A stretch of DNA of 64,000 bases from positions 1 through 64,000 of the forward strand of contig JAXDQU010000118.1 in assembly GCA_034667685.1 (NCBI GenBank). Reading direction: 5' to 3'. Shown in pieces: positions 1-64,000 of the stretch. A model generated the notes under the pieces. The model ran no database searches. It had not been told where the DNA came from and saw only the letters and a list, made by a program, of their open reading frames with translations. A program made the position numbers and the translations under genes. Source of the DNA: Thermoplasmata archaeon. Lineage in GTDB: Archaea > Thermoplasmatota > SW-10-69-26 > JACQPN01 > JAJPHT01. The first letter of the stretch is position 1, and every line of letters starts with the position of its first letter.

Positions 1-721
1 TCACACCGAATACTGTGTACGGGTGGGTAGCGGCATTTGTCTCTAGGTACTGGTTCAGAAGTGGGAGCGTCTCTTCAAGCCACTGTTCAGGTGGCCTACT
101 GGAGCCGTCAAGTGTGTCCCAAGCGGAGATGATGACTGCGACGGGAACATGAGATTGTGCGGATGCCGATTGCAGTTCTTGCAGGATGAAGACGAGTTGC
201 GTCGCGGTCGGCGTCTTGTCGGGATCGAACGTCGCGGCGAGGCCTTTTTGAACCGGGCCAGCGGAGACGTTGTTGGTGTCACTCAAGGGGCGACCGAGGA
301 CTTTGTTTTCCTCATCGACTCTCGTCGGCATTTGAACGTGGTCTGGATGAATGAAGAGAAGAGTACCCGTGGCGTGGAGTGCATATTCCCTCAACTTTGG
401 GGTCCATGAGCGCTTTCCCCACATATCGCGGAACGATTCGCCCGAAACATCCGCGTGTTCAACTTTGAGATGGCGACCATCGGGCGCTTCAAGAACGAGC
501 TCGATGAATTCCTCGGTGCTCGCGCTCGTGTGGCCGACTGCGGCGGCTCCGTGCCAAGGCGAGAGCACTTCGTTGAGGTACTTCTTGTCCGCGGGCCCAG
601 ACACCAACTTGAGTTCCGTCGGGAGTTCTCGGGCCTCCAAGGCGTTCCAGAGGGCTGCAAGATAGGTCGTCTTCCCAGCAGCAGGGAGCCCTGCAAGAAC
701 GAAACGGGACAGGTGGGTCAT
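1..721 (-). CDS. TRAFAC-class GTPase (double-GTPase 1-like), truncated at window start
   Basis: Not in the ORF track; translated by hand from ATG 721 (ATGA overlap with the upstream stop): MTHLSRFVLAGLPAAGKTTYLAALW...ADVSGESF...VIISAWD. G1 GxxxxGKT, G3 DxxG and G4-like SAWD are present; the frame is open to base 1. Confidence 0.85.
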   Translation of the reverse strand, partial: MTHLSRFVLAGLPAAGKTTYLAALWNALEARELPTELKLVSGPADKKYLNEVLSPWHGAAAVGHTSASTEEFIELVLEAPDGRHLKVEHADVSGESFRDMWGKRSWTPKLREYALHATGTLLFIHPDHVQMPTRVDEENKVLGRPLSDTNNVSAGPVQKGLAATFDPDKTPTATQLVFILQELQSASAQSHVPVAVIISAWDTLDGSSRPPEQWLEETLPLLNQYLETNAATHPYTVFGV

Positions 722-1707
722 TGGGGTGTTCCCCCGTAAGCAACTTCTCGGAGTACGGCTTTGCCATCACGCGGCGTGCGTCCCGGCGCTGCGACAAAGG
801 GCTCGACCCATGCGGCCAACAGAGGCACGAGTCCGTAGCCGCGCTCCAAGTCCATCTTGGGGTCGCGCGCCGCCGTTTTGTACGATCTGACCTGTGCGAG
901 TCTCGGCGTGAACATCGATTCGAAGTTCGCGAGCTTCTCGTCGACGAATTCTTCCGCTTGTGCGTTGGGGCGAATGAGGTCGTATTTTGTAACTATGAGA
1001 TCGAGGGAAGTGCTCTTGCCGATGAAGCCGGCAGAGAGACAGGCCTCGATAATTTGCTTCGTGCTCAGGATGCAACCTTGGCGTTTCTCGAGTGAACTCA
1101 AGAGCTCGCCGTCGAGGAGGACGCCCACGTGATCCGCACGTCGAAGCCCTGGCACTTCGCTGAGGACGGCCGCGTTGTTGCGAGCGAGCTTGAATAGCTC
1201 ACCACTTACGTCGATGAGCATGATGTCGATTGGGTGAGCGAGTCTGGCCTTGGGCGCGACGCGTAGGTGGAGGATAGGGTTCGGGTTAGATGTGGGTGTG
1301 TGGGGCGTGTCGGGTTCGGAATGGCCATAACCCCCGCGGTTCTGGTAGGAGCGAGACTCGAAGCCGTGGAGCGTCTTGGAGCCAGCAAAGACGAACTCGC
1401 CGAAGGGTCCATCGAGAAGGCGCTCGTAGATCGCCGCAAAGAGCGTCGTCTTTCCTGAGTTTGAGTCGCCCGCGAGAAGGATGACGTTTGCGGGCTTCAT
1501 CGCGAGCAGATCGCCTGCCTCTGCGGCGGATAGCCCAAAGCTATGCCCGGCAACACCGATCGCTGCGGGCGCTACAGTAGTCTGGACAGGTGTAGGCGCT
1601 TTCCCGTAATGGGGACAGGTGGTGGCTGTGAGGTTCTCCAGGCACTTGCCTCCTTGAGGGAGGGTGCATCCGGCCTGACTGCACGTAGCGGGTGGGACCG
1701 CGGTCAT
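718..1707 (-). CDS. TRAFAC-class GTPase with N-terminal Cys cluster (double-GTPase 2-like)
   Basis: GDSNSGKTT (G1), IDVSGE (G3), VTKYD (G4); N-terminal C-x4-C-x7-C-x8-C; ATGA overlaps on both sides. Confidence 0.85.
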   Translation of the reverse strand: MTAVPPATCSQAGCTLPQGGKCLENLTATTCPHYGKAPTPVQTTVAPAAIGVAGHSFGLSAAEAGDLLAMKPANVILLAGDSNSGKTTLFAAIYERLLDGPFGEFVFAGSKTLHGFESRSYQNRGGYGHSEPDTPHTPTSNPNPILHLRVAPKARLAHPIDIMLIDVSGELFKLARNNAAVLSEVPGLRRADHVGVLLDGELLSSLEKRQGCILSTKQIIEACLSAGFIGKSTSLDLIVTKYDLIRPNAQAEEFVDEKLANFESMFTPRLAQVRSYKTAARDPKMDLERGYGLVPLLAAWVEPFVAAPGRTPRDGKAVLREVAYGGTPQ

Positions 1708-2528
1708 GATGGTTCCTCTCTGGTGAGGACGAAGAGTTCGTTCGCGAGTGCTGAGCCAACCTGGGGCGCGGGAAGTGCGAAGCTAGTCCGTGGCTGGTGC
1801 GATCGTGCGAGGTCGATGGCAAGTTGTGCGAGGTCGGCGTTGGGGCTCTTGTCGAGGAGTCCCTTGACGAATTCGAGTTCATTCGGCTCGACCGACGCAC
1901 GAAGATCTTGGATGCTCACGATGGCCTTCGCATGAGAGGAAAGAGCCAGTTCGAAAACCGAGGCGTACGTGAGTGAGCCGAGAGGCGGACTTACGTGGTG
2001 AACGTCAAGGGCCGCGCAAATCGCGGCCCGCGCGGGAGGCAGGGTCGAGTACGGCGTGCCGTCCGCGCGTTCACCAAGATGTAGCCATGAAATGAGTTTG
2101 GCTGCGCCTGTGCCGGCTTCTTTCTCGACTAGGGGCGGGGCGTTCCGCGACCATTCTGTTCCCAGCGGGAGGTTGTACTTCGAAACTACTCGGGGACTGA
2201 GGAGGTTGACAGCAGCGCGGGCTACGTCTCCCGGCGCGTCCGGACGTGTGAGGATCGCGTCCAAGGCGACCGCTGCGAGCATGGCGATCTCATGGTCGTT
2301 GCGCGCCTCGCGGACCGTCCCATCGGCCTGCTTCACGGCGTCCCGCAGGGCTTGCACGAATTCTGAGTCGTGCGGAGGAAGGCCAACCAAAAGGCGTACA
2401 AGGTCTAGTGCATCGCCAACGCTCGCTTGCTCCCCGAATGTCACGCAAGCCTCGGCGCGCGCTTGGAGCGCTCCATCCTCTGTCGTGAGGAGCGGACGAC
2501 GGAGGCTTGCGAGCTTATCAATCATCAT
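1704..2528 (-). CDS. All-helical protein, probable GTPase-associated GASH-type component
   Basis: Start moved to ATG 2528 (ATGA overlap with the phosphoesterase stop); Ala/Leu-rich helical sequence; sits between effector and GTPases as in double-GTPase conflict operons. Confidence 0.7.
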   Translation of the reverse strand: MMIDKLASLRRPLLTTEDGALQARAEACVTFGEQASVGDALDLVRLLVGLPPHDSEFVQALRDAVKQADGTVREARNDHEIAMLAAVALDAILTRPDAPGDVARAAVNLLSPRVVSKYNLPLGTEWSRNAPPLVEKEAGTGAAKLISWLHLGERADGTPYSTLPPARAAICAALDVHHVSPPLGSLTYASVFELALSSHAKAIVSIQDLRASVEPNELEFVKGLLDKSPNADLAQLAIDLARSHQPRTSFALPAPQVGSALANELFVLTREEPS

Positions 2529-3946
2529 GAGCCACCTTCCTTGAAGGGATTGTTCCTCGCAGCGTCCTTGTGCTCGTTCTCGACTGCGTCCCACAGTTGT
2601 GCGAGGAGCCGACGTTGTCTTGCACGGGAGAAGAAACGTGCGGCGCGCTCCGTTTCGTTAGCCTCTCGGTCGTTTTCTTCCACGAGCCCGAGGCTTGAGG
2701 CGATCTTGAACCGCTTGTCGAACGGTAGAGACAGGAAGCGGTACGTGAGGCGTCGTTCGGGGTCGCGCATCGGTAATGACTCCTGACGAGGCGAGACGTT
2801 GTCGGCACGCACGGGGGCCGGATTGCGAGGCGGGGCAGGCGGGCTGAACTTGGCTGTGGCCTGTTGCGGGGCCTGCCAGGGGGGAAGAGGGAGGTCGAAT
2901 TCGCGGCACGTTCCCGCGCTTTGGTCCGCCACAAAGCGCTGCCGCTCGTCATTCCACATGCGGGGAAAGACCACGACGTGTAGCGCCCTGTTTGCTCCTT
3001 CCCCCTGGACACGAAGAGCGATAATGTTGTATCGAGGCGCCCAATTCTGCTCCTCCTTATCTGGAAACAGCGCTCCGGCAGATATGCGAACGCTGTCGTT
3101 GATGTGGTCGATCGCGTGATCGTGCCTGTGCCCGAAGAGGTGGATTCGGGCACGTGGTTTCAGCTTCTTCTCGAGCACCTCGCCGTCTAGCAGCCAGTTT
3201 GGTGGATGATGACACATCACGAGGTAGGTGCAGCCAACTTTCTCGGGGAGCGTATACTGAAGACTTCCGACGACGAGCTTGTGAGTCGTGTTGGAGTCCT
3301 TCGCAGTGCTGACGAGCGCGGAATGGATCCCGCGAATGGCGAGCATGGACGTGTCGTTCAGAGGGAGTTCTTGTTCCCAAAAGAATCGGTCGGATGGGAT
3401 GCGGCACTCGTAACCCGCTGCAAACTCATCGTAGTTGGAGAACGGATCGAGAAGTGCCTTGCACGCGGCGGGCTGTCGAACGATCTTGTCTATGGCTTGG
3501 TCGATTTCCAGCGGTTTCTCCTTCCGGAGCTGCGCATGGAGGCCTTCGATGATGGCATTGTCCTTGTGCTTCGATCGGTCGACGTCATGGTTCCCTGGAA
3601 TTGTCCACACGTCCTCCGAGGGGACCTTGAGAGCCTTGCAGAGGTCTTCCAGCCAGCTCCGGGCGGTCGCATACTCACTTGCCTGGCCAGCGAATGCGAT
3701 GTCGCCAGTGACGAGGATTCCGGCCGGGACCGGTAGCGCATTGCAGACCTCAGCGGCGTCCTTGGTAAGCTGTGTTTTCACATCTGTCTGTGCCACGCTG
3801 GTCGAGGCGCTTCCGTCTTTGAAGTGAATGTCGCTGACATGCACAAGTACCACGGCGTCGGGCTCGACGTTGCACGCCACAGTGCCCCGAATCCCCCGCG
3901 TCCGCTTAAGAGTCTGGGGAGTTGCAGTGGAAATCTGGGTCGCCAT
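2525..3946 (-). CDS. Calcineurin-like metallophosphoesterase effector with C-terminal small helical adaptor (GAAD-like)
   Basis: SDIHF, TGDIA, PGNHD, MCHHP and FGHRH motifs; Pro-rich linker; C-terminal RRLTYRFLSLP...LAQLWDAVE domain. Confidence 0.88.
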   Translation of the reverse strand: MATQISTATPQTLKRTRGIRGTVACNVEPDAVVLVHVSDIHFKDGSASTSVAQTDVKTQLTKDAAEVCNALPVPAGILVTGDIAFAGQASEYATARSWLEDLCKALKVPSEDVWTIPGNHDVDRSKHKDNAIIEGLHAQLRKEKPLEIDQAIDKIVRQPAACKALLDPFSNYDEFAAGYECRIPSDRFFWEQELPLNDTSMLAIRGIHSALVSTAKDSNTTHKLVVGSLQYTLPEKVGCTYLVMCHHPPNWLLDGEVLEKKLKPRARIHLFGHRHDHAIDHINDSVRISAGALFPDKEEQNWAPRYNIIALRVQGEGANRALHVVVFPRMWNDERQRFVADQSAGTCREFDLPLPPWQAPQQATAKFSPPAPPRNPAPVRADNVSPRQESLPMRDPERRLTYRFLSLPFDKRFKIASSLGLVEENDREANETERAARFFSRARQRRLLAQLWDAVENEHKDAARNNPFKEGGS

Positions 3947-3979
3947 GGGGTGGGGGCGCTTCGCAGGTCACCCTCTCGG

Positions 3980-4495
3980 GAAATCGAGTCATCGATGTGG
4001 CCGTTGATGGCCCCCTGCCTAACGAGTAGGTACACCGGAAGGTTCGGCGGGAGCGGCGGCGAGGGGCATCGCCATTGGGAGAGCCACGTGGATCGTGGCA
4101 ACGGCCGAGTGGTCGGCTGCGGGCACGACGCCCGGCGCGAAGCCGGTGGCTCCCAACGAGGCGCTGTGAGGGGTTTGTACCGCGCTCAAGCGTCACGTTC
4201 GACGAGCTCCAGATCAGGACCGGCGGCAAGCTCGTACAGCAGGTCACGTACGACCGTGCCTGCGCATGGGCCCGGACGGCGGCTCGATCCTCTGGATCAA
4301 CCCCTGCGGCATCGCCGCGGGCAGCGCCGACTGCCGCACCGCCAGCCTCCTCGTCAACACGTCCGCCGTGGTCGAATTCAGCGACGGCCAGGCCGACCGC
4401 TTCAGCGCCGTTACCGGCCTGTTCGGGATCGTGCCATTCGCCACGACGGTCATAATCAATGTGACCGGGAAGCTGCCCGAGACGCTCGACGCGGC
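3980..4495. pseudogene. Degraded, internally inverted copy of the secreted-protein gene at 5800-6834
   Basis: 3980-4191 and ~4430-4495 match the + strand of the 5800-6834 locus; 4184-~4427 matches the reverse complement of 6363-6617 (GPDGGSILWINP...VVEFSDGQAD), with frameshifts. Confidence 0.8.
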
Positions 4496-4584
4496 CCCGG
4501 GCAGGAACGGAGGCGCGACCCCCGCAGGCGATCCATCGGAAGCCGGCGCGGAAGGTTGTTCGGCATGCGCTCTATGGTAGTCAG

Positions 4585-5553
4585 ATGCGACGGCTTCGTG
4601 GTCGCGGCGAGAAGAACAAATCGCGCCCCCGGTTCGCAGCCAAAGAGTCTCAGTCGGACGACATCGAGTTTCACCTTCGCGCCACATGGCTTCTCTTGCG
4701 CGATCATTGGCCGGTGATTTCAGCTGCTCTCGTTGCACTGATTTCCATTAGTGGCCTCGAGTATTTTCACACCTTCTATGGCGCCTTCGGCTTGGACCCG
4801 CTCGCATATGGCCAACCTTGGACCACGCTCGCAGCCATTGGCGCTCTCGCGGGCTTTGCGGGCCTTGCAGGCGAGTTCCTGGTCATTTTCTGTTCGGTTG
4901 CCGTCCTGTATGTCGTGCGTGGTCTTGTCGAGGCCGTGACCAAAAGGCAGGCATCTTCCCACGCAAAGAAGTCCGCGACGTCGGGGCCGCGAGGTTCGTG
5001 GCCAACTGTTCGTAGAAACTTAGGGTGGGTGGCAGCGGCGATTTCCATTGTGGTTCTCGCTGCGCTTCCGTGGCAATGGTTGTCCCCTGGCCTTATTCGA
5101 TTCATTCTGAAGGTGAATCCAACAGAGTTCTTTCTCATCGCCTTCGTCTTCGGGGTCGTCTTCGTCAGCTACGTACTGGCGCTGGTCTGGTTGGATCCGC
5201 GGCACAAGGTGCGCTACGTCCTGGTATTGATGATTGTCGCGCTTCCGGGCGTTGCGGGGAGCATTGCCCTCGAGCGGGCCTCAAGCATGGAAACCGATCC
5301 GTGGAGCGCCCCCAGAGCTCTGATTTGGACCAATCACACAACGAACGCCTCGGAATACGTCATCATCGACCAAATCGGCGACCGACTCTTCCTTCTGAAG
5401 AAACTCGATGCGTTCGATCCGGAGAAGAACGCTACCACGACCGTCTTCCAGGTCACGACGATGCTGCTTTCCGGGATTGATCGCATTGAATACTTGCCGG
5501 CGGGGACAGAAACGAAGGCATACCGGTTCGCTCCGGATGCAATGCACCCATGA
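4585..5553 (+). CDS. Multi-pass membrane protein, unknown function (start uncertain)
   Basis: 322-aa ORF with about five hydrophobic segments and a soluble C-terminal part. Confidence 0.7.
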   Translation: MRRLRGRGEKNKSRPRFAAKESQSDDIEFHLRATWLLLRDHWPVISAALVALISISGLEYFHTFYGAFGLDPLAYGQPWTTLAAIGALAGFAGLAGEFLVIFCSVAVLYVVRGLVEAVTKRQASSHAKKSATSGPRGSWPTVRRNLGWVAAAISIVVLAALPWQWLSPGLIRFILKVNPTEFFLIAFVFGVVFVSYVLALVWLDPRHKVRYVLVLMIVALPGVAGSIALERASSMETDPWSAPRALIWTNHTTNASEYVIIDQIGDRLFLLKKLDAFDPEKNATTTVFQVTTMLLSGIDRIEYLPAGTETKAYRFAPDAMHP

Positions 5554-5751
5554 CGCCCGTCGTGGGGCAGTCCGAGGCAAACGAAGGCGTAGAAGGGCGA
5601 CGAAGCAACTCGCGAGTGCCCGTCTACGTGCCGATATTATATCGGCATCTGAGAAGCGTGGATCGGGTGGATCCTTCCCGCGGGCCGCTGCGCAGTAAGT
5701 GTGGAGATTGACCGCCGTCGTTTCTAGGGGCAAATCGATTGCGACAGAACG

Positions 5752-5791
5752 AAAAAAGAAATGTGGCCCGCGGGGATGCCGCGGGCCTTTT
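5752..5791 (-). terminator. Hairpin plus U-tract terminator of the minus-strand secreted-protein operon
   Basis: GGCCCGCGG-ggatg-CCGCGGGCC (5765-5787) with an A-run at 5752-5761 and TTTT on the other side, just past the stop at 5800. Confidence 0.65.
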
Positions 5792-5799
5792 CCATCATG

Positions 5800-6834
5800 T
5801 TAGAACACGCTGCCCGTGGCCTCGAAGCCCGTGTCCCACGGGCAGCTGAACAGCGTGACCGGGTTGAGACAGTAGCTGAACTGGGCGTTCCCCTTGGGGA
5901 ACTGAGGCCCGGGGATGAACGAGCGCGAGCCGCTGGCCGTGCAAGCGATGTCGCTGCTGCTCAACGCGGGCGAGCCTGCCGTGCAGGTCCAGCTGACGTA
6001 GGAGCCGAGGGCCCACGAGATCGAGTCGTCGATGTGGCCGCTGATCGTGCCCTGCCCGAGGAGCGGGTAGTCGACGTAAGCCTGCACCTGGAAGTCGCCG
6101 TACGCTGTGAACCAGCTCATGCTGCACGAATCGGTGCCGCCGAAGACGCTCGTCGTGACCTGGCCGCTGCAGGAGCGCTGCACGTCGCCCGCGCTCTGGG
6201 CCGAGACGCCACCAGGGGGCGTGACGGGAGTCGCGGCAAGGGGCAGCGCGATGGGGAGCGCGACGCGAATGGTGGTGACGGCCGTGTTGTCGGCCGCGGG
6301 CACGATGCCCAGCGCGACGCCGGTGGCGCTCAGCGAGGATCCCGTGAAGAGGTTCTCGCCGCGCTCGAGCAGGCCGGTGACGGCGTTGAAGTAGTAGTCC
6401 GCCTGGCCGTCGCTGAACTCGACGACGGCGGGCGTGTTGACGAGCAGCGTCGCGGTGCGGCCGTCGAAGTTGGCGCTGCCCGCGGCGATGTCGCTCGGGT
6501 TGATCCAGAGGATCGAGCCGCCGTCCGGGCCCATGCGCGAGGCGCGGTCGTAGGTGATCTGCTGCACGAGCTTGCCGCCCGTGCTGACCTGGAGCTCGTC
6601 GAACGTGACGCTCGAGCTCGTCACGCTGGCCACGATGAACGTGACCGGGAAGCTGCCCGAGACAGTGGGCGCACTGGGATCGACGGTCGTCGTGGCGCCC
6701 GGCGTGGCGGTGAAGCTCAGCGTGAAGCCGGGCGTCATCCAGGCCTGATCGAGCGTCACGGCTTGGGAGGTCGGGAGCCAGCCGGCGAGGCCGCTGACGA
6801 GGATCGCGGTAGCGATCAAGATAGTCTTGTTCAT
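5800..6834 (-). CDS. Secreted protein, WINPSDIAAG paralog family, with Cys-containing C-terminal domain
   Basis: Signal peptide MNKTILIATAILVSG...SQA from ATG 6834 with a purine-rich RBS; shared ILWINPSDIAAG...VVEFSDGQADYY domain; C-terminal YCLNPVTLFSCPW. Confidence 0.85.
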   Translation of the reverse strand: MNKTILIATAILVSGLAGWLPTSQAVTLDQAWMTPGFTLSFTATPGATTTVDPSAPTVSGSFPVTFIVASVTSSSVTFDELQVSTGGKLVQQITYDRASRMGPDGGSILWINPSDIAAGSANFDGRTATLLVNTPAVVEFSDGQADYYFNAVTGLLERGENLFTGSSLSATGVALGIVPAADNTAVTTIRVALPIALPLAATPVTPPGGVSAQSAGDVQRSCSGQVTTSVFGGTDSCSMSWFTAYGDFQVQAYVDYPLLGQGTISGHIDDSISWALGSYVSWTCTAGSPALSSSDIACTASGSRSFIPGPQFPKGNAQFSYCLNPVTLFSCPWDTGFEATGSVF

Positions 6835-6901
6835 TCGTTCATCCTTCCTTCTGATCGAATTCTCACTGAGACAATAGGGAGACGGCGTGTGGGGGCCCGC
6901 G

Positions 6902-7963
6902 TTATCCATCGACGTAACCGTAGGTCGTGCCGAAGGGGCAACGGAACTGCGTGGCCGGGTTGAGGCAGTGGTCGAAGCTGGCCGTCACCACCAGGACATG
7001 GTTGCCCTGGGCGCGCGAGGCGGGGCTGGGTGCGCCGCCGCAGGCAGGATTCAGGTTCAGAACGCCGACGACGTTGAGGCCATCCGCGGGCAGGTCGGCC
7101 GTGCAAGTGGTCGAGTAGTACACCTGGCCCGCGGGGTTCTCCAGGCTCGCTGTGATCTGACCAGTGGCGAGCGCGGGGAAGACAACGTCGCTCCTGGTGA
7201 CGGTCGCGGTCGTGGTGATGCTGAAGTCCTGCGTGCACTGCCCGGGCCCGCCGAGCGGATTGCCCACGATGATGCCGCCGAAGCCGCCGAGGGGATCGTC
7301 GATGGTGGACGCACAGCCCACGCTCGGGTCCGGTGGGATGGCCTTGAGCTCCAAGGCGTCCACGACCCTCTGCACGAATGGCAGCGGGTCCGTAGGAGAC
7401 AAGGGTCCCTGACCTGGGTTGAAGTCGTGCGCCGTGTTGGACGTGGTCACCGTCTGGGGAGACGACGGCGGGAACGGAGACGCGACGCCCACACCGATCG
7501 TGGCGCCAGTCAGCGAGAGGACGCTTCCGGTGACGAGGCTCTGGGCGGAGACGAGGTAGCCTTGCGGGCCGAAGGTGTAGATCCCACGCTCGCCTTGGAA
7601 CACGCTTCCGGCCGCGTTGGAAGCGACGAGCTGGGCGTTGTCGTAGCCGAACGTGGCGCTGCCTGCCGCGATGTCGCTCGGGTTGACCCAAAGGAACGAG
7701 TAGGCGGAGCTGCCGGAGAGGCTGCGGTCGGCTCCGAACTGGGCCTCGACGGTCGTGAGCGCCTGGGGGAAGGTCCACTCGGAGTTGATGCTGCCGTCGG
7801 GCTGGACGGCCACGTTGACGTCGAGATCCGTCGTGTGGACGCCGTGGAGGACGTAGTGGAGCTGGGCGATGCGCAGGTCCATCGCTGCGCCCGAGGGAGA
7901 GAGCGGCGCGAGAAGCGCGAGGCCGATCGCGGCCGCGAGGACTGCGCGTGTCAGGCGGATCAT
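6902..7963 (-). CDS. Secreted protein, divergent WINPSDIAAG paralog
   Basis: Start moved to ATG 7963 (ATGA overlap); signal peptide MIRLTRAVLAAAIGLALL; FLWVNPSDIAAG; C-terminal HCLNPATQFRCPF. Confidence 0.85.
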   Translation of the reverse strand: MIRLTRAVLAAAIGLALLAPLSPSGAAMDLRIAQLHYVLHGVHTTDLDVNVAVQPDGSINSEWTFPQALTTVEAQFGADRSLSGSSAYSFLWVNPSDIAAGSATFGYDNAQLVASNAAGSVFQGERGIYTFGPQGYLVSAQSLVTGSVLSLTGATIGVGVASPFPPSSPQTVTTSNTAHDFNPGQGPLSPTDPLPFVQRVVDALELKAIPPDPSVGCASTIDDPLGGFGGIIVGNPLGGPGQCTQDFSITTTATVTRSDVVFPALATGQITASLENPAGQVYYSTTCTADLPADGLNVVGVLNLNPACGGAPSPASRAQGNHVLVVTASFDHCLNPATQFRCPFGTTYGYVDG

Positions 7964-9015
7964 GAGAACCCGTCCGCGATCAGCTGCGCGCTCCACTCGC
8001 AGGAGAAGAGCGTGAGCGGGTCCAGGCAGTAAGAGAACGACGCGCTGGCGCGAGGGAAGAATTCGGGCTGCGTGAAAGCATACCCGTTGCTCGTCGCCGT
8101 GCAATAGACATCATCCGCAGTGAGCGCCGGCTTCGTCGAGGTGCACGTGAACTCGGCGAGGTCAGGCTGCTCGTTCTGGATGGGCAGCGCAATGGTGCCC
8201 TGGCCCAGCTTCGGGAACTGCGCCACGATGTAGGCATGGAACGGCGTGTGCTCGAAGAAGCTGTCCATGGGGCAGTGCTGGAACCCGCCGAACTCGCTCT
8301 CGTCGATGGAGCCACCGCACGAGGTCTCGAAATGGCTGGTCGAGGTGTGGAGGTCCCCGCCCCAGAAGAGCGGGTGGAGCGTCGAGGTGACCGTGATGGT
8401 GGGCGACGTGTCGGGAGTCGTCGAAGGGACGACGCCCAAGGCGGTGCCGGACGCGACGAGCGCGGAGCCAGTGAAGAGATCCTCGCCGCGCAGCAGCAGC
8501 CCCGTGTTGGGATCGAAGTAGTAGTCGCGCTGCCCGTCGCTGAACTCCACGACGGCCGGCGTGTCGACCAGGAGGACGGCCGTGCGGCCAGCGAAATCGG
8601 CCTGTCCGGCGGCAATGTCGCTCGGGTTGATCCAGAGAATCGAACCACCCTCGGGGCCCATGCGGGAGGCGAGATCGTAGGTGACCTGCTCGACGCTGAG
8701 TTGCACGGCGCCGGCCTGGACGTAGTCGAAGCTGATGCTGCTGCCGGCCACGGCCGCCACGACGATCGTGACCGGGAAGGTCGAGGATACGGTAGGGGCG
8801 CTCGGGTCGACGTTCGTCGTCGCGCCCGGAGAAGCCACGAAGTTGAGCGTGAAACCGGGCGTCATCCACGCGTTCAGCGTCCCAGCGTGAGCGGCAGGGG
8901 CGACGCCGAGCGTCGTGGCGAAAACCATTAGGCTAACAAGCAGCGGGACACGAAGAACTCGCACGGGCCGCCCCAAGGCAACCGTGGGACAAATCCGTTG
9001 CGAAGATTTGATCAT
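7960..9015 (-). CDS. Secreted protein, WINPSDIAAG paralog (start may be slightly downstream)
   Basis: Signal peptide ending AHA; N-domain nearly collinear with 5800-6834 (AWMTPGFTL...VDPSAPTVS); C-terminal YCLDPLTLFSCEW. Confidence 0.85.
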   Translation of the reverse strand: MIKSSQRICPTVALGRPVRVLRVPLLVSLMVFATTLGVAPAAHAGTLNAWMTPGFTLNFVASPGATTNVDPSAPTVSSTFPVTIVVAAVAGSSISFDYVQAGAVQLSVEQVTYDLASRMGPEGGSILWINPSDIAAGQADFAGRTAVLLVDTPAVVEFSDGQRDYYFDPNTGLLLRGEDLFTGSALVASGTALGVVPSTTPDTSPTITVTSTLHPLFWGGDLHTSTSHFETSCGGSIDESEFGGFQHCPMDSFFEHTPFHAYIVAQFPKLGQGTIALPIQNEQPDLAEFTCTSTKPALTADDVYCTATSNGYAFTQPEFFPRASASFSYCLDPLTLFSCEWSAQLIADGFS

Positions 9016-9209
9016 GATTTCCTGAGGAATGCGAAAAGGAATGCTCGGGACGGGCGTCGCGCGGTAACTCGGACCCTGTTGCCCCTTTGGGTGAGGACAG
9101 CAGGGTTATGGGGCGGCTCGGATGCTCCGAGCCGTTGCGAGGGGTATCACAGGACTCCTTCACAACCCTTACCGCGCCTTGGCCCCGCTCCAACCCGCGT
9201 CCGGACTCG

Positions 9210-9737
9210 ATGCTCATGCGTTCGCTTGCCGTCACCTCCGTCGTCCTCCTCGCCTCCCTCCTGGTCCCGGGCCTCGGCTCGGCCGGAGACGCCTCGCCCA
9301 CGGACTGGCAGGCCGCGGGAACGACGCTCCAATACGTCGGCACCACCGCGCTCCACTCGGGCGCGGACGAGAGCCCCCTCAACTGGCTCACGCTCAGCGT
9401 GACGGTGACCAGCGCCGACGCTCACAACATCAGCCTCGTCCTGACCGGCAGCGATCTCGAGACGACCCACTCGATCAGCGTCACCTACGACCTCGCGACC
9501 CGCAAGGAAGCCGCCAGCGACTCCTACGCGTACCTCTGGATCAACCCGAGCGACATCGCCGCGGGCCAAGCACAGATCGGCGACCACACCGCCGTCCTCC
9601 TGGTCAACACGCCCTCGCTCGTCGAGTTCAGCGACGGACAGGCCGACTACTGGTACGACCACGCCTCGGGCGTCCTCGTCCGCGCCGAGAACGTGTTCAA
9701 CCCCGCCGCGGCCGAGCTCGTGACGGCGTCGGAGTGA
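9210..9737 (+). CDS. Secreted single-domain WINPSDIAAG paralog, divergently transcribed
   Basis: Signal peptide MLMRSLAVTSVVLLASLL; YLWINPSDIAAGQA...LLVNTPSLVEFSDGQADYW; lacks the C-terminal Cys domain. Confidence 0.85.
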   Translation: MLMRSLAVTSVVLLASLLVPGLGSAGDASPTDWQAAGTTLQYVGTTALHSGADESPLNWLTLSVTVTSADAHNISLVLTGSDLETTHSISVTYDLATRKEAASDSYAYLWINPSDIAAGQAQIGDHTAVLLVNTPSLVEFSDGQADYWYDHASGVLVRAENVFNPAAAELVTASE

Positions 9738-9910
9738 ACTGCACTCGTGGCGGAGGACTGGAAGTGCCTCTGGAGTCCCCCGTTTCCACTGCAGCGCTTG
9801 GATAGTTTCTCTAGACTCCCCAAGAGATTCATGACCCCCAAGTGCATCCAACCGAAAGTGAGGGCCATGTCAATCGTGTTCTCCGCCCGTTCGATGGCTG
9901 CGACGTATCT

Positions 9911-10990
9911 ATGCTGACGATCTTCTTGGGTGCGGGCTTTGGGCGTACGGCGGACCTTCCGCTGGCACGGAACATCTTGGACGACGTCCCGCAAATGGAT
10001 CGCGACGTGCGAAACGTGCTTGCCAGGGTGGTTCGCGCACGATGGCACGCGTGGCGCCGAGAGAATCACGGAACCGTCGAGCAATACCTCGCGTACCTCG
10101 AGGGTCTTCCGCGTCGGTGGGGGTCGATTGAATCCAGAGTCCAAGAATGGGAGGACGCCACGAAGCTCGTCGGGCTCAACATTGCCACGCGGATGGGCCA
10201 GGTCAACCATGGCAATTACCAGGGAATCCGTCATCACGACATCTACCGGACCACGGGATTCCCTGAGTACGAGCAGTTCTGGAACGAAATCTTCCGCCGC
10301 ACGACCGACGTGTCCGTGATGACAACGAACTACGACCTCCTGGCAGAACGGGGCATCCGGGCAATTCCTCTCAAGCCGGGCGGGAAACAGGTCCGGCCAG
10401 GATTCCACTATGGCATGCCTGGAGAATGGCTCGCCGGAAGCGGTCCAGCCTTCAGCAGCTTGCGCGGCGACCCGGTCCTCCGCGGGAGCGTTCCCTTGAT
10501 GAAACTTCATGGCTCGGTCAACTGGCTCCTGACCAGCGCCGGCATCAAGCACTACTTCAATTGCTGGCCTGCCATCTACGCCACGCCCGCATTGGTCGCG
10601 CCCGTCGAAAACAAGTCCGTTCCCTCGTGGGCCACTCCAGTCTGGGACGCGGCCCACGACGCACTACGGCAAAGCGACGATCTCCTCTTCATCGGCTACA
10701 GCCTGCCCCCATACGACCATGCTGTCGCGGATCTTCTCCAATCCTCCGTACGCGACGAAACGCGCGTGCACATCATGGACCCGAACCGCCGCGTAACTGA
10801 CCGATTCCGCGAGTTGCTCCCCCGATGCTTCGTGCAGAATCACGGATCGTTCCCGCGCGGCATCCGCCGCTTCCTTTCTGCGTGGTATCCCTATTATTCC
10901 CGCGAGGCACGGTCTGAGACGATTCGGTGGCCGCGTCGGGAACCGGCCTACGGTCTACCTCACCGCCCCTTCGTGGTCTCGGACCCGTGA
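9911..10990 (+). CDS. SIR2-like (SIR2_2) protein, putative defence NADase
   Basis: FLGAGF, TTNYD, KLHGS and FIGYS motifs; start moved to ATG 9911. Confidence 0.85.
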   Translation: MLTIFLGAGFGRTADLPLARNILDDVPQMDRDVRNVLARVVRARWHAWRRENHGTVEQYLAYLEGLPRRWGSIESRVQEWEDATKLVGLNIATRMGQVNHGNYQGIRHHDIYRTTGFPEYEQFWNEIFRRTTDVSVMTTNYDLLAERGIRAIPLKPGGKQVRPGFHYGMPGEWLAGSGPAFSSLRGDPVLRGSVPLMKLHGSVNWLLTSAGIKHYFNCWPAIYATPALVAPVENKSVPSWATPVWDAAHDALRQSDDLLFIGYSLPPYDHAVADLLQSSVRDETRVHIMDPNRRVTDRFRELLPRCFVQNHGSFPRGIRRFLSAWYPYYSREARSETIRWPRREPAYGLPHRPFVVSDP

Positions 10991-11104
10991 TGGGGTGTGT
11001 TCATCTGCAGAGGGGGTGCCGATGCCTCCATTTCGTCTGGGGCCCGATGGCCCTGGTGCGTTTCCCAACGTCTATGAGGAAGTCGGGGACGTTTTCGTGG
11101 CTCG

Positions 11105-11857
11105 ATGAAGTGGACGGCCGTGATGGTCGGCTTGCTCGTCGTGTTGGCCGGGGCCGCGGCGCTCTTGGTCAGCATTGTCGAGGGAGCCCGCGCCGAGCGG
11201 TGCGAGAAGGACTTCACCCGCGCCGAATGCCGAACCTGGGGAGAGGACGCGAACGCACCGGTCGAAGCGGCCGCGCGCTGGAGCGCGGTCAGGACCGGCT
11301 CGTATGCGCTCATGGGGCTGGGTGTCCTCGTGTGCGCCGGCGGCGCCGTCCCGTGGGCCCGACTACGCGCCTACGCGGCAGCAAAGCGCGAAGCCGCCGA
11401 GGTGCAGCGGATCGCCCACGAGGAAACTCATCGCGCTGCTCAGACGGCTGCCGAGTCTCAAGGAACTACGAAGAAAGCTCCCGACGCAGACCCGGTGCGC
11501 GAGCTGCAGGCGCGCTTGGTGCGCGGCGAGATCAGCGAGGACGAATACGCCCGCAAGCGCTTGCTCTTGGACGCCCAACCGGGCGAACGGGCGGGCTGGA
11601 AGGAGGTCGTGCCATGGAGTCTCTTCCTGGGCTTGGTCGGCGCCTTCCTGGGATTCCTGGTGCGCCCAAGCGCTGGCGTCCTAGGCCAATTGCCTTTTGA
11701 CGTGGTCATCACGCGGGGCGCAACGCTCCAAGGTCTCGACACGATCCTGAGGGGCACGGCAGAGAAGTCCTTCAACATCATGCTCGCCGGCCTCGTTATC
11801 GGTCTCCTGCTTGGCGCCGCCGTGCCGAGCCTGCAGCGCGCCTTGCGACGCTCATGA
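11105..11857 (+). CDS. Membrane protein with central SHOCT-like motif
   Basis: Four hydrophobic segments; DPVRELQARLVRGEISEDEYARKR resembles SHOCT. Confidence 0.75.
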   Translation: MKWTAVMVGLLVVLAGAAALLVSIVEGARAERCEKDFTRAECRTWGEDANAPVEAAARWSAVRTGSYALMGLGVLVCAGGAVPWARLRAYAAAKREAAEVQRIAHEETHRAAQTAAESQGTTKKAPDADPVRELQARLVRGEISEDEYARKRLLLDAQPGERAGWKEVVPWSLFLGLVGAFLGFLVRPSAGVLGQLPFDVVITRGATLQGLDTILRGTAEKSFNIMLAGLVIGLLLGAAVPSLQRALRRS

Positions 11858-11885
11858 CCGCGCACGATGGCCGCTTTCGCTGGGG

Positions 11886-12784
11886 TCAGCCGAGTGATTC
11901 GTCCTCGAAGAGAACGTAGCCGTCCAGGCCCACGCTCGTGTTCTCCCGAAGGTAGCTCACTTCTTGGAGGGCGCGCATGCTTTGGCTGATTTCCCCCAGC
12001 GTTTCATAAAGAGCTGACGAGCGTGTCGTATCACTCTCGCTCTCGCGGGGGATCAGACTCGCCAAGAGACCATGAATCCCAATGAGATCCGCGTGGACGC
12101 CCAGAGAAAGCCCCGTGCCCGGGAGGGGAAGCACGCGCAGGGGGACGCCGGCCTCCCTTTGCGATTCCATCTCCAAGCCGGCATTGTGGAGCAGAAAGGG
12201 AAGCTGGTAGTACGCATCGAAGAAGGCTGCCCTCTTCGACCAGTACCCCGGCCACTGGATTCACCTTCGCGCCGTGGCCAGCATCGTCGTGCGCTGGGGC
12301 TATGACGCGAGCCACATGAACCGAGGACTCGCGTACGTTTCGCGAAACCATCGCCTCATGCGGCGCGGTGACTACGTTTTCCTCCCAACGAGCCCCAGGG
12401 CCCCCGATGCTCCATGCATTGAAGCCATCGTCGGACCCGAAGCGGCCCATCCGCTCCCACTCACCGGGTGCTGTCCTGCTTAGGGGGTATGAGGTGGAAT
12501 TCTCGCCGAAGAGGTTCGCGGAATACCCCCTAAACGGGACAGCACCGGGACGAGGAGGTCGCGCAACTCGCACCGAACGGTTTCTCGAAGACGAGGTCGC
12601 CCGGCTCGAGGTCGCACGTGCTTTGGAACCCGGGCGCGATGGCGAAGTGGATCGCGTGCTCGTGCCCGGGCGTCCCACCGAACTTGATCTGAGCTGCGAG
12701 CTGTTCTTCCGCCTTCATCCAACCCTCGCGATAGTCCGCGTCGCTCGCGGTCATGTTCAGCGTCACGCCAGGGGGCTGCATCAC
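11886..12784 (-). pseudogene. Probable frameshifted third gene of the pAgo operon
   Basis: ATG 12784 overlaps the pAgo stop (ATGA). Protein-like sequence continues across three frames (MMQPPG...EKPFG / ...GEWERMGRFG...GAKV / IQWPGYWSKRAAFFDAYY...FEDESLG*). Confidence 0.5.
12467..12546. repeat. 24-bp inverted repeat with 32-nt spacer (MITE-like or hairpin)
   Basis: GGTGCTGTCCTGCTTAGGGGGTAT (12467-12490) vs ATACCCCCTAAACGGGACAGCACC (12523-12546), 22/24 complementary; CACCGGG is directly repeated at 12462 and 12543. Confidence 0.75.
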
Positions 12785-14304
12785 ATGTAGAACTTATAGT
12801 GATCCTGGATGCGCCCACCTTCTCCGAGCTCGGATAGGACGTCGCCGACGCGTTGGGCGAAGCCGATCGTGATCGGCGTGCTGGTCGAGAACGTCGTCGA
12901 ATTCCAGTCGAGCTTCGTGAGTCCCATGATCTCGCGGCACACGTGGTCGAACTCGGCGTCACCATCGTGCGTGAGCAGGAGCGGTTCGGGCACGCGTGCG
13001 CCGGGATAGGTCCGGAGGCGCGGGATGTAGCCGCTCGTGTAGAGCAAGTGCTCTCGTGTGCTCATCGAGAGGACGGTGCCGCGGAGGACGGGATAGTTGC
13101 CCATGCGGAGGAAGCGGATGGGCGCGCGGCGAAACGAGACGAGGTCGGAAGGCGTCTTCCCAATAGCGCGAAGCACGCCTCGCTTCTCGTTGTCCGAGAA
13201 GCGGCTCGTCTTGTGGACCACGACGCGGTGCGGCGGTCCGCCGGCTCGTTCGGAATACTTCTGGATCGCATGCGCGAGGAGATCGTGCGCTTGCTTCTCG
13301 CTCATGAAGGGCTCGCGCGTCCGCTCATCGATCGTGACCTCGGTCCCCTTGACGACGAAGCCTTCGAGGTTATGGGTGAAGACTTGCGCCATGGAAAACT
13401 GGAGCTCTCCCGTCGCGCTACGCTTGTTCTTGAAGAACGCGATGCCCACGTAACACGTGCCGGCTGTGAGCTTCGCCACCCGCCAGGGGCGGCCGTTGGC
13501 CTTATAGTAAAGGGCCGTCGCGAGGTTCCAAGCGAATTCAGCGGGCTGCTGGATGCTCTCGTTCGTCTTCTCGATCTCCCCCTTTGCGAGCCGGACGAAA
13601 GCACGCGCGGAAGATTCGCGAAGGAGTTGGATCGGCTTGGCGTCCTTGAGGCTCATCGCCTTGCCCTTGATGGCATTGCGAAGGTCGTAATCCTTCTCCT
13701 CCTGCTCGACGTCCTCGAGTTGCAAGAGCTCGGTGAGCGTTCGGTTCACCTGGCGGGCGCGCTCGAGCTTCGTGGGCTTGGGGATGCTTGCGCCGCGCGT
13801 CTGCTTGCTCCGGCCGCAGTACTCCTCGACGTATTCGGGGAGCATGCAAATGATGACATCGGGGACGCTGTCCTCGCTGAGGATCTGACTGATCTTCGCG
13901 ACGTACATGTTGGCGCAGGCGGCGATGCGCTGGTTGACGTCCTTGATCTTCTCGAGCGCGCGGATGTCGCTGTCCGTGATAGACGCCTTCCACTGTTCAC
14001 CTGGAACGAAATCGCATCGGATCTTTGTGCTCATGTTGACGCCCGGATAGTCCGGGCTGAGCCAGGCGTTCGTGTTCTTGCTGGCAATGGGCCTCGCAAG
14101 CGTCGTGAGAACCTCTTTGGCGAGTGTCAGCGTGGGGCCCGTGCCGATGATGCCGATGCGCACTGTCGTCGGCGTGGGGCCTTTCTCGTTCTCTCCGTGG
14201 AAGGGGCCGTTCCGCGTCATCCCGATGCGCGGATCGATGTCCTTCTTGCCCTGCCCGAAAATGAGATCGGGCTCGGGGAGGATCGTGGCGGGCACGGTCG
14301 TCAT
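12781..14304 (-). CDS. ago: Short prokaryotic Argonaute (MID-PIWI), catalytically inactive
   Basis: 507 aa; EPDLIFG..DPRIG...GPF, YYKANGRPW, CYVGIAFF, VVVHKTSRF, YPGARVPEPL, GLTKLDWN, PITI, YKFYM C-terminus; DEDX tetrad positions substituted. Confidence 0.95.
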   Translation of the reverse strand: MTTVPATILPEPDLIFGQGKKDIDPRIGMTRNGPFHGENEKGPTPTTVRIGIIGTGPTLTLAKEVLTTLARPIASKNTNAWLSPDYPGVNMSTKIRCDFVPGEQWKASITDSDIRALEKIKDVNQRIAACANMYVAKISQILSEDSVPDVIICMLPEYVEEYCGRSKQTRGASIPKPTKLERARQVNRTLTELLQLEDVEQEEKDYDLRNAIKGKAMSLKDAKPIQLLRESSARAFVRLAKGEIEKTNESIQQPAEFAWNLATALYYKANGRPWRVAKLTAGTCYVGIAFFKNKRSATGELQFSMAQVFTHNLEGFVVKGTEVTIDERTREPFMSEKQAHDLLAHAIQKYSERAGGPPHRVVVHKTSRFSDNEKRGVLRAIGKTPSDLVSFRRAPIRFLRMGNYPVLRGTVLSMSTREHLLYTSGYIPRLRTYPGARVPEPLLLTHDGDAEFDHVCREIMGLTKLDWNSTTFSTSTPITIGFAQRVGDVLSELGEGGRIQDHYKFYM

Positions 14305-15743
14305 GGTTCTGCCTCCGGTGGCGTGTCGTCTCCGGGATCATCGAGGATGCGCATCTGGTCGCTCACGATGCCGAGGTCCACCGTCGCCATGAGCGGGGTG
14401 GTGGAGATCTCGAAGCCCTCTGGGAGGAGGATGCGTCCTTTCTGCGTCTCGAGCTGCTCGACCCAGAAGTACATGTCCCGGAGGTAATCCGCGTTGTACT
14501 TGTCGTGGAGCAGGCTCGTGACGACGGCGCCGACGCGGTCGTCCTTGATGACGCGGCGTCCGTCCCACGTGATGACGAACGTGGGAACGAGTTGGAGGAA
14601 CAGCTTGTCGGCGAACTCGACGATCTCGAGGCCGACTGCGTGGTGCTTGTAGACGTCCTGTTCGAAGCCTTCGGCGTAATGCCGCTCGGCGACGCGGCGG
14701 GGCCTGCCGCGAGTGAGCCCTCTCCAGTCGATCTTCCTGGTCTTCTCGTCGTCGCGGAGCGGATAGAAGAGTCTGTCTCCCTTGTGCTGCGCCCACATGC
14801 CGCGCTCTTGGGCGTTGCACTTGATCGCCTCTTTGAGGAGCCAGTGGAACATGCGGTCGCGGTCGGGGTCGGCGCGCCACTTCGTGATGTTCACGCGGTG
14901 GACGCTGCTCGTCATGATGTAGTTCTTGAGCTCCGTCTGGCGCGGGTCATCGAACGAGTACACCCGGCCCGCGTAGGGCACGCAGGCCCAGCGCCGGCGC
15001 ACATCGCTCGGCAGGGTGGGCACGCGAAGCTCGGCCGAGTACGCATCCGTGGGGAGCCTGAGGATGGGGAACAGGTTTGAGTGGAGCGTCTCGTGGACAG
15101 GGTCGGGCTTGCCGCTGACGAGCGCGATGCGGTAGCGGTCGTGCGAGATGCGCTCGCGCAAGGCGAAGATCTCCTCGTCGGAGGCGGGCACGCTCTGCGT
15201 GCCGCGGCGCGTGTAGACCATGCCTTTCTTGAGCGCCATCTTGTTGCCGATGTATGCGACGTCCTTGACGGGCGCGAGGAGGTCGAGGAACGGCGGTACG
15301 AAGATCGCCGCGAAGCGGCGGACCTCGACACCGGTGGCCTTCTTGTTCGCCGGGTCCGGGAGGTACTCGACCTCTCGTGAGAACTCGGTGTAGCCGATCG
15401 TGATAGGCGTGGGCGAGAGCGCGTTGAACTTCTCCTGTAGAGAGGCCTGGTCGACGGAGTGGTCGTCGCGGAGGCCGATGGGCTCGTGGACGCCAGTGCT
15501 CGACTTCTTCCACCCGATGAGGATGTAGCCGCCGCCGTGGTTCCCGAAGGCGAAGACGTCCTTCGCCACCTTGCCGAAGTCGCCGCCCTTCGCGATGCTG
15601 AGCTCGCTCTTGAAATCCCAATTGGGACTCTCGTGCCGCTTCGCGAACAAGTACCGGAGGTAAGGCTCGTCGAGCGGGTCCGGCTCGGCATCAGGCCCGA
15701 AAGCATCCGGGGCAAGAGATCGCGCCCCAACATCTGGCGCCAT
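14301..15743 (-). CDS. Schlafen/AlbA_2-domain-APAZ fusion, partner of the short pAgo
   Basis: Start moved to ATG 15743 (480 aa). N-terminal ESPNWDFK...KDVFAFGNHGGGYILIG...YTRRG is AlbA_2-like; C-terminal ETLHSNLFP...HHAV...LVPTFVITWDG...YNADY...FW is APAZ-like; ATGA-coupled to ago. Confidence 0.85.
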   Translation of the reverse strand: MAPDVGARSLAPDAFGPDAEPDPLDEPYLRYLFAKRHESPNWDFKSELSIAKGGDFGKVAKDVFAFGNHGGGYILIGWKKSSTGVHEPIGLRDDHSVDQASLQEKFNALSPTPITIGYTEFSREVEYLPDPANKKATGVEVRRFAAIFVPPFLDLLAPVKDVAYIGNKMALKKGMVYTRRGTQSVPASDEEIFALRERISHDRYRIALVSGKPDPVHETLHSNLFPILRLPTDAYSAELRVPTLPSDVRRRWACVPYAGRVYSFDDPRQTELKNYIMTSSVHRVNITKWRADPDRDRMFHWLLKEAIKCNAQERGMWAQHKGDRLFYPLRDDEKTRKIDWRGLTRGRPRRVAERHYAEGFEQDVYKHHAVGLEIVEFADKLFLQLVPTFVITWDGRRVIKDDRVGAVVTSLLHDKYNADYLRDMYFWVEQLETQKGRILLPEGFEISTTPLMATVDLGIVSDQMRILDDPGDDTPPEAEP

Positions 15744-16386
15744 TCGAATCGAACCAGATTGAACTCCCAGTATATGTCGTTGAGAGGTGACAGAAAGTGC
15801 TCCACTGGAAGCATCGGTCCCATCGGCCGTCGCCCGGTGCGGCTCGGGGGCGCGTGAGCATGCGGCCCCGATCTCGGTTGATCGACATGTGCTTGCCGGT
15901 TTGCTATCTCCCTTATCCCTCGGACTGTGCAGTGGACGTGGCCGATGAAGCACGCTGGGGGCTGCGGAGGGGCGACACGCACGGTTGGTACGCGCACGGG
16001 CACGGGGGCTTTGAAAGTGTTCAACCCGGCCGTGGTCGCACTCGTTCCGGTCCCGGGCTGAACAGCCGTGTTGTCGCAGCCGGCTGGGGACTTTCGTCCT
16101 CACATCTGCTAAGCACGGCCGATCAGGTGCCCACTGACTCTTCGAAAATTCTCCAGCGGATGCATTCGTTGCATCAGGCGAGTTCATAGCACAGGGCCCA
16201 CAGGAAGTAGCATAGCTGCCCTCTCGACGGCCCATCGATTCATGCACTAGATTATTCTTGTGAAATACCTGTGGCGGGAGGTATTGAGTCACGGGTGTCT
16301 GCGCGGACAAGGGGGTGCGCGGCATGTCTACGTCTCTTGACGCCATGCGGAGTTGAGTTGGCTCATCGCCGCCCTCGATCCAACCC

Positions 16387-17673
16387 ATGGAGGATCGTCT
16401 TGTGACGATTCGAGGTCACTACAGGCCCGGGCGCGTGCCACCGCCGGCGCCTTCCGCTCCGAGTCTACCCGCGGCTCTTCGGCCCGAGAAGTGGAAGCCT
16501 CGGGCGCCCGTTCGTCCGCCCGTGATTTCGTTCTGGGATTTCATGGTCCTAGAGGAATTGCCGGATGAGGGTCTTTGGCGTCCCAAGGCGACGGGGTTGG
16601 AGCATGAGCGGGCGGATGGGAGCGCGCGCGGGATGTGGCGCAAGCTGCACCAGATCTACGAGGAGATGGGCTACGACCTTGCAGCCTTCCGCGCCACGAG
16701 CGAGGGCAAGTCGCCTTGGGACGTCGAGGAGCCGCCCTGGGAGAAAATCCGCGTCTGGGCCGGTTCACCGACGAATCGCGCAATCCGCGTCGAATACCAG
16801 CAACTCCTCCGCTGGCTATGCGCGCATTGGGGCCTCGACCGAGCCACCATGCCCGAGAAGCTCAGCACATCCTGGCGGAACCCCGAGCTCCTGCAGAAGG
16901 CCCGGAACACGGGCCTGACCGCATCGAGGAGCTTCCACTTCGTCCCCGATCAAATCCGCACGCTGCTGAGCGTGCCGGCTTTCACGTTGAGGCTGCGCTT
17001 GGAGCCGCGGCATTGGGCGCGCGAGGACCAGCGACAGATTGCGGCCTACAAGGACGACATGTGCCACGCGATGATCTTCCACGGCGCCTACCTCGGTTAC
17101 CGGCGCACCGAGCACGCCATGGTCCACGTGCGGCACTATGACCGCGACGAGAAGTGCATGAGCGAGCTTCCCCAAGAGAAGAACAAGCCCCCGCGGAACC
17201 CTGCCACGCCCGAGAAGGAAGTCTTCGCGGGCAGCAAGCATGCCTATCCTTCGCTCGAGTGGTGGCTCGACCAGCGCCACCCATGCCCCGAGAATCCCGA
17301 CGCGCGACTCTGGCCCCAAATCGACGGAACGCCGTACAAGAACGTCGAGAGCGTCCTGGGCGACTTCATCAACCTCGTCCTGGGCCCGCAGAGCCCCAGC
17401 GTCCACGACCTGCGCGGCTTCGCCGCAACCTGGGCCCACCACCACGGCTGGACCGACGACGCCGTCGCCAAACTCCTCGACGACGAATGGAAAAACGTCA
17501 CAGGCTCCTACCTGAACCACGCCTGGCTCGACAACCACGACAGGCTCAACCCCAACACCCGAAACCCACGCCCCGCCCGAGAACTCCTACGCAGCAACGG
17601 CCAACGCAGCCTCCACCAGGGCCACGACAAGCCACGCTTGACAGGTTCCCCGAATCTCCTCGCAACTCCGTGA
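16387..17673 (+). CDS. Tyrosine recombinase/integrase (divergent archaeal type)
   Basis: Catalytic pattern GYRRTE (R), HDLR (HxxR), TGSYL (Y). Confidence 0.85.
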   Translation: MEDRLVTIRGHYRPGRVPPPAPSAPSLPAALRPEKWKPRAPVRPPVISFWDFMVLEELPDEGLWRPKATGLEHERADGSARGMWRKLHQIYEEMGYDLAAFRATSEGKSPWDVEEPPWEKIRVWAGSPTNRAIRVEYQQLLRWLCAHWGLDRATMPEKLSTSWRNPELLQKARNTGLTASRSFHFVPDQIRTLLSVPAFTLRLRLEPRHWAREDQRQIAAYKDDMCHAMIFHGAYLGYRRTEHAMVHVRHYDRDEKCMSELPQEKNKPPRNPATPEKEVFAGSKHAYPSLEWWLDQRHPCPENPDARLWPQIDGTPYKNVESVLGDFINLVLGPQSPSVHDLRGFAATWAHHHGWTDDAVAKLLDDEWKNVTGSYLNHAWLDNHDRLNPNTRNPRPARELLRSNGQRSLHQGHDKPRLTGSPNLLATP

Positions 17674-17778
17674 TGGGCTCACCGCCCGACCACGACCCCA
17701 CGATGCGCGTAGATCCACCTGACCGGTCACGATCGGCGTTCAAAGGTCCTCAGAATCTCAGTCGAAAATCTCTGGGTC

Positions 17779-17807
17779 GACCTCATCCGAGTTCGAACCG
17801 GAGATCT
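17779..17807 (-). other. Degenerate tRNA 3'-half (att-like remnant)
   Basis: 21/29 identity to the 3' part of tRNA-Val(GAC); the minus strand folds as a T-arm (TCCGG-TTCGAAC-TCGGA); about 100 bp downstream of the integrase. Confidence 0.5.
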
Positions 17808-18167
17808 GCATGGCGCACGACGGCTGGAGGGGACATCCAGGGATAGTCTCCATGGCGGCTTGCACTGGTTCGGTTCTTCGAACGAAGGCTTTCGAAGACG
17901 CCACGCGCCACATCGCACTCGAGGGAACGGCCATCCGAAGGGGCCCCGAATGGCGAAGGCCATCTACGCGGCCACGTATGGCGCGTGGGGTCCCTCAAGT
18001 GATTGCGCTGCGCCACGACGCGCACCTGCTGGTTATTTACGCGGAGTCCGAGCGCCAAATGAGACCTCACGGAATATCCTTCAAACACGCCAGGCGGATG
18101 GGGTATGGCCGTGCCGTAGGGAGAAACTTATCTCCGCTCGATGGGTTCGCAAGGTAGAGGCTTACAC

Positions 18168-19868
18168 ATGGACGCCCGGCCGCGCACCGTCCAAGCTCTT
18201 CTCCACACAGGGGACCAGTACGTCATCCCCCTTTTTCAGCGGTACTACACCTGGGAGAAGGAAGACTGGGAGCGTCTCTGGAGCGACTTGCTGCTATTGA
18301 TGGAGGAGGGGAGTGAACAAAAGCGACACTTCCTCGGCCCGCTCGTAACGGTTCCAGATCGGCACGCGCCGGGTGCGACGCCGGCGTACATGGTCATTGA
18401 TGGTCAGCAACGGTTGACGACGCTCTCCCTGCTCTTCTGCGCGCTTCGAGACGAAGCTCGAGAGAATGGATGGAATACCCTCGCATCAGAGATCGAGAAG
18501 AGCTACCTCGTGAACGAGTTCCGCACTGGAGATGAGCGCTACAAGCTGTCGTTGCGCCTTCGCGACCGCGCAATGTACCTATCGCTCATCGATGAACCAG
18601 AAACGGCAATCGGCGTCACCCGACTTCTGTCGGCATACCACTATCATCGAAAGCGCATCGGTGGCGAGGAGTTCAACGAATCGGAGGCCTTCCTTCGGGC
18701 CTTCTTCATGACTGCCGCACAGCGATTGGAGTTTGTCGCCATTACACTCGCCGAGGAGAATCCATACAAGATCTTTCAATCCCTGAACTCGACCGGAGTT
18801 CCTCTTGCAGAGGCGGACCTGATTCGAAACTACGTCTTCATGAAAGTACCGGGTAAAGAGCAAGAACGGTTCGATGAGGTCGCGTGGACTCCGTTGGAGC
18901 ACCACTTCGATCAAGCCGGCGTGCTTGATGCCGGAGCTCTCACCGGCTTCCTCCGAGATGCCTTGATCAGCCACGGCTCCTACGTCGGACGCGACGCCAC
19001 TTTCGAGGCCTTCGAGGAACGCTATCCCTTCGAGACTCTCCAGCCGTTCGACGTGCTGAAGGAGTTGAACGAGCTAGCGAAGCTGCGTGACATCATTGCA
19101 GGCTTGAGTGCGCATGCGAGTGAGCCCGTCCACCTTCAGCTCGCCGCGCTCCGCGAATTGGACGTAGGAACCTCTTACCCCCTAATGCTCGAGCTCTTGC
19201 GCCGGCACCAAAATGGCGAGCTTCCGATCGACCAACTGATCGACTGTATCGGCAAGACGTCGGGTTTCGTGTTCAGACGATATGTCTGTGGGGAGAGCTC
19301 GCGCGGCTACGGTCGATGGTTCGCCGCGGCATGCGCGGAAATCGAGACTGACCCGCGCCGGAAGTTGCGTGCGTTCTACGTAGCCAAAGGGTGGCCGCAT
19401 GACGAGCGTTTCCGCGCGGCCTTCGAGAGGATGAACCTCTATCACAGCGGCTACGCCCTCGCGGTCCTCGCACGACTTGAACGGAGCTTGCAGCGATCCA
19501 GCGAGGTCGTCTCACTCGACCAATGTCAGATCGAACACGTCATGCCGCAAACGATCGGCGACGATGAGGAGGGCAAAGATTGGAAGAACTCTCTTGGGGA
19601 AGGCTGGGAACAAACGTGGGCCACATGGCTTCACACGCCCGGAAATCTGACGCTCGTTGGCGGGGACTATAACGCGAGCATGAGCAACCAAGCATTCGAG
19701 GCCAAGAAGCCGATCCTCTCCGAGTCCCGCGTCTATCTCAATGTGCACTTCCGTAATCCCTCACTGCAGACATGGACGGCGAAGGAGATCGCAGAGCGGG
19801 CGCGGACACTTTCTAGCATGGCAAGAACGCTATGGCCGGGATCCGAAGTTGCCCAGACGACGATCTAG
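18168..19868 (+). CDS. gmrSD: GmrSD-family modification-dependent restriction nuclease (DUF262 + DUF1524/HNH)
   Basis: IPLFQRYYTW, VIDGQQRLTT, FQSLNSTG; C-terminal IEHVMPQ...GNLTL...N; start moved to ATG 18168. Confidence 0.9.
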   Translation: MDARPRTVQALLHTGDQYVIPLFQRYYTWEKEDWERLWSDLLLLMEEGSEQKRHFLGPLVTVPDRHAPGATPAYMVIDGQQRLTTLSLLFCALRDEARENGWNTLASEIEKSYLVNEFRTGDERYKLSLRLRDRAMYLSLIDEPETAIGVTRLLSAYHYHRKRIGGEEFNESEAFLRAFFMTAAQRLEFVAITLAEENPYKIFQSLNSTGVPLAEADLIRNYVFMKVPGKEQERFDEVAWTPLEHHFDQAGVLDAGALTGFLRDALISHGSYVGRDATFEAFEERYPFETLQPFDVLKELNELAKLRDIIAGLSAHASEPVHLQLAALRELDVGTSYPLMLELLRRHQNGELPIDQLIDCIGKTSGFVFRRYVCGESSRGYGRWFAAACAEIETDPRRKLRAFYVAKGWPHDERFRAAFERMNLYHSGYALAVLARLERSLQRSSEVVSLDQCQIEHVMPQTIGDDEEGKDWKNSLGEGWEQTWATWLHTPGNLTLVGGDYNASMSNQAFEAKKPILSESRVYLNVHFRNPSLQTWTAKEIAERARTLSSMARTLWPGSEVAQTTI

Positions 19869-20869
19869 ACACCCCTTGGCGAGTTTCGTCCCAGTGCCCT
19901 GGCGCATTTCCTTCCACCGGAAAGAGTCCGGCGGGGCACTCGGGCGAAACAGCGGCACCGTGTCGTTGTTGAAGTACACACCGATGTCGCGCCGCGCGTC
20001 ATCCAACGGCAACATGGGGAACGATCGCACACTTCTACGACAAGCGCGGACCCCATCTCGAGTGGCTCAGAGGGCAGGTGTGTCCGCGCACTTGTGTCCT
20101 TTGCTTGCGCGAAATGTGCGGGGAAAACCAGTCATCCGAGGATCAAGAACCGGTTCTTCCACGCCGGGGCGGCTCCTCGCAACCTCGGCCGGCCTCTACA
20201 AGGGACACCGGTGCGAGGAGCCCAATCCTAGACTTCACAACAAGTGTTCACTCGGGTCTTCCCGGACCCCTTGGCTTAAGAGGCACCTTCGTTGCGTCGG
20301 CACAGAAGTAGCACTGCCGGCAGTCCATGAGGTTCCACTGACCCTCGAGGGCTTCTCCATCGGGCTGGCGGCTGTTCTACTTCTTCCCAAGTGCGGACAT
20401 GCTCGTCGGCGCACTACCTTTGAGCTGCAAGGCGGATGCACTTTCTAAGAGCCGAAGGGAGCACCTTGGTCAGGTTCTACATTTTGATCACCGGTTTCGT
20501 CGGCGCTCGTGCGTCGAGGGAACCATCGAGCGGGTCGGTAATCGTTCTCCTTCTTGTATTCGTCGCACATCTTCACGCGCTGAGCTGCTGCGGACACTTT
20601 CCGCCAAGAAGAAAATCGCCGACGAAATTATCAAGGGGGCGCGGTAGCGCGCGAGCGTGGCCGATCCACACGTGCAAATGAGGGATGACGCTCCTCCACG
20701 CTCCTCAAAGGCCGAGCCGTCTGGACTTTGCGAACTTGCCGTGTGGACGCGCCGTTCTGGCTGGATGGCCTCCGTCGGCAGCCACGCCGTGCCAATGACT
20801 GTGGGCATGGCGCCTGGGAGTGCACACCGCTCTGTTCAGAGGAGCTCAGCCGTTTGGGGATGAAGCCCG

Positions 20870-22495
20870 ATGCTGTTTCACGAGACGGGGAGTTTGTGGG
20901 CCATCGTCGCCTCTTCCTTCGTCTCGCTCAAGTTCTCTCTCTTGGGCACAGGGCGGGGCCTGAGGATGCTTGTCGGTCTTGCCTTGGCCGTGAGCTTTCG
21001 GATGAATCGCTCGGGAGGAAGCCTTAATCGCGTCGAGGAATTTGGTGGCGCTGGAGGTGTTTCCCCTACGAGCCAACCCGAAAGGGTTGGCGAAGGAAGC
21101 CCTGCAACCTGCATTCGCCCCGAAGCCCCACTGCCCCAAGACGTCGAGAAGCTCCTGAGCCTCCTCCCGCCCGGCTACCGCCTCGTGAAGACGACGCCGG
21201 CTGGCGAGCGGATCCTGGACGCGTTCGCGGACGGTAACGCGGGAATCACGCCCTTGCAACGGGCGGTCACCCGCACAATCCCAACGCCCGCGTATTCGTT
21301 CAAGGACTTCTGCCTGGACAAGTTCCTGAGTGCCAAGAGGCCCTTCGGCCGCATCATGGCCGAAGGCACCTTCGAGAACACGGAACGAATCCTCGCACAG
21401 CTCGAACGCGAAGGCGTGCCGACGGACCCACCCGACTGGATCAAGTTCGTTGAGTGGATCAAGAGGCACCCGAAGAGCTCTGCCGGCTGCGAGAACCACC
21501 GGCGCGCGATGGTCTGGAAGAGCGCGTACTACCGCATCCCCGTACCCGACGAGGAGTGGGCCCGCAAGCGGCTGGACAATGCCAAGGACGTCGAGGTCGC
21601 CCGCCGAGAAGGCAGGATGAAGGCGCGCGTGCGCTTCTTCCGCTTGCCCTTCAGCGCGGGACGCCTCGTCGCCGCCGAGGCCACGGCCCACGCCCACTCG
21701 CTCAACGCGGCCACGCACCGCGTGATCGCGTACACGAGCACGTATGTGGGCCCGCGCGGTAGCGAGCTCTACTGGGTGACCAACGGCGACTACGACGCGC
21801 AGCTCAACAGCCTGCACTCGTGGCAGCCGAAGAAGAAGTCCTACCGGGACGTGCAACCTCCCGAGGACTACGCTCTTGGCAGCCTGTTGGACCCGAGCAT
21901 CGCGTGGTACAGGACCTACGTGCGCCCGAAGCTCGATCCTGATGGCCAGTACGGTGGCCCGACCGACCGCCTGTTCCTCTTCTGGGACGCGGAGATCGGC
22001 CATGGCCGTCCCTGGCCGACGGAGGAAGCCTACGCGCAGTTCGTGGAGCGCGGCATTGACGCCGTCCTGGGCCCCAACACGCCGGGCCCTCACGGGTGGC
22101 GTCGGCTCTGCGCGACGCTACGGTACCGCTACGGCTGGACCATCGAGCAGATCGCGTCGTTCCTGGACGACACCGATGGCGTCGTTCGGAAGAGCTACAT
22201 CGACTGGAAGTGGATCAACCGGGTCGGCATCATCCGACCCGAAGCAGGCGTCTCGCGCCCGCTGATCCCGAGACTACGAGTGGGGCAAACTTTCGGAGTA
22301 CCCGAGTCGTTCCTCGGCAAAGACTACCCACGCGCGGGTCGTCGCCGACAAGGGATGACGCAGGCTCCGACGAATGAGGTTGCGACAAGGGGATTGGGAC
22401 CCAAAATCCCAAACAAACCCCCCGAAATCCCGAGGAGAATTGCAGTGGACGCGGCGAGATTCGAACTCGCGGCCTCTCCCATGCCAAGGGAGTGA
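20870..22495 (+). CDS. Tyrosine integrase whose C-terminus reads into tRNA-Ala (start uncertain, possibly 21002 or later)
   Basis: GPRGSE (R), HGWRR (HxxR), RKSYI (Y); similar to 16387-17673; the last ~16 codons are antisense tRNA-Ala. Confidence 0.85.
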   Translation: MLFHETGSLWAIVASSFVSLKFSLLGTGRGLRMLVGLALAVSFRMNRSGGSLNRVEEFGGAGGVSPTSQPERVGEGSPATCIRPEAPLPQDVEKLLSLLPPGYRLVKTTPAGERILDAFADGNAGITPLQRAVTRTIPTPAYSFKDFCLDKFLSAKRPFGRIMAEGTFENTERILAQLEREGVPTDPPDWIKFVEWIKRHPKSSAGCENHRRAMVWKSAYYRIPVPDEEWARKRLDNAKDVEVARREGRMKARVRFFRLPFSAGRLVAAEATAHAHSLNAATHRVIAYTSTYVGPRGSELYWVTNGDYDAQLNSLHSWQPKKKSYRDVQPPEDYALGSLLDPSIAWYRTYVRPKLDPDGQYGGPTDRLFLFWDAEIGHGRPWPTEEAYAQFVERGIDAVLGPNTPGPHGWRRLCATLRYRYGWTIEQIASFLDDTDGVVRKSYIDWKWINRVGIIRPEAGVSRPLIPRLRVGQTFGVPESFLGKDYPRAGRRRQGMTQAPTNEVATRGLGPKIPNKPPEIPRRIAVDAARFELAASPMPRE

Positions 22496-22518
22496 TCTAC
22501 CAACTGATCTACGCGCCC
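22446..22518 (-). tRNA. tRNA-Ala(GGC)
   Basis: GGGCGCG...CTCCC-TTGGCAT-GGGAG...GCGAG-TTCGAAT-CTCGC-CGCGTCC-A; G3:U70 pair; no encoded CCA. Confidence 0.97.
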
Positions 22519-22543
22519 GGGTTGCAGACACTCGTTGCGAGTG

Positions 22544-22570
22544 TGGGTCCGTCCAGATTTGAACTGGAGG
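22544..22570 (-). other. Orphan tRNA 3' fragment (T-arm + acceptor strand)
   Basis: Minus strand reads CC-TCCAG-TTCAAAT-CTGGA-CGGACCC-A, 2 nt after the tRNA-Val discriminator. Confidence 0.7.
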
Positions 22571-22572
22571 AA

Positions 22573-22646
22573 TGGGCTCACCCAGATTCGAACTGGGGAT
22601 CTTCTCCATGTCAAGGAGATGTCCTAACCAACTAGACCATGAGCCC
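22573..22646 (-). tRNA. tRNA-Val(GAC)
   Basis: GGGCTCA...TCTCC-TTGACAT-GGAGA...CCCAG-TTCGAAT-CTGGG-TGAGCCC-A cloverleaf. Confidence 0.97.
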
Positions 22647-22800
22647 GGGTTTGACCCCTGGGGGGACGTCGCGAGCAAAGCGTTTCCCCTATTTCATGGT
22701 TGGGGACGCTTCGCAGGCCGTGGGCGCTGGCGAAATCCTCGGTTTGGAGCCGTCCAATCCTTTATATCCAAGCCGGCCTTCGCAGCCCTCGTCGATCCCC

Positions 22801-22929
22801 ATGCCTTCGAAGGCGATGTGTCCCCAGTGTGGCCAGAAGATTCGCGGCGCGTCCCACGTCTGCGATCCGACGAAGGTCGTGCGCGAGCAGAAGCGCCTGG
22901 CTGTTCTCGCGAAGCTTGCGAGCAAGTAG
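22801..22929 (+). CDS. Small basic zinc-finger protein (CxxC...HxC), 42 aa
   Basis: MPSKAMCPQCGQKIRGASHVCDP...; TATA box TTTATAT about 35-40 bp upstream; T-rich tract after the stop. Confidence 0.65.
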   Translation: MPSKAMCPQCGQKIRGASHVCDPTKVVREQKRLAVLAKLASK

Positions 22930-22972
22930 TCGTTTTTCGTTCTTTTCCGCGGCCGCCCTCGGCTCTTGGAAG

Positions 22973-23686
22973 CTAGGGTGGCAGCGCTTTCACGCCGAAG
23001 CGTACGCCTTGGCGTCCGGGTTGCGTCAGCGTGAGCCGGAGGGGTCCGAGCTCGCGCAGGTTCGTGACGAGTGGCGCGTCGCAGGGGAGGGTGGAGTGCG
23101 TGCCGCAGCGGACGATGCGCAGGGTGGGCTCGTCGGGGGCGACGTCGTCGAGGGCCACGAGCTTGGCGGCGTCGTCGCGCGGGGTCCAGGTGGCGGTGAC
23201 GTCTTCGCGCGTGGCGGCGAGCTCGTTGGCGCGCGCGACGATGCGGGGGAGCGCGGTGCGCGGGTCTTCGCGCAGCGTGACGTTCGCGCGCGTCTCGCCT
23301 CCGCCCACGACGCGCGGGGGCTCCAGGAGGGTGGCGCGCTGCTCGGCGAGGGCGGCGATCAGGAGGTGCATGGCGGCGTGGGCGCGGGCGTTCTGCTCGC
23401 GGCGGGGCGCGTCGAGGTGGAGCTGGGCCTTGGCGCCCACGGCGGGGAGCGGGCCGGAGGTCTTGTGGACGAGGTTTCCGCGCGAGTCCCAGAAGACCTT
23501 GTCGAGCTTCAGCTTGTGGCCTTCGGCGAGGACGTGGCCGAGGTCGCAGGGCTGCGCGTGGTGATAGCGCGCGTCGGCGGCGTGGAAGACGGTCTTGTCG
23601 AGGACGAAGCCGCCCGCGGCGTGGCCGATCACCTCGGCGAGGGCGGTCTTGCGCCGCGGGTCCTCCAGGTAGAGGCGTTGGGTCAC
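22973..23686 (-). CDS. AlaX-like alanyl-tRNA editing-domain protein (degenerate motifs)
   Basis: MTQRLYLED start (GTG 23686), VLDKTVF, HAAMH (HxxxH), LRIV...LPC. Confidence 0.8.
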   Translation of the reverse strand: MTQRLYLEDPRRKTALAEVIGHAAGGFVLDKTVFHAADARYHHAQPCDLGHVLAEGHKLKLDKVFWDSRGNLVHKTSGPLPAVGAKAQLHLDAPRREQNARAHAAMHLLIAALAEQRATLLEPPRVVGGGETRANVTLREDPRTALPRIVARANELAATREDVTATWTPRDDAAKLVALDDVAPDEPTLRIVRCGTHSTLPCDAPLVTNLRELGPLRLTLTQPGRQGVRFGVKALPP

Positions 23687-23778
23687 GCGCAAGGCGCGCT
23701 CGCACCGCGCTCCCGCCGCTTCAACCCGCGCGGATCGCTCGTCGAAAGGAACATCCCCTGCGGGGCGCACGGGCGCTC

Positions 23779-24489
23779 GTGCCGCCGAGCATCGAGGCGC
23801 GCGGGCTCGTGAAGCGCTTCGGCGCGGTGCGCGCGTTGGACGGGCTCGACCTCGCGGTGGAGCCGGGCGAGCTCTATGGTCTCGTGGGGCCCAACGGCAG
23901 CGGCAAGACGACGCTGATCCGCATCCTCACCGCGTTGGAGCCGCCCACGCGCGGTCGCGCCCGCGTGCTGGGCCGCCGGCCGGGCGCGCGCGCCGCGGAG
24001 GTCGGCTTCATGCCGCAGGAGGACGCGCTCTACCCGGACCTGTCGGTGCGCGAGAACCTCGTCTTCTTCGCGGGGCTCTACGGCGCGCGGTTCGACGCCC
24101 GCGCGCGGCGGATGCTGCGCCTGGTGCGCCTGTGGGACGAGCGCGACCGGCTCGTGGGCGAGCTCTCGGGCGGGATGCGCCGGCGCGCGAGCCTGGCCGC
24201 GGCGCTCGTGCACGATCCGCGCGTGCTCTTCCTCGACGAGCCCACGGTGGGCGTCGACCCGCTGCTGCGCAGGGAGCTGTGGGCGAGCTTCCGGGAGCGC
24301 GCGGACGCGGGCGCGTCGCTGCTGATCACGACGCACCACCTGGAGGAGGCGCGCCGGTGCGACCGCGTCGGGCTCCTCTGGGAGGGCCGCATGCTGCGCG
24401 AGGGGCCGCCCGCGCAGCTCATGGAGGAGGCGGGCGCCTCGATGCTGGAGGATGCCTTCCTCCATTTCGTGGAGGAGGCCTCCGCCTGA
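23779..24489 (+). CDS. ABC transporter ATP-binding protein
   Basis: GPNGSGKT, LSGGM, LFLDEPT, TTH. Confidence 0.95.
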   Translation: MPPSIEARGLVKRFGAVRALDGLDLAVEPGELYGLVGPNGSGKTTLIRILTALEPPTRGRARVLGRRPGARAAEVGFMPQEDALYPDLSVRENLVFFAGLYGARFDARARRMLRLVRLWDERDRLVGELSGGMRRRASLAAALVHDPRVLFLDEPTVGVDPLLRRELWASFRERADAGASLLITTHHLEEARRCDRVGLLWEGRMLREGPPAQLMEEAGASMLEDAFLHFVEEASA

Positions 24490-24491
24490 GC

Positions 24492-25595
24492 ATGCCGCGC
24501 GCGCTCGTCGTGGCCCGCCGCGTGCTCACGCAGATGCGCCGCGACCGGCGCACGCTCGCGCTCATCATCGTGCAGCCGATCCTCATCATCGGCATCTTCG
24601 GCTACGCGTTCGGCGGCCAGGTGACGGGCGCGCGTGTGGCCATCGCCGACCTCGATCGCGGCGAGCTGGGCGGCAAGATCGTCGAGAAGCTCAACCGCTC
24701 GACGATCACGATCGTCCCCGTCGCGAGCGCCGCCGAAGCGCAAGCCGCGCTGGAGAGCGGCGAGGCCGTCGCGGGCGTCGTCATCCCCGCCAACTACACC
24801 GCGCAGTCCGAGGCGGCCGCGAGCGGGCAGGACGCGACGTCGCTCCTGATCGTCTACGAGGACGCGACGAACTCCATCGTCACCGGCGCGGTGCTCAAGG
24901 CGCTGGGCGACGCGGTCGCGGACGCCCTGCACGCGCAGACGAGCCGCGCGCCGGGCTTCGCGATCGAGGAGCACGCCGTCTACGGCCAGAAGGACGAAGG
25001 CGAGTTGGACTTCCTCGTGCCCGGCATCGTCGCGTTCGCCATCTTCCAGCTGGGCAGCCTGCTCACCGTCGTCTCGCTCGTGAAGGAGCGCACGCTGGGC
25101 ACGCTCCCGCGCGTCATGTCGAGCCCCGCGAAGCGATGGGAGATCGTCTCCGGCTACACGCTCGCCTTCCTGCTCCTCTCGCTCGCGCAGGCATGCGCCA
25201 TCCTCCTTGTCGCGACGCTCGTCTTCGGCGTCGAGGTGCGCGGCAGCGTGCTCTTGGCGCTCCTCACGACGACGCTCGTGGGCGTCGTCGCGCTGGGCTT
25301 CGGCATCCTCGTCTCGGGCCTCGCCCGCAGCGAGTTCCAGGCCGTGCAGGCCGTCTTCCTCGTCTCGTTCCCCAACATGTTCCTCGCCGGCATCTTCGCG
25401 CCCGTCGAGTCGATGCCCGCCTTCCTGCGCCCCGTGACGCGCTTCGTGCCGCTCTCCTACGCGGTGCACGCGCTGCGCGAGACGATCAACCGCGGCGGCC
25501 GCCTCAACGAGGTCGCGCCTGATATCGCGGTCCTCGCGCTCCTCGCGGTCCTCTTCCTGGGCCTCGCCACGATCTCCTTCGCGCGGAAGACGTGA
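24492..25595 (+). CDS. ABC-2 type permease
   Basis: Start ATG 24492 (MPRALVVARR...RRDRR); KER..GTL motif; six TM segments; PLSYAV. Confidence 0.92.
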   Translation: MPRALVVARRVLTQMRRDRRTLALIIVQPILIIGIFGYAFGGQVTGARVAIADLDRGELGGKIVEKLNRSTITIVPVASAAEAQAALESGEAVAGVVIPANYTAQSEAAASGQDATSLLIVYEDATNSIVTGAVLKALGDAVADALHAQTSRAPGFAIEEHAVYGQKDEGELDFLVPGIVAFAIFQLGSLLTVVSLVKERTLGTLPRVMSSPAKRWEIVSGYTLAFLLLSLAQACAILLVATLVFGVEVRGSVLLALLTTTLVGVVALGFGILVSGLARSEFQAVQAVFLVSFPNMFLAGIFAPVESMPAFLRPVTRFVPLSYAVHALRETINRGGRLNEVAPDIAVLALLAVLFLGLATISFARKT

Positions 25596-27269
25596 TCATC
25601 CGCTGGGCCTGGGCTTGCGGCCCCCGCGCGGACGCTTGCGCGACGGATCGCTCTCGTCCGCGTCGAGCTCGGCCTCCTCCTCGCGCTCGCGGTGCGCGCG
25701 CCCCAAGCGCAGCACGAGGTCGATGCCCACGAGGACCACGACGACGGCCAGCGCGAGGAGGCCCCACGGACCGCGCAGCGCGCCGAGCAGACGCGAGAAT
25801 AGGTTCGCCGGCTCGGGCGGCGCGGCGACCGGCCCCGTGCCCGCGACGCGCGTCGTGTGCAGCCCGCCGAAGTCGTCGTTCCAGCCGATCGCGACCAGCG
25901 GCGCGCCCGCGGCGGCCTGCCCCACCTGGCGCACGACGACGCGGAAGTCGGTCGCCTGGTTGGGCTTGAGGTCCGCGATGAGGTCGGGCCGGTCCGACCG
26001 GAGGCCGGAGCCCTCGGCCGCCTCGACGCGCGGGTTCCACGCCGTGCCCGTGCCGCTGTTGACGACCGTGCCCGTCAGCACGAGCCCGCCCTCGGCGCGT
26101 TCGAGGCGCGCGTCGAGCACGCGGATCTTGACGCTGCCCACGACGCGCACGCCGAAGCTGAACGTCTGGTCGCGCTGAAAGCCGTCGACGGTGTACGTGG
26201 CCTGGACCGCGAAGGGCACGAGGTCCTCGGGCCGCAGGCTCGCGATCACGGACGCCTCGACCGCGGCGCTCTGGCGGGGCCCGAGTTGCGCGCGGTGGAG
26301 CAGGAGCGCGCTGCCGTTGCCCGGCGTGATCGCCTGCGTGGACGTGGCGCCCCCGAGCCCGCCCAGGACCTGCTGGCTGGGCGGCACGAGCGTCAGGTCG
26401 AGGTTCGTCACGTTCGACGCGGTGGGATTCGCGACCTCCAGCGAGATGTTGCCCGGCTCGCCCGCGACGAGCGCCGCGTCGGCCATCGTGATATCAAGCG
26501 GCGCGCTCACGGGCGGCGCGATCTGGACGTTGAGCGTGCGCGTCACGGTCCGGATCACGCCCGCGTCGTCGGCGAACGTGAACGTGAGGCTCAGCGACGC
26601 GCTGCCCGCCGCCTCGGGCGTCGCCACGCGCACGACCAAAGCCGACGAATTGTTCGCGGCGAGGTCGCGCAGCGAGCGCTGCACCTGCCCGACCACGATG
26701 AGGCCGCCGGAGGCCGGCTGCACGAGGATCGAGGTGCCGTGCATGCCGCTGGGGCCGAGGTTCACGACCTCCACGAAGACGTTCGTGCGCTGCTTCGCGG
26801 GGATGGCCGAGACGGGGCCGAGCAACTCGACGTCGGGCGCGCCCGCGAAGCTCGTGGCGGTGGTCGCCGAGGCGTTGCCCGTGGTGGTCGTGGTCGTCGT
26901 GGTCGTGGCCGGAGGATCGGCGGCCACGAGCGCGGGGGCGGGCGCGGCCGCCGCGACGGGCTTGGCCGGAGCCGGACCCGCGGGGGCGATCGTGGGTGCC
27001 GGGAGCGCGAGCAGCTTGGGCTGAGGCTGAGGCTGAGGCTGAGGCTGAGGCTGAGGCTGAGGCTGAGGCTGAGGCTGAGGCTGGGGATCAGCGCGCGGTG
27101 CGGCCACGCTCGGCGCCGCTGCCGCCGGATGCGCCGGGGCGCCCGGAAGCGCCGGGGGCGCCGCGGGAGGTGCCATCTGCTCGGCGGGCACCGACGCGAC
27201 GAGGGCGAGCAGGGCCACGAGCGCGGACGGGAGGCTCATCAGGCAGCCCCTTGCCGCGCTGGGGGACAT
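25596..27269 (-). CDS. Surface protein (COG1361/CARDB-like Ig domains), Pro/Gln-rich N-terminal linker, C-terminal TM anchor
   Basis: Signal peptide, (QP)n and poly-Thr linkers, repeated beta-sandwich motifs (VVNLG, VANP, VVNSGTGTAWN), TM plus basic tail. Confidence 0.8.
   Translation of the reverse strand: MSPSAARGCLMSLPSALVALLALVASVPAEQMAPPAAPPALPGAPAHPAAAAPSVAAPRADPQPQPQPQPQPQPQPQPQPQPQPKLLALPAPTIAPAGPAPAKPVAAAAPAPALVAADPPATTTTTTTTTGNASATTATSFAGAPDVELLGPVSAIPAKQRTNVFVEVVNLGPSGMHGTSILVQPASGGLIVVGQVQRSLRDLAANNSSALVVRVATPEAAGSASLSLTFTFADDAGVIRTVTRTLNVQIAPPVSAPLDITMADAALVAGEPGNISLEVANPTASNVTNLDLTLVPPSQQVLGGLGGATSTQAITPGNGSALLLHRAQLGPRQSAAVEASVIASLRPEDLVPFAVQATYTVDGFQRDQTFSFGVRVVGSVKIRVLDARLERAEGGLVLTGTVVNSGTGTAWNPRVEAAEGSGLRSDRPDLIADLKPNQATDFRVVVRQVGQAAAGAPLVAIGWNDDFGGLHTTRVAGTGPVAAPPEPANLFSRLLGALRGPWGLLALAVVVVLVGIDLVLRLGRAHREREEEAELDADESDPSRKRPRGGRKPRPSG
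27019..27084. repeat. Hexanucleotide tandem repeat (GGCTGA)x10 plus one variant, encoding (QP)n
   Basis: Read directly from the sequence. Confidence 0.97.
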
Positions 27270-27299
27270 GACCGATCCCGCCGGAGCCTCGATGTGATA

Positions 27300-27803
27300 T
27301 CATCCTTCGCCGAGCGTTCCGAGCATCGCCGCCATGTCGGCCGCGGACTGGTCGGCGGGCTCGTTGCCGATCGACGCCGAATCGCTCGTGTCGCGCAGGC
27401 TCGACGCCGTGATCGTCCCCTCGGGCCCGAGCAGCGCGTTCGCCGCGAACAGATCGCGCGTCGGGACGTCGCCCACGTGCGGGCCCACGACGCCGCCCAC
27501 CTGCTGGAGCGCGACCGTCTGGAGAAGCTCCGTGGGCACGCGCGGCAGCGAGAGCAGCACCATCGCGTCGGCCAGGTTCTCGTGGAGCAGCCGCGACTCG
27601 CCGCGGTCCAAGGGGCTCATCGCCGCCTGCGCCGCGAGCTGGGCCAACCCGCCGCCGCGCGGCATGGGCGCGCCCAAGAGGAGCGCGTCGCGCACCTCGC
27701 CCGCGCCGAACGCTCGCAAGCCCGCGGGCCGGAACCCCTGCGCGGCCGCGACCGGCGCGAGGACGACGAGCGCGACGGTGGCGCACGCAAGGACGAGGCG
27801 CAT
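27300..27803 (-). CDS. Secreted hypothetical protein
   Basis: Signal peptide MRLVLACATVALVVLAPVAAA; host-like codon usage. Confidence 0.7.
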   Translation of the reverse strand: MRLVLACATVALVVLAPVAAAQGFRPAGLRAFGAGEVRDALLLGAPMPRGGGLAQLAAQAAMSPLDRGESRLLHENLADAMVLLSLPRVPTELLQTVALQQVGGVVGPHVGDVPTRDLFAANALLGPEGTITASSLRDTSDSASIGNEPADQSAADMAAMLGTLGEG

Positions 27804-27852
27804 CGGCGAGGCTCGCCGGCGCGCGTGGAAAAGGGTTCTCGCCGCGTCCCGC

Positions 27853-28107
27853 TCAGGGCCGAGCGCGCAGCTCGCTCTGGTTGACGCCGCCCGCCGCGTC
27901 GAGGTCCTTCTTCACGTGCTCCTCCTCGACGATGAGCGCGTTGATCTCGCGCGTGAGCCGCTCGCGCTCCGCGTGCAGCTTGGCCTTCGCGTCGCCCTCC
28001 GCCTTCGCCTCCTTGTCGCGCGCGCGGCGGAGCAACCCGCGCTTCGTGCGCAGCTTGGACTCGATGCGGTTCAAGCGAGACTCCAGCCACCAGCTCTTCA
28101 GGCCCAT
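27853..28107 (-). CDS. Small coiled-coil hypothetical protein
   Basis: MGLKSWWLESRLNRIESKLR..., start ATG 28107; TATA-like CTTATGA upstream on the minus strand. Confidence 0.7.
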   Translation of the reverse strand: MGLKSWWLESRLNRIESKLRTKRGLLRRARDKEAKAEGDAKAKLHAERERLTREINALIVEEEHVKKDLDAAGGVNQSELRARP

Positions 28108-28170
28108 GCCCCTCCGATGCCGGCGCCGGGTCATAAGCGAGACGCCCCGCGCGCGCGGCCCGTTGCAGCC

Positions 28171-28194
28171 AGACGCGCAGGCTCTGACCCTAAA
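28171..28194. repeat. Left TSD + left TIR of the transposon
   Basis: AGACGCGCA|GGCTCTGACCCTAAA. Confidence 0.92.
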
Positions 28195-28277
28195 GTGACG
28201 ACTTCCGGGTTGCCCGGCTGATTTTCGGGTCGGCGTTCGGCGCGATGCCGGCTGCAAGAGTGCTGGCGGATGGTCCG

Positions 28278-28478
28278 CTACTTCTTGCCCGCCTTCTTCT
28301 CGGCGGCTTCTTCGTCGTGCTCTCGGAGGGCAGCCCAGGCGACTTCCGCGGCGTGGGTCACCGATGCAAACCGCTTCCCCGGCCCGGTGCGTTCTAAGAC
28401 CCACCCCAGGATCGCGGGATCTGGGGTGATGCTGACCTTTCGCTTCTGGCCATGAGCAACCGCCTTTGCGCGCCCCAT
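28278..28478 (-). CDS. Ribbon-helix-helix DNA-binding protein
   Basis: KRKVSITPDPAILGWV...FASVTHAAEVA pattern of archaeal CopG/RHH regulators; divergent from the small-gene operon. Confidence 0.7.
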   Translation of the reverse strand: MGRAKAVAHGQKRKVSITPDPAILGWVLERTGPGKRFASVTHAAEVAWAALREHDEEAAEKKAGKK

Positions 28479-28651
28479 TGTCCCCCTTAGGGCGACAAGA
28501 GAGTTTAAGGGCCTGGGGGTCTCTGGCCCCCATGAAGCCCCGATGCCCGGCATCGGATTCACCTGCATCCCACTCGGGGGTGGGGCCCGCCTGGTGCGGT
28601 TTCTTCTGGCTGTTTTCTTCGCCGCACGCCCCCCTCTGCTGAGGAATAGGC

Positions 28652-28777
28652 ATGCCGTACCCCGGAACCGACGACTCGTTGATCACCGCGAATCAAGCAG
28701 CGGAACCTTTGTCGCCACCGTCGCCATCTCCGCGCCCGTCTGAGGCGCGAAAGAAGCTCGCCGGGGTGGTCGCGTGA
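28652..28777 (+). CDS. Small hypothetical protein (41 aa)
   Basis: GAGG RBS, ATG 28652, stop overlaps the next GTG (GTGA). Confidence 0.45.
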   Translation: MPYPGTDDSLITANQAAEPLSPPSPSPRPSEARKKLAGVVA

Positions 28778-29100
28778 TCGACGACCCGGAGGACCCGGCC
28801 AAGTTCGTCGGGGACCTCTGCTGGATCGGTTGCCCGCAATGCGAGGGGCCGGTGAACGCAAGGCCCGTTCGCGACCAAGCGGTGCGCGCGCTGCTCCTGC
28901 GAGTCGCTGACCTCATCGAGGGCGGGAAGGTCGCGCAGGCGGATTTCGTCAAGCGGCTGCGCATCATCGCCATCGACCTCTACGAGGGCATGCAGGCGGA
29001 TCTCGCCTTCTCATGCTACCCTTTGGAGATGCTGGATGACTTTGACGCGGGCGAGGACGAACCGGAGGAAGAGGACGAGCCCGCGGGAGGGAGCGCATGA
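28774..29100 (+). CDS. Hypothetical protein with CxxC motif and acidic tail
   Basis: CPQC; coupled to both neighbours by 4-nt overlaps. Confidence 0.7.
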   Translation: MIDDPEDPAKFVGDLCWIGCPQCEGPVNARPVRDQAVRALLLRVADLIEGGKVAQADFVKRLRIIAIDLYEGMQADLAFSCYPLEMLDDFDAGEDEPEEEDEPAGGSA

Positions 29101-29417
29101 ACCAGCCCGAAGGCAGCCCCATTCCCGTGCGCCTGGATGCCGCGCGGTGTCCCAAGTGCGGCATCGGCCTGGACCTCGATCCGCTCCTCATGGCGCGCGA
29201 CCTCTCCATCGTATCCGCCCTCCTCCAGGAACTCGGCATCGTGGACGACGCCTCCCGGCGCGTGAAGGAACTGCTGGACGGCCTCGCCCGCAAGAGCATC
29301 ACCCTCTGCACCGACATTGGGCTCTACGGCTACGACCTCATCAGCGAAGAAGAGGAACCGGAACTACCACCGGGCCGCCGCGAGCCCGAGGACGAGACCA
29401 CCCCTGCTGATGACTGA
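29097..29417 (+). CDS. Hypothetical protein with CxxC motif and acidic tail
   Basis: CPKC; GGAG RBS; ATGA overlap. Confidence 0.7.
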   Translation: MNQPEGSPIPVRLDAARCPKCGIGLDLDPLLMARDLSIVSALLQELGIVDDASRRVKELLDGLARKSITLCTDIGLYGYDLISEEEEPELPPGRREPEDETTPADD

Positions 29418-29568
29418 ACCGCTTGAAGCGCTTCGAGCGCTCTTCTCAGACGCCGCAATCGCCCCCTCCCGAAGGCCCTGCCCCGAACCGGACGGCGACT
29501 CATACCGCGGCGCACCTTCTGCTGTTCCGTGCTTGTGCTCTGTTGCAGACGCAATGGAGCGATTCTGA
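29410..29568 (+). CDS. Small hypothetical protein
   Basis: ATG 29410 overlaps the previous gene end; TGATG overlap with the next gene. Confidence 0.45.
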   Translation: MTEPLEALRALFSDAAIAPSRRPCPEPDGDSYRGAPSAVPCLCSVADAMERF

Positions 29569-29831
29569 TGCCCAAAGCACGCCGCAAGCTCCGCACGGAC
29601 TACCTCATCAACCTCAGCGTCTTGTCGAGCTCACCCGAAGCTGACCGACCCTGCGCCCAAATCGGAGTCATGACGCTGATCCCCCGGATCCGGATCGCTC
29701 ACGGCATAGGCCAGAACTGCGTCACCTTCCGCTATGGCTACGACTTCAAGATCGAAGTGGACCGCATCATCGCAGAACGACTCCGAGACGACTTGACCAA
29801 GTGGCTGGAAAAGAACCCCTGGTCCCGGTGA
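29568..29831 (+). CDS. Small hypothetical protein
   Basis: MPKARRKLRTDY... from ATG 29568. Confidence 0.6.
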   Translation: MPKARRKLRTDYLINLSVLSSSPEADRPCAQIGVMTLIPRIRIAHGIGQNCVTFRYGYDFKIEVDRIIAERLRDDLTKWLEKNPWSR

Positions 29832-30027
29832 TTCAAGGCTGCTGCCGATTCAGCGAGCGATGGACTTCTCGGGAATTGGCGTGCGTCTCCAGCTGCAACC
29901 CCAACCGAGAACGAGTTGAAGCTCGGTCACGATTGGCCCGCCATTTCGGAACAGTCCGCGCAGTGTAGACCACTGAGAGTCGAAGGGAAACCGAGCATAC
30001 ACTTTGGCTCAGCCTGCCAGGCGAACC

Positions 30028-32838
30028 TCAGGACTCTCGTTCCTGCACTTGGATGGTCCAATGTTCGCCCAGACCCAACTCGGCCAAGACGCGCCGGAGA
30101 TCACGCTCCAAGTTCTCGCGCTCCGTCGTGGGTGTTTCGACCGACACAGAGAGTGTGAGCGACACTTTCTGCCCTTTCTTCAACGTCGGGATGAGCCGGA
30201 CACCCAGTTTGTTCCACGCCTCAGGCGGAAGCGGTCCACTCATATCGATGACCGCCACAGCTCCAGCAGCGCTGTCTTGTCCGATGACGACGGACGGGGA
30301 GTCAGGGGGCGACTGAACCAGTCCGAAGACGACAGCCCCACGGTCTTGCGCGCTCGCATCAGCGGCTTTCGGAGGCGGCGCGGTCAGCACTTGTGCCTTC
30401 GTCTTCAGCAGGAGGAATGTACCTGAGTCGAAGACGACCTCCTCGCTTGGAACCAGTTCCTTGAACCAGACCCGCGTGAACGTCCCATCGTTCAACTGCC
30501 CAGATGCGAGGCCAAACTCCCCGCGCTCGACGAGTCGCGGGAGGTTCGCCTTGAGGGCGCCCTCCGGGTCGGGCAGGCGGGTGAGGCTCCCGTCAAGGAA
30601 CGCTTTCCTGACACCCGCCAGGGGCCAAGCGCCGCTCTCCTTGAGAGCGGTGGGCCAGTTGCGTTCCAGATAGCCGGCCCCGACGCTGTCGCTGAGACGT
30701 CCTTCGCTTCGAAGGGCCGTCAGGATTCGGCCGGCAAGGCTCTCGTTGGCCGAGGAGTGTCCCGCTCCAAGGTCGATGACATGGATGCCGTCCGGGGCCT
30801 TGGGATCGTAGAGGAGGACGTACCGGTATGCGGCCCAGACTTCGTCCTTGACCGCGTCGCTCGCGTTGCGGACGTTGGCACTGACCTCGTTCCTTTCGTC
30901 GGCTTCGAAGTCGCCGCCGAGGATTCCCCGATTGATCTCCTCCTGAACGCGCTTCCACGCGAGGGAGACTTCGATCTTCTCTCGCAGGTCGAGGCCTTCC
31001 TTCTTGAGGACCCACACGAGCGCGCCGGGGTAGAGGCGTGCGTTCGCAGGACTGCGCTCGCGGGTCCACGAGGCCAGAAGCTTGCGTCGGGACTCGCTGA
31101 AGGTGACGCCCGGTTCGATGACGACGGCCGTCAATCGGGGGAGGTCGGGGACTTCCGTGCTGTCGTTGGGGAAGAAGGCGAATTTGAGTTTGTCGTCCTT
31201 GGCGAACTCGGTCTCGATGGCCTTTCGCATGGCCTTCGTGACCTCGATCTCGTCCAGGCTCGCGCGTCGGTCGCCGACGACCTTCTGGAGCTTGGGCTTG
31301 AGGCCGAAACGGAAGCCGTCGCGTCCGACCTTACGGAGGTAGAACGCTCGGGATTCGATGGCGTTCGCGGCGCTGTCGATACTCGTCGTGTCCAGGCCCG
31401 GCTCGCCGAGCGCGAACCGAAGTTCGGGCAGGTGCGCGACCTTGTCGCCCGTCATCCCGCCCGACGACTCGAAGAGGATCGCGGCGGCGACGCGACGGTG
31501 GATCTCGGCAAGCTGGCCCTTCGCGTCTGCGTCGAGCGCGCGGGCGTGGCTGTGCTCGCCCGAGATATCAGAGTCGATGGCCGTGAGGAGACGGTTCTCG
31601 CCAAGCTGTGCGAGCACGGCGCTCCGAAAACCGGAGTCGGCGAGGGGCGCGCTTCCGAGGCTGATGAACGCCTCCTTCCTCGCTTTCTCCCACCCGTCGC
31701 GGTAGGCCCATGAGACCCACTTTGCGAGCATAGCCAGCGTGCCGCGGGTCTGTTGGTATTGCGGCAGGCTCTGCCACTTCCGCTGGAAAACGGAAAGCGT
31801 CGCGGGGTGGAAAGGATAGCACTTGCCGAAGCGACGCGCGAGAGCCTCGCGGGCCGACTTGTCGGTCGCTCCAGCCTCCACGACGGTCCATTCGGGGGGC
31901 AGCTGATTGCGGCGCTCGAAACACCAGTCGGCGTATTCCTCCGCCGCGTGCTGAATCTTCTTCTGCGTCCTGTCGTCGAAATCCTCGAAAAGACGTCGGC
32001 GAACGATCTCGGCGATTTCGCCCTCCTCGTTCACCACGACACTGTTCCCGACGCGCTTGATGACCTTCTCCAATCTTGCTTGCCACTTGTCCTGCCACTG
32101 CTTCTCGAACTCGCCCATTTCGATTTCGCTGCGAGGCAAGGAAAAGATGGCTGCGCACCCCGTCGTGCTCGTGAGGCTTCGCGCGAGGTTGTCCGAGAAC
32201 GCCAAGAAGTCGTCCGCGATCTTCTTGTGGCGGACGATGAGGTTGAGCGTCTCGTCGAACAGAATGAGGACGTGCCCGCCCGCGAGACGGTAGAGCGCTT
32301 CGAGCGTATCCGTGCCCGGCGGCGAGGTCTTTGCTGCCGGACCAAGCAGGCGCACGCCTTCATCGCCCGCAAGCTGGCGCGCGACGTCGATCCATGGGGT
32401 CTCGCGCCCTTCAGTGGGATCCCACGCATTGCCGACGAGGACGGCGACCTTGACGGAGGGCAGTTTGTCGATGCCCTCGGTCATGAGGAGCTTCTGTACG
32501 CCTTCGCTCTTGAGCGAGTCTTGCGGATTCTTCGTGAGGTGGTAGAGGCAGGTGAGCGTATGCGTCTTGCCGCCGCCGAACTGCGTGACGAGCGACATGA
32601 CGGGGCTCGTCTCGCCTGTCTTGCCCGCAAGCCGGCGAAGCACCATGCCGAGGTTCTCGCGAAGCGCGCCCGTGAAGACGGTACGTGAGAAGAACTGCTT
32701 GGGGTCCGTGTAGTCCTTCGGCGAGTTCGGGTCGTTGCGGACGACCTGCTCCAAGCGGATGGCGAACTCGTCTGGATCGAACGAGCGGCCCTCGCGAACT
32801 TCCCGGCGAGGTTCTGCGATCTTATACCACGGTTCCAT
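30028..32838 (-). CDS. DUF499 family AAA+ ATPase (BrxC-related)
   Basis: MEPWY...PR.EV.EG, TQFGGGKTH Walker A, ILFDE Walker B, YPFHP, QQTRGTL. Confidence 0.93.
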   Translation of the reverse strand: MEPWYKIAEPRREVREGRSFDPDEFAIRLEQVVRNDPNSPKDYTDPKQFFSRTVFTGALRENLGMVLRRLAGKTGETSPVMSLVTQFGGGKTHTLTCLYHLTKNPQDSLKSEGVQKLLMTEGIDKLPSVKVAVLVGNAWDPTEGRETPWIDVARQLAGDEGVRLLGPAAKTSPPGTDTLEALYRLAGGHVLILFDETLNLIVRHKKIADDFLAFSDNLARSLTSTTGCAAIFSLPRSEIEMGEFEKQWQDKWQARLEKVIKRVGNSVVVNEEGEIAEIVRRRLFEDFDDRTQKKIQHAAEEYADWCFERRNQLPPEWTVVEAGATDKSAREALARRFGKCYPFHPATLSVFQRKWQSLPQYQQTRGTLAMLAKWVSWAYRDGWEKARKEAFISLGSAPLADSGFRSAVLAQLGENRLLTAIDSDISGEHSHARALDADAKGQLAEIHRRVAAAILFESSGGMTGDKVAHLPELRFALGEPGLDTTSIDSAANAIESRAFYLRKVGRDGFRFGLKPKLQKVVGDRRASLDEIEVTKAMRKAIETEFAKDDKLKFAFFPNDSTEVPDLPRLTAVVIEPGVTFSESRRKLLASWTRERSPANARLYPGALVWVLKKEGLDLREKIEVSLAWKRVQEEINRGILGGDFEADERNEVSANVRNASDAVKDEVWAAYRYVLLYDPKAPDGIHVIDLGAGHSSANESLAGRILTALRSEGRLSDSVGAGYLERNWPTALKESGAWPLAGVRKAFLDGSLTRLPDPEGALKANLPRLVERGEFGLASGQLNDGTFTRVWFKELVPSEEVVFDSGTFLLLKTKAQVLTAPPPKAADASAQDRGAVVFGLVQSPPDSPSVVIGQDSAAGAVAVIDMSGPLPPEAWNKLGVRLIPTLKKGQKVSLTLSVSVETPTTERENLERDLRRVLAELGLGEHWTIQVQERES

Positions 32839-32850
32839 GTCTTTCTCCCC

Positions 32851-34272
32851 TTACATCCGCGTGGGCTTCCAGTTCATGATCTCGTCTTCCGTGCCGAGCG
32901 TCCCGTGGGCAGCGTCGAGCGTAGCGTGCAGGATGACCGCTTGCAGGGCTTGCGCGAGCGCAATTGCGCCCGCCTCTTCGATGGGGCCGACGCCCTCGTG
33001 CGTCCAAGAAGTACGGGCCTCGTAGGCTGCCTCGACTTCAGCCCAGTGCTTGTCGCACCACGTCTTGTCCAGTGCCTCGACGCATCCCCTAAGGCGGACC
33101 ATGGCGGGCCAATCACCTCGGTCACCGCCCTGTTTCGGCGAGCCTTGCTTCTTGAGGAGCGCGGCAGTCGCGGTCACCAAGTCGCGGATGCGGCGACCGA
33201 CCTCGACCCCGGCGGGCTTGGCCTCGCCTCCGGGGAATCGCTCATCGGCGACAAGCACGGGCTGATTCAGCGCAGAGCCCAGCCAATAGGTCGCTGTCGT
33301 GACCCGCTCGGCGGCGACAGTCTTCGGTCGTGCCGTGAGGAGAACGTTGAGCGCTTCGTGCCATCGTCGGGTCGGTTCCGCCCACGAGGCTGGAGCCGAG
33401 ACACGCACTGGAAGGCCGGGGCCCGTCCCATCCGACCACATGGCAGGCCAGAACTCGCCGCTCGCGAAGCGCAGTCGCCAACCGTGACGGCGTTCAATGT
33501 TCTCACCCTTCAGCGCGACGACCTGTCGACTCCTCTCCTCGAATCGCCCACCTGAAAAGAACTTCAGGACCGCGAGCGCGAAATGGGCGTCGTCGCGAGC
33601 CTTCTGATATGCCGACTCCGGGGAGCCCCAAGCGCGGACATGGAGCACTGCGTTCTCGGAGTAGTCGTCCTTCTTCCCATTAGGTCGCAGTTCCGATTCG
33701 AAGATGAGCATGTTTGCGGTTGTCGCGCCCTTGTCTTGTTCGCTCTCGTTCGTGCGGGCGACCGCCGCTACCACCTCCCCGCAGTATCGTCGCCATTCTT
33801 CGCTCGTGAGGGATTTGAGGGTAGCAGTCCCGATGCGAACGACGCAGCCTTCCTCAACGGACACGTTGTCCAGCGGGATGACGAACTCATACTCCCGGAG
33901 ATGCCGCTCCAAGGTATCGATGAACTCTTCGAGTCGCCCTCCAAGGTCCGCGTGAGGCTCCTTGACCTCATCGGCAAAGACCCGCTCAAGGGCGTCAAGA
34001 CGCGAGCGCGCCGAGAAATGATCACTGGCGATCTTCGACCACGGTAGTTCCGCATCGGCGCGGGCCAGCGTCGCGAGGTCGTGTGCCGTCAAGTAGCGGT
34101 ATGGCCAATAAGGCGAAACGCGCACCGCCCCGCCGCTGTCAATCGCCCCAAACGGCGAGTCGATGGGGAGACCGTTCCTCAGCCGCCCACGTTCGTCTGC
34201 TTCACGCTGACGGACCGCTGCTGCGAGTTCTCGAATGATTTCAGCGGCGCTGGTCGTGTCCATCACCATCAC
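32851..34272 (-). CDS. Putative HEPN (ApeA-like) RNase effector
   Basis: C-terminal YEARTSWTHEG = R-x4-H HEPN motif in a helical domain; ATGA-coupled inside the defence operon. Confidence 0.7.
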   Translation of the reverse strand: MMVMDTTSAAEIIRELAAAVRQREADERGRLRNGLPIDSPFGAIDSGGAVRVSPYWPYRYLTAHDLATLARADAELPWSKIASDHFSARSRLDALERVFADEVKEPHADLGGRLEEFIDTLERHLREYEFVIPLDNVSVEEGCVVRIGTATLKSLTSEEWRRYCGEVVAAVARTNESEQDKGATTANMLIFESELRPNGKKDDYSENAVLHVRAWGSPESAYQKARDDAHFALAVLKFFSGGRFEERSRQVVALKGENIERRHGWRLRFASGEFWPAMWSDGTGPGLPVRVSAPASWAEPTRRWHEALNVLLTARPKTVAAERVTTATYWLGSALNQPVLVADERFPGGEAKPAGVEVGRRIRDLVTATAALLKKQGSPKQGGDRGDWPAMVRLRGCVEALDKTWCDKHWAEVEAAYEARTSWTHEGVGPIEEAGAIALAQALQAVILHATLDAAHGTLGTEDEIMNWKPTRM

Positions 34273-37200
34273 CTCGGCATCGCGAGCAGCATGGCTTCCA
34301 CGAGCCTGCGTTCATCCGTTCCCTTCGGGTAGAGCGCGGCGAGCGCGTTCGCGAGGCGCTCGAAGTCCGGCCCGCGCCGCTTCTCGTCCGCCAAGAGCGA
34401 CCGCAGCGCCGCCGTCTGTCCGCTCTGCTGCAGGAGCATGGCGGCGTGGACGCGGTCGAGCGTCGTGACCTGCTTCGAGCGGTCGCCCGCGGCGTCGTCC
34501 CCGACGGTCGCCTTGGCCTTCTTTGCGCCCTTTTTCTTCGCAGGCGCGCCGGAGGGCGGCGGCTCGTCCGGGAAGAGCGTGAGCTGCACGCCGCCGCGCA
34601 GGTTGCTGCTTTCGAGTTCCCCAACAGCCGCTTCCGCGCCGCCCGTGCCGAATAGCTGCTTCATGCGCTCGCTCACGGGGAGGAGGCGCACGACGCCCTT
34701 GTCCGTCTCCGAGATCCGACCTTCCCACGTCTCCAGGTGGATGCCGAGCGGCTGCGCGAAGCGGCGGACCACGTCGTAGGGCAGGGAGAAGCCCTTCTTC
34801 TTGGCCGACTTCCCGCTGCCTTCCTCGCCGTCGTCGGCTTCTTCGGCGGCTTCTTCCGCATCCGGGCCGCCACCGCTGTTCCCATCCTCGCTCGCGGTAC
34901 CTTGCAGCGCCCACAGGAAGAGCGCCGTCAAGCGCGCATCCTCTTCGAGCGCCGTGCCCGCGCCGCCGGTCTTGCCCAAGACCTGCTCCAACGCGAGTCG
35001 GCCCACGACCTCCCACACCTTCGCGAGGTAGCCCTGCTTGTAAGGCTCCGACGCCGTGGGGTCGCCACCGAGCGGAATCTCGCGATCCTCCGCGTCCACG
35101 ACCTTCGAGTAGCGGCTGTAAACCTCCATCGCCGGGCCGATGCACGCAAAAACGAGATCCGCGCCGCGCACGCCTTCGTTGTCGAGGCGATCCATCCACG
35201 CGCGGACTTTAATCGGAAGCTCGCGCGCCACGTTGGCCCAATCGCCCTCTGTGGCTGCTTCCTCGCGAGGTCGACAGATGAGATGGATGCTCGTTGCCAG
35301 AGCAGCGGATTCGCGAGCGCGTAATCGCGTGGCCATCTCGGTCGCGATGGGCCATGAACCTGTGATGACCCACCCGTTCTTAACCATACCCGATAGCAGA
35401 GCCTCCCAGCCCTCAGTTGTCTTGTGGGCAAAGACCACGCCCCCTACTCCATCCTCTCGAAGGACGCGGCGTCCCTCGGAGAACGCCTTTGCCATAGTCT
35501 TCTCGAAGAACACCCCATCCTTTGGCGTCCCATCTACCTCGCGCGCCTCGTCCATGCGAGCCTCGCGACGCTTTGGAGTCAGGACGTTGGAAGCATCGTC
35601 GCGATCTCTGAGCAGAGGGTGGCCGGGAAGGTCCCGCTTCAGCCAGATGTAGAATACATCTGAGAGGTCCGAATAAGGCACGGCGTCGTAATAGGGTGGA
35701 TCAGAGAACCAAACGGAGGCGCTTGCATCCGGAAGTGGGGACGCAGTCGCGTCTTCCTGCTCGACGCGGCCGGGGCGATCGCACCACGTGGCAAGTTGCT
35801 CAACGCACTGTGCGACCACTTCAACGCCATCCGAGAAGCTGCCGGTCGAATCAGAAATGGGCACAGCCTCGGCGAAGTCCCACTCAAGCGAGAGGGCTTG
35901 CCTGACGAACATATGCTCGACCTTCTCTTGGTCGGCTTGATAGCGCCAACTACAGAGGGAAGATGATCGGCTGGCGACGCGATCCAGAACGAGTGCGAGA
36001 AGCTCCTTCACATTTGGCTCCGCGCCGGATTCTCGGACCACCTCACCAAGCGTCGCAAGCGTAAGCTTTTGCCGGGAGGTGTAGAGCTTCCCGAAATCGT
36101 CGATACCGTACAGGTGAAAACGGAATGGTGAGTTCTTCGCCATCTTCGCTTGCACGACTGGCTCGTTCGGGAGCGTCGGGATCCCGGGTACAATAAATGT
36201 TGAGCGCAGCTTGGCTGCCGCCGCCTGTGCGAGTTTAACCGCTTGATAGTCTCGTTCGCTGGCGAGGCGATACTGGCGACCGGTCGCGCTGGGAGTTAGA
36301 CAAACCACCGCCAGAAACCGGGCTCCGCCGATTCGGCGGTCCTGCGGATCGAACCGCACCTCTGCACCGCCCGCTTGGTCCCGAAGTTGAGGTCTTACTC
36401 GCTCGACTCCAAGGGTCACACCGCAAGATGGGCAGGTTGCCTTTCCTCCCGCAACAGTTCCCTTCGCAACGTCGCCCTCCTTCTTCGGCTCGAAGATCTC
36501 AAGCTGTCGTTCCGCGCCGGGCTTGGCGCTCTCAACGAAGCGCAATGCGCGTCGACGGCTCGCCTTCTTGCACAGCCACATTGACCGGATGAGAGGGATC
36601 TCTGCGCCGCAGTTCGGGGATTCACACCGCACGGTACGTGCCCAAAGGTAGGCGATGGGCCGTGAGCCGTCCGGATCTATGGGATAGAAGTCTTCGAGCC
36701 GCTTGTCTGCAGTCGATCGGATTGATTGAGCGACATTCCTCAGTTCGTGTGCAAGCTCGGGGCCAGCGCGAGGAATGTTCTCAAGGAGGTTCTTGAGAAT
36801 AATGCAAGCCACAGGATTGAGGTCAGAGGCGAACGTGTCGCATCCCAATCTCAGGGCTTCGAGCGGGATGCTTCCGCCACCTGAGAACGGATCCACAACC
36901 AGGGGAGCTTCATCGCCGTGGGCTGCGCGTACAAGCGTTCGGGCTGCTTTTAGATAGGCGTTTTTGGCGCTGTTGTTCCAATCAGCAAAGTCGCCGATGA
37001 ACTTTAGGAGCGCTTCGCGCAGGTCCACGTCCTTCGGTCCGATGCCCGTGAGCGTGCGCGGGAGCGCGGCGCGCGCCTTCTCCTTGAAGTCGGTGGGGCA
37101 TGCGGGGTCGCACGGGTCCGGAAGGAGGAGCGCCATGAGGACCGCGCGCGAGGACGCAAGCGGGCGACGCGCCCACCACAGGTGAAGCGTGGACGGGTGC

Positions 37201-37298
37201 CCGTGCCGGATGCTCTTCTCGCGGGCCGCGTGGCGGCTCACTGTCGCGATGGGGAAGTCCACCTCGGCGAGGCGCTTGCACTCTCTCGGGATCGTCAT
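34269..37298 (-). CDS. DUF1156 amino-DNA methyltransferase with Zn ribbon
   Basis: Start ATG 37298; LHLWWARRPL, DPFSGGGSIP (motif I), SDPPYYD (motif IV), CESPNC...CPSC. Confidence 0.94.
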   Translation of the reverse strand: MTIPRECKRLAEVDFPIATVSRHAAREKSIRHGHPSTLHLWWARRPLASSRAVLMALLLPDPCDPACPTDFKEKARAALPRTLTGIGPKDVDLREALLKFIGDFADWNNSAKNAYLKAARTLVRAAHGDEAPLVVDPFSGGGSIPLEALRLGCDTFASDLNPVACIILKNLLENIPRAGPELAHELRNVAQSIRSTADKRLEDFYPIDPDGSRPIAYLWARTVRCESPNCGAEIPLIRSMWLCKKASRRRALRFVESAKPGAERQLEIFEPKKEGDVAKGTVAGGKATCPSCGVTLGVERVRPQLRDQAGGAEVRFDPQDRRIGGARFLAVVCLTPSATGRQYRLASERDYQAVKLAQAAAAKLRSTFIVPGIPTLPNEPVVQAKMAKNSPFRFHLYGIDDFGKLYTSRQKLTLATLGEVVRESGAEPNVKELLALVLDRVASRSSSLCSWRYQADQEKVEHMFVRQALSLEWDFAEAVPISDSTGSFSDGVEVVAQCVEQLATWCDRPGRVEQEDATASPLPDASASVWFSDPPYYDAVPYSDLSDVFYIWLKRDLPGHPLLRDRDDASNVLTPKRREARMDEAREVDGTPKDGVFFEKTMAKAFSEGRRVLREDGVGGVVFAHKTTEGWEALLSGMVKNGWVITGSWPIATEMATRLRARESAALATSIHLICRPREEAATEGDWANVARELPIKVRAWMDRLDNEGVRGADLVFACIGPAMEVYSRYSKVVDAEDREIPLGGDPTASEPYKQGYLAKVWEVVGRLALEQVLGKTGGAGTALEEDARLTALFLWALQGTASEDGNSGGGPDAEEAAEEADDGEEGSGKSAKKKGFSLPYDVVRRFAQPLGIHLETWEGRISETDKGVVRLLPVSERMKQLFGTGGAEAAVGELESSNLRGGVQLTLFPDEPPPSGAPAKKKGAKKAKATVGDDAAGDRSKQVTTLDRVHAAMLLQQSGQTAALRSLLADEKRRGPDFERLANALAALYPKGTDERRLVEAMLLAMPR

Positions 37299-37765
37299 TT
37301 CATGGGCTCCACTTGCAGCAGCTTGGCGATGTAGGCTTGGGGGAGCCCCGCGTCTCGCGCGCCGTCGATGATTAGTTTGAGGTAGGCTGCGCTCGGGACG
37401 TGGACGCCAGGCTGCGGGTTCGCGAAGTAGGTCCACGCGCAGACGGGCGCGCTCGGGTCGCCGTCTCGAAGCACCGTCGCTTCGCGGCGCTCGTAGGAGT
37501 TCTGAGCGGGAGAACGGCCTGCCCTGTAGCCCTCGTGCTTGTCAAGGCTCCTAAGGTCCTCTGCGTCAAGTTCGAAGAGAACGCCCCATGCAGTCTCGCC
37601 AGTCGCTGGAACGAGGCTCGACACGCCGCACTGGCGGTTGGTGGAGAATCGAGGAAACGCGAGGCGGTGGTCGGGGAACGCTGCCTTGCCGACGCGCTTG
37701 GCGTTGGGGCAGCGCTCGCGCATCTGCGATTCGGCCATGTTTGAGCCGTAGGCGAACGCGAGGAT
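37295..37765 (-). CDS. Gamma-glutamylcyclotransferase-like protein with non-canonical (ATC) or mutated start
   Basis: (I)LAFAYGSNM, WGVLFEL, LDKHEG, PSAAYL..I..GA motifs; the conserved N-terminus lies upstream of the first ATG. Confidence 0.85.
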   Translation of the reverse strand: MLAFAYGSNMAESQMRERCPNAKRVGKAAFPDHRLAFPRFSTNRQCGVSSLVPATGETAWGVLFELDAEDLRSLDKHEGYRAGRSPAQNSYERREATVLRDGDPSAPVCAWTYFANPQPGVHVPSAAYLKLIIDGARDAGLPQAYIAKLLQVEPMK

Positions 37766-40700
37766 CTACCTCCCTCCTTCGAGTTCGCGCGTGCTCAATG
37801 TGTAGTGCTGCACCTTCGAGACGCCGATCCACGGCTTCGAGGCAGGGTCCTTGATCGGCTTGAGGTTCTGCGTGGGCTGCTTGCAGCCTGTGACGACGTA
37901 GAGCCAGTAGCAGTCGCGGCGGTCTTGCGCGATGCGGTATTCGTTGGGCGTGAGGAGGATGTTGCCTTCGCTCGCCCCCAGACCCTTGACCTCGATGAGG
38001 CGGAGCTCGCCGCTCTTGAGGTCGATGCTGGTGATGTCGTAGCCGAGGTTCTTCTCGTGGACGTCGAACACTTCGCGGCCCTGTGAGCGTTCATGTTCTA
38101 TCACGTATCGCATCGCGATCTCCTCGGTCTCCTTGTCTTGCCTCAGGTTCCGGATGTCGGGCCGGTCGCGGTCGGGATGCGGCAGGATGAGCACGTTTGT
38201 GAGGCGCTCGACGCCCTGGAGTGTGAGGTGGCGTTGCTTCGCAAGCTCCGCGCGGCGAAGGTCGCGGCGGCTCATCAGCTCAGCGTGGCGATTCTCCGCC
38301 TGGGCGAGGAAGCCTGCCGCCCCCTCTACACCGCTTTCCTTCGCGAGGGCGAAGCGGCCGATCTTGTCGTCCTCCTTCGAAATGAGTTCGGTAAGTGCGA
38401 TCTCGACGTGCTTCGCTACGCGGTCAACCTCGGCGATGCGCTCCATGGAAACCTCGCTGAGGAAGGCCGCGAGAGGCTCTCGGTTCAGGAAGTCGGTCGG
38501 CTCGGGAAGCGTCGCGACCTTGGGCAGGTCGGCCGGCTTCTTCGCAGGCATAAGGTCGCCGAGCGCGGTGGGGTCTCGCAAGCGGGCGTCGCCGTTCTCG
38601 GCGACCTCGACGGCGAAGAGCCGCTCGTGGACCGTGCGCCCCGTGCCGTCCACGACGCGGGCGCGGTAGAAGTCAAGGCGGGCGGGCGCCTGGTGCTCGA
38701 GGGAGAAGAAGGCGGCTCCGTTGGCGAAGTGCGGCTGGGCGGCTTCCCATGTGTGGAGGCGGAGCGCCTCGAAGAGCGGGTGGCCTGGTGTGACCCACTC
38801 AAGGCTTCGCTCCTTCTCGGCCACGAGGCGATCCGTCGTGATGCGGGGATACCGCGTTGCGACGGAGGGAAGCCTCCACTCGGCGCGCGTTTCGAAGCGG
38901 CGCAGCTCCGGCGGGGTGGGCCCCGGATCGTAGGTGTGCGGCATCGAGGCGAGCGGCTTGAGCGAGAGGTTCGCGAGGTTGCTCGTGTCCACGAGGAAGC
39001 GCGCGATGGTCTCCGGGACCATGCGCCGCTCCTGGGCAATGGCACGTCGTTCCAGGAGCATCGGGAGATTCAGCGTACGCTTCGCGAGGCTTTGCTCCAG
39101 GGTGTTCGTGGCGATCTGGCGGAACTTCTGCTCGGTGGCAGGTTCGAGGACGGCGTCCTCGACCTCGGCGTCGCCGAGCTTGCCCGCGTAGTAGTCGCGG
39201 AAGACGCGTTCGATGTGCGCAGCCGGGAAGACTTCGCCCACGACGTTGAAGACGCTGTCGCTGTCGAGCGCGTCGCGGATCTCCTGGAGCCGCTCCAGCA
39301 GACGTTCGAGCACCTTGCCCTCAATGGTGTTCGTCGCTACGAAGTTGAAGATAAGGCAGTCCTTCGTCTGGCCGTAGCGGTGGATACGGCCCATGCGCTG
39401 CTCCAGGCGGTTGGGGTTCCACGGGATGTCGTAGTTGACCATCTGATTGCAGAACTGGAGGTTGATGCCTTCCCCGGCAGCCTCGGTCGCCACGAGGATC
39501 TGGACAGCTCCTTCGCGGAATTGCTGTTCCATGAAGAGGCGCGTGCCGGGCTCGTCTCGGCTGCCGGGCTTCATACCGCCGTGGATAAATCCGACCGTGA
39601 GGCCCCACTTTCGGAGGGTCTCCACGAGGTAGTCCAGCGTGTCCTTGAATTCCGTGAAGATGAGGAGCCGCTGGTCCTTGTTCCGGATGAAGCCCTCGTC
39701 CGTGAGCAGATGTTCCAAACGAGCGAGCTTCGCCTCTTCACCTGTATTCATGACGTCTTGCGCCTGGAGAGCGAGCTGCCGAAGTTGCGAAACCTCCTCA
39801 GAGATGAACTGCCGGTTCTGTGTGAGGACAACAGCTTCGACCTTCTTTTCCATTGCCTCGCGCTCACCTGCTTCCATTTCTTCCATTTCGTCGGCGTCGG
39901 GGATGTCGGTAGGGTTGTCCTTGAGAAAATCGTCGGCGCGGGAGAGCTTCTTTTCCAGAAGGTCCGCACGGCGCTCAAGGGATTGGCGAAGGGCGTAGGT
40001 GCTGCTGGCGAGGCGGCGCTGGTAGAGCGCCATGAGGAAACCGGTAGCTCGGGCGCGCGGATCATCTTGGGCTTGTGCCGCTGCGCGGTGGCTCATGCGG
40101 CGGACAAAGTTGGTGACACTCGCGTAGAGTGCGTATTCATCGCCGTCGATGTTGAACGATGCGGTGCGTGGGATGCGCTTGGTGAACAGGTTGCGTGCGC
40201 GCCATAGCCCATCAGCCCCCTGTTCGGGGAAGAACTTCATTGCTTCCTTTGTCCGGCGCAGATAGAACGGCGCCACGCCATTCTTCATCGCCTCCTCGAT
40301 GCTGCGCACATGAGCGAAAGCATCGCGGTCGAGAAGCTGAAGAAAGAGCGTGAAATTGACCGGGTCGCCCTTGTGGGGCGTCGCAGTCAGCAGAAGAATG
40401 TTGCCTGCGTGGTCGCGCAGTAGTTCGCCGAGTCTGTATCGCTCGCTCTTCTTGTCTTCGGACGATGCGCTCATGCGGTGCGCCTCGTCGATGATGACAA
40501 GGTCCCACTCGACTTGCTTGAGACCCGGGAGAACGTCTTCGCGCTTCGCGAGGTCGAGACTTGTGAGGATCTGTTTGTTCTCTTTCCAAGGGTTGACGCC
40601 GAATTGGCTCCGGAGTTCCCCACCACGCAACACGACAAATTGCTCGCCGAAGCGGTCCTTCAACTCGCGTTGCCACTGGAACGTGAGGTTCGCGGGCGTG

Positions 40701-41170
40701 ACGATAAGGACGCGCTCGGCAAGGCCCCGGAGTTTCAACTCCCGAAGGAGAAGGCCCGACATGATGGTCTTCCCCGCGCCCGCATCGTCCGCTAGGAGAA
40801 AGCGGATCGTCGGGAGTCTGAGCATGTGGTCATAGACGGCCTCAAGTTGGTGCGGGAGGGGATCCACCCGGCTGATGCTCAGGCCAAAGAAGGGATCGAA
40901 TTCGTAGGCAATCCCGAGCGAGTAGGCGCTGATCCCAAGACGCAGGAGTGTGCCGTCGCCGTCATAGGTCGCGGTTGCCGAGCGGATGGTGACGCGAGCG
41001 AGCTGGTCGCGCGTGAGACGCACGCGGGTGAAGCGCTCGGAGCGTCGACCTGAGAGGCCAAGAGTCCAAGCATCAGGACCATCCGGTGTGACCGTCTCAA
41101 CTCGCATGGGCTCGTTGAAGAGGTCGCCCTCGATGACTTGGCCGGCCTCGATACGAACGAACTGCTCCAC
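37766..41170 (-). CDS. SNF2-family helicase with C-terminal DUF3883 (PD-(D/E)xK) nuclease domain
   Basis: LADDAGAGKT, IIDEAH, LTATPH, GEGINLQ, EQRMGRIHRYGQ; C-terminal GYDITS...IEVKG. Confidence 0.95.
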   Translation of the reverse strand: MEQFVRIEAGQVIEGDLFNEPMRVETVTPDGPDAWTLGLSGRRSERFTRVRLTRDQLARVTIRSATATYDGDGTLLRLGISAYSLGIAYEFDPFFGLSISRVDPLPHQLEAVYDHMLRLPTIRFLLADDAGAGKTIMSGLLLRELKLRGLAERVLIVTPANLTFQWQRELKDRFGEQFVVLRGGELRSQFGVNPWKENKQILTSLDLAKREDVLPGLKQVEWDLVIIDEAHRMSASSEDKKSERYRLGELLRDHAGNILLLTATPHKGDPVNFTLFLQLLDRDAFAHVRSIEEAMKNGVAPFYLRRTKEAMKFFPEQGADGLWRARNLFTKRIPRTASFNIDGDEYALYASVTNFVRRMSHRAAAQAQDDPRARATGFLMALYQRRLASSTYALRQSLERRADLLEKKLSRADDFLKDNPTDIPDADEMEEMEAGEREAMEKKVEAVVLTQNRQFISEEVSQLRQLALQAQDVMNTGEEAKLARLEHLLTDEGFIRNKDQRLLIFTEFKDTLDYLVETLRKWGLTVGFIHGGMKPGSRDEPGTRLFMEQQFREGAVQILVATEAAGEGINLQFCNQMVNYDIPWNPNRLEQRMGRIHRYGQTKDCLIFNFVATNTIEGKVLERLLERLQEIRDALDSDSVFNVVGEVFPAAHIERVFRDYYAGKLGDAEVEDAVLEPATEQKFRQIATNTLEQSLAKRTLNLPMLLERRAIAQERRMVPETIARFLVDTSNLANLSLKPLASMPHTYDPGPTPPELRRFETRAEWRLPSVATRYPRITTDRLVAEKERSLEWVTPGHPLFEALRLHTWEAAQPHFANGAAFFSLEHQAPARLDFYRARVVDGTGRTVHERLFAVEVAENGDARLRDPTALGDLMPAKKPADLPKVATLPEPTDFLNREPLAAFLSEVSMERIAEVDRVAKHVEIALTELISKEDDKIGRFALAKESGVEGAAGFLAQAENRHAELMSRRDLRRAELAKQRHLTLQGVERLTNVLILPHPDRDRPDIRNLRQDKETEEIAMRYVIEHERSQGREVFDVHEKNLGYDITSIDLKSGELRLIEVKGLGASEGNILLTPNEYRIAQDRRDCYWLYVVTGCKQPTQNLKPIKDPASKPWIGVSKVQHYTLSTRELEGGR

Positions 41171-41686
41171 CGGAAATCACCCTTACCGCGCTTGATTGCC
41201 AGAGCAGATCGAGGCGCGGGGCCTTTCGGCCCGGAAAGTTCGCATGTCTCTTTAAACCCGACCCCCTGAAGCGGGGCAGGGGTTCAGCAGGGGCTCCGAC
41301 CATTTACCCCGCGGGCAAGAACAACCAGCCGCACTCTACGGGGCGCCCGGGCTCGCGCCGTTGCCGCCGAAGGCCCCCCCAGCCGAGGCGGCCATGAAAC
41401 GGGTGGAAATAACTTTGGGCGTATTTCACTGAAACAGCGCTTGTCAAGCCGCGCGGCGCGATGCGCACACCGCGAACTGGTACCGGCGGGAAGAGGTAGG
41501 AATCAGCGCGGATCCGCCACGCGGCTTCATCCAGCGCCTTCCCGCACGCATACTGGCGCCACCATTCCGCCGCAGGGTGTCACTCAAGTCCGGGTTCGTC
41601 GGGATCACTTGAACCAGGAGCGGCGGGGAGTATTCCCTGCGCTCGAGATGCTCCGATGACCTTTCGCCCGGACGCGGCCGAAGTCG

Positions 41687-42439
41687 CTATGAAGTGGTTT
41701 CTCCGTCCTCTTCGTCGTTCCGAATCTGACGATCGCGGGGTAGGCCATAGGTCGCGCGGTAGGATTCGACGCTGCCGTGGATCATGGGGTTGTACGGTGG
41801 CCGCTTCACAAGGTCGACCGGACGACGCGCCGCCGAGCGTGCAGATCCGGGGACACGGGCAGCGGCAAAGCCCAGGCGTAGGAGGAACGCCTCAGGCGGC
41901 TGCCGCAGTTCCTTCACCAACGCATGAAACAGGAGACTCGGCGGTCGGGACGCGGACTTCTGCGGTCCCGCTGGCGGTGCTGCGGGCGGTCTCGTAGCGC
42001 GACGACGTGAGACCCTGTTCGTCAGAGGAAGATCTGGAAAAGGCCCCAGCGTCTCGACGTCCACGAGCGGCTCCTGGGCAACGGGCGACGGCCACGCCAT
42101 TTCAGAAATGAACGGCGGGGGCTCCCCAGGATCGACCATGAGCTGATGCACAATCAGGTCTGTCGGGGTGAGCCGCTCGCTGGGAACCGTCCAGGGCGAA
42201 GGTAGAGCGCGTTTGGCGGTTGGGAGGTTCGCTGGGTTCTTTGCGCACTTGCCCTGGTGAGGGGGGAGCTTGTGCGGTTCGAACTTCAGGCCGCACCAGC
42301 GGCAGGGCGGGTCGGGGTTGTCGTCGCAGCGCTGCTTGTGCCGCCACATCGCCATGTGGTTCTTGCACGTCCAGCCGCAATGGGGACAATCTTCGGGCTG
42401 CGTGAGATCGCGCGGCAGCGCACATGCCATCTCAGGCAT
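41687..42439 (-). CDS. Protein with two tandem C2HC zinc fingers and a Pro-rich tail
   Basis: CPHC-x12-H-x3-C and CRWC-x11-H-x3-C; the C-terminal half is of uncertain coding status. Confidence 0.6.
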   Translation of the reverse strand: MPEMACALPRDLTQPEDCPHCGWTCKNHMAMWRHKQRCDDNPDPPCRWCGLKFEPHKLPPHQGKCAKNPANLPTAKRALPSPWTVPSERLTPTDLIVHQLMVDPGEPPPFISEMAWPSPVAQEPLVDVETLGPFPDLPLTNRVSRRRATRPPAAPPAGPQKSASRPPSLLFHALVKELRQPPEAFLLRLGFAAARVPGSARSAARRPVDLVKRPPYNPMIHGSVESYRATYGLPRDRQIRNDEEDGETTS

Positions 42440-43103
42440 GTCCTACTTGTGGGCGAGAGGGGTCTTGAAACTCGCGCCCTGGATGAGAGATGGGCGCGCA
42501 CGCCCGCGCTCCATTGGCTTTCTGCTTTGTCCTCTTTTTCCCGGGAGAGGAACGTTCCTGGCCCCGTGCTGGGAACGGTACTGGGTCCGAATGTTCATAA
42601 TCCACCTGACGCACACTCGCTCAGAGACAAGTTTGGCATCCGCCCTTTCTTCTGCACGATGAGGAAGCGCGCGAGAGTGCTCCGGCGCTCGTGCGTCCAC
42701 CCCCGCGAGCCAAGCGCCGCGGGCGGGAGTCGGTGTTGATTCGTCCGCCGACGATCGGCCGCTCCGGCGGCTGATTTCCTCCGCAGCGTTGGGCGCGGGT
42801 GCCCTGATCGACCCGACGAGAACCCCCACGCTCACGGAAGCTGATCACGATGATGCACTTCACGTACGCGCCCGAGCGGCAGCTTTCCCCCGCTCCGTGC
42901 GCAACCAACGTTCCTGCGCAGCGGAGTGACGCCGCTGCGGCAGCGATTGGAGGTTGACGCCACATGGCGAACCGTTCCATCGAAGGAGACGCGCTGCTGG
43001 CGGTCCTGACGCAGCAAGTGGACCGCCGCGGTCGATCCGCCCCCGTTCTCTTCCCCCCGCCGAACGTCGCATTTGAGCTCCTCGATCCGCAGGGGAAGGT
43101 CTG

Positions 43104-44480
43104 ATGGCGCGGCATGTCGCGAAGTCCCGCCCGCCAGGGCTCCCCATTGCAGAAATGGCTTCCACCGCGGACCTCGGTGTCCATGCCGTCCACGCGCGCT
43201 TGGGCAGCGACGAGGACGCGCCCGAGATCCTCATCGAGCCCGGCCGCTTCAACCGCGCCGTGAAACTGGCAGAAAAGCGTGGGCAGATCATGCGGCAGCG
43301 CGACTTCTACCGCGTCCGCAGCCAAAGCGGCGGCGGGAGCTACATGGTCGAGGAACAAGGCCGCTTGTGGCTCTGCGAGTGCGCCGACGCGTCCCCGCTC
43401 CGCCCGTGCCAGCATGTCTTGGGCGTCCTCCTCTACCTTGACGTGCTGCCCTTCCCGCACGAGGTAGGGGAGCCCGTCAAGCCGCAGCCGGGTGGCGGGG
43501 TCGATTGGGCCGCCTATGTCAAGGCGGAGCGGTCGCTTGGCGAGCAGATGCCTCGTTTCGCGTGGCGCCTCTTCGAACAGCTACCTACACCGGAGCGCTT
43601 CGGCCGCGGCCGTCCGCCAATACCGCAGACCGACAGCCTGCTCTGCGCGCTGATGTGGAGCATCAGCCAGAAGAACGCGCGGCAAGAGCAAGCGACACGC
43701 GACCGTCTCTTCGAAGACGGACTGCTGAGTCGCACGGTCGCACCGAACGACGTGAGCCGAACGCTCGTGGACAAGGCGACCACACCGCTGCTGCAAGAAG
43801 CCCTACGGCGAAGCCGGGAGCCATTCGCCGCGGTTGACGCGGAATCCTCGCCCTTGACGCTGGACGTCATGGGAGACACCTTCGCCGTCGATTCAACCGG
43901 CTTCACGCCCTCCAGGCGCGGCCACTACAACACAAGCAAGCATGGGCCTTCAACGCCGCTGCCCTGGCTAAAGTGCCACCTGATGATCTCGACCAAGGCG
44001 CACTTAATCACGAGCGCGCGGATTACGAGCAGCCACGGCAAAGGAACCGGCGACTCATCGCAATTCGCCCCGCTCCTGACGGAAACGGCGGAAGAGTTCC
44101 CCGTTGGCGTAATCGTGGGCGACGGCGCGTATGCCAGCCGCGCAAACGTCACCGCGGTTCGGGACGTCGGCGCGAAGCCCTTCTTCCGCTTGGCGAAAAA
44201 CACGATTTCAAAACAGCTTGGCGCACCTGGATGGGCGGACATGGTAGCGTTCTTCACGCTGCACCGCGCCGAGTTCGACCGCATCTATCACAGGCGGTCA
44301 CTCGTGGAGAGCGTCAACAGCGCCATCAAGCGCCGCTTCGGAGAATCGTTGAGGAGCAGGACCGCCACGAGCCGCGTCAACGAGTTGCTGTGCAAGCTCC
44401 TGGCCTACAACCTCGTGGTCCTTGTGCAGCAGCTCCACTTCCTGCACGCAGAGGACGAGTGGTTGGACCGCATCCTCTGA
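43104..44480 (+). CDS. DDE transposase (IS4/IS5 superfamily fold) with N-terminal SWIM zinc finger
   Basis: CECAD...PCQH (SWIM); AVDSTGF, WLKCH, GDGAY, YHRRSLVES..S.IKRRFGE.LRSR. Confidence 0.92.
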   Translation: MARHVAKSRPPGLPIAEMASTADLGVHAVHARLGSDEDAPEILIEPGRFNRAVKLAEKRGQIMRQRDFYRVRSQSGGGSYMVEEQGRLWLCECADASPLRPCQHVLGVLLYLDVLPFPHEVGEPVKPQPGGGVDWAAYVKAERSLGEQMPRFAWRLFEQLPTPERFGRGRPPIPQTDSLLCALMWSISQKNARQEQATRDRLFEDGLLSRTVAPNDVSRTLVDKATTPLLQEALRRSREPFAAVDAESSPLTLDVMGDTFAVDSTGFTPSRRGHYNTSKHGPSTPLPWLKCHLMISTKAHLITSARITSSHGKGTGDSSQFAPLLTETAEEFPVGVIVGDGAYASRANVTAVRDVGAKPFFRLAKNTISKQLGAPGWADMVAFFTLHRAEFDRIYHRRSLVESVNSAIKRRFGESLRSRTATSRVNELLCKLLAYNLVVLVQQLHFLHAEDEWLDRIL

Positions 44481-44519
44481 TGCGGCAGGACTTTCAAGCG
44501 GTACGAGCGATGCGGCTGC

Positions 44520-45509
44520 GTGGAAGGCGCGGACGAGGCGAAGGCGCTTCTGAAGGGCGTCGAGTGGTTCTATCATTGGGAAGACGAGCGGGGCGAGCGG
44601 CGGCGCTTGGAGGTGTGGTATCGCCTGCGCGTGGGCTCGCAGGCGCGGCGGCAGGTCGTCGTGCCGTGGAGCGATTTGGAGGCGAGCGTGCGTCGTCGCC
44701 TAGATGCTCTCGTGGCGTGGGTCATGCCGCAGCTTCCCAAGCCCGCATCCTACGAGATCATGGGCCGCCGTCACGAGCCGCGCCTGAGCTTCGACTACCT
44801 CTTCCTGCACGTTCACGGCGAGACAGACCACAAGGACCCCTTGACGGTGGGTTCCTGCGTGTGGACCGCACCGGGCAAGAACGACCCGCAGCGCGATCAA
44901 TATTGGAGGGCGGACCAGCTCGCGGGAGAGGTTGAGGAAATCCGCCGCAGCCTCGTTCCCCTCGCGTGGCGCGTCGTCTTGGCCGATGTGGCCCAAACGC
45001 ACGAGGTTCCGCCAAAGGAAGCCCGACCCTATCTTCCGCTGCTCGTGTACGTCGCCTATCGCGCCCCCACGGGGGAACGCCTCGCGCGAAGCATCACGGA
45101 CTACCTTTCCGCGCGGGGGCTCTTGCCGTGGTTCGATCAGGAAGTCATCGGCACAGGCGATTCTCTCACCGAAGCGATGCGGCGCGGCATCATGGATTCC
45201 AGCGCGGCCGTCGTCATCTTCACCCCCGACTTCAAGGACGGGAAGAACCTGCGGCTGGAAATCGAGCAGATCAACGCGCGGCTGCAACGCGATTCCGACT
45301 TCAAGCTCATCCCGGTGCGCGTCGGCCTCAACCATGATGAGCTTCCGCCGCTGCACGGGAACCCCCGCTCGGAATACGTCCACGATGCCGATGATCCCAA
45401 GTTGACCGACGTCCTCGTTAACGTCCATCGCGGAATCCTTGGCATGGCCCGCAAGGAAGGCGAGGGAGGAGCCGAAGGCTCAATCGACGTTGCGGGTGCG
45501 CAACGATAG
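44520..45509 (+). CDS. C-terminal TIR-domain protein
   Basis: VYVAY...PWFDQEVIGTGDSL...IMDSSAAVVIFTPDF...RLEI (catalytic-position Glu)...LIPVRV. Confidence 0.85.
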   Translation: MEGADEAKALLKGVEWFYHWEDERGERRRLEVWYRLRVGSQARRQVVVPWSDLEASVRRRLDALVAWVMPQLPKPASYEIMGRRHEPRLSFDYLFLHVHGETDHKDPLTVGSCVWTAPGKNDPQRDQYWRADQLAGEVEEIRRSLVPLAWRVVLADVAQTHEVPPKEARPYLPLLVYVAYRAPTGERLARSITDYLSARGLLPWFDQEVIGTGDSLTEAMRRGIMDSSAAVVIFTPDFKDGKNLRLEIEQINARLQRDSDFKLIPVRVGLNHDELPPLHGNPRSEYVHDADDPKLTDVLVNVHRGILGMARKEGEGGAEGSIDVAGAQR

Positions 45510-45536
45510 GACGCGCCGCTTGGTGGCGGCGGATCG

Positions 45537-46466
45537 GTGGAGGTCGCGGCAAACTACCCGCGACGTAAGCCCGGGCAGGGTGAAATCGAAAGCTTGACTC
45601 TCCCCGCTTGGGCTGCCGCGGTCTTGCAGGCGGACTTCTCGGAATCCACCTTCGGATTCGGCGTGGCACACGCGATCCAGCGCGTCGCTGACACCAGCAA
45701 GATGGGGCCACCCATCTTCCCCTCCCTGCGGCAGGAGAAACGCCTCGGCTTCGACGTGGCCTTCCCCGGCCTTCACTTGTTCCTTCAGTTCAAGCTAAGC
45801 CAACGCATGACGCGGGCGAACGCACTCCAATGGAAAAGCCACTGGAACAAGGAATACCTCCGCTTCGACCTGCGCCACAAGTCGCCCCGCGACTCGCAGC
45901 ACAACCTCCTCGCGCGCTTCAGCGCGTCGTTTCCTTACTTCATCGTCCGCTACTGCGCACCCCTGTTCGTCTCAGGACGCGACTTCACGACGTACCACGT
46001 CCGCCGGACTCTGTTGGAAAACTGCCTGTGGCTCGACCCCGCCCGCCTCGGGACGCTGAAGGACCGTGATCGGCATTGCGTGACGTTCCTCCGCGACGCC
46101 TCCGGCGTGACCTACCACCGGCACTCGGAAGAAGAAACGGGCGGACGAGCCGCCTTCGCGGAAGAGGACTTGCGGGGCGCCATCGCACAGCACACTGAAA
46201 CGCACCCGCTGGAGCGCCGCCGCATCGACGCAAGCGAAATCCGGCGCGTCCACGGTACGCTTCTTCAGATGGCGCAGGAGCGGTATCACCAGCTCGCAGA
46301 AACGGGCACGCGAGCCGAGCGGAAAATGGCAACCGAACGCCTCTCAGTCTTGGGCGAGCCTCGGACGGACGTGAAGCCGCGGGAGCTTGTGGAACGGATT
46401 TCGCTCCTGGCGAGCGTGGAGCTTGGCGCCGAGTGGATCATCCTCCCCGACACCGGGGAAGCTTAG
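45537..46466 (+). CDS. Putative PD-(D/E)xK restriction-like nuclease (start may be ~45624)
   Basis: FPSLRQEKRLGFDV...LFLQFK = E...D...QxK pattern. Confidence 0.65.
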   Translation: MEVAANYPRRKPGQGEIESLTLPAWAAAVLQADFSESTFGFGVAHAIQRVADTSKMGPPIFPSLRQEKRLGFDVAFPGLHLFLQFKLSQRMTRANALQWKSHWNKEYLRFDLRHKSPRDSQHNLLARFSASFPYFIVRYCAPLFVSGRDFTTYHVRRTLLENCLWLDPARLGTLKDRDRHCVTFLRDASGVTYHRHSEEETGGRAAFAEEDLRGAIAQHTETHPLERRRIDASEIRRVHGTLLQMAQERYHQLAETGTRAERKMATERLSVLGEPRTDVKPRELVERISLLASVELGAEWIILPDTGEA

Positions 46467-46542
46467 GGGTGATTCGGTCGCCGGGCAGCCGACCGCTTGC
46501 CCCCAAGCAGGCTTTTAGACCCGATGTTTTCCCTTCTGCGTC

Positions 46543-46773
46543 GTGGCGAGCGCGGAGGCGCGGGTATCCACTGAGTCCGGGCGAGCGCACGCCCACGCCG
46601 TCAGCATCCTGGCGCGCGAAGCCGTCGCCCTGGCGCGCGAAATCCAGCACGGCCTTCCCCACCCCGACCCCGCCGTGGAGCACGCCGCCGCCCTCGCCCG
46701 TGAGACGGCCGCGACCCTGGAAGTCCTCTGCCAAGGCCCCGCCTGCCCCTCCGAAGCGTACCGGGAAGCCTAG
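46543..46773 (+). CDS. Small hypothetical protein
   Basis: 76-aa helical ORF with GC3-biased codons. Confidence 0.4.
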   Translation: MASAEARVSTESGRAHAHAVSILAREAVALAREIQHGLPHPDPAVEHAAALARETAATLEVLCQGPACPSEAYREA

Positions 46774-46970
46774 CCGCGATCAGCGCCGCCAGCGTCGCCT
46801 TGGCCGTCGCCAAGCAGGCCCTCGCGGACCAACGCAACCCGCCCCCGACGCCGACCTGCCGGCTTCAGGTGGAATAGCCCCCGGCGCGCCGCCCCCTGGG
46901 GGCACCCATGAACCTTTCCACTCCATCGGGGCTTTCGGGTCAGCCCGGCGTTTTTCGGGTCGGCGGTGAG

Positions 46971-46994
46971 TTTAGGGTCAGAGCCAGACGCGCA
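46971..46994. repeat. Right TIR + right TSD of the transposon
   Basis: TTTAGGGTCAGAGCC|AGACGCGCA. Confidence 0.92.
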
Positions 46995-47046
46995 GGAGAA
47001 TGCTTATGGCCGCCCCAGGTTACTCCGCGGCCCCGGAGGCTGCTCC

Positions 47047-48450
47047 ATGCGCCTGATCGTCCTCGTCGTCGCGGCGCTGCTCACCCTCCCCGCCATCGGC
47101 AGCATCGGCCCGCAGGCGCGCCCCGCGCAGAAGGACGACCCCTTGGCCGACGTCCCGGATGGCGAGCTGATCCGCCTCCTCGCGCTGCACGAAGGCATCC
47201 AGGCCCGCCACGAGCCCCCCGCCCTCGTTCCTCCCGGCGCCACCGTCGCCTCCCTGGGCGCCAAGCTCGCAAGCCGCGTCGGCATCCCCGAGACGCCCGC
47301 CGACTTCGCCGGCTTCGCCACGCTCGACCCGCGCGTCGCGGGCCCGCTCCTCGCCGGCCTCGCGGGCGTCGACCGCGCCTGGGACCTCCGCGACCTCGCC
47401 TTCGCCAAGCTCACCCGCGCCCAGCAGGTCCGCCTCGAAGACCTCGCCCTCGCCCACCAATTCGACAGCGAAGAATACGCCCAGCTCGACGCCCAGGTCG
47501 ACAAGGCCGCCCTCATCGACAGCGCCATCGTCCTCGCCGACACCCTCGAAGGCATCGTCATCCCCGAACTGAAGGCCGCCATCGACGCCGGCGCCTGGCC
47601 CACCACCCCCCTCGCCGACCCCGGCGTCCAAGGCATCGGCATCCTGCGCCTCGGCGGCGCAGCAGGCGGTGAGACCGAGACCGTCGACCGCGTCCTCCAG
47701 ATGGACCCCCACGGCGGCGACACCTACCTCAACAACGCCGGCGGCACCACCTTCTACAAATATCTCAACGCGCTGGGCACCCAGCTAACACCCGGGATCC
47801 TCGTCTCCGCGAGCGTGCACTTCGAAGGGCATGACGTGTTCCGGGCGCAGAATCTGTACACAACCACCTGCTGCCCATCGCAAGGTGGTGCGCTGGCGGG
47901 GCCGGCGATGCTTCTGGATTTGGGCGGAGAGAGCTCATATTCGTGTGGTCAGTACTGCCAGGGCGGCTCGGGGCAGGGCCCCGCAGTGCTGCGGATCTAT
48001 CAAGGAAATGCGTCATTCGTAGTCGGGCCGTTCAGCGCTGGCGGCGCGGCTGGCCCGAGTCTATCCCCTGTTGCCGGGAATATCGGAATTCTAAGGCATG
48101 ACCGAGGAATGACGACGCTAGACACCGATTCCGAATCCGCTGGCTGGGCGGGGGCTCCAGGCGCGATCGGACTGCTCTGGCTGGGCACCGGCGAGAAGTC
48201 CTACAAGATGCGCTTCGACAACTATGACCTCCTCGGGTATAGTGCAGCAGGTGGAGATGGCTGGCTTTTGGACGAGGGCTCAGGCCCAGCCGTGTTCGTT
48301 GATGGGGAAGGTGCCCCATTCAATATTCGCTGTCAGGACTGCATCATGCGCAACGGCGCCCCCTCTCCCATCGATGGTACCGTCCATGGCATCTTTTCTG
48401 ACAACAGCGGTGGGCTCGGCGAGCTCCTCCAAATCGGCTATCTCAACTAA
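47047..48450 (+). CDS. Secreted protein with DxxGxDxY-like Gly-rich repeats
   Basis: Signal peptide MRLIVLVVAALLTLPA from ATG 47047; DPHGGDTY, DLGGESSY; TATA-like CTTATGG upstream. Confidence 0.8.
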   Translation: MRLIVLVVAALLTLPAIGSIGPQARPAQKDDPLADVPDGELIRLLALHEGIQARHEPPALVPPGATVASLGAKLASRVGIPETPADFAGFATLDPRVAGPLLAGLAGVDRAWDLRDLAFAKLTRAQQVRLEDLALAHQFDSEEYAQLDAQVDKAALIDSAIVLADTLEGIVIPELKAAIDAGAWPTTPLADPGVQGIGILRLGGAAGGETETVDRVLQMDPHGGDTYLNNAGGTTFYKYLNALGTQLTPGILVSASVHFEGHDVFRAQNLYTTTCCPSQGGALAGPAMLLDLGGESSYSCGQYCQGGSGQGPAVLRIYQGNASFVVGPFSAGGAAGPSLSPVAGNIGILRHDRGMTTLDTDSESAGWAGAPGAIGLLWLGTGEKSYKMRFDNYDLLGYSAAGGDGWLLDEGSGPAVFVDGEGAPFNIRCQDCIMRNGAPSPIDGTVHGIFSDNSGGLGELLQIGYLN

Positions 48451-48516
48451 CACGGCCTGAGGCCCCAAGGGCCGCGATCGCACCTTTGATCCGTTACCGG
48501 ACCCATCGGGGAGCCA

Positions 48517-51500
48517 TTGGCGGCTTCGTTTGTCCTGGAGTCTGTTATCGTAGCGATGATCATGATCGGCAGCGTCGTCTACGTCTCGACGCTGGATGCT
48601 CCCGTGAATCGCGAGGAGGCCATCGACGCCGATCTTCGGCAGGCTGCCATCGACTTCCTGAATACAGCGAACGACGAGCCCCTCCCCCCGTCCGCATGCG
48701 GGGGCTCGACCAATCTTGAGCAACTCGTGATAGACGGTTTCCGCGGGAACGACAAGGCCTGGGATGCTCGGCGCGACCTCTTCTTCGCCAAGGGTGTCGA
48801 CGCCGATATGTATCTCGACAACGGCTACGGGCTGTATCCGCTTCACGCACGCGGGGATTTCATGGGGACTACAGCGGACGTCACAGTCCAGCCCAATTTC
48901 TCGTATGTCTTTCACACGCCTCAATATGATCCTCTTACTGGAACAGAGAATTTCCGATCGCGGGAAGCGACCATCATGCACTCGAAATTGGCGCGCATTT
49001 CGGGTGACGCCGGGCTGACTACTGTGCTATCTTCAAATGCGGCCGGTATCACAATGGAAGTTAGTGCTGCGTTTCCCATCGCTGTCAATCGAAGCTCGAC
49101 TGGGGTTTCGGCCTTGGATTGGCTGGACTATCAAGGCTCGCCTAGGTCAATCCTCGGGGCATCTGCAGGATCGGCGTCCACCCTTTACCTCAGGGCACGG
49201 CCCGGCCCGTCGAATGTCATTCCAGCGGGATCGACAGTCCGGCTCTCGCTTTTTCCTGGGTGGCGCGCGGAGCCAACGGCAGCTGCTGGATGGCGCGTGG
49301 ATGTAGCAAATGGAGAGCCGTCATTTGTCGCAACGGACGACCTCGTCGGATCGCACGTTATGAAAGTCGAGGTCGTCGCCCCCTCCACCCCCCTTCACCC
49401 CTTCGACGTCATCCGCGCGCAGGCTTACAACAGCAGCTTCGCGCATGCGGATCTGGTCGTGCAGTATCAGGTGAGCACAGACTCGACCCTCCCCAGACAG
49501 CTCTACCTGACGACGCCGTATCCGGTCTTCCGGGGGCAGGATGCAGATTTCGCGGTGACGCTCGCGAACGGCGCGGAGAACGTGACGGCGCGGAACGTGA
49601 CGATCGCGATCCCGGGCGGGTACGATGCGGCGCACAATGGGAGCCGCGGGGCGGAGCTGTTCAACGACACGGTGTGGGATGCGGGGGCGGGCGCGTGGGT
49701 GCCGCGGACGATCGACTCGGGGGACGGCGGCGTCTGGACGGTGTGGGACAAGCGCCATGCGTCGTGGTCGGGCGTGCGCGAGGTGGCGCCCTTCGAGGCG
49801 CAGGCGTGGTCGGTGAGCCTGCCGATCACGGACGCGCCGGAGGTCGTCACGTCGGTGGACGCGACGTTCCACGCGCTGCCGGGCGTGAACGTGACGTTTC
49901 CCAACGGGTTCAGCGAGGGCGCGACGCAGTGGGGCGCGGTGCCGGGGCTCGTGTCGCTCGACGTGCCCAACGAGACGGTCGACGCGCTCGCGGCGCCGCC
50001 CCGCGGGAACGCGGACGGCTATCCGCACGACGCGGGCGCGACGTCGGGCGCGTTCACGCTGCGCTCGACGGCCTCTCGCGCGCCGCCCGCGCTCTCGGGC
50101 TCGTACGGGCTCGCGGCCGCGGATCCGCACGCGGCGCAGACGGAGTCGAGCCTGGCGAACTCGACGTTCGGCGTCTCCTCGCACGTGGCGCGGCTGGGCA
50201 CGGACGTGACGCTCTCGGGCGACGTGCAGAGCCTCGTCTCGTCGCTGCCGCCCGAGGCGCTGGGCAGCGCGCGGCTCGGCCTCGACCTCTACGCGCCCCC
50301 GAGCCTGGGCTGCGCGCCCACGGCCAGCTTCGCGTGGAACGTCAACACGCTCCCCGCGCCGCAGGTCAACGACCTCGCCGTCTGGCATGCGGGCGGCGCG
50401 GCCGGTGATATCGTCTTCGTGGCGTCGAACGACAGCACGGTCTATGAGGTCCTGCCGGGCGGCGCGCCGGGCTGGAAGCTCCAGCCGCCCGCGGCGCCCG
50501 CGCGCCTGGCGCTGGACGCGGTCGCGGGGCGCGAGGTGCTCTTCGTGGCCGACCAGGGCGGCGCGCTGAGCGCCTACGACGCGGCGGACGCGACCCCGCT
50601 CTGGACGACGCGCATCGGCACGGGCGCCCCACAACCGCCCCTGCCCAACGCGACCACGGGCGTGCTGCTCGCCGCGGCCGGCCCGACGATCGCGCGCCTC
50701 GACGAGGCCACCGGCGCGATCCTGGCAGCCGGCGCGAGCGCGGCGCCGCTCCTGGACCAGATCGCGCTCGGGCCCGACGGGGGCGCGTTCGCGCTCTCGA
50801 CCGACCCGACGCGCGGCATCTCCACGCTGGAGCGCCTCGACGCGAGCCTCGTCGCGCGGGCCAGCGCGCGGGTCGACGGCGCGGGCTTCGCCGTGGGCTC
50901 GGCGGGTGTGCTATCACTGGGCGCGGTCGGCTCGGGATCGTCCCTGGGCTCGCTCGCGGTCACGCTCCTCGATCCCCAGACGCTCGCGCCCCTGCCGCCC
51001 ACGGGCGCCGAGGTGCCGCTGCCCTGGCGCGCGGTGGCGGGCGACGCGACGGGCGACGGCGTGCCCGACCTCGTCGTGGCGGCCAACGACGGCCAGCTCG
51101 ACGCCATCGACGGCGCGACGGGACGCGAGGCATGGCGGCTGGAGACGAACGCGCTGCGCGGATCGCTCCTGGGCGAGGGGCCGCTCTCGGGGCAGTACGG
51201 CGGAGGCTCGGGCGGGCTGCCCTGGCCCACCGAATGCGTCGTCGGGTTCCGCGCCTTCAGCGTCAGCGAATCCCAGGCCACGGGCTGCGTGGGCATGCAG
51301 GTGGACGAGCTCGCCTTCCAACCGCTGCTGACCGTCGCGGCGCGCGGCCACACGCTCTACGTCGTCGGAAGCGAATCGAGCAACCAGGCCATCGCGCTCC
51401 TCCTCGACGCCCACGGCAACGTCTCGTGGCGCAAGGGCACCACGTCGGGCTTCGTCACGACGGCAGGCCTCCTCGACGCGTACGCGGGGACCGAAGCCAC

Positions 51501-51804
51501 GCTCCTGGGCGTGCAGGACGGCACGGTCGACGCCTACGCCGACACGCCCGACGCCGCCACGCTCCTCGCCGCGCACCCGAGCAGCGCGGTGGGCTCGTTC
51601 GTCTTCCCGCTCCACGTGCCCGCCGGCGCGGCCTTCGGCACGCACCTCGTCACCGCCACGCTCACCTGGCAGGACGCAGGCGGGACGCCGCACCGCGCGC
51701 AGATGCTCGACTGGTTCGACGTCGTGGACCCGCAAGGGAACCCGGTCGACGAGCCCTTCTACCGCGTCGCGCTCGTGCTGGCGGACCGCGCCCACGCAGG
51801 CTAG
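48517..51804 (+). CDS. Large surface protein, pilin-like N-terminal helix plus PQQ/FG-GAP-like beta-propeller
   Basis: N-terminal FVLESVIVAMIMIG; LSAYDAA...LW, GDATGDGVPDLVV and AIDGATG..AW repeats. Confidence 0.8.
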   Translation: MAASFVLESVIVAMIMIGSVVYVSTLDAPVNREEAIDADLRQAAIDFLNTANDEPLPPSACGGSTNLEQLVIDGFRGNDKAWDARRDLFFAKGVDADMYLDNGYGLYPLHARGDFMGTTADVTVQPNFSYVFHTPQYDPLTGTENFRSREATIMHSKLARISGDAGLTTVLSSNAAGITMEVSAAFPIAVNRSSTGVSALDWLDYQGSPRSILGASAGSASTLYLRARPGPSNVIPAGSTVRLSLFPGWRAEPTAAAGWRVDVANGEPSFVATDDLVGSHVMKVEVVAPSTPLHPFDVIRAQAYNSSFAHADLVVQYQVSTDSTLPRQLYLTTPYPVFRGQDADFAVTLANGAENVTARNVTIAIPGGYDAAHNGSRGAELFNDTVWDAGAGAWVPRTIDSGDGGVWTVWDKRHASWSGVREVAPFEAQAWSVSLPITDAPEVVTSVDATFHALPGVNVTFPNGFSEGATQWGAVPGLVSLDVPNETVDALAAPPRGNADGYPHDAGATSGAFTLRSTASRAPPALSGSYGLAAADPHAAQTESSLANSTFGVSSHVARLGTDVTLSGDVQSLVSSLPPEALGSARLGLDLYAPPSLGCAPTASFAWNVNTLPAPQVNDLAVWHAGGAAGDIVFVASNDSTVYEVLPGGAPGWKLQPPAAPARLALDAVAGREVLFVADQGGALSAYDAADATPLWTTRIGTGAPQPPLPNATTGVLLAAAGPTIARLDEATGAILAAGASAAPLLDQIALGPDGGAFALSTDPTRGISTLERLDASLVARASARVDGAGFAVGSAGVLSLGAVGSGSSLGSLAVTLLDPQTLAPLPPTGAEVPLPWRAVAGDATGDGVPDLVVAANDGQLDAIDGATGREAWRLETNALRGSLLGEGPLSGQYGGGSGGLPWPTECVVGFRAFSVSESQATGCVGMQVDELAFQPLLTVAARGHTLYVVGSESSNQAIALLLDAHGNVSWRKGTTSGFVTTAGLLDAYAGTEATLLGVQDGTVDAYADTPDAATLLAAHPSSAVGSFVFPLHVPAGAAFGTHLVTATLTWQDAGGTPHRAQMLDWFDVVDPQGNPVDEPFYRVALVLADRAHAG

Positions 51805-53234
51805 AACAACGTCGCCTGCGCCGTCTTGCGCGTGACCTCGCCGGGGATCTCGACCGGGTAGATGCCGGTGAGGCAGCCGGTGCAGAGGTTGCGGGGCTCG
51901 TGGCCGATGGCGGTCTGGAGGCCGTCGAGCGAGATGTAGCTGAGCGAGTCGGCGCCGATGAGCTTGCGGATCTCGTCGATGCTGTGGTTGGCGGCGACGA
52001 GTTGGGTGCGCGTGTTCATGTCGATGCCGAGGTAGCAGGGCGACTTGATCGGCGGGGAGCCGATGCGGACGTGGACTTCGGCGGCGCCTGCGTCGCGCAG
52101 CATCTGGACGATGCGGCGCATGGTGGTGCCGCGGACGATGCTGTCATCGACGAGGACGACGCGTCGGCCGCTGACGACGGCGCTGACGGGGTTGAGCTTC
52201 ATGCGCACGCCCATGTCGCGGGCCTGCTGGCTGGGCATGATGAAGGTGCGGTGGACGTAGCGGTTCTTCATCAGGCCTTCGGCGAAGGGGATGCCGGAGG
52301 CGCGGCTGTAGCCGAGGGCGTGGGTGCGTCCGGAGTCGGGGACGGGGACGACGACGTCGGCGTCGGCGGGCGCTTCCTTGGCGAGGAGCTCGCCGATCTT
52401 GGTGCGCACGTCGTGGACGGGGCGCTGGTCGATGACGCTGTCCGCGCGCGCGAAGTAGACGTACTCGAACATGCAGTGGGCGACCTCGTGCTGGTTGAGG
52501 TCGGGGTAGGACTTGACGCCCTGGGCGGAGATCTCGAGGATCTCGCCGGGCTTCACGTCGCGGACGAGCTTGGCGTCGAGGATGTTGAGCGCGGTGCTTT
52601 CGGAGGCGACGACCCAGCCGTTGCCGTCGCGCAGCTCGCCGTAGCAGAGGGGCTTGATGGCGAGCGGGTCGCGCACCGCGTAGACCTTCTCGCCGAGCAG
52701 GATGACGAAGCAGTACGAGCCGGTGAGGTGCTTCATCACGCTGCGGATGGCGCGCGGCACGTTCTCGGTCTGGGTCAGCTCGTTGGCGAGGAGGCGCACG
52801 GCGACCTCGGTGTCGTTGGTGGTGAGGAACGCCCATCCCTTGGCCTTGAGGTCCTCGCGCAGGACGGCGCTGTTGACGACGTCGCCGTTGTGGGCGAGGG
52901 CGAGGGTGCCGCGTTGGCCTTCGACGACGACGGGCTGCGCGTTGTCGAGGTGGCTTCCGCCGGTGGTCGCGTAGCGCACGTGGCCGATGCCGACGTGGCC
53001 GGTCAGCTCGGCGAGCGTCTCGGGGGCGAAGATGGCGTCGACGAGGCCCATGGCCTTGCGGGTGCGCGTGGCGCCCCCGTCGTGGACGCTGATGCCGCCG
53101 GATTCCTGGCCGCGGTGCTGGAGCGCGTGCAGCCCGTAGTAGAGAAGGGGCGCGGCGGGGACCTTGGCGGCGACGCCCACGACGCCACACTTGTCCTGGA
53201 AGACCTCCTCGCCGTCGGCAAGCTCGGGGTCCAA
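51801..53234 (-). CDS. purF: Amidophosphoribosyltransferase
   Basis: DKCGVVG propeptide/Cys1, LQHRGQES, GHVRY, CMFEYVYFAR, VDDSIVRGTT. Confidence 0.98.
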   Translation of the reverse strand: MDPELADGEEVFQDKCGVVGVAAKVPAAPLLYYGLHALQHRGQESGGISVHDGGATRTRKAMGLVDAIFAPETLAELTGHVGIGHVRYATTGGSHLDNAQPVVVEGQRGTLALAHNGDVVNSAVLREDLKAKGWAFLTTNDTEVAVRLLANELTQTENVPRAIRSVMKHLTGSYCFVILLGEKVYAVRDPLAIKPLCYGELRDGNGWVVASESTALNILDAKLVRDVKPGEILEISAQGVKSYPDLNQHEVAHCMFEYVYFARADSVIDQRPVHDVRTKIGELLAKEAPADADVVVPVPDSGRTHALGYSRASGIPFAEGLMKNRYVHRTFIMPSQQARDMGVRMKLNPVSAVVSGRRVVLVDDSIVRGTTMRRIVQMLRDAGAAEVHVRIGSPPIKSPCYLGIDMNTRTQLVAANHSIDEIRKLIGADSLSYISLDGLQTAIGHEPRNLCTGCLTGIYPVEIPGEVTRKTAQATLF

Positions 53235-53266
53235 TCAGTGCCCTCGGCGGCCCATGTCCGCTTCCC

Positions 53267-53316
53267 CTATAAAAAGCGGGGGGCGGCCCCTCGGGGCAGG
53301 CGAACCGCTTTTATAG
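53267..53316. promoter_or_regulatory. Back-to-back archaeal BRE/TATA promoters for purF and hsp20
   Basis: CTATAAAAAGCGG (53267-53279) and CCGCTTTTATAG (53305-53316) form an inverted pair in a GC-rich background. Confidence 0.75.
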
Positions 53317-53339
53317 AAGTCCTCGTTTAGGGGCGCTCG

Positions 53340-53960
53340 GTGAGCCCGGTGACGCCCCCCGAGGATCCCTTCGACGCCTGGCGCAAGCGCGGCCTCAACC
53401 CGCGCGACCTGCCGGCCTTCTTCGCGGAGTTCGAGAAGGAGTTCCCGGACTTCTTCCGCGACTTCGAGCGCGAGTTCGCGCGCATGTCCGGCATGATGGA
53501 GCGTGTCATGGAGGACGCGATGAAGCACGCGAGCAGCCCCCGGCGCGGGGAGCCCTTCGTCTACGGCTTCAGCATGCGCGTGGGCTCGGACGGCGTCCCG
53601 CACCTGACCCCCTTCGGCTCGGCGATCAACCAGACGCCGATCACGCCCGAGGGCGGCGAGATCGACGCGACCGCGCTCCCCGCCGCCCGCGAGCCGTTGA
53701 GCGACGTCATCGAGTCGGACGACGAGATCACCGTCACGGTCGAGCTGCCCGGCGCCGAGAAGCAGGACCTCCAGCTCCACGTCGCGGAGGACCTCGTCAC
53801 GGTGAAGGCGGAGAAGGGCCGGCGCTACGCCGCCCGCATCAAGCTACCCGCGCTGGTCGAGCCAAGCTCGGCCAAGGCCACGTTCAAGAACAGCATCCTG
53901 GACCTGGTGCTGCGCAAGAAGCCCTCGCAGACCGCGGGGGCGAAGGTCCACATCGAGTAA
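53340..53960 (+). CDS. hsp20: Archaeal small heat-shock protein Hsp20
   Basis: [36 protein letters not shown]-terminal VHIE. Confidence 0.95.
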
Positions 53961-53980
53961 CATTCGCAAGGTGAACGAAC

Positions 53981-55600
53981 ATGCAGGGCAACCAGCCGAT
54001 CATCATCATGAAGGAAGGCACGACGCGGACGAAGGGCCGCACCGCGCAGAGCAACAACATCCTCGCGGCGAAGGCCGTGGCGGAGGCCGTGCGCAGCACG
54101 CTCGGCCCGAAGGGCATGGACAAGATGCTCGTGGACAGCATGGGCGACGTCGTCATCACGAACGACGGCGCGACCATCCTGAAGGAGATCGACGTCGCGC
54201 ACCCCGCGGCGAAGATGATCATCGAGGTCGCCAAGACCCAGGAGAACGAGGTCGGCGACGGCACCACGACCAGCGTCGTCCTCGCGGGCGAGCTGCTCCG
54301 CCAGGCTGAGGACCTCATCGAGGACGTCCACCCCACGATCATCACGCAGGGCTACCGCATGGCGGTGGGCAAGGCGCTCGAGATCCTCAAGGGCATCGCC
54401 CACACCATCAAGCCCAACGACAAGGACATGCTCCTGCGCATCGCGCGCACGTCCATGGCCAGCAAGGGCGCGTCGGCGTACAGCGACGTGCTCGCGGACG
54501 TCACCGTGCGCGCGGTCCAGGCGGTCGCGGAGCATGGCGCGGACGGCAAGTGGGTCGTCGACAAGGACGCCATCAAGATCGAGAAGAAGACCGGCGGCTC
54601 CGTCCAGGACACCGAGCTGGTCCTGGGCGTCGTGCTCGACAAGGAGCGCGCCCACACGCGCATGCCCAAGACCGTGCGCAACGCCAAGGTCGCCCTCCTC
54701 AACGCCGCGCTGGAGATCAAGAAGACCGAGGTCGACGCGAACATCGAGATCACGGAGCCCAGCCAGTTCCAGGCCTTCCTCGACGAGGAGGAGCGCACGA
54801 TCCGCAAGTTCGTCGAGTACGTCAAGAACAGCGGCGCCAACGTCGTCTTCACCCAGAAGGGCGTCGACGACCTCGCGCAGCACTTCCTCGCCAAGGAGAG
54901 CATCTTCGCCGTGAAGAGCGTCGCGGAGAAGGACATGAAGAAGCTCGCCCGCGCCACCGGCGCCAAGATCGTCAGCAACGTCAAGGAGCTCACCAAGGAC
55001 GACCTGGGCCAGGCGGGCCTCGTCGAGCAGCGCAAGATCGGCGACGACGAGCTGACCTTCATCACCGAGTGCCCCTCGGCGAAGGCCGTCACCATCCTCT
55101 GCCGCGGCGGCACCGAGCACGTCATCGACGAGGTCGAGCGCACCCTCGACGACGCGATCGGCGTGGTCACCACCGCGATCAAGGACGGCCAGTTCGTCGT
55201 GGGCGCCGGCGCCCCCGAGATCGAGGTCGCCCTGCACCTGCGCAAGTACGCCGCCACCGTGGGCGGCCGCGAGCAGCTCGCCATCGAGGCGTTCGCCGAC
55301 GCCGTCGAGATCATCCCGCGCACCCTCGCCGAGAACGCGGGCCTCGACGCCATCAACGCGCTCGTGGACCTCCGCAGCGCCCACGAGAAGGGCCAGAAGC
55401 ACGCGGGCATCAACCTCGACAGCGGCAAGGTCGAGGACATGCTCGCCCACAACGTCATCGAGCCCCTCCGCGTCAAGACGCAGGCCCTCCAGAGCGCGAC
55501 CGAGGTCGCCACCATGATCCTGCGCATCGACGACGTCATCGCCGCCAAGGAGTTCGAAGCTCCGAAGGGTGGCGGTGGCGGCGAGGACATGGACTTCTGA
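53981..55600 (+). CDS. ths: Thermosome (group II chaperonin) subunit
   Basis: [34 protein letters not shown]. Confidence 0.98.
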
Positions 55601-55701
55601 GACGCGCGCCGCGGCGCCGCGTCGAAGAAGTCCATGTGAGGCCGATCCCGACGGCGGCTTCAGCCGCCGGAGAGGCTTCGGCCGAAACATGGACTTCTGA
55701 G
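55587..55701. repeat. Triple 12-mer (direct + inverted) with internal hairpins in the thermosome 3' region
   Basis: ACATGGACTTCT at 55587 and 55687, its complement AGAAGTCCATGT at 55626; hairpins CGGCGGC-ttca-GCCGCCG and GGC-ttcg-GCC. Confidence 0.8.
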
Positions 55702-55825
55702 GCCCCGCGCAGCATAGGCTCGGGCCGCTCCGCGGCCCTTCCCTTTCTTTTCGCATACTATTGTCGGGTTACTGTTAAGTCCGGGCGCCAAGGTGCTCAA
55801 GTTCGTGCGCGGGGGTCGAAGGGGC

Positions 55826-57895
55826 GTGAGTCGACGGTTCCTCCTCTTCGCGGTCCTCGCGCTGCTCGTGGCGCCCGGATGCCTCTCCTCCCCGGCGCCC
55901 CCGCCGCCTCCCCAGGGGACCGTGGCCGCGCCGCACGTGGGCGACCGCTTCGAATACGCCCGCGGCGACAACTCCGAGCCCACCACCGCCTACGCGTGGG
56001 AGGAGCCCAAGACGATCTCCGACGCGTGGGGCGTGCCCGTGCGGGTCGACGTGCTCTCGGTCCTGTCCAGCAACTGGAAGGGAAACGCCATGCGCGCGGA
56101 CTTCCTGGGCGGCCGCGGCGTGCTGGTCGCCACCGAGCGCGAGGGGACCGTCTACCGCGGCTCGGGACCGCACGACATCGACCGGGACTACGACGCATGG
56201 TCCGGCGTCTACGGCATCGTCCGCGAGGGATCGTGCGCGCTCCGCAACCCGTGGCAGGGCCACCCCCTGGCCGGCCTCGACGGCGCCGCGCTGACGTGCG
56301 TGGTCGACGGCATCGCCAACGGCACGCTCCGCCTCGCCGGGGTCGACGCGCTCAACGGCCAGGCGCTCTGGCACTTCCGCATCCTCCAGGACGACCGGGA
56401 GCTTGCGGCCGTCTGGCTCGCGGAGGACGACCCGTATCCCGTGGTGCTGAACGGCTGCGCGCCGAGCCTCGCGGAAGCCTGCGCCCTCCCCACGGCGCTC
56501 CGCCACGGCCTGGTCCAGATCCGGTTCACGCGCGGCGGGGGCGGGCCGCTTTCCGCGCCGCAGCCCGACCCGGCGGACCCGGCGCCGCCGCCCCGGCCGC
56601 TCGTGGACGACGCGCCCGGCGACTCCGGCTTCGCCAACTTCTCCCTGGGCGAGGCGGCCGCGGCCATCCGCGCCGACGTCTCGCTGACGCAGTTCCAGGC
56701 CTGGCTCTCCGGCCATCCGGACGCCTACCTCGTGGGCGCCGCGTGGAACCGCGCCGAGCCCAGCCTCGGAGGCGCCTCCCTTCCGGCCGACCTTGCCCAC
56801 GTCGAGACGTGGCGCCTGACCTGGATCGCCTCCGACCAGACCAACTGGACGATCCAGAGCAGCAAGAGCGTGGGGTGCCCCGTCGAGCTGCCCGGCGCGC
56901 ATTGCGGCGTCGCCAACGAGCAGTCGTCGCCGCTCTGGTCCGACCTCGCCTACCTGGACGCGCGCCCCAGCGCCGCCGTCGACCTGGCGTGGTTCTTCGC
57001 CCAGGCGCGCGCGGCGCAGACGCCCGGAAGCCACGTCGCGAGCCTGAGCTATCGTTTCACGAGCGGCCACCGCTCCGGCGAGCCCCCCGTCCTGTGGCCC
57101 ACCGTGCAGGTGGCCACGCTCCCCGACCCCGCCGCGACGCCGCTCGGGCAGGGCTTCGGCTGGGTCAACAACGGGTGGTACGACCTGGGCAGCGGCGCCC
57201 TGCGGACCTGGAGCGGGCCGGAGGACGACGCCATCGGCTCCCCCTCGGGCGCCGCCCCGACGCACCTCGCGCAGCAGGCCCTGCCGCCGGCCGACGCGCC
57301 GCTCTTGGTCGCCGCGGAGCGGTCGGTCCTCCTCGTGGGCGGCCTCGGCCTCGTGGTCGGCCTGCTGTCCTGGAGCGCCCCCCGCGCCCCCGCCCTCTTC
57401 GCCGCGCTCTACACGCGCATGACGCGCTCCTCCGCCCTCGACCATCCGCGCCGCGCGGCGATCCATGCGCTCGTGCGGGCGGAGCCGGGCATCGCGACGG
57501 GCGAGATCGCGCTCCGTCTCCACGCGGGCGAGGGGGCGACGCGGCACCACCTCGACGTGCTGCGGCGCATGGGCATCCTCACGAGCCTCGTGGCCGGCGG
57601 CAGCGTGCGCTGGTTCGTCGCGGGCGCGCTGGAGCGTTCGCGCATGGCGCGCGAGGCGGTACTGGCGGGCGAGGGGGCGGAGGCGCGGGCGTTGCGGCTC
57701 ATCGAGCGCGCGCCCGGCGTCCACGCGGCGCAATTGGCGCGCGAGCTTGGCGTCTCGCGGCCCGCGGTGCACCTGACGTTGCGGAGGCTCGGGCAGAAGG
57801 GGCTCGTCCGCGAGGAAGATCAAGGGGCGCGGCGCGCGCTCTTCCCGGCCGTGGAGCCCTACGGCTCCGGCTCCTCGGTGTCCTCGGTCCCCTGA
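55826..57895 (+). CDS. Lipoprotein-like extracellular domain + TM + tandem winged-helix DNA-binding domains
   Basis: LLVAPGC lipobox-like motif; TM near aa 510; LDHPRR..I...V..EPGI...HHL..L and PG....LARELGVSR..V HTHs. Confidence 0.85.
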   Translation: MSRRFLLFAVLALLVAPGCLSSPAPPPPPQGTVAAPHVGDRFEYARGDNSEPTTAYAWEEPKTISDAWGVPVRVDVLSVLSSNWKGNAMRADFLGGRGVLVATEREGTVYRGSGPHDIDRDYDAWSGVYGIVREGSCALRNPWQGHPLAGLDGAALTCVVDGIANGTLRLAGVDALNGQALWHFRILQDDRELAAVWLAEDDPYPVVLNGCAPSLAEACALPTALRHGLVQIRFTRGGGGPLSAPQPDPADPAPPPRPLVDDAPGDSGFANFSLGEAAAAIRADVSLTQFQAWLSGHPDAYLVGAAWNRAEPSLGGASLPADLAHVETWRLTWIASDQTNWTIQSSKSVGCPVELPGAHCGVANEQSSPLWSDLAYLDARPSAAVDLAWFFAQARAAQTPGSHVASLSYRFTSGHRSGEPPVLWPTVQVATLPDPAATPLGQGFGWVNNGWYDLGSGALRTWSGPEDDAIGSPSGAAPTHLAQQALPPADAPLLVAAERSVLLVGGLGLVVGLLSWSAPRAPALFAALYTRMTRSSALDHPRRAAIHALVRAEPGIATGEIALRLHAGEGATRHHLDVLRRMGILTSLVAGGSVRWFVAGALERSRMAREAVLAGEGAEARALRLIERAPGVHAAQLARELGVSRPAVHLTLRRLGQKGLVREEDQGARRALFPAVEPYGSGSSVSSVP

Positions 57896-58087
57896 CGAAG
57901 GTCCCAGGCGAAGACGGGGCGCTCGGGAAGCGGGCGTTCGACCTCACGCACGGGCGCCGGGGACTTGGGCCGGGGCATGGGGGTGAGTCCGCCCTGCCCA
58001 TGCAAATCCCTTCCCTCAGTTTCGGGCCCGCCTCCCTGGGCGGACCTCCGGAGGAGGGTCAAGCCACCCTGCGCGCTGGTGGCCGTC

Positions 58088-58441
58088 ATGGCCGATCCCG
58101 AAGAGACGAGCCGCGCCATCCTCTACCTGCTCTACGAAGGGCACACGCACGAGGAGATCCTCGCGCTCCATCCCACGCTGACGCGCGACGACATCGCGCG
58201 GGCCGCGGGCGAGGGGCTCGCGGCGCTGGAGACGCAGGGGCTCGCGCGGGTGGAGTCGCGCGCCGAGCGCATCGCGCGCCTGCGCGTCACGCACCCCAAC
58301 GCGTACGCGCCCTGGAGCGCGGAGGAGGACGCGCGCCTGCTCGCCCTCGCGGCGGAGGATCGGACGATCCGCCAGATGGCGGCGGAGCTGGGCCGGCACG
58401 CGGGGGCGATCCGGGCGCGGCTCGAAAAGCTTCAGCCGTAG
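58088..58441 (+). CDS. DUF433-like HTH plus Myb-like HTH protein
   Basis: GHTHEEILALHPTLTRDDI; AYAPWSAEED..L...MAAELGR..GAIRARL. Confidence 0.75.
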   Translation: MADPEETSRAILYLLYEGHTHEEILALHPTLTRDDIARAAGEGLAALETQGLARVESRAERIARLRVTHPNAYAPWSAEEDARLLALAAEDRTIRQMAAELGRHAGAIRARLEKLQP

Positions 58442-59832
58442 GGCGCCAGCGCCGCGCCCCCGAGAAGGCTCGGCCCGGCGGTCACGACGGCGACCTTGAG
58501 GTCGTCGCCGTGCGAGGCGTCGGCGCTCGCGCACTTGTCGCAGCCGTCCGCGTAGACGACGTAGACGCGCCCGTCGCGCTGCGCCATGCCCAGGAAGTCG
58601 CCCAGGTTGCGGCAGGCGTTCTCGCCGCCGCTCTGCCAGATGCAGCCGATCTGCACGGGGTCGTCGGCGGGCGTGACGCGCAGCGAGGAGATCGTGGGGT
58701 TGGCGTCCGTGGCCGAGGTGAGGAACGTGACGTAGAGGTGCCAGACCGCGTCGGCCGGCGCCTCCTGCGCGGCCTTGCCGGGCCAGCCGCTCGTGTCGGC
58801 GGTCGTGCCGAGGTAGGCGATCGCCACGCGCCCCGCGTCGCCCGCGACGAGCGCGCTGAAGGCCGTGCTGTTGACGCCGGGCGCCGAGACGACGACGGGC
58901 TTCGACCAGGTGGCGCCTTCGTCCGTGGAGCGCGTGAGGTACATGCGCCCGTCCTTGCCGCCGAACGCGACGTAGGCGTTGCCCGCGCCGTCCACGCCCG
59001 CGCCCGGGTTGGGCTCGTAGGGGTTCGACGTGCCCACGAGGCCCTGCCCCTGCGGCTCGCCGGCGCCCAGGGTGCCCGCCTCGGTGATGGCCGCGACCTT
59101 CCACGTCTGGCCCGCGTCCTTGGAGACCGCGACGTGCATGCCGTCGCAGCGCGGGATGGGGACGAAGACCGTGCCGTCGGGCGCCGCGGCGGGCGCGCCG
59201 TTGAGCCCGTCCTCGCAGCCATCCGCCGGGAGCACCTGCGTGCCGAGGCTCCACGTCGTGCCGCCATCCAGGCTCACGTCGACGAACGTCCCGTCCTGGC
59301 CGATGGGCAGCGGCGTGCTCCGGAAGCTGTTGTAGCTGTAGTAGACCACGTCGGGGTAGCCGCTGGTGCTCACACCCTTGGGTGGCGGGCCGGTGACGAG
59401 GCTCTGGTGGTCGTGCCCGGGGAGGCCGCAGCCGCCCGCGGGGTTCCAGGTCCACGACTTGGCGCCATCGTCGCTCCACATCAGGTTCGAGCAGACGACG
59501 TTGTCGGGGGCGCTGAAGATGCGGTCGGTGCGCGGGTCGACCCAGACGTAGGGGTCGAGGTCGGGGCGCGGCCGCGGGTCGGCGACGTTGGCCCACGTCT
59601 TGCCCTGGTCGCCGCTCTTCCAGACCTGCGCGCCCCCGCCGGTCGCGTAGATGCTGCCATCCTTCGTGACGCCGATCGTGGGCTCCGAGCCGGTGGCGGG
59701 GACGTCGAGGATGCGGGCCGCGAGGGCCGGGGCGGCGGGCGCGCCGGTGGAGGCGGATTGGAGCTGCGAGGCGGGCGTTACGCATCCCGCCACGAGGGCG
59801 AGAAGGAGGGCGAGGGCCAGGGCGAGGCGCAT
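58432..59832 (-). CDS. Sialidase-family/BNR-repeat lipoprotein
   Basis: LVAGC lipobox; five SxDxGxTW Asp-boxes. Confidence 0.9.
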   Translation of the reverse strand: MRLALALALLLALVAGCVTPASQLQSASTGAPAAPALAARILDVPATGSEPTIGVTKDGSIYATGGGAQVWKSGDQGKTWANVADPRPRPDLDPYVWVDPRTDRIFSAPDNVVCSNLMWSDDGAKSWTWNPAGGCGLPGHDHQSLVTGPPPKGVSTSGYPDVVYYSYNSFRSTPLPIGQDGTFVDVSLDGGTTWSLGTQVLPADGCEDGLNGAPAAAPDGTVFVPIPRCDGMHVAVSKDAGQTWKVAAITEAGTLGAGEPQGQGLVGTSNPYEPNPGAGVDGAGNAYVAFGGKDGRMYLTRSTDEGATWSKPVVVSAPGVNSTAFSALVAGDAGRVAIAYLGTTADTSGWPGKAAQEAPADAVWHLYVTFLTSATDANPTISSLRVTPADDPVQIGCIWQSGGENACRNLGDFLGMAQRDGRVYVVYADGCDKCASADASHGDDLKVAVVTAGPSLLGGAALAPYG

Positions 59833-59880
59833 GCGCCGGGAGCCGGCGAGGTGGCTAAGGCGATTCTGGTCCGACCCTTG

Positions 59881-61041
59881 TCATGGCAGCAGGAAGAACG
59901 CCGTGCCCAGGATCAGGTAGACCATGAGGAGCAGCGCGCCCTCGAACCAGTTGCTCTCCCCGTCGTAGGCCACGAGGTTGAGCACGAGCACGCTGGCGCC
60001 CATCGCGACGACCTCCAGGAGCGGGAAGGCGAGGGAGAGCGGCTGCGCGAAGGGCTGGCTGAGGAACACCAGGAGCGGCGCGACGAAGAGCGCGATCTGG
60101 ATGCTGCTCGCGGTGGCGACCTGGAGGGAGGCGTTCATGCGGTTCTTCCACGCCAGCGAGACGGCGCTCCAGTGCTCGGCGGCGTTGGCGACGATCGCGA
60201 GCACGATGGCGCCCACGAAGAGGTCGGTCCAGCCCAGCTCGCGCGCTGCGTCCGAGATGGTGTCGGTGAGCGCCGCCGCCGCGAAGGCCGCGGCGATCGT
60301 CGCGAGCGCCAGGACCACGAGCGCCTTGCGCAGGCTCCAGACGCTGCGCTGCGCGTGCGTGTGCGTGCCGGGCGCGTGGATCACCGAGGGGCCGTGCGAC
60401 GCCGCGGCCGCCTCGGTGCCCGGCTCGAAGAGGTGGCGGTGCGTGCGCAGGCTGAACACGAGGCCCAGGCCGTAGGTCACGAGGAGCCCGACGCTCAGGA
60501 CGATGCTCAGGCGGTTGACGTCGACCGGGTGGTCCTTCACGAGGATCGGCGCGAAGGCGGGCACGAAGAGCGCCAGCACCGCGAGGAAGAGCAGCGTGGC
60601 CTGCACGTTGGCCGCCTTGCCCCCGAACGTCTGCGTGCGGTGCTTGAGGCCCCCGGCGAGCATCGCGGTGCCCAGCACGAGAAGGATGTTGGCGAGGATC
60701 GAGCCCGTGATCTCGGCCTGCACGACGCGCGGCAGCCCCTTCGCCAGCGCGAGGTAGCCGATGAGCAGCTCGACCGAGTTTGATAGCGTGGCGAGGACGA
60801 CGCTTCCCAGGCCGTGGCCCAGGCGCATGGCGAGCGCCTCGGTGGAGAGGCCGATCACGTAGGCGAGGGGGACGAGCGCGAGGCCGCTGGCGAGGAACGC
60901 GAGCGTGGGGTGCCCGGCGCGCGCGGCCCAGAGCCCCACCGGAAGCCCCGCGAGCAGGAGGTAGAGGGCGTGCACGGCGCGGACGCGGCGCGGCGGCGAG
61001 GGCTCCACCTCGCGCGCGGAGACCTCGACCACCTGGGGCAC
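59881..61041 (-). CDS. cax: Ca2+/H+ antiporter (CAX/ChaA family)
   Basis: [43 protein letters not shown]. Confidence 0.95.
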
Positions 61042-61140
61042 GCGTGCGCGACGGGCGGCGCGCGAATGAAGCTATTCCGAGACGGGCGACCCCAATGGTC
61101 TTATAGGGGAGCGGGGATCGGCCCTTCCTCGGGTGCTGCC

Positions 61141-61416
61141 ATGGCCACGAAGAAGTCTGCTCCCCACGTCGAGGAGAAGTTCATGCGCTTCGAGCGGGCC
61201 CGCATCATCGGCGCCCGCGCGCTCCAGATCGCCATGGGCGCTCCGGTCATCCTGAACGTCGAGCGCGGCTTCCTCGACCCCGTCTCCCTCGCGGAGCGCG
61301 AGTTCAAGGAGGGCCTGATCCCGATCACCGTGATCCGGCCCACGCACATGACGCCGCGCCGCAAGAAGCCGACCATCACGGTCACGCCCAAGTTCATGCG
61401 CACCAAGAGCGCCTGA
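61141..61416 (+). CDS. rpoK: DNA-directed RNA polymerase subunit K (Rpo6)
   Basis: [20 protein letters not shown]...IPITVIR; TATA CTTATAG upstream. Confidence 0.97.
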
Positions 61417-61453
61417 TCGCGCATCGGCGTCGGCTCCTGCTATCGAAAAGGGA

Positions 61454-61576
61454 CGGAGCAGAGCCCCCGGGTCGGGTTATGGGACGAACCGACCGACGCA
61501 TCATGGAGGAACCCGCCTTGCGGACGGGTGGATACGGTCAGAGCGGCGAGTGATTGGCTCGCGGAGCCCTGCTCCG
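61454..61576 (-). ncRNA. Candidate structured RNA or repeat element (multi-branch fold)
   Basis: 14-bp closing stem with G.U wobbles on the minus strand, enclosing three hairpins, one with a GCAA tetraloop. Confidence 0.4.
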
Positions 61577-61664
61577 GGATTCGTGTGGCGCTCTCGCCTA
61601 TTTCTACGTTTCAGCGGAGACGTGGGGCGCCACGGCACCTGCCGACAAGCGCCGGTGTGGTCGC

Positions 61665-62219
61665 TCACCTGGAATCGGGGGCTGACGAAGCCTTGGCCGC
61701 CTTTCGCGCGCGCCAAAGCTGCCAACCGGCCACGGCCAGCGCCGCGGGGACCAGGAAGGCGACCATCGCCGCGTCGTTGTCCGTCAGCCAGCCGTAGACC
61801 GGCGTGACCTGCGGGATGCCGCCGTGGCTGCACACGCCATAGTCGGGCGCGAGCGTGTTGGTCTGCGTGTAGACGAGGACGTTCGCGTAGTAGCAGACCG
61901 TGTAGTCGCTCACCGGATAGAACGGGACGACGCCGCCCGTCATCATGTCCATGACGAGGTGGCTGGCGAGGTAGACCAGCGCGATGCCCCACCACTGCGC
62001 GCGGTCGCGGCGGCCGGCGCGCCAGTCCCAGACGAGGAGCGCGACGAAGGGCACGAGGACGAACACGTTGGTGAACGTCGCGCGGTGGAAGCCGAGGAAG
62101 TAGTCCAGGTCCGGCAGGAACGTCAGGGGCCAGAGGATCCAGACCTTGCGCGCGTCGAGCCGGCGCAGCGCGAGCAGGAAGAGCAGCGGGACCGCGCCGT
62201 GGACGACTGCGCTTGGCAT
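61665..62219 (-). CDS. Membrane-bound metal-dependent hydrolase (YdjM-like)
   Basis: N-terminal H, LPDLD, HRATF, SHLVMD, PFYP. Confidence 0.85.
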   Translation of the reverse strand: MPSAVVHGAVPLLFLLALRRLDARKVWILWPLTFLPDLDYFLGFHRATFTNVFVLVPFVALLVWDWRAGRRDRAQWWGIALVYLASHLVMDMMTGGVVPFYPVSDYTVCYYANVLVYTQTNTLAPDYGVCSHGGIPQVTPVYGWLTDNDAAMVAFLVPAALAVAGWQLWRARKAAKASSAPDSR

Positions 62220-62222
62220 CGC

Positions 62223-63125
62223 CTACGCTCCGAGCTCCAGCACGTCGTGGTAGTCCATGAAGGCCGCCTGCAACGTGCCCGCGTCGAGCCCCGCGTCGAG
62301 CACGGCCTCCACGAGCCGCGCGCGCAGCCGGCGCCTGGTCTCCTCGTTGAGCAGCGCGGCGTTGTGCGCCATCGCCAGCGGGCTCGGATAGCCCGGGTAC
62401 GCCGGGTGGCCCGAGAGCGCGGCCAGGCCGCCGAGCACGCGCGCCGCGTCGCCGTCCGCGGCCATGATATCAAAACGGAAGACGCGCTCCTCCGCCGCGC
62501 AGAGCCGGGCCGCGTACGCCGCGCCGCGCGCGTGGGGGGGCGCGACGAGCGGTGCCATCCACGTCGGGCTGGCGAGGCCGCGCCCCGCGAGGCGGCACGC
62601 CACGAGCGCGGGCGAGGGGCCGATCCGCAGCCGCGTCGACTTGCAGACGCCCACCACGTCGACCTCCGCGCGGCGCGCGTCGGCGAGCATCGCGTCGAGC
62701 GCGGGGAGCGTCAGCGTGCCCGCCAGCGCGCCGTCCAGGAGCAGCAGGTCGCCCCCGCGCAGCTCGCGAAGCGCCTCGCGCGCCGCGGCGATCTCGCCGA
62801 GCGTGCGCAGCGCGTGCAGCGCCTCGGCGGGCTCCAGCGGGACGCCGCCCAGCGCGGGGTGCGGATCGTCCGGTGATAGCAGAACGAGCGTCGGCTCCCG
62901 CGGCGCGGCGGCGACGGGCGCGCCGGCCTCCAGCCGCACGACGCCCACGCGGTACGCGCCGGCCAGCAGGTCGCCCGCCTCGGCGAGGACGACGCTGCTC
63001 CCGTCCACCGCGACGACGCGCGGCGGGGCCGGGCGGGGCGCGAAAGACACGAGGCGCGGCGTCTCGCGTGGGATCGCCCCCAGGCGCTGCGCCAGGCGCG
63101 CCGCCACCGCGTCGAGTCCGTCCAT
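62223..63125 (-). CDS. nurA: NurA-family nuclease
   Basis: VVAVDGSS, LLLLDGAL, VGVCKST, GYPSPLAMAHNAA. Confidence 0.88.
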   Translation of the reverse strand: MDGLDAVAARLAQRLGAIPRETPRLVSFAPRPAPPRVVAVDGSSVVLAEAGDLLAGAYRVGVVRLEAGAPVAAAPREPTLVLLSPDDPHPALGGVPLEPAEALHALRTLGEIAAAREALRELRGGDLLLLDGALAGTLTLPALDAMLADARRAEVDVVGVCKSTRLRIGPSPALVACRLAGRGLASPTWMAPLVAPPHARGAAYAARLCAAEERVFRFDIMAADGDAARVLGGLAALSGHPAYPGYPSPLAMAHNAALLNEETRRRLRARLVEAVLDAGLDAGTLQAAFMDYHDVLELGA

Positions 63126-63328
63126 GCGCGGGCAGCGGGGGCCGGGCATCTAAGACCAGCAGTTTCGGAATCCTCCTGGTCTCCAGGGCGGCTTGAAAGG
63201 TTCCGCGCTCAGTCCTCCGCGCTCGCGGGGTATGTGATATCGATCAACCGGGTGGTGTTAGTAACACGGGTGCAAGCTCGGAACCGATAAGCATGCATGG
63301 GGAGTTCGAGCGGCCGAGGCTGCAAGAC

Positions 63329-63760
63329 ATGCGAACGATCCTCCTTGGACTGACGCTCCTCCTCGTGACCGCTCTCGTCGCCGACGTGCCGGTGAAAGCC
63401 AATCCCGTCGGCTGCCTCGCGAACGACAGCCTCTGCCAAACGGGCAATTTCTGCGCGGTGAGCGCCTGCTTCGAAGACCAGGATTGCCTGTCGTCTGGCC
63501 GCTGGACCGTCTCGGGGTATGGAAACTCGGCCCCCACGACGTTCTGGGTCACCTGCGGCTCAACGACCATCGCGAGTTGCCAGTCGGCGGATCGATACCA
63601 CCCTTGCACGAGCTCGGGCGCGAGCGCCAGCGGGAGCATGGGCTGCTGGAAGGACAAGGCGGACGCGGAAGGCAGCTGCTGGGATCCGATCGATCCTACC
63701 CGCGTGATCCCCGCCACCCTCAGCTCGCAGGTGCCTGACCTCTCGGCCATCGTGTCGTAG
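63329..63760 (+). CDS. Secreted Cys-rich protein
   Basis: Signal peptide MRTILLGLTLLLVTALVA; 10 Cys. Confidence 0.7.
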   Translation: MRTILLGLTLLLVTALVADVPVKANPVGCLANDSLCQTGNFCAVSACFEDQDCLSSGRWTVSGYGNSAPTTFWVTCGSTTIASCQSADRYHPCTSSGASASGSMGCWKDKADAEGSCWDPIDPTRVIPATLSSQVPDLSAIVS

Positions 63761-63766
63761 TGGCTC

Positions 63767-64000
63767 ATGAACCGGTTCGTCAGGTGGATCAGGCTTCGGC
63801 TCGTTCTCCTCGCCGTGGCGTCGCTGTGCGGATGCGCGAGCGGTCCTCTCGCCGCTCCCTCCGCGACGCACGCCGCCGACGTCACGTTCACCCGGAGCGA
63901 AAGCTTCGACCTGAGCGTCTCCGAGGCGAACGCCGTGGTGCGGTCCGGCGCGGGGCAGAGCTGCGTCCTCGTGCAGTCCGACGGCGCCACGCGCGTCGTC
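63767..64000 (+). CDS. Putative lipoprotein, truncated at window end
   Basis: MNRFVRWIRLRLVLLAVASLCGC lipobox-like motif; the frame is open to the end. Confidence 0.6.
   Translation, partial: MNRFVRWIRLRLVLLAVASLCGCASGPLAAPSATHAADVTFTRSESFDLSVSEANAVVRSGAGQSCVLVQSDGATRVV

Follow-up and report, generated by a model that had tools for sequence, protein, structure and literature searches.

A probable 18.8-kb unit transposon with one IS903-like transposase and defence cargo in a Thermoplasmata archaeon

Introduction

Cargo-carrying DNA transposons were long believed to be missing from archaea, and the Discussion of a 2019 paper (PMC6563490) places them among the elements 'not detected in archaea'. 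We asked what kind of mobile unit, if any, is represented by an 18,806-bp segment with 13 ORFs that lies in a 64,000-nt window (the whole stretch of DNA analysed) from a Thermoplasmata archaeon. A first-pass annotation had proposed a giant unit transposon derived from an insertion sequence (IS), moved by a SWIM-finger DDE transposase and loaded with defence genes. The ends of the segment, its single transposase and a set of 17 delimited elements, this one among them, all support that proposal. Our analysis indicates that the segment is very probably an autonomous, non-composite DDE transposon that was inserted as one unit. The reading extends to predicted binding of the ends by the transposase, plausible mobilisation of a partner element in trans and, with moderate confidence, targeting of promoter edges.

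Ends and boundaries of the element

The segment is bounded by a perfect 15-bp inverted repeat, GGCTCTGACCCTAAA, at 28180-28194 on the plus strand and 46971-46985 on the minus strand. These are its sole exact copies in the window, and the similarity continues inward over 20 nt (Table 1). The 9-mer AGACGCGCA lies directly outside both ends and occurs just these two times in the window. Since the 9-mer by itself is expected 1.57 times per window by chance, its adjacency to the ends is what matters. Among 100 Markov-shuffled versions of the window, inverted repeats of at least 12 bp with flanking direct repeats of at least 7 bp appeared four times (0.04 per window), once with a 9-bp flanking repeat; the real pair combines 15 bp with 9 bp. 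The perfect GGC-initiated repeats and exact target-site duplication claimed in the first-pass annotation are confirmed.

Both junctions are spanned with zero differences by independent Logan contigs of two soil runs, which are possibly the source samples. The element sits between two divergent host genes, as had been described: a minus-strand ORF, whose start is at 28107 or 28134, and, from 47047 onward, a plus-strand ORF with a signal-peptide-like start. Its GC content (about 0.59-0.69) contrasts with that of the flanks (0.71-0.75) and of the genome (0.711).

Comparison with relatives, the check suggested for an empty site, yielded no empty allele: the flanking genes are not conserved in four same-genus genomes, and contig-level reads gave no clean joint. 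A second copy of the exact 18.8-kb element was not found in the genome, which counts against direct proof of full-length movement. The intact ends are consistent with the recent movement that had been suggested and are the one observation pointing to it.

Table 1 Features of the element and its edges, in window coordinates. L014 is the closest related element; C17 is a contig of the same genome with a second element.
Feature	Position	Strand	Remarks
Left copy of 9-bp target-site duplication AGACGCGCA	28171..28179	.	
Left terminal inverted repeat	28180..28199	+	Begins GGC; 15 bp perfect, 18/20 over 20 nt
Left subterminal region	28202..28235	.	Two more copies of the terminal-repeat core (GACCC[G/T]AAA-like), inverted relative to the terminal copy; read in sequence
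orf96, small protein	28278..28568	-	No known family; 49% identical to same-end ORF of L014
Three small ORFs (108, 106, 100 aa)	28774..29831	+	No family match
HmaC (DUF499 AAA+ ATPase)	30028..32838	-	PADLOC HmaC E 1.6e-87
473-aa protein, between hmaB and hmaC	32851..34272	-	No known family
HmaB (DUF1156 DNA methylase)	34269..37298	-	PADLOC HmaB E 7e-108
AIG2/GGACT-like protein (gamma-glutamylcyclotransferase fold), between hmaA and hmaB	37295..37738	-	
HmaA (SNF2 helicase, C-terminal NOV_C nuclease-type domain)	37766..41170	-	PADLOC HmaA E 1.1e-171, full length
250-aa Cys/His-rich protein	41687..42439	-	N-terminus conserved beside transposase in L014 and in C17 element
Transposase	43104..44480	+	N-terminal extension with CxCx8CxH, then IS903-like DDE body
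TIR-domain protein	44520..45509	+	TIR_2, residues 176-278
309-aa protein	45537..46466	+	No known family
Right subterminal region	46932..46965	.	Two more copies of the terminal-repeat core, oriented as the terminal copy
Right terminal inverted repeat	46966..46985	-	
Right copy of 9-bp target-site duplication AGACGCGCA	46986..46994	.	
Host sequence beyond element	46995..47008	+	GGAGAA (purine-rich hexamer), then TGCTTATG (weak TATA-like box)

The transposase

The transposase gene is single-copy in the 3.48-Mb genome. Its distances to the left and right ends of the element, 14,924 and 2,505 bp, agree with those first estimated. A composite transposon would have two IS copies as its ends; here there is one transposase gene, 14.9 kb and 2.5 kb from the ends, and the gene map has no space for IS copies at the termini, whose absence had also been pointed out. 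A scan of the nine larger ORFs and the four small left-end ORFs detected no further domain of a transposase, integrase or resolvase, nor any Tn3-type transposase or resolvase or TnsA, TnsB or TnsC (Pfam, E 0.01 for the nine larger ORFs and E 0.05 for the four small ones).

The protein has 458 residues, with a DDE triad at D263, D340 and E402 and a Y-R-E-K signature formed by Y395, R398, E402 and K409. An N-terminal extension of 130 residues holds a SWIM-type CxCx8CxH motif (C91, C93, C102, H104). None of these residues varies among the 12 close homologues compared. Pfam gives no SWIM call on this protein itself at E 0.01; among 85 homologues, 15 have a precomputed PF04434 (SWIM) match. The transposase belongs to a clade with 57-68% internal identity and at most about 40% identity to the remaining homologues. 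Its AlphaFold model is poor, with a pLDDT of 60 overall and below 50 in the catalytic part.

The DDE_Tnp_1 family (PF01609) matches the protein at E 3.3e-18. The best NCBIfam model is NF033579, which scores 112.3 bits over the catalytic half only and thus falls below the curated IS5 cut-off of 140 bits; an IS903-type control transposase scores 338.7 bits over its full length. When the two proteins were aligned, residues 133-445 matched residues 9-302 of the 307-aa control (E 4e-11, 24% identity), and the DDE and Y-R-E-K residues line up. The control IS (locus L082), carried by a plasmid of Klebsiella variicola, has GGCTTTGTTGAATAAATC as its terminal sequence and is flanked by a 9-bp duplication. 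It shares with our element the DDE_Tnp_1 body, the Y-R-E-K signature, NF033579 as best model, GGC termini and the length of the target duplication. Its ends start GGCTTTG, against GGCTCTG here, and L014 matches its first 9 nt, GGCTTTGTT. The control differs in being a 1,055-bp IS with one 307-aa ORF, 18-bp ends and no cargo, whereas the element described here has 18,806 bp, 13 ORFs, a 458-aa transposase with an N-terminal extension, and extra subterminal copies of the end core.

The kinship with the IS903 group of the IS5 family that had been put forward is thus upheld by the GGC ends, the 9-bp duplication and the DDE body, but not by the model score, and the element departs from the group's plan of a single ORF of about 1 kb without passengers. 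No description of this transposon family was found in literature searches, but 'undescribed class', as first suggested, is too strong because the element falls within the IS5/IS903 lineage of DDE transposons.

Cargo

Between the left-end genes and the Cys/His-rich gene lies an Hma operon. HmaA, HmaB and HmaC are encoded together, all of full length, with two inserted genes (PADLOC, PMC8565338). For hmaB, whose longest ORF reaches 37436, the likely start codon is the ATG at 37298, which shares bases with the stop codon of the preceding gene (ATGA). By gene content this would be a complete defence operon; its protective role is predicted from one Halomonas Hma system that protects against phage T4 (PMC11232893). 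In that study, about 66.5% of hma loci are reported to hold inserted genes, and hma operons are described as insertion hotspots. The operon described here resembles these loci in having all three genes in the usual operon and inserted genes, as in about two-thirds of them. It differs in lying inside a DDE transposon, whereas the same study links hma to phage integrases (19.1% of loci), and its GGACT-like and 473-aa genes are not among the inserted genes described there.

To the right, the transposase gene, the TIR-domain gene and the 309-aa gene form a tight tandem with gaps of 39 and 27 bp. The N-terminus of the 250-aa Cys/His-rich protein is 47% identical to its L014 counterpart and 36% to the C17 homologue, which has weak C2H2-type zinc-finger matches. 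At the left end, homologues of orf96 occur in the C17 element and twice more elsewhere in the genome, and the first two of the three small ORFs (108 and 106 aa) encode CxxC motifs and acidic tails. No curated family scores above threshold against the zinc-finger ORF or any of the four small ORFs at the left end. The cargo had been described as defence genes plus regulators: the Hma operon and the TIR-domain gene bear out the first part, and the regulators are unproven, as the candidates match no curated family.

Related elements

We delimited 17 homologous elements from many genomes, this one included. They range from 2,386 to 18,806 bp (median 4,258), and the 18.8-kb element is the largest. 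All have GGC ends, exact 9-bp duplications and extra genes, and none is a bare 1.5-kb IS; a scan of homologue neighbourhoods thus places these transposases beyond small ISs, to which the first-pass annotation had considered they might be confined. Homologues were enclosed by GGC ends and an exact 9-bp duplication at 8 of 16 genome loci, at 6 of 28 metagenome loci examined (43 were found; four of the six are genome-locus elements and two are new) and at 5 of 15 loci of the Thermoplasmata phylum (Thermoplasmatota), in elements of 2,386-15,119 bp. Most members measure 2.4-5.5 kb, and other lineages include some of 8.0-8.3 kb. The recurrence of GGCT(T/C)TG termini and 9-bp duplications around homologues assigns the inverted repeats to the family of this transposase, and the family pattern of subterminal end-core copies, 9-bp duplication and cargo is also seen here. 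DNA methylase or restriction-modification-type domains are present in five of the seven distant elements annotated, and other elements carry unrelated cargo at the position corresponding to the genes beside the transposase.

The closest relative, L014, is a 15,119-bp element of a same-genus archaeon with an intact 9-bp duplication and a transposase 66% identical to ours. Its cargo is different, with defence-like genes of Upx-like and Dsr1-like type. The left-end module is common to both elements (49-89% amino-acid identity), and about 1.2 kb of it, the small-ORF region, is about 88-90% identical to L014 at the DNA level; the ends are about 50% identical. A second element in our genome (C17:2210-10543) spans 8.3 kb and has no transposase. 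Its ends are nearly identical to those of the 18.8-kb element, with 13 of 15 positions matching, it has a perfect 9-bp duplication, CGGCTGGAG, and its GC content is 0.54-0.65 against 0.73-0.78 outside. There is also a solo end on C12.

The size range bears on the alternative that a small transposon of 3-5 kb was inserted here and that Hma and other cargo were added in place, in which case the 18.8-kb unit never moved and may be too large to do so. We consider this unlikely. It fits the small size of most family members, the mosaic of a closely shared 1.2-kb stretch with more diverged ends and transposase, the insertions for which hma operons are reported hotspots (PMC11232893), and a third soil run in which pieces of the cargo occur at uneven divergence (0 to about 5%). 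However, the duplication and the two ends are all perfect, GC is low evenly over the whole element, the 15.1-kb L014 and 8.3-kb C17 elements also have intact duplications, and 8.0-8.3-kb elements exist in other lineages. We prefer insertion of the 18.8-kb element as a single unit.

It is highly improbable that the repeats and duplication arose by chance or belong to another transposase, with the SWIM-DDE gene an ordinary member of a defence island. Transposase and element are each present in one copy in the genome, and a 12-bp inverted repeat flanked by a 9-bp repeat turned up in 1 of 100 shuffled windows, but the GGCT(T/C)TG ends with 9-bp duplications accompany homologues in the 17 delimited elements, the ends match an IS903-type IS whose transposase is the nearest curated relative, and the domain scan of the nine larger and four small ORFs offers no other candidate. 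Hardly any weight can be given to domestication, in which the transposase would no longer move DNA and would serve neighbouring defence genes such as the TIR-domain gene: the single copy and the tight tandem would suit it, but the catalytic DDE and Y-R-E-K residues are preserved without variation, neither the ends nor the duplication shows damage, and relatives hold unrelated cargo at the same position.

Insertion site

The host sequence next to the right end contains a putative promoter box, TGCTTATG, at +7 to +14 past the duplication and 39 nt before the ATG at 47047; it is not element sequence. The most AT-rich 8-mer in a 40-nt range begins 5-7 nt past the duplication on one side of 6 of 10 archaeal elements, and three elements (L115, L122 and L035) have the same spacing of an AT-rich box as judged by eye. 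The box next to L014 reads CAAGCG CTTTTATA GGGGG and is kept as CAAGCC CTTTTATA CGGGGG before the orthologous gene in our genome, where no element is present. The box at our element is the weakest of the set. No TATA-like box was seen at the solo end on C12 and no box pattern at five elements from bacteria-labelled MAGs, and the end type facing the box is inconsistent, L035 being opposite to the rule.

These sequence patterns suggest, with moderate confidence, that this element and most of the archaeal relatives examined insert at the upstream edge of promoters, 6 nt before a TATA-like box. Such insertion would damage neither of the adjoining genes, nor their promoters. The yeast elements Ty3 and Tf1 are eukaryotic retroelements whose integrase is tethered by transcription factors, which directs integration to promoters, at a set small distance from the machinery that initiates transcription, and spares coding sequence. 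The archaeal elements would resemble them in inserting at a fixed short distance from the initiation site, but they are DNA transposons in archaea and are not known to have a tether.

A broader reading is tentative, and we regard it as somewhat doubtful. The whole SWIM-DDE family, with this element, would read the archaeal pre-initiation site, perhaps by recognising TBP/TFB-bent DNA or those factors themselves, and place its 9-bp target exactly 6 nt before the TATA box, on the outer BRE edge. The family would then be the first promoter-tethered prokaryotic DNA transposon and a main vehicle for the exchange of restriction and other defence systems among archaea that spares genes. The large clade would represent its 'defence-island-sized' form, marked by a conserved accessory module and by non-autonomous partners mobilised in trans.

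Discussion

We propose that the single IS903-like transposase, with its SWIM-type N-terminal extension, drives the element. Each end consists of a GGC-initiated inverted repeat of 15-20 bp followed by two core copies, with opposite polarity at the two ends, and insertion duplicated 9 bp of target. By analogy with the biochemistry of IS903 and the IS5 family, the transposase would bind both the terminal and the subterminal sites, with the N-terminal domain as the probable contact, pair the ends, cut at the GGC termini and join them to target cuts staggered by 9 bp. The element has a backbone in common with L014, made up of the left-end small-gene module, the Cys/His-rich protein and the transposase. 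The variable slots around it here hold the Hma operon with its two inserted genes and the TIR-domain gene with its 309-aa partner. The 8.3-kb transposase-less C17 element could plausibly be moved in trans by this transposase.

Tn7 depends on TnsA, TnsB and TnsC with a targeting protein and produces 5-bp duplications, whereas here there is one IS5-type DDE protein with a 9-bp duplication and no Tns-like domain in the thirteen ORFs scanned. Tn7-like transposons carry defence cargo (Benler et al. 2021, PMC8649781; archaeal Tn7 preprint, 10.1101/2025.07.27.667033). They share with our element the organisation as a unit transposon, asymmetric ends and defence-rich cargo; several transposase-binding sites at the ends and a controlled target would be further common points.

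One IS5-type transposase is, it appears, enough to carry nearly 19 kb of DNA with a complete multi-gene defence system in it. The family is widespread, and its cargo often consists of restriction-modification or other defence genes. This points to a simple and so far unlisted route by which immune systems pass among archaeal genomes and probably among bacterial ones. If it functions in a model host, the family would also be attractive to archaeal genetics as a compact system of one protein and defined ends whose target may be precise and promoter-proximal.

Boundaries and insertion site of the element

The 15-nt terminal sequence GGCTCTGACCCTAAA occurs once in each orientation and has no other exact copy within the window, and over 20 nt the full terminal inverted repeat pairs at 18 positions. 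The 9-bp duplication AGACGCGCA directly abuts both ends and is absent elsewhere in the window. The perfect inverted ends and exact duplication proposed in the first-pass annotation were thus borne out, as was insertion between divergent host genes, which start on either side of the insertion point. Perfect inverted repeats of at least 12 bp with flanking direct repeats of at least 7 bp occurred 4 times in 100 Markov shuffles; compared with these thresholds, the element has a 15-bp inverted and a 9-bp direct repeat. The 18,806 bp inside have a GC content of ~0.59-0.69, with 0.71-0.75 in the flanks and 0.711 in the genome. Lowered GC was also observed outside the element, at 20000-23000 and 47500-49500 (~0.59-0.65 vs 0.71-0.77). 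In the GC-rich region to its left, within overlapping long ORFs, lies a tract of ~12 GCTGAG hexamers (27002-27097; period 12 in the repeat finder).

An empty allele, expected in relatives by the first-pass annotation, was not found for the window site, either in same-genus genomes, where the flanks are not conserved, or in sequencing runs, where the search was at contig level only. The two left-flank proteins had no real match in four of four same-genus genomes, and the best same-genus matches of the right-flank protein (33-47% identity) are probably paralogues. Because neither flank is conserved in these genomes, the surrounding region may be a more general variable island. Reads from four soil or rhizosphere runs were all searched as contigs, for which a missing empty-site contig carries no weight. 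Logan contigs from two of them, soil runs that are possibly the source samples, bridge both element junctions with zero differences. No joint at the element ends was present in contigs of the four runs, and the joints that were found had ~20-letter sides at unrelated positions and look spurious. A 224-nt contig from the fourth run tracks the left flank at ~93% identity and ends at 28173, too short for an empty-site call.

An IS903-like transposase with an N-terminal extension

Pfam places DDE_Tnp_1 on residues 259-437 of the transposase. The best NCBIfam model, NF033579 (IS5 family), matched only the catalytic half, at 112.3 bits and below its 140-bit cut-off. We used as a control an IS903-type IS from a Klebsiella plasmid, whose 307-aa transposase matched the same model at 338.7 bits. 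This control IS has 18-bp ends (GGCTTTGTTGAATAAATC) and the same length of duplication (9 bp) as the window element, but it is only 1,055 bp long, compared with 18,806 bp here. In a pairwise alignment, residues 133-445 of the window's transposase paired with residues 9-302 of the control protein (24% identity, E 4e-11). Because these residues already align with nearly all of the control protein, residues 1-130 are an extension. All 12 close homologues compared share the motif C91-x-C93-x8-C102-x-H104 of this extension, together with D263, D340, and E402. Of the 85 homologues found, 15 carry a precomputed Pfam SWIM domain (PF04434), which is not called on the window's transposase. Modelling with AlphaFold2 from an alignment of 12 sequences gave a structure too poor to use (mean pLDDT 60, pTM 0.40), and a Foldseek search of this poor model against the PDB returned nothing below E 0.3.

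Cargo and gene order

Features of the window element and its borders, from left to right
Feature	Window coordinates	Strand	Position	Annotation
Left host ORF	start 28107 or 28134	(-)	left of insertion point	
Left duplication	28171-28179		abuts left end	9 bp
Left terminal sequence	28180-28194	(+)	left end	15 nt
Small ORF, 96 aa		(-)	left end	no family match
Three small ORFs, 108, 106, 100 aa		(+)	next to 96-aa ORF	no family match
hmaA		(-)	hma operon	SNF2 helicase + NOV_C domain; PADLOC E 1.1e-171
AIG2/GGACT-like gene		(-)	hma operon, after hmaA	
hmaB		(-)	hma operon	DUF1156 methylase; PADLOC E 7e-108
473-aa gene		(-)	hma operon, between hmaB and hmaC	no named family
hmaC		(-)	hma operon	DUF499 ATPase; PADLOC E 1.6e-87
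250-aa ORF			between hma operon and transposase	Cys/His-rich
Transposase gene			between Cys/His-rich ORF and TIR-domain gene	
TIR-domain gene			right part	TIR-domain protein
309-aa gene			right part, after TIR-domain gene	no named family
Right terminal sequence	46971-46985	(-)	right end	15 nt
Right duplication	46986-46994		abuts right end	9 bp
Right host ORF	start 47047	(+)	right of insertion point	

Hma is a PADLOC-defined system; Halomonas HmaA is reported to protect against phage T4, and inserted genes to be present in ~66.5% of hma loci (PMC11232893). The two extra genes of the window's hma operon are consistent with this insertion habit. In the protein atlas, only unnamed clusters contain the 309-aa and 473-aa proteins; 14-15% of the members of a single distant cluster bear a HEPN_Apea label, which is a weak lead. 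Two of the three proteins encoded in the 1.2-kb stretch of the left-end module combine a CxxC motif with long acidic tails; an anti-restriction role for them is no more than a guess. PADLOC gave nothing meaningful for orf108, orf106, and orf100 of this module or for the cargo of an 8.3-kb relative on another contig of the genome (C17).

Homologues of the 96-aa protein were also found on two further contigs of the window's genome, at C105:30635-30835 (63%) and C54:4042-4203 (57%). Because no recognisable element ends lie near them, this protein family is not confined to transposons.

We compared window positions 27650-47640 with a soil run from another study (X3), in which short contigs matched scattered cargo with 0 to ~5% divergence. 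A piece of the TIR-domain gene was identical and pieces of hmaB and hmaC were ~5% different, which suggests, at the level of contig matches, that other soils contain circulating related elements or cargo.

Relatives in the same genus and genome

Among 401 Thermoplasmatota genomes, transposase scores above 800 bits were confined to the window's genome (3.48 Mb, 124 contigs, 99% complete) and one same-genus genome, G003, with 83-88% identical proteins. The G003 copy has coordinates identical to those of locus L014, whose record title reads 'MAG: Proteobacteria bacterium ... Centralia_MAG_189'. Transfer of the close clade between domains was rejected, as this 'Proteobacteria' MAG is G003 itself, of the same genus and with archaeal-type RNase P only (68.5 bits, below the cut-off; no bacterial match). 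In the window's genome, RNase P scored 86.2 bits with the archaeal model, above its cut-off of 84, and failed the bacterial model (32.3 bits).

The L014 element is 15,119 bp long, with ends GGCTTTGTTCCCAAAT and duplication CCGAACCCC, and carries Upx-like and Dsr1-like proteins in place of Hma. The four left-end small ORFs are common to both elements (49, 88, 80, and 89% amino-acid identity), and ~1.2 kb containing three of them (window 28620-29830, L014 ~1370-2540) is ~88-90% identical in DNA. By comparison, the ends are ~50% and the transposases 66% identical; the Cys/His proteins likewise resemble each other at the N-terminus (47%). The close clade thus combines a backbone with variable cargo slots, and exchange of its modules has occurred. 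A third clade member (57% identity), on a 4.9-kb contig, has an end, GGCTCTGTTCCTAAAA, that lies 2.3 kb from the transposase.

The relative on C17 (2210-10543, 8,334 bp; locus L080, 2201-10552 with duplications) has ends GGCCTTGACCCGAAA and GGCTTTGACCCTAAA, alike to the window's at 13-14 of 15 positions, and a perfect 9-bp duplication, CGGCTGGAG. Its GC content is 0.54-0.65 vs 0.73-0.78 outside. Its products include a GHKL-type ATPase and homologues of the 96-aa and Cys/His proteins, but no transposase. The best reading is a non-autonomous relative, potentially mobilised by the window's transposase. A further end-like sequence (contig C12:1-144, L081) matches the window's terminal repeat at 13 of 15 positions, 130 nt from the contig start. 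Ahead of it lies a long GC-rich hairpin, and it may represent either a solo end or the right terminus of a third element that the assembly broke.

Each end of the window element holds, within 60 bp, two extra copies of the core GACCC(G/T)AAA; on the left these run opposite to the terminal copy, and on the right they share its orientation. Such three-site asymmetric ends are also plain in distant members (e.g., L016, L021, L022, L023, and L116). Regulated transposons such as Tn7 and Mu typically have several asymmetrically arranged binding sites.

A family of cargo-carrying elements

We identified 85 transposase homologues, eleven at 57-68% identity and the remainder at ~40% or less. None of 1,462 matching PLSDB plasmid records covers at least 80% of the transposase. 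Elements were delimited with a script that seeks inverted repeats around the transposase gene with flanking direct repeats. GGC ends with an exact 9-bp duplication were found at 8 of 16 genome loci, at 5 of 15 Thermoplasmatota loci (from the 401 sampled genomes), and at 6 of 28 metagenome loci, four of which duplicate genome loci and two of which are new; the 28 remain from 43 after 15 short contigs were dropped. Imperfect pairs comprise L020, L043, L045, and L117 (7-bp repeats or off-by-one ends) and L070 (9 bp, AGCC ends).

The scan thus yielded 17 clean elements, including the window's and that on C17, of 2,386-18,806 bp (median 4,258), with the window's the largest. Confinement of the homologues to bare ~1.5-kb ISs, the outcome named in advance as contrary, did not appear (0 of 17). 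Annotation covered ten cargo proteins of seven distant elements. Five of these elements encode DNA methylase or restriction-modification-type domains, and other cargo includes AIPR/AbiU, DUF3800, P63C, and an SDH-type protease.

The flanks of the L015 element (6702-11646, in a Chloroflexota-labelled MAG) hold several perfect TTATCCACA words, the DnaA-box consensus, and this insertion is possibly inside or beside a replication origin. The 2,386-bp L112 element (Thermoplasmatota genome G094) seems to have inserted at the terminus of another member of the family, as a tandem or nested insertion, because its host-side left flank starts GGCTTTGCAC.

Possible position at promoter edges

We surveyed targets by seeking the AT-richest 8-mer within 40 nt outward from the duplications. 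In 6 of 10 archaeal elements, namely the six with GC-rich flanks on the box side, it starts 5-7 nt past the duplication at one end of the element. Such boxes include TTCAAATA, CTTTTATA, TATATATA, TATTTAAA, and TGTAAATA, and the window element has a weaker box, TGCTTATG. A binomial estimate (3 of 40 positions, two sides) gives ~1e-3, a rough figure with the spacing window chosen after the data were seen. In the C17 element, the TATA-like TTCAAATA sits 6 nt outside the left duplication; L115, L122, and L035 have the same spacing, judged by eye. On the box side, genes point away from the element, and in the window an ATG follows 39 nt past the box, with GGAGG between. The pattern was not seen in five elements from bacteria-labelled MAGs. 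By the BRE/TATA consensus, these boxes are putative promoters.

The box beside the G003 element reads CAAGCG CTTTTATA GGGGG. The orthologous gene in the window's genome (83-88% amino-acid identity), with no element, has CAAGCC CTTTTATA CGGGGG upstream. The left flank of the G003 element aligns with the terminal part of a 13.6-kb contig, so this counterpart is half an empty site only. No promoter consensus for the window's genome emerged from three crude attempts, in which upstream sets were still coding or the pattern was scarce (23 matches vs 19 in the control). The window element, L016, L021, and L116 agree on which end type faces the box, but L035 does not, and such a rule was dropped. We regard promoter-edge targeting by the SWIM-DDE family as tentative, with somewhat less than an even chance of being right.

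Place of the element within its family

We found no published description of the SWIM-DDE family in full-text literature searches. The main text of a 2026 census of archaeal insertion sequences contains none of SWIM, passenger, or IS903 (PMC13343696), and a 2010 survey of mobile restriction-modification units contains none of IS5, IS903, SWIM, or 9-bp (PMC2853133).

The first-pass suggestion of a new class of transposition was not upheld, the element being a member of an IS903-derived family. The main inference of that annotation, that defence genes of an archaeon here ride on a giant transposon derived from IS903 and served by a single transposase, holds. No larger member is known of this apparently undescribed family, within which the window element represents a distinct clade. 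New here are its size and Hma cargo, the conserved backbone module common to the same-genus element, the transposase-less partner within the same genome, and independent support for the promoter-edge position.
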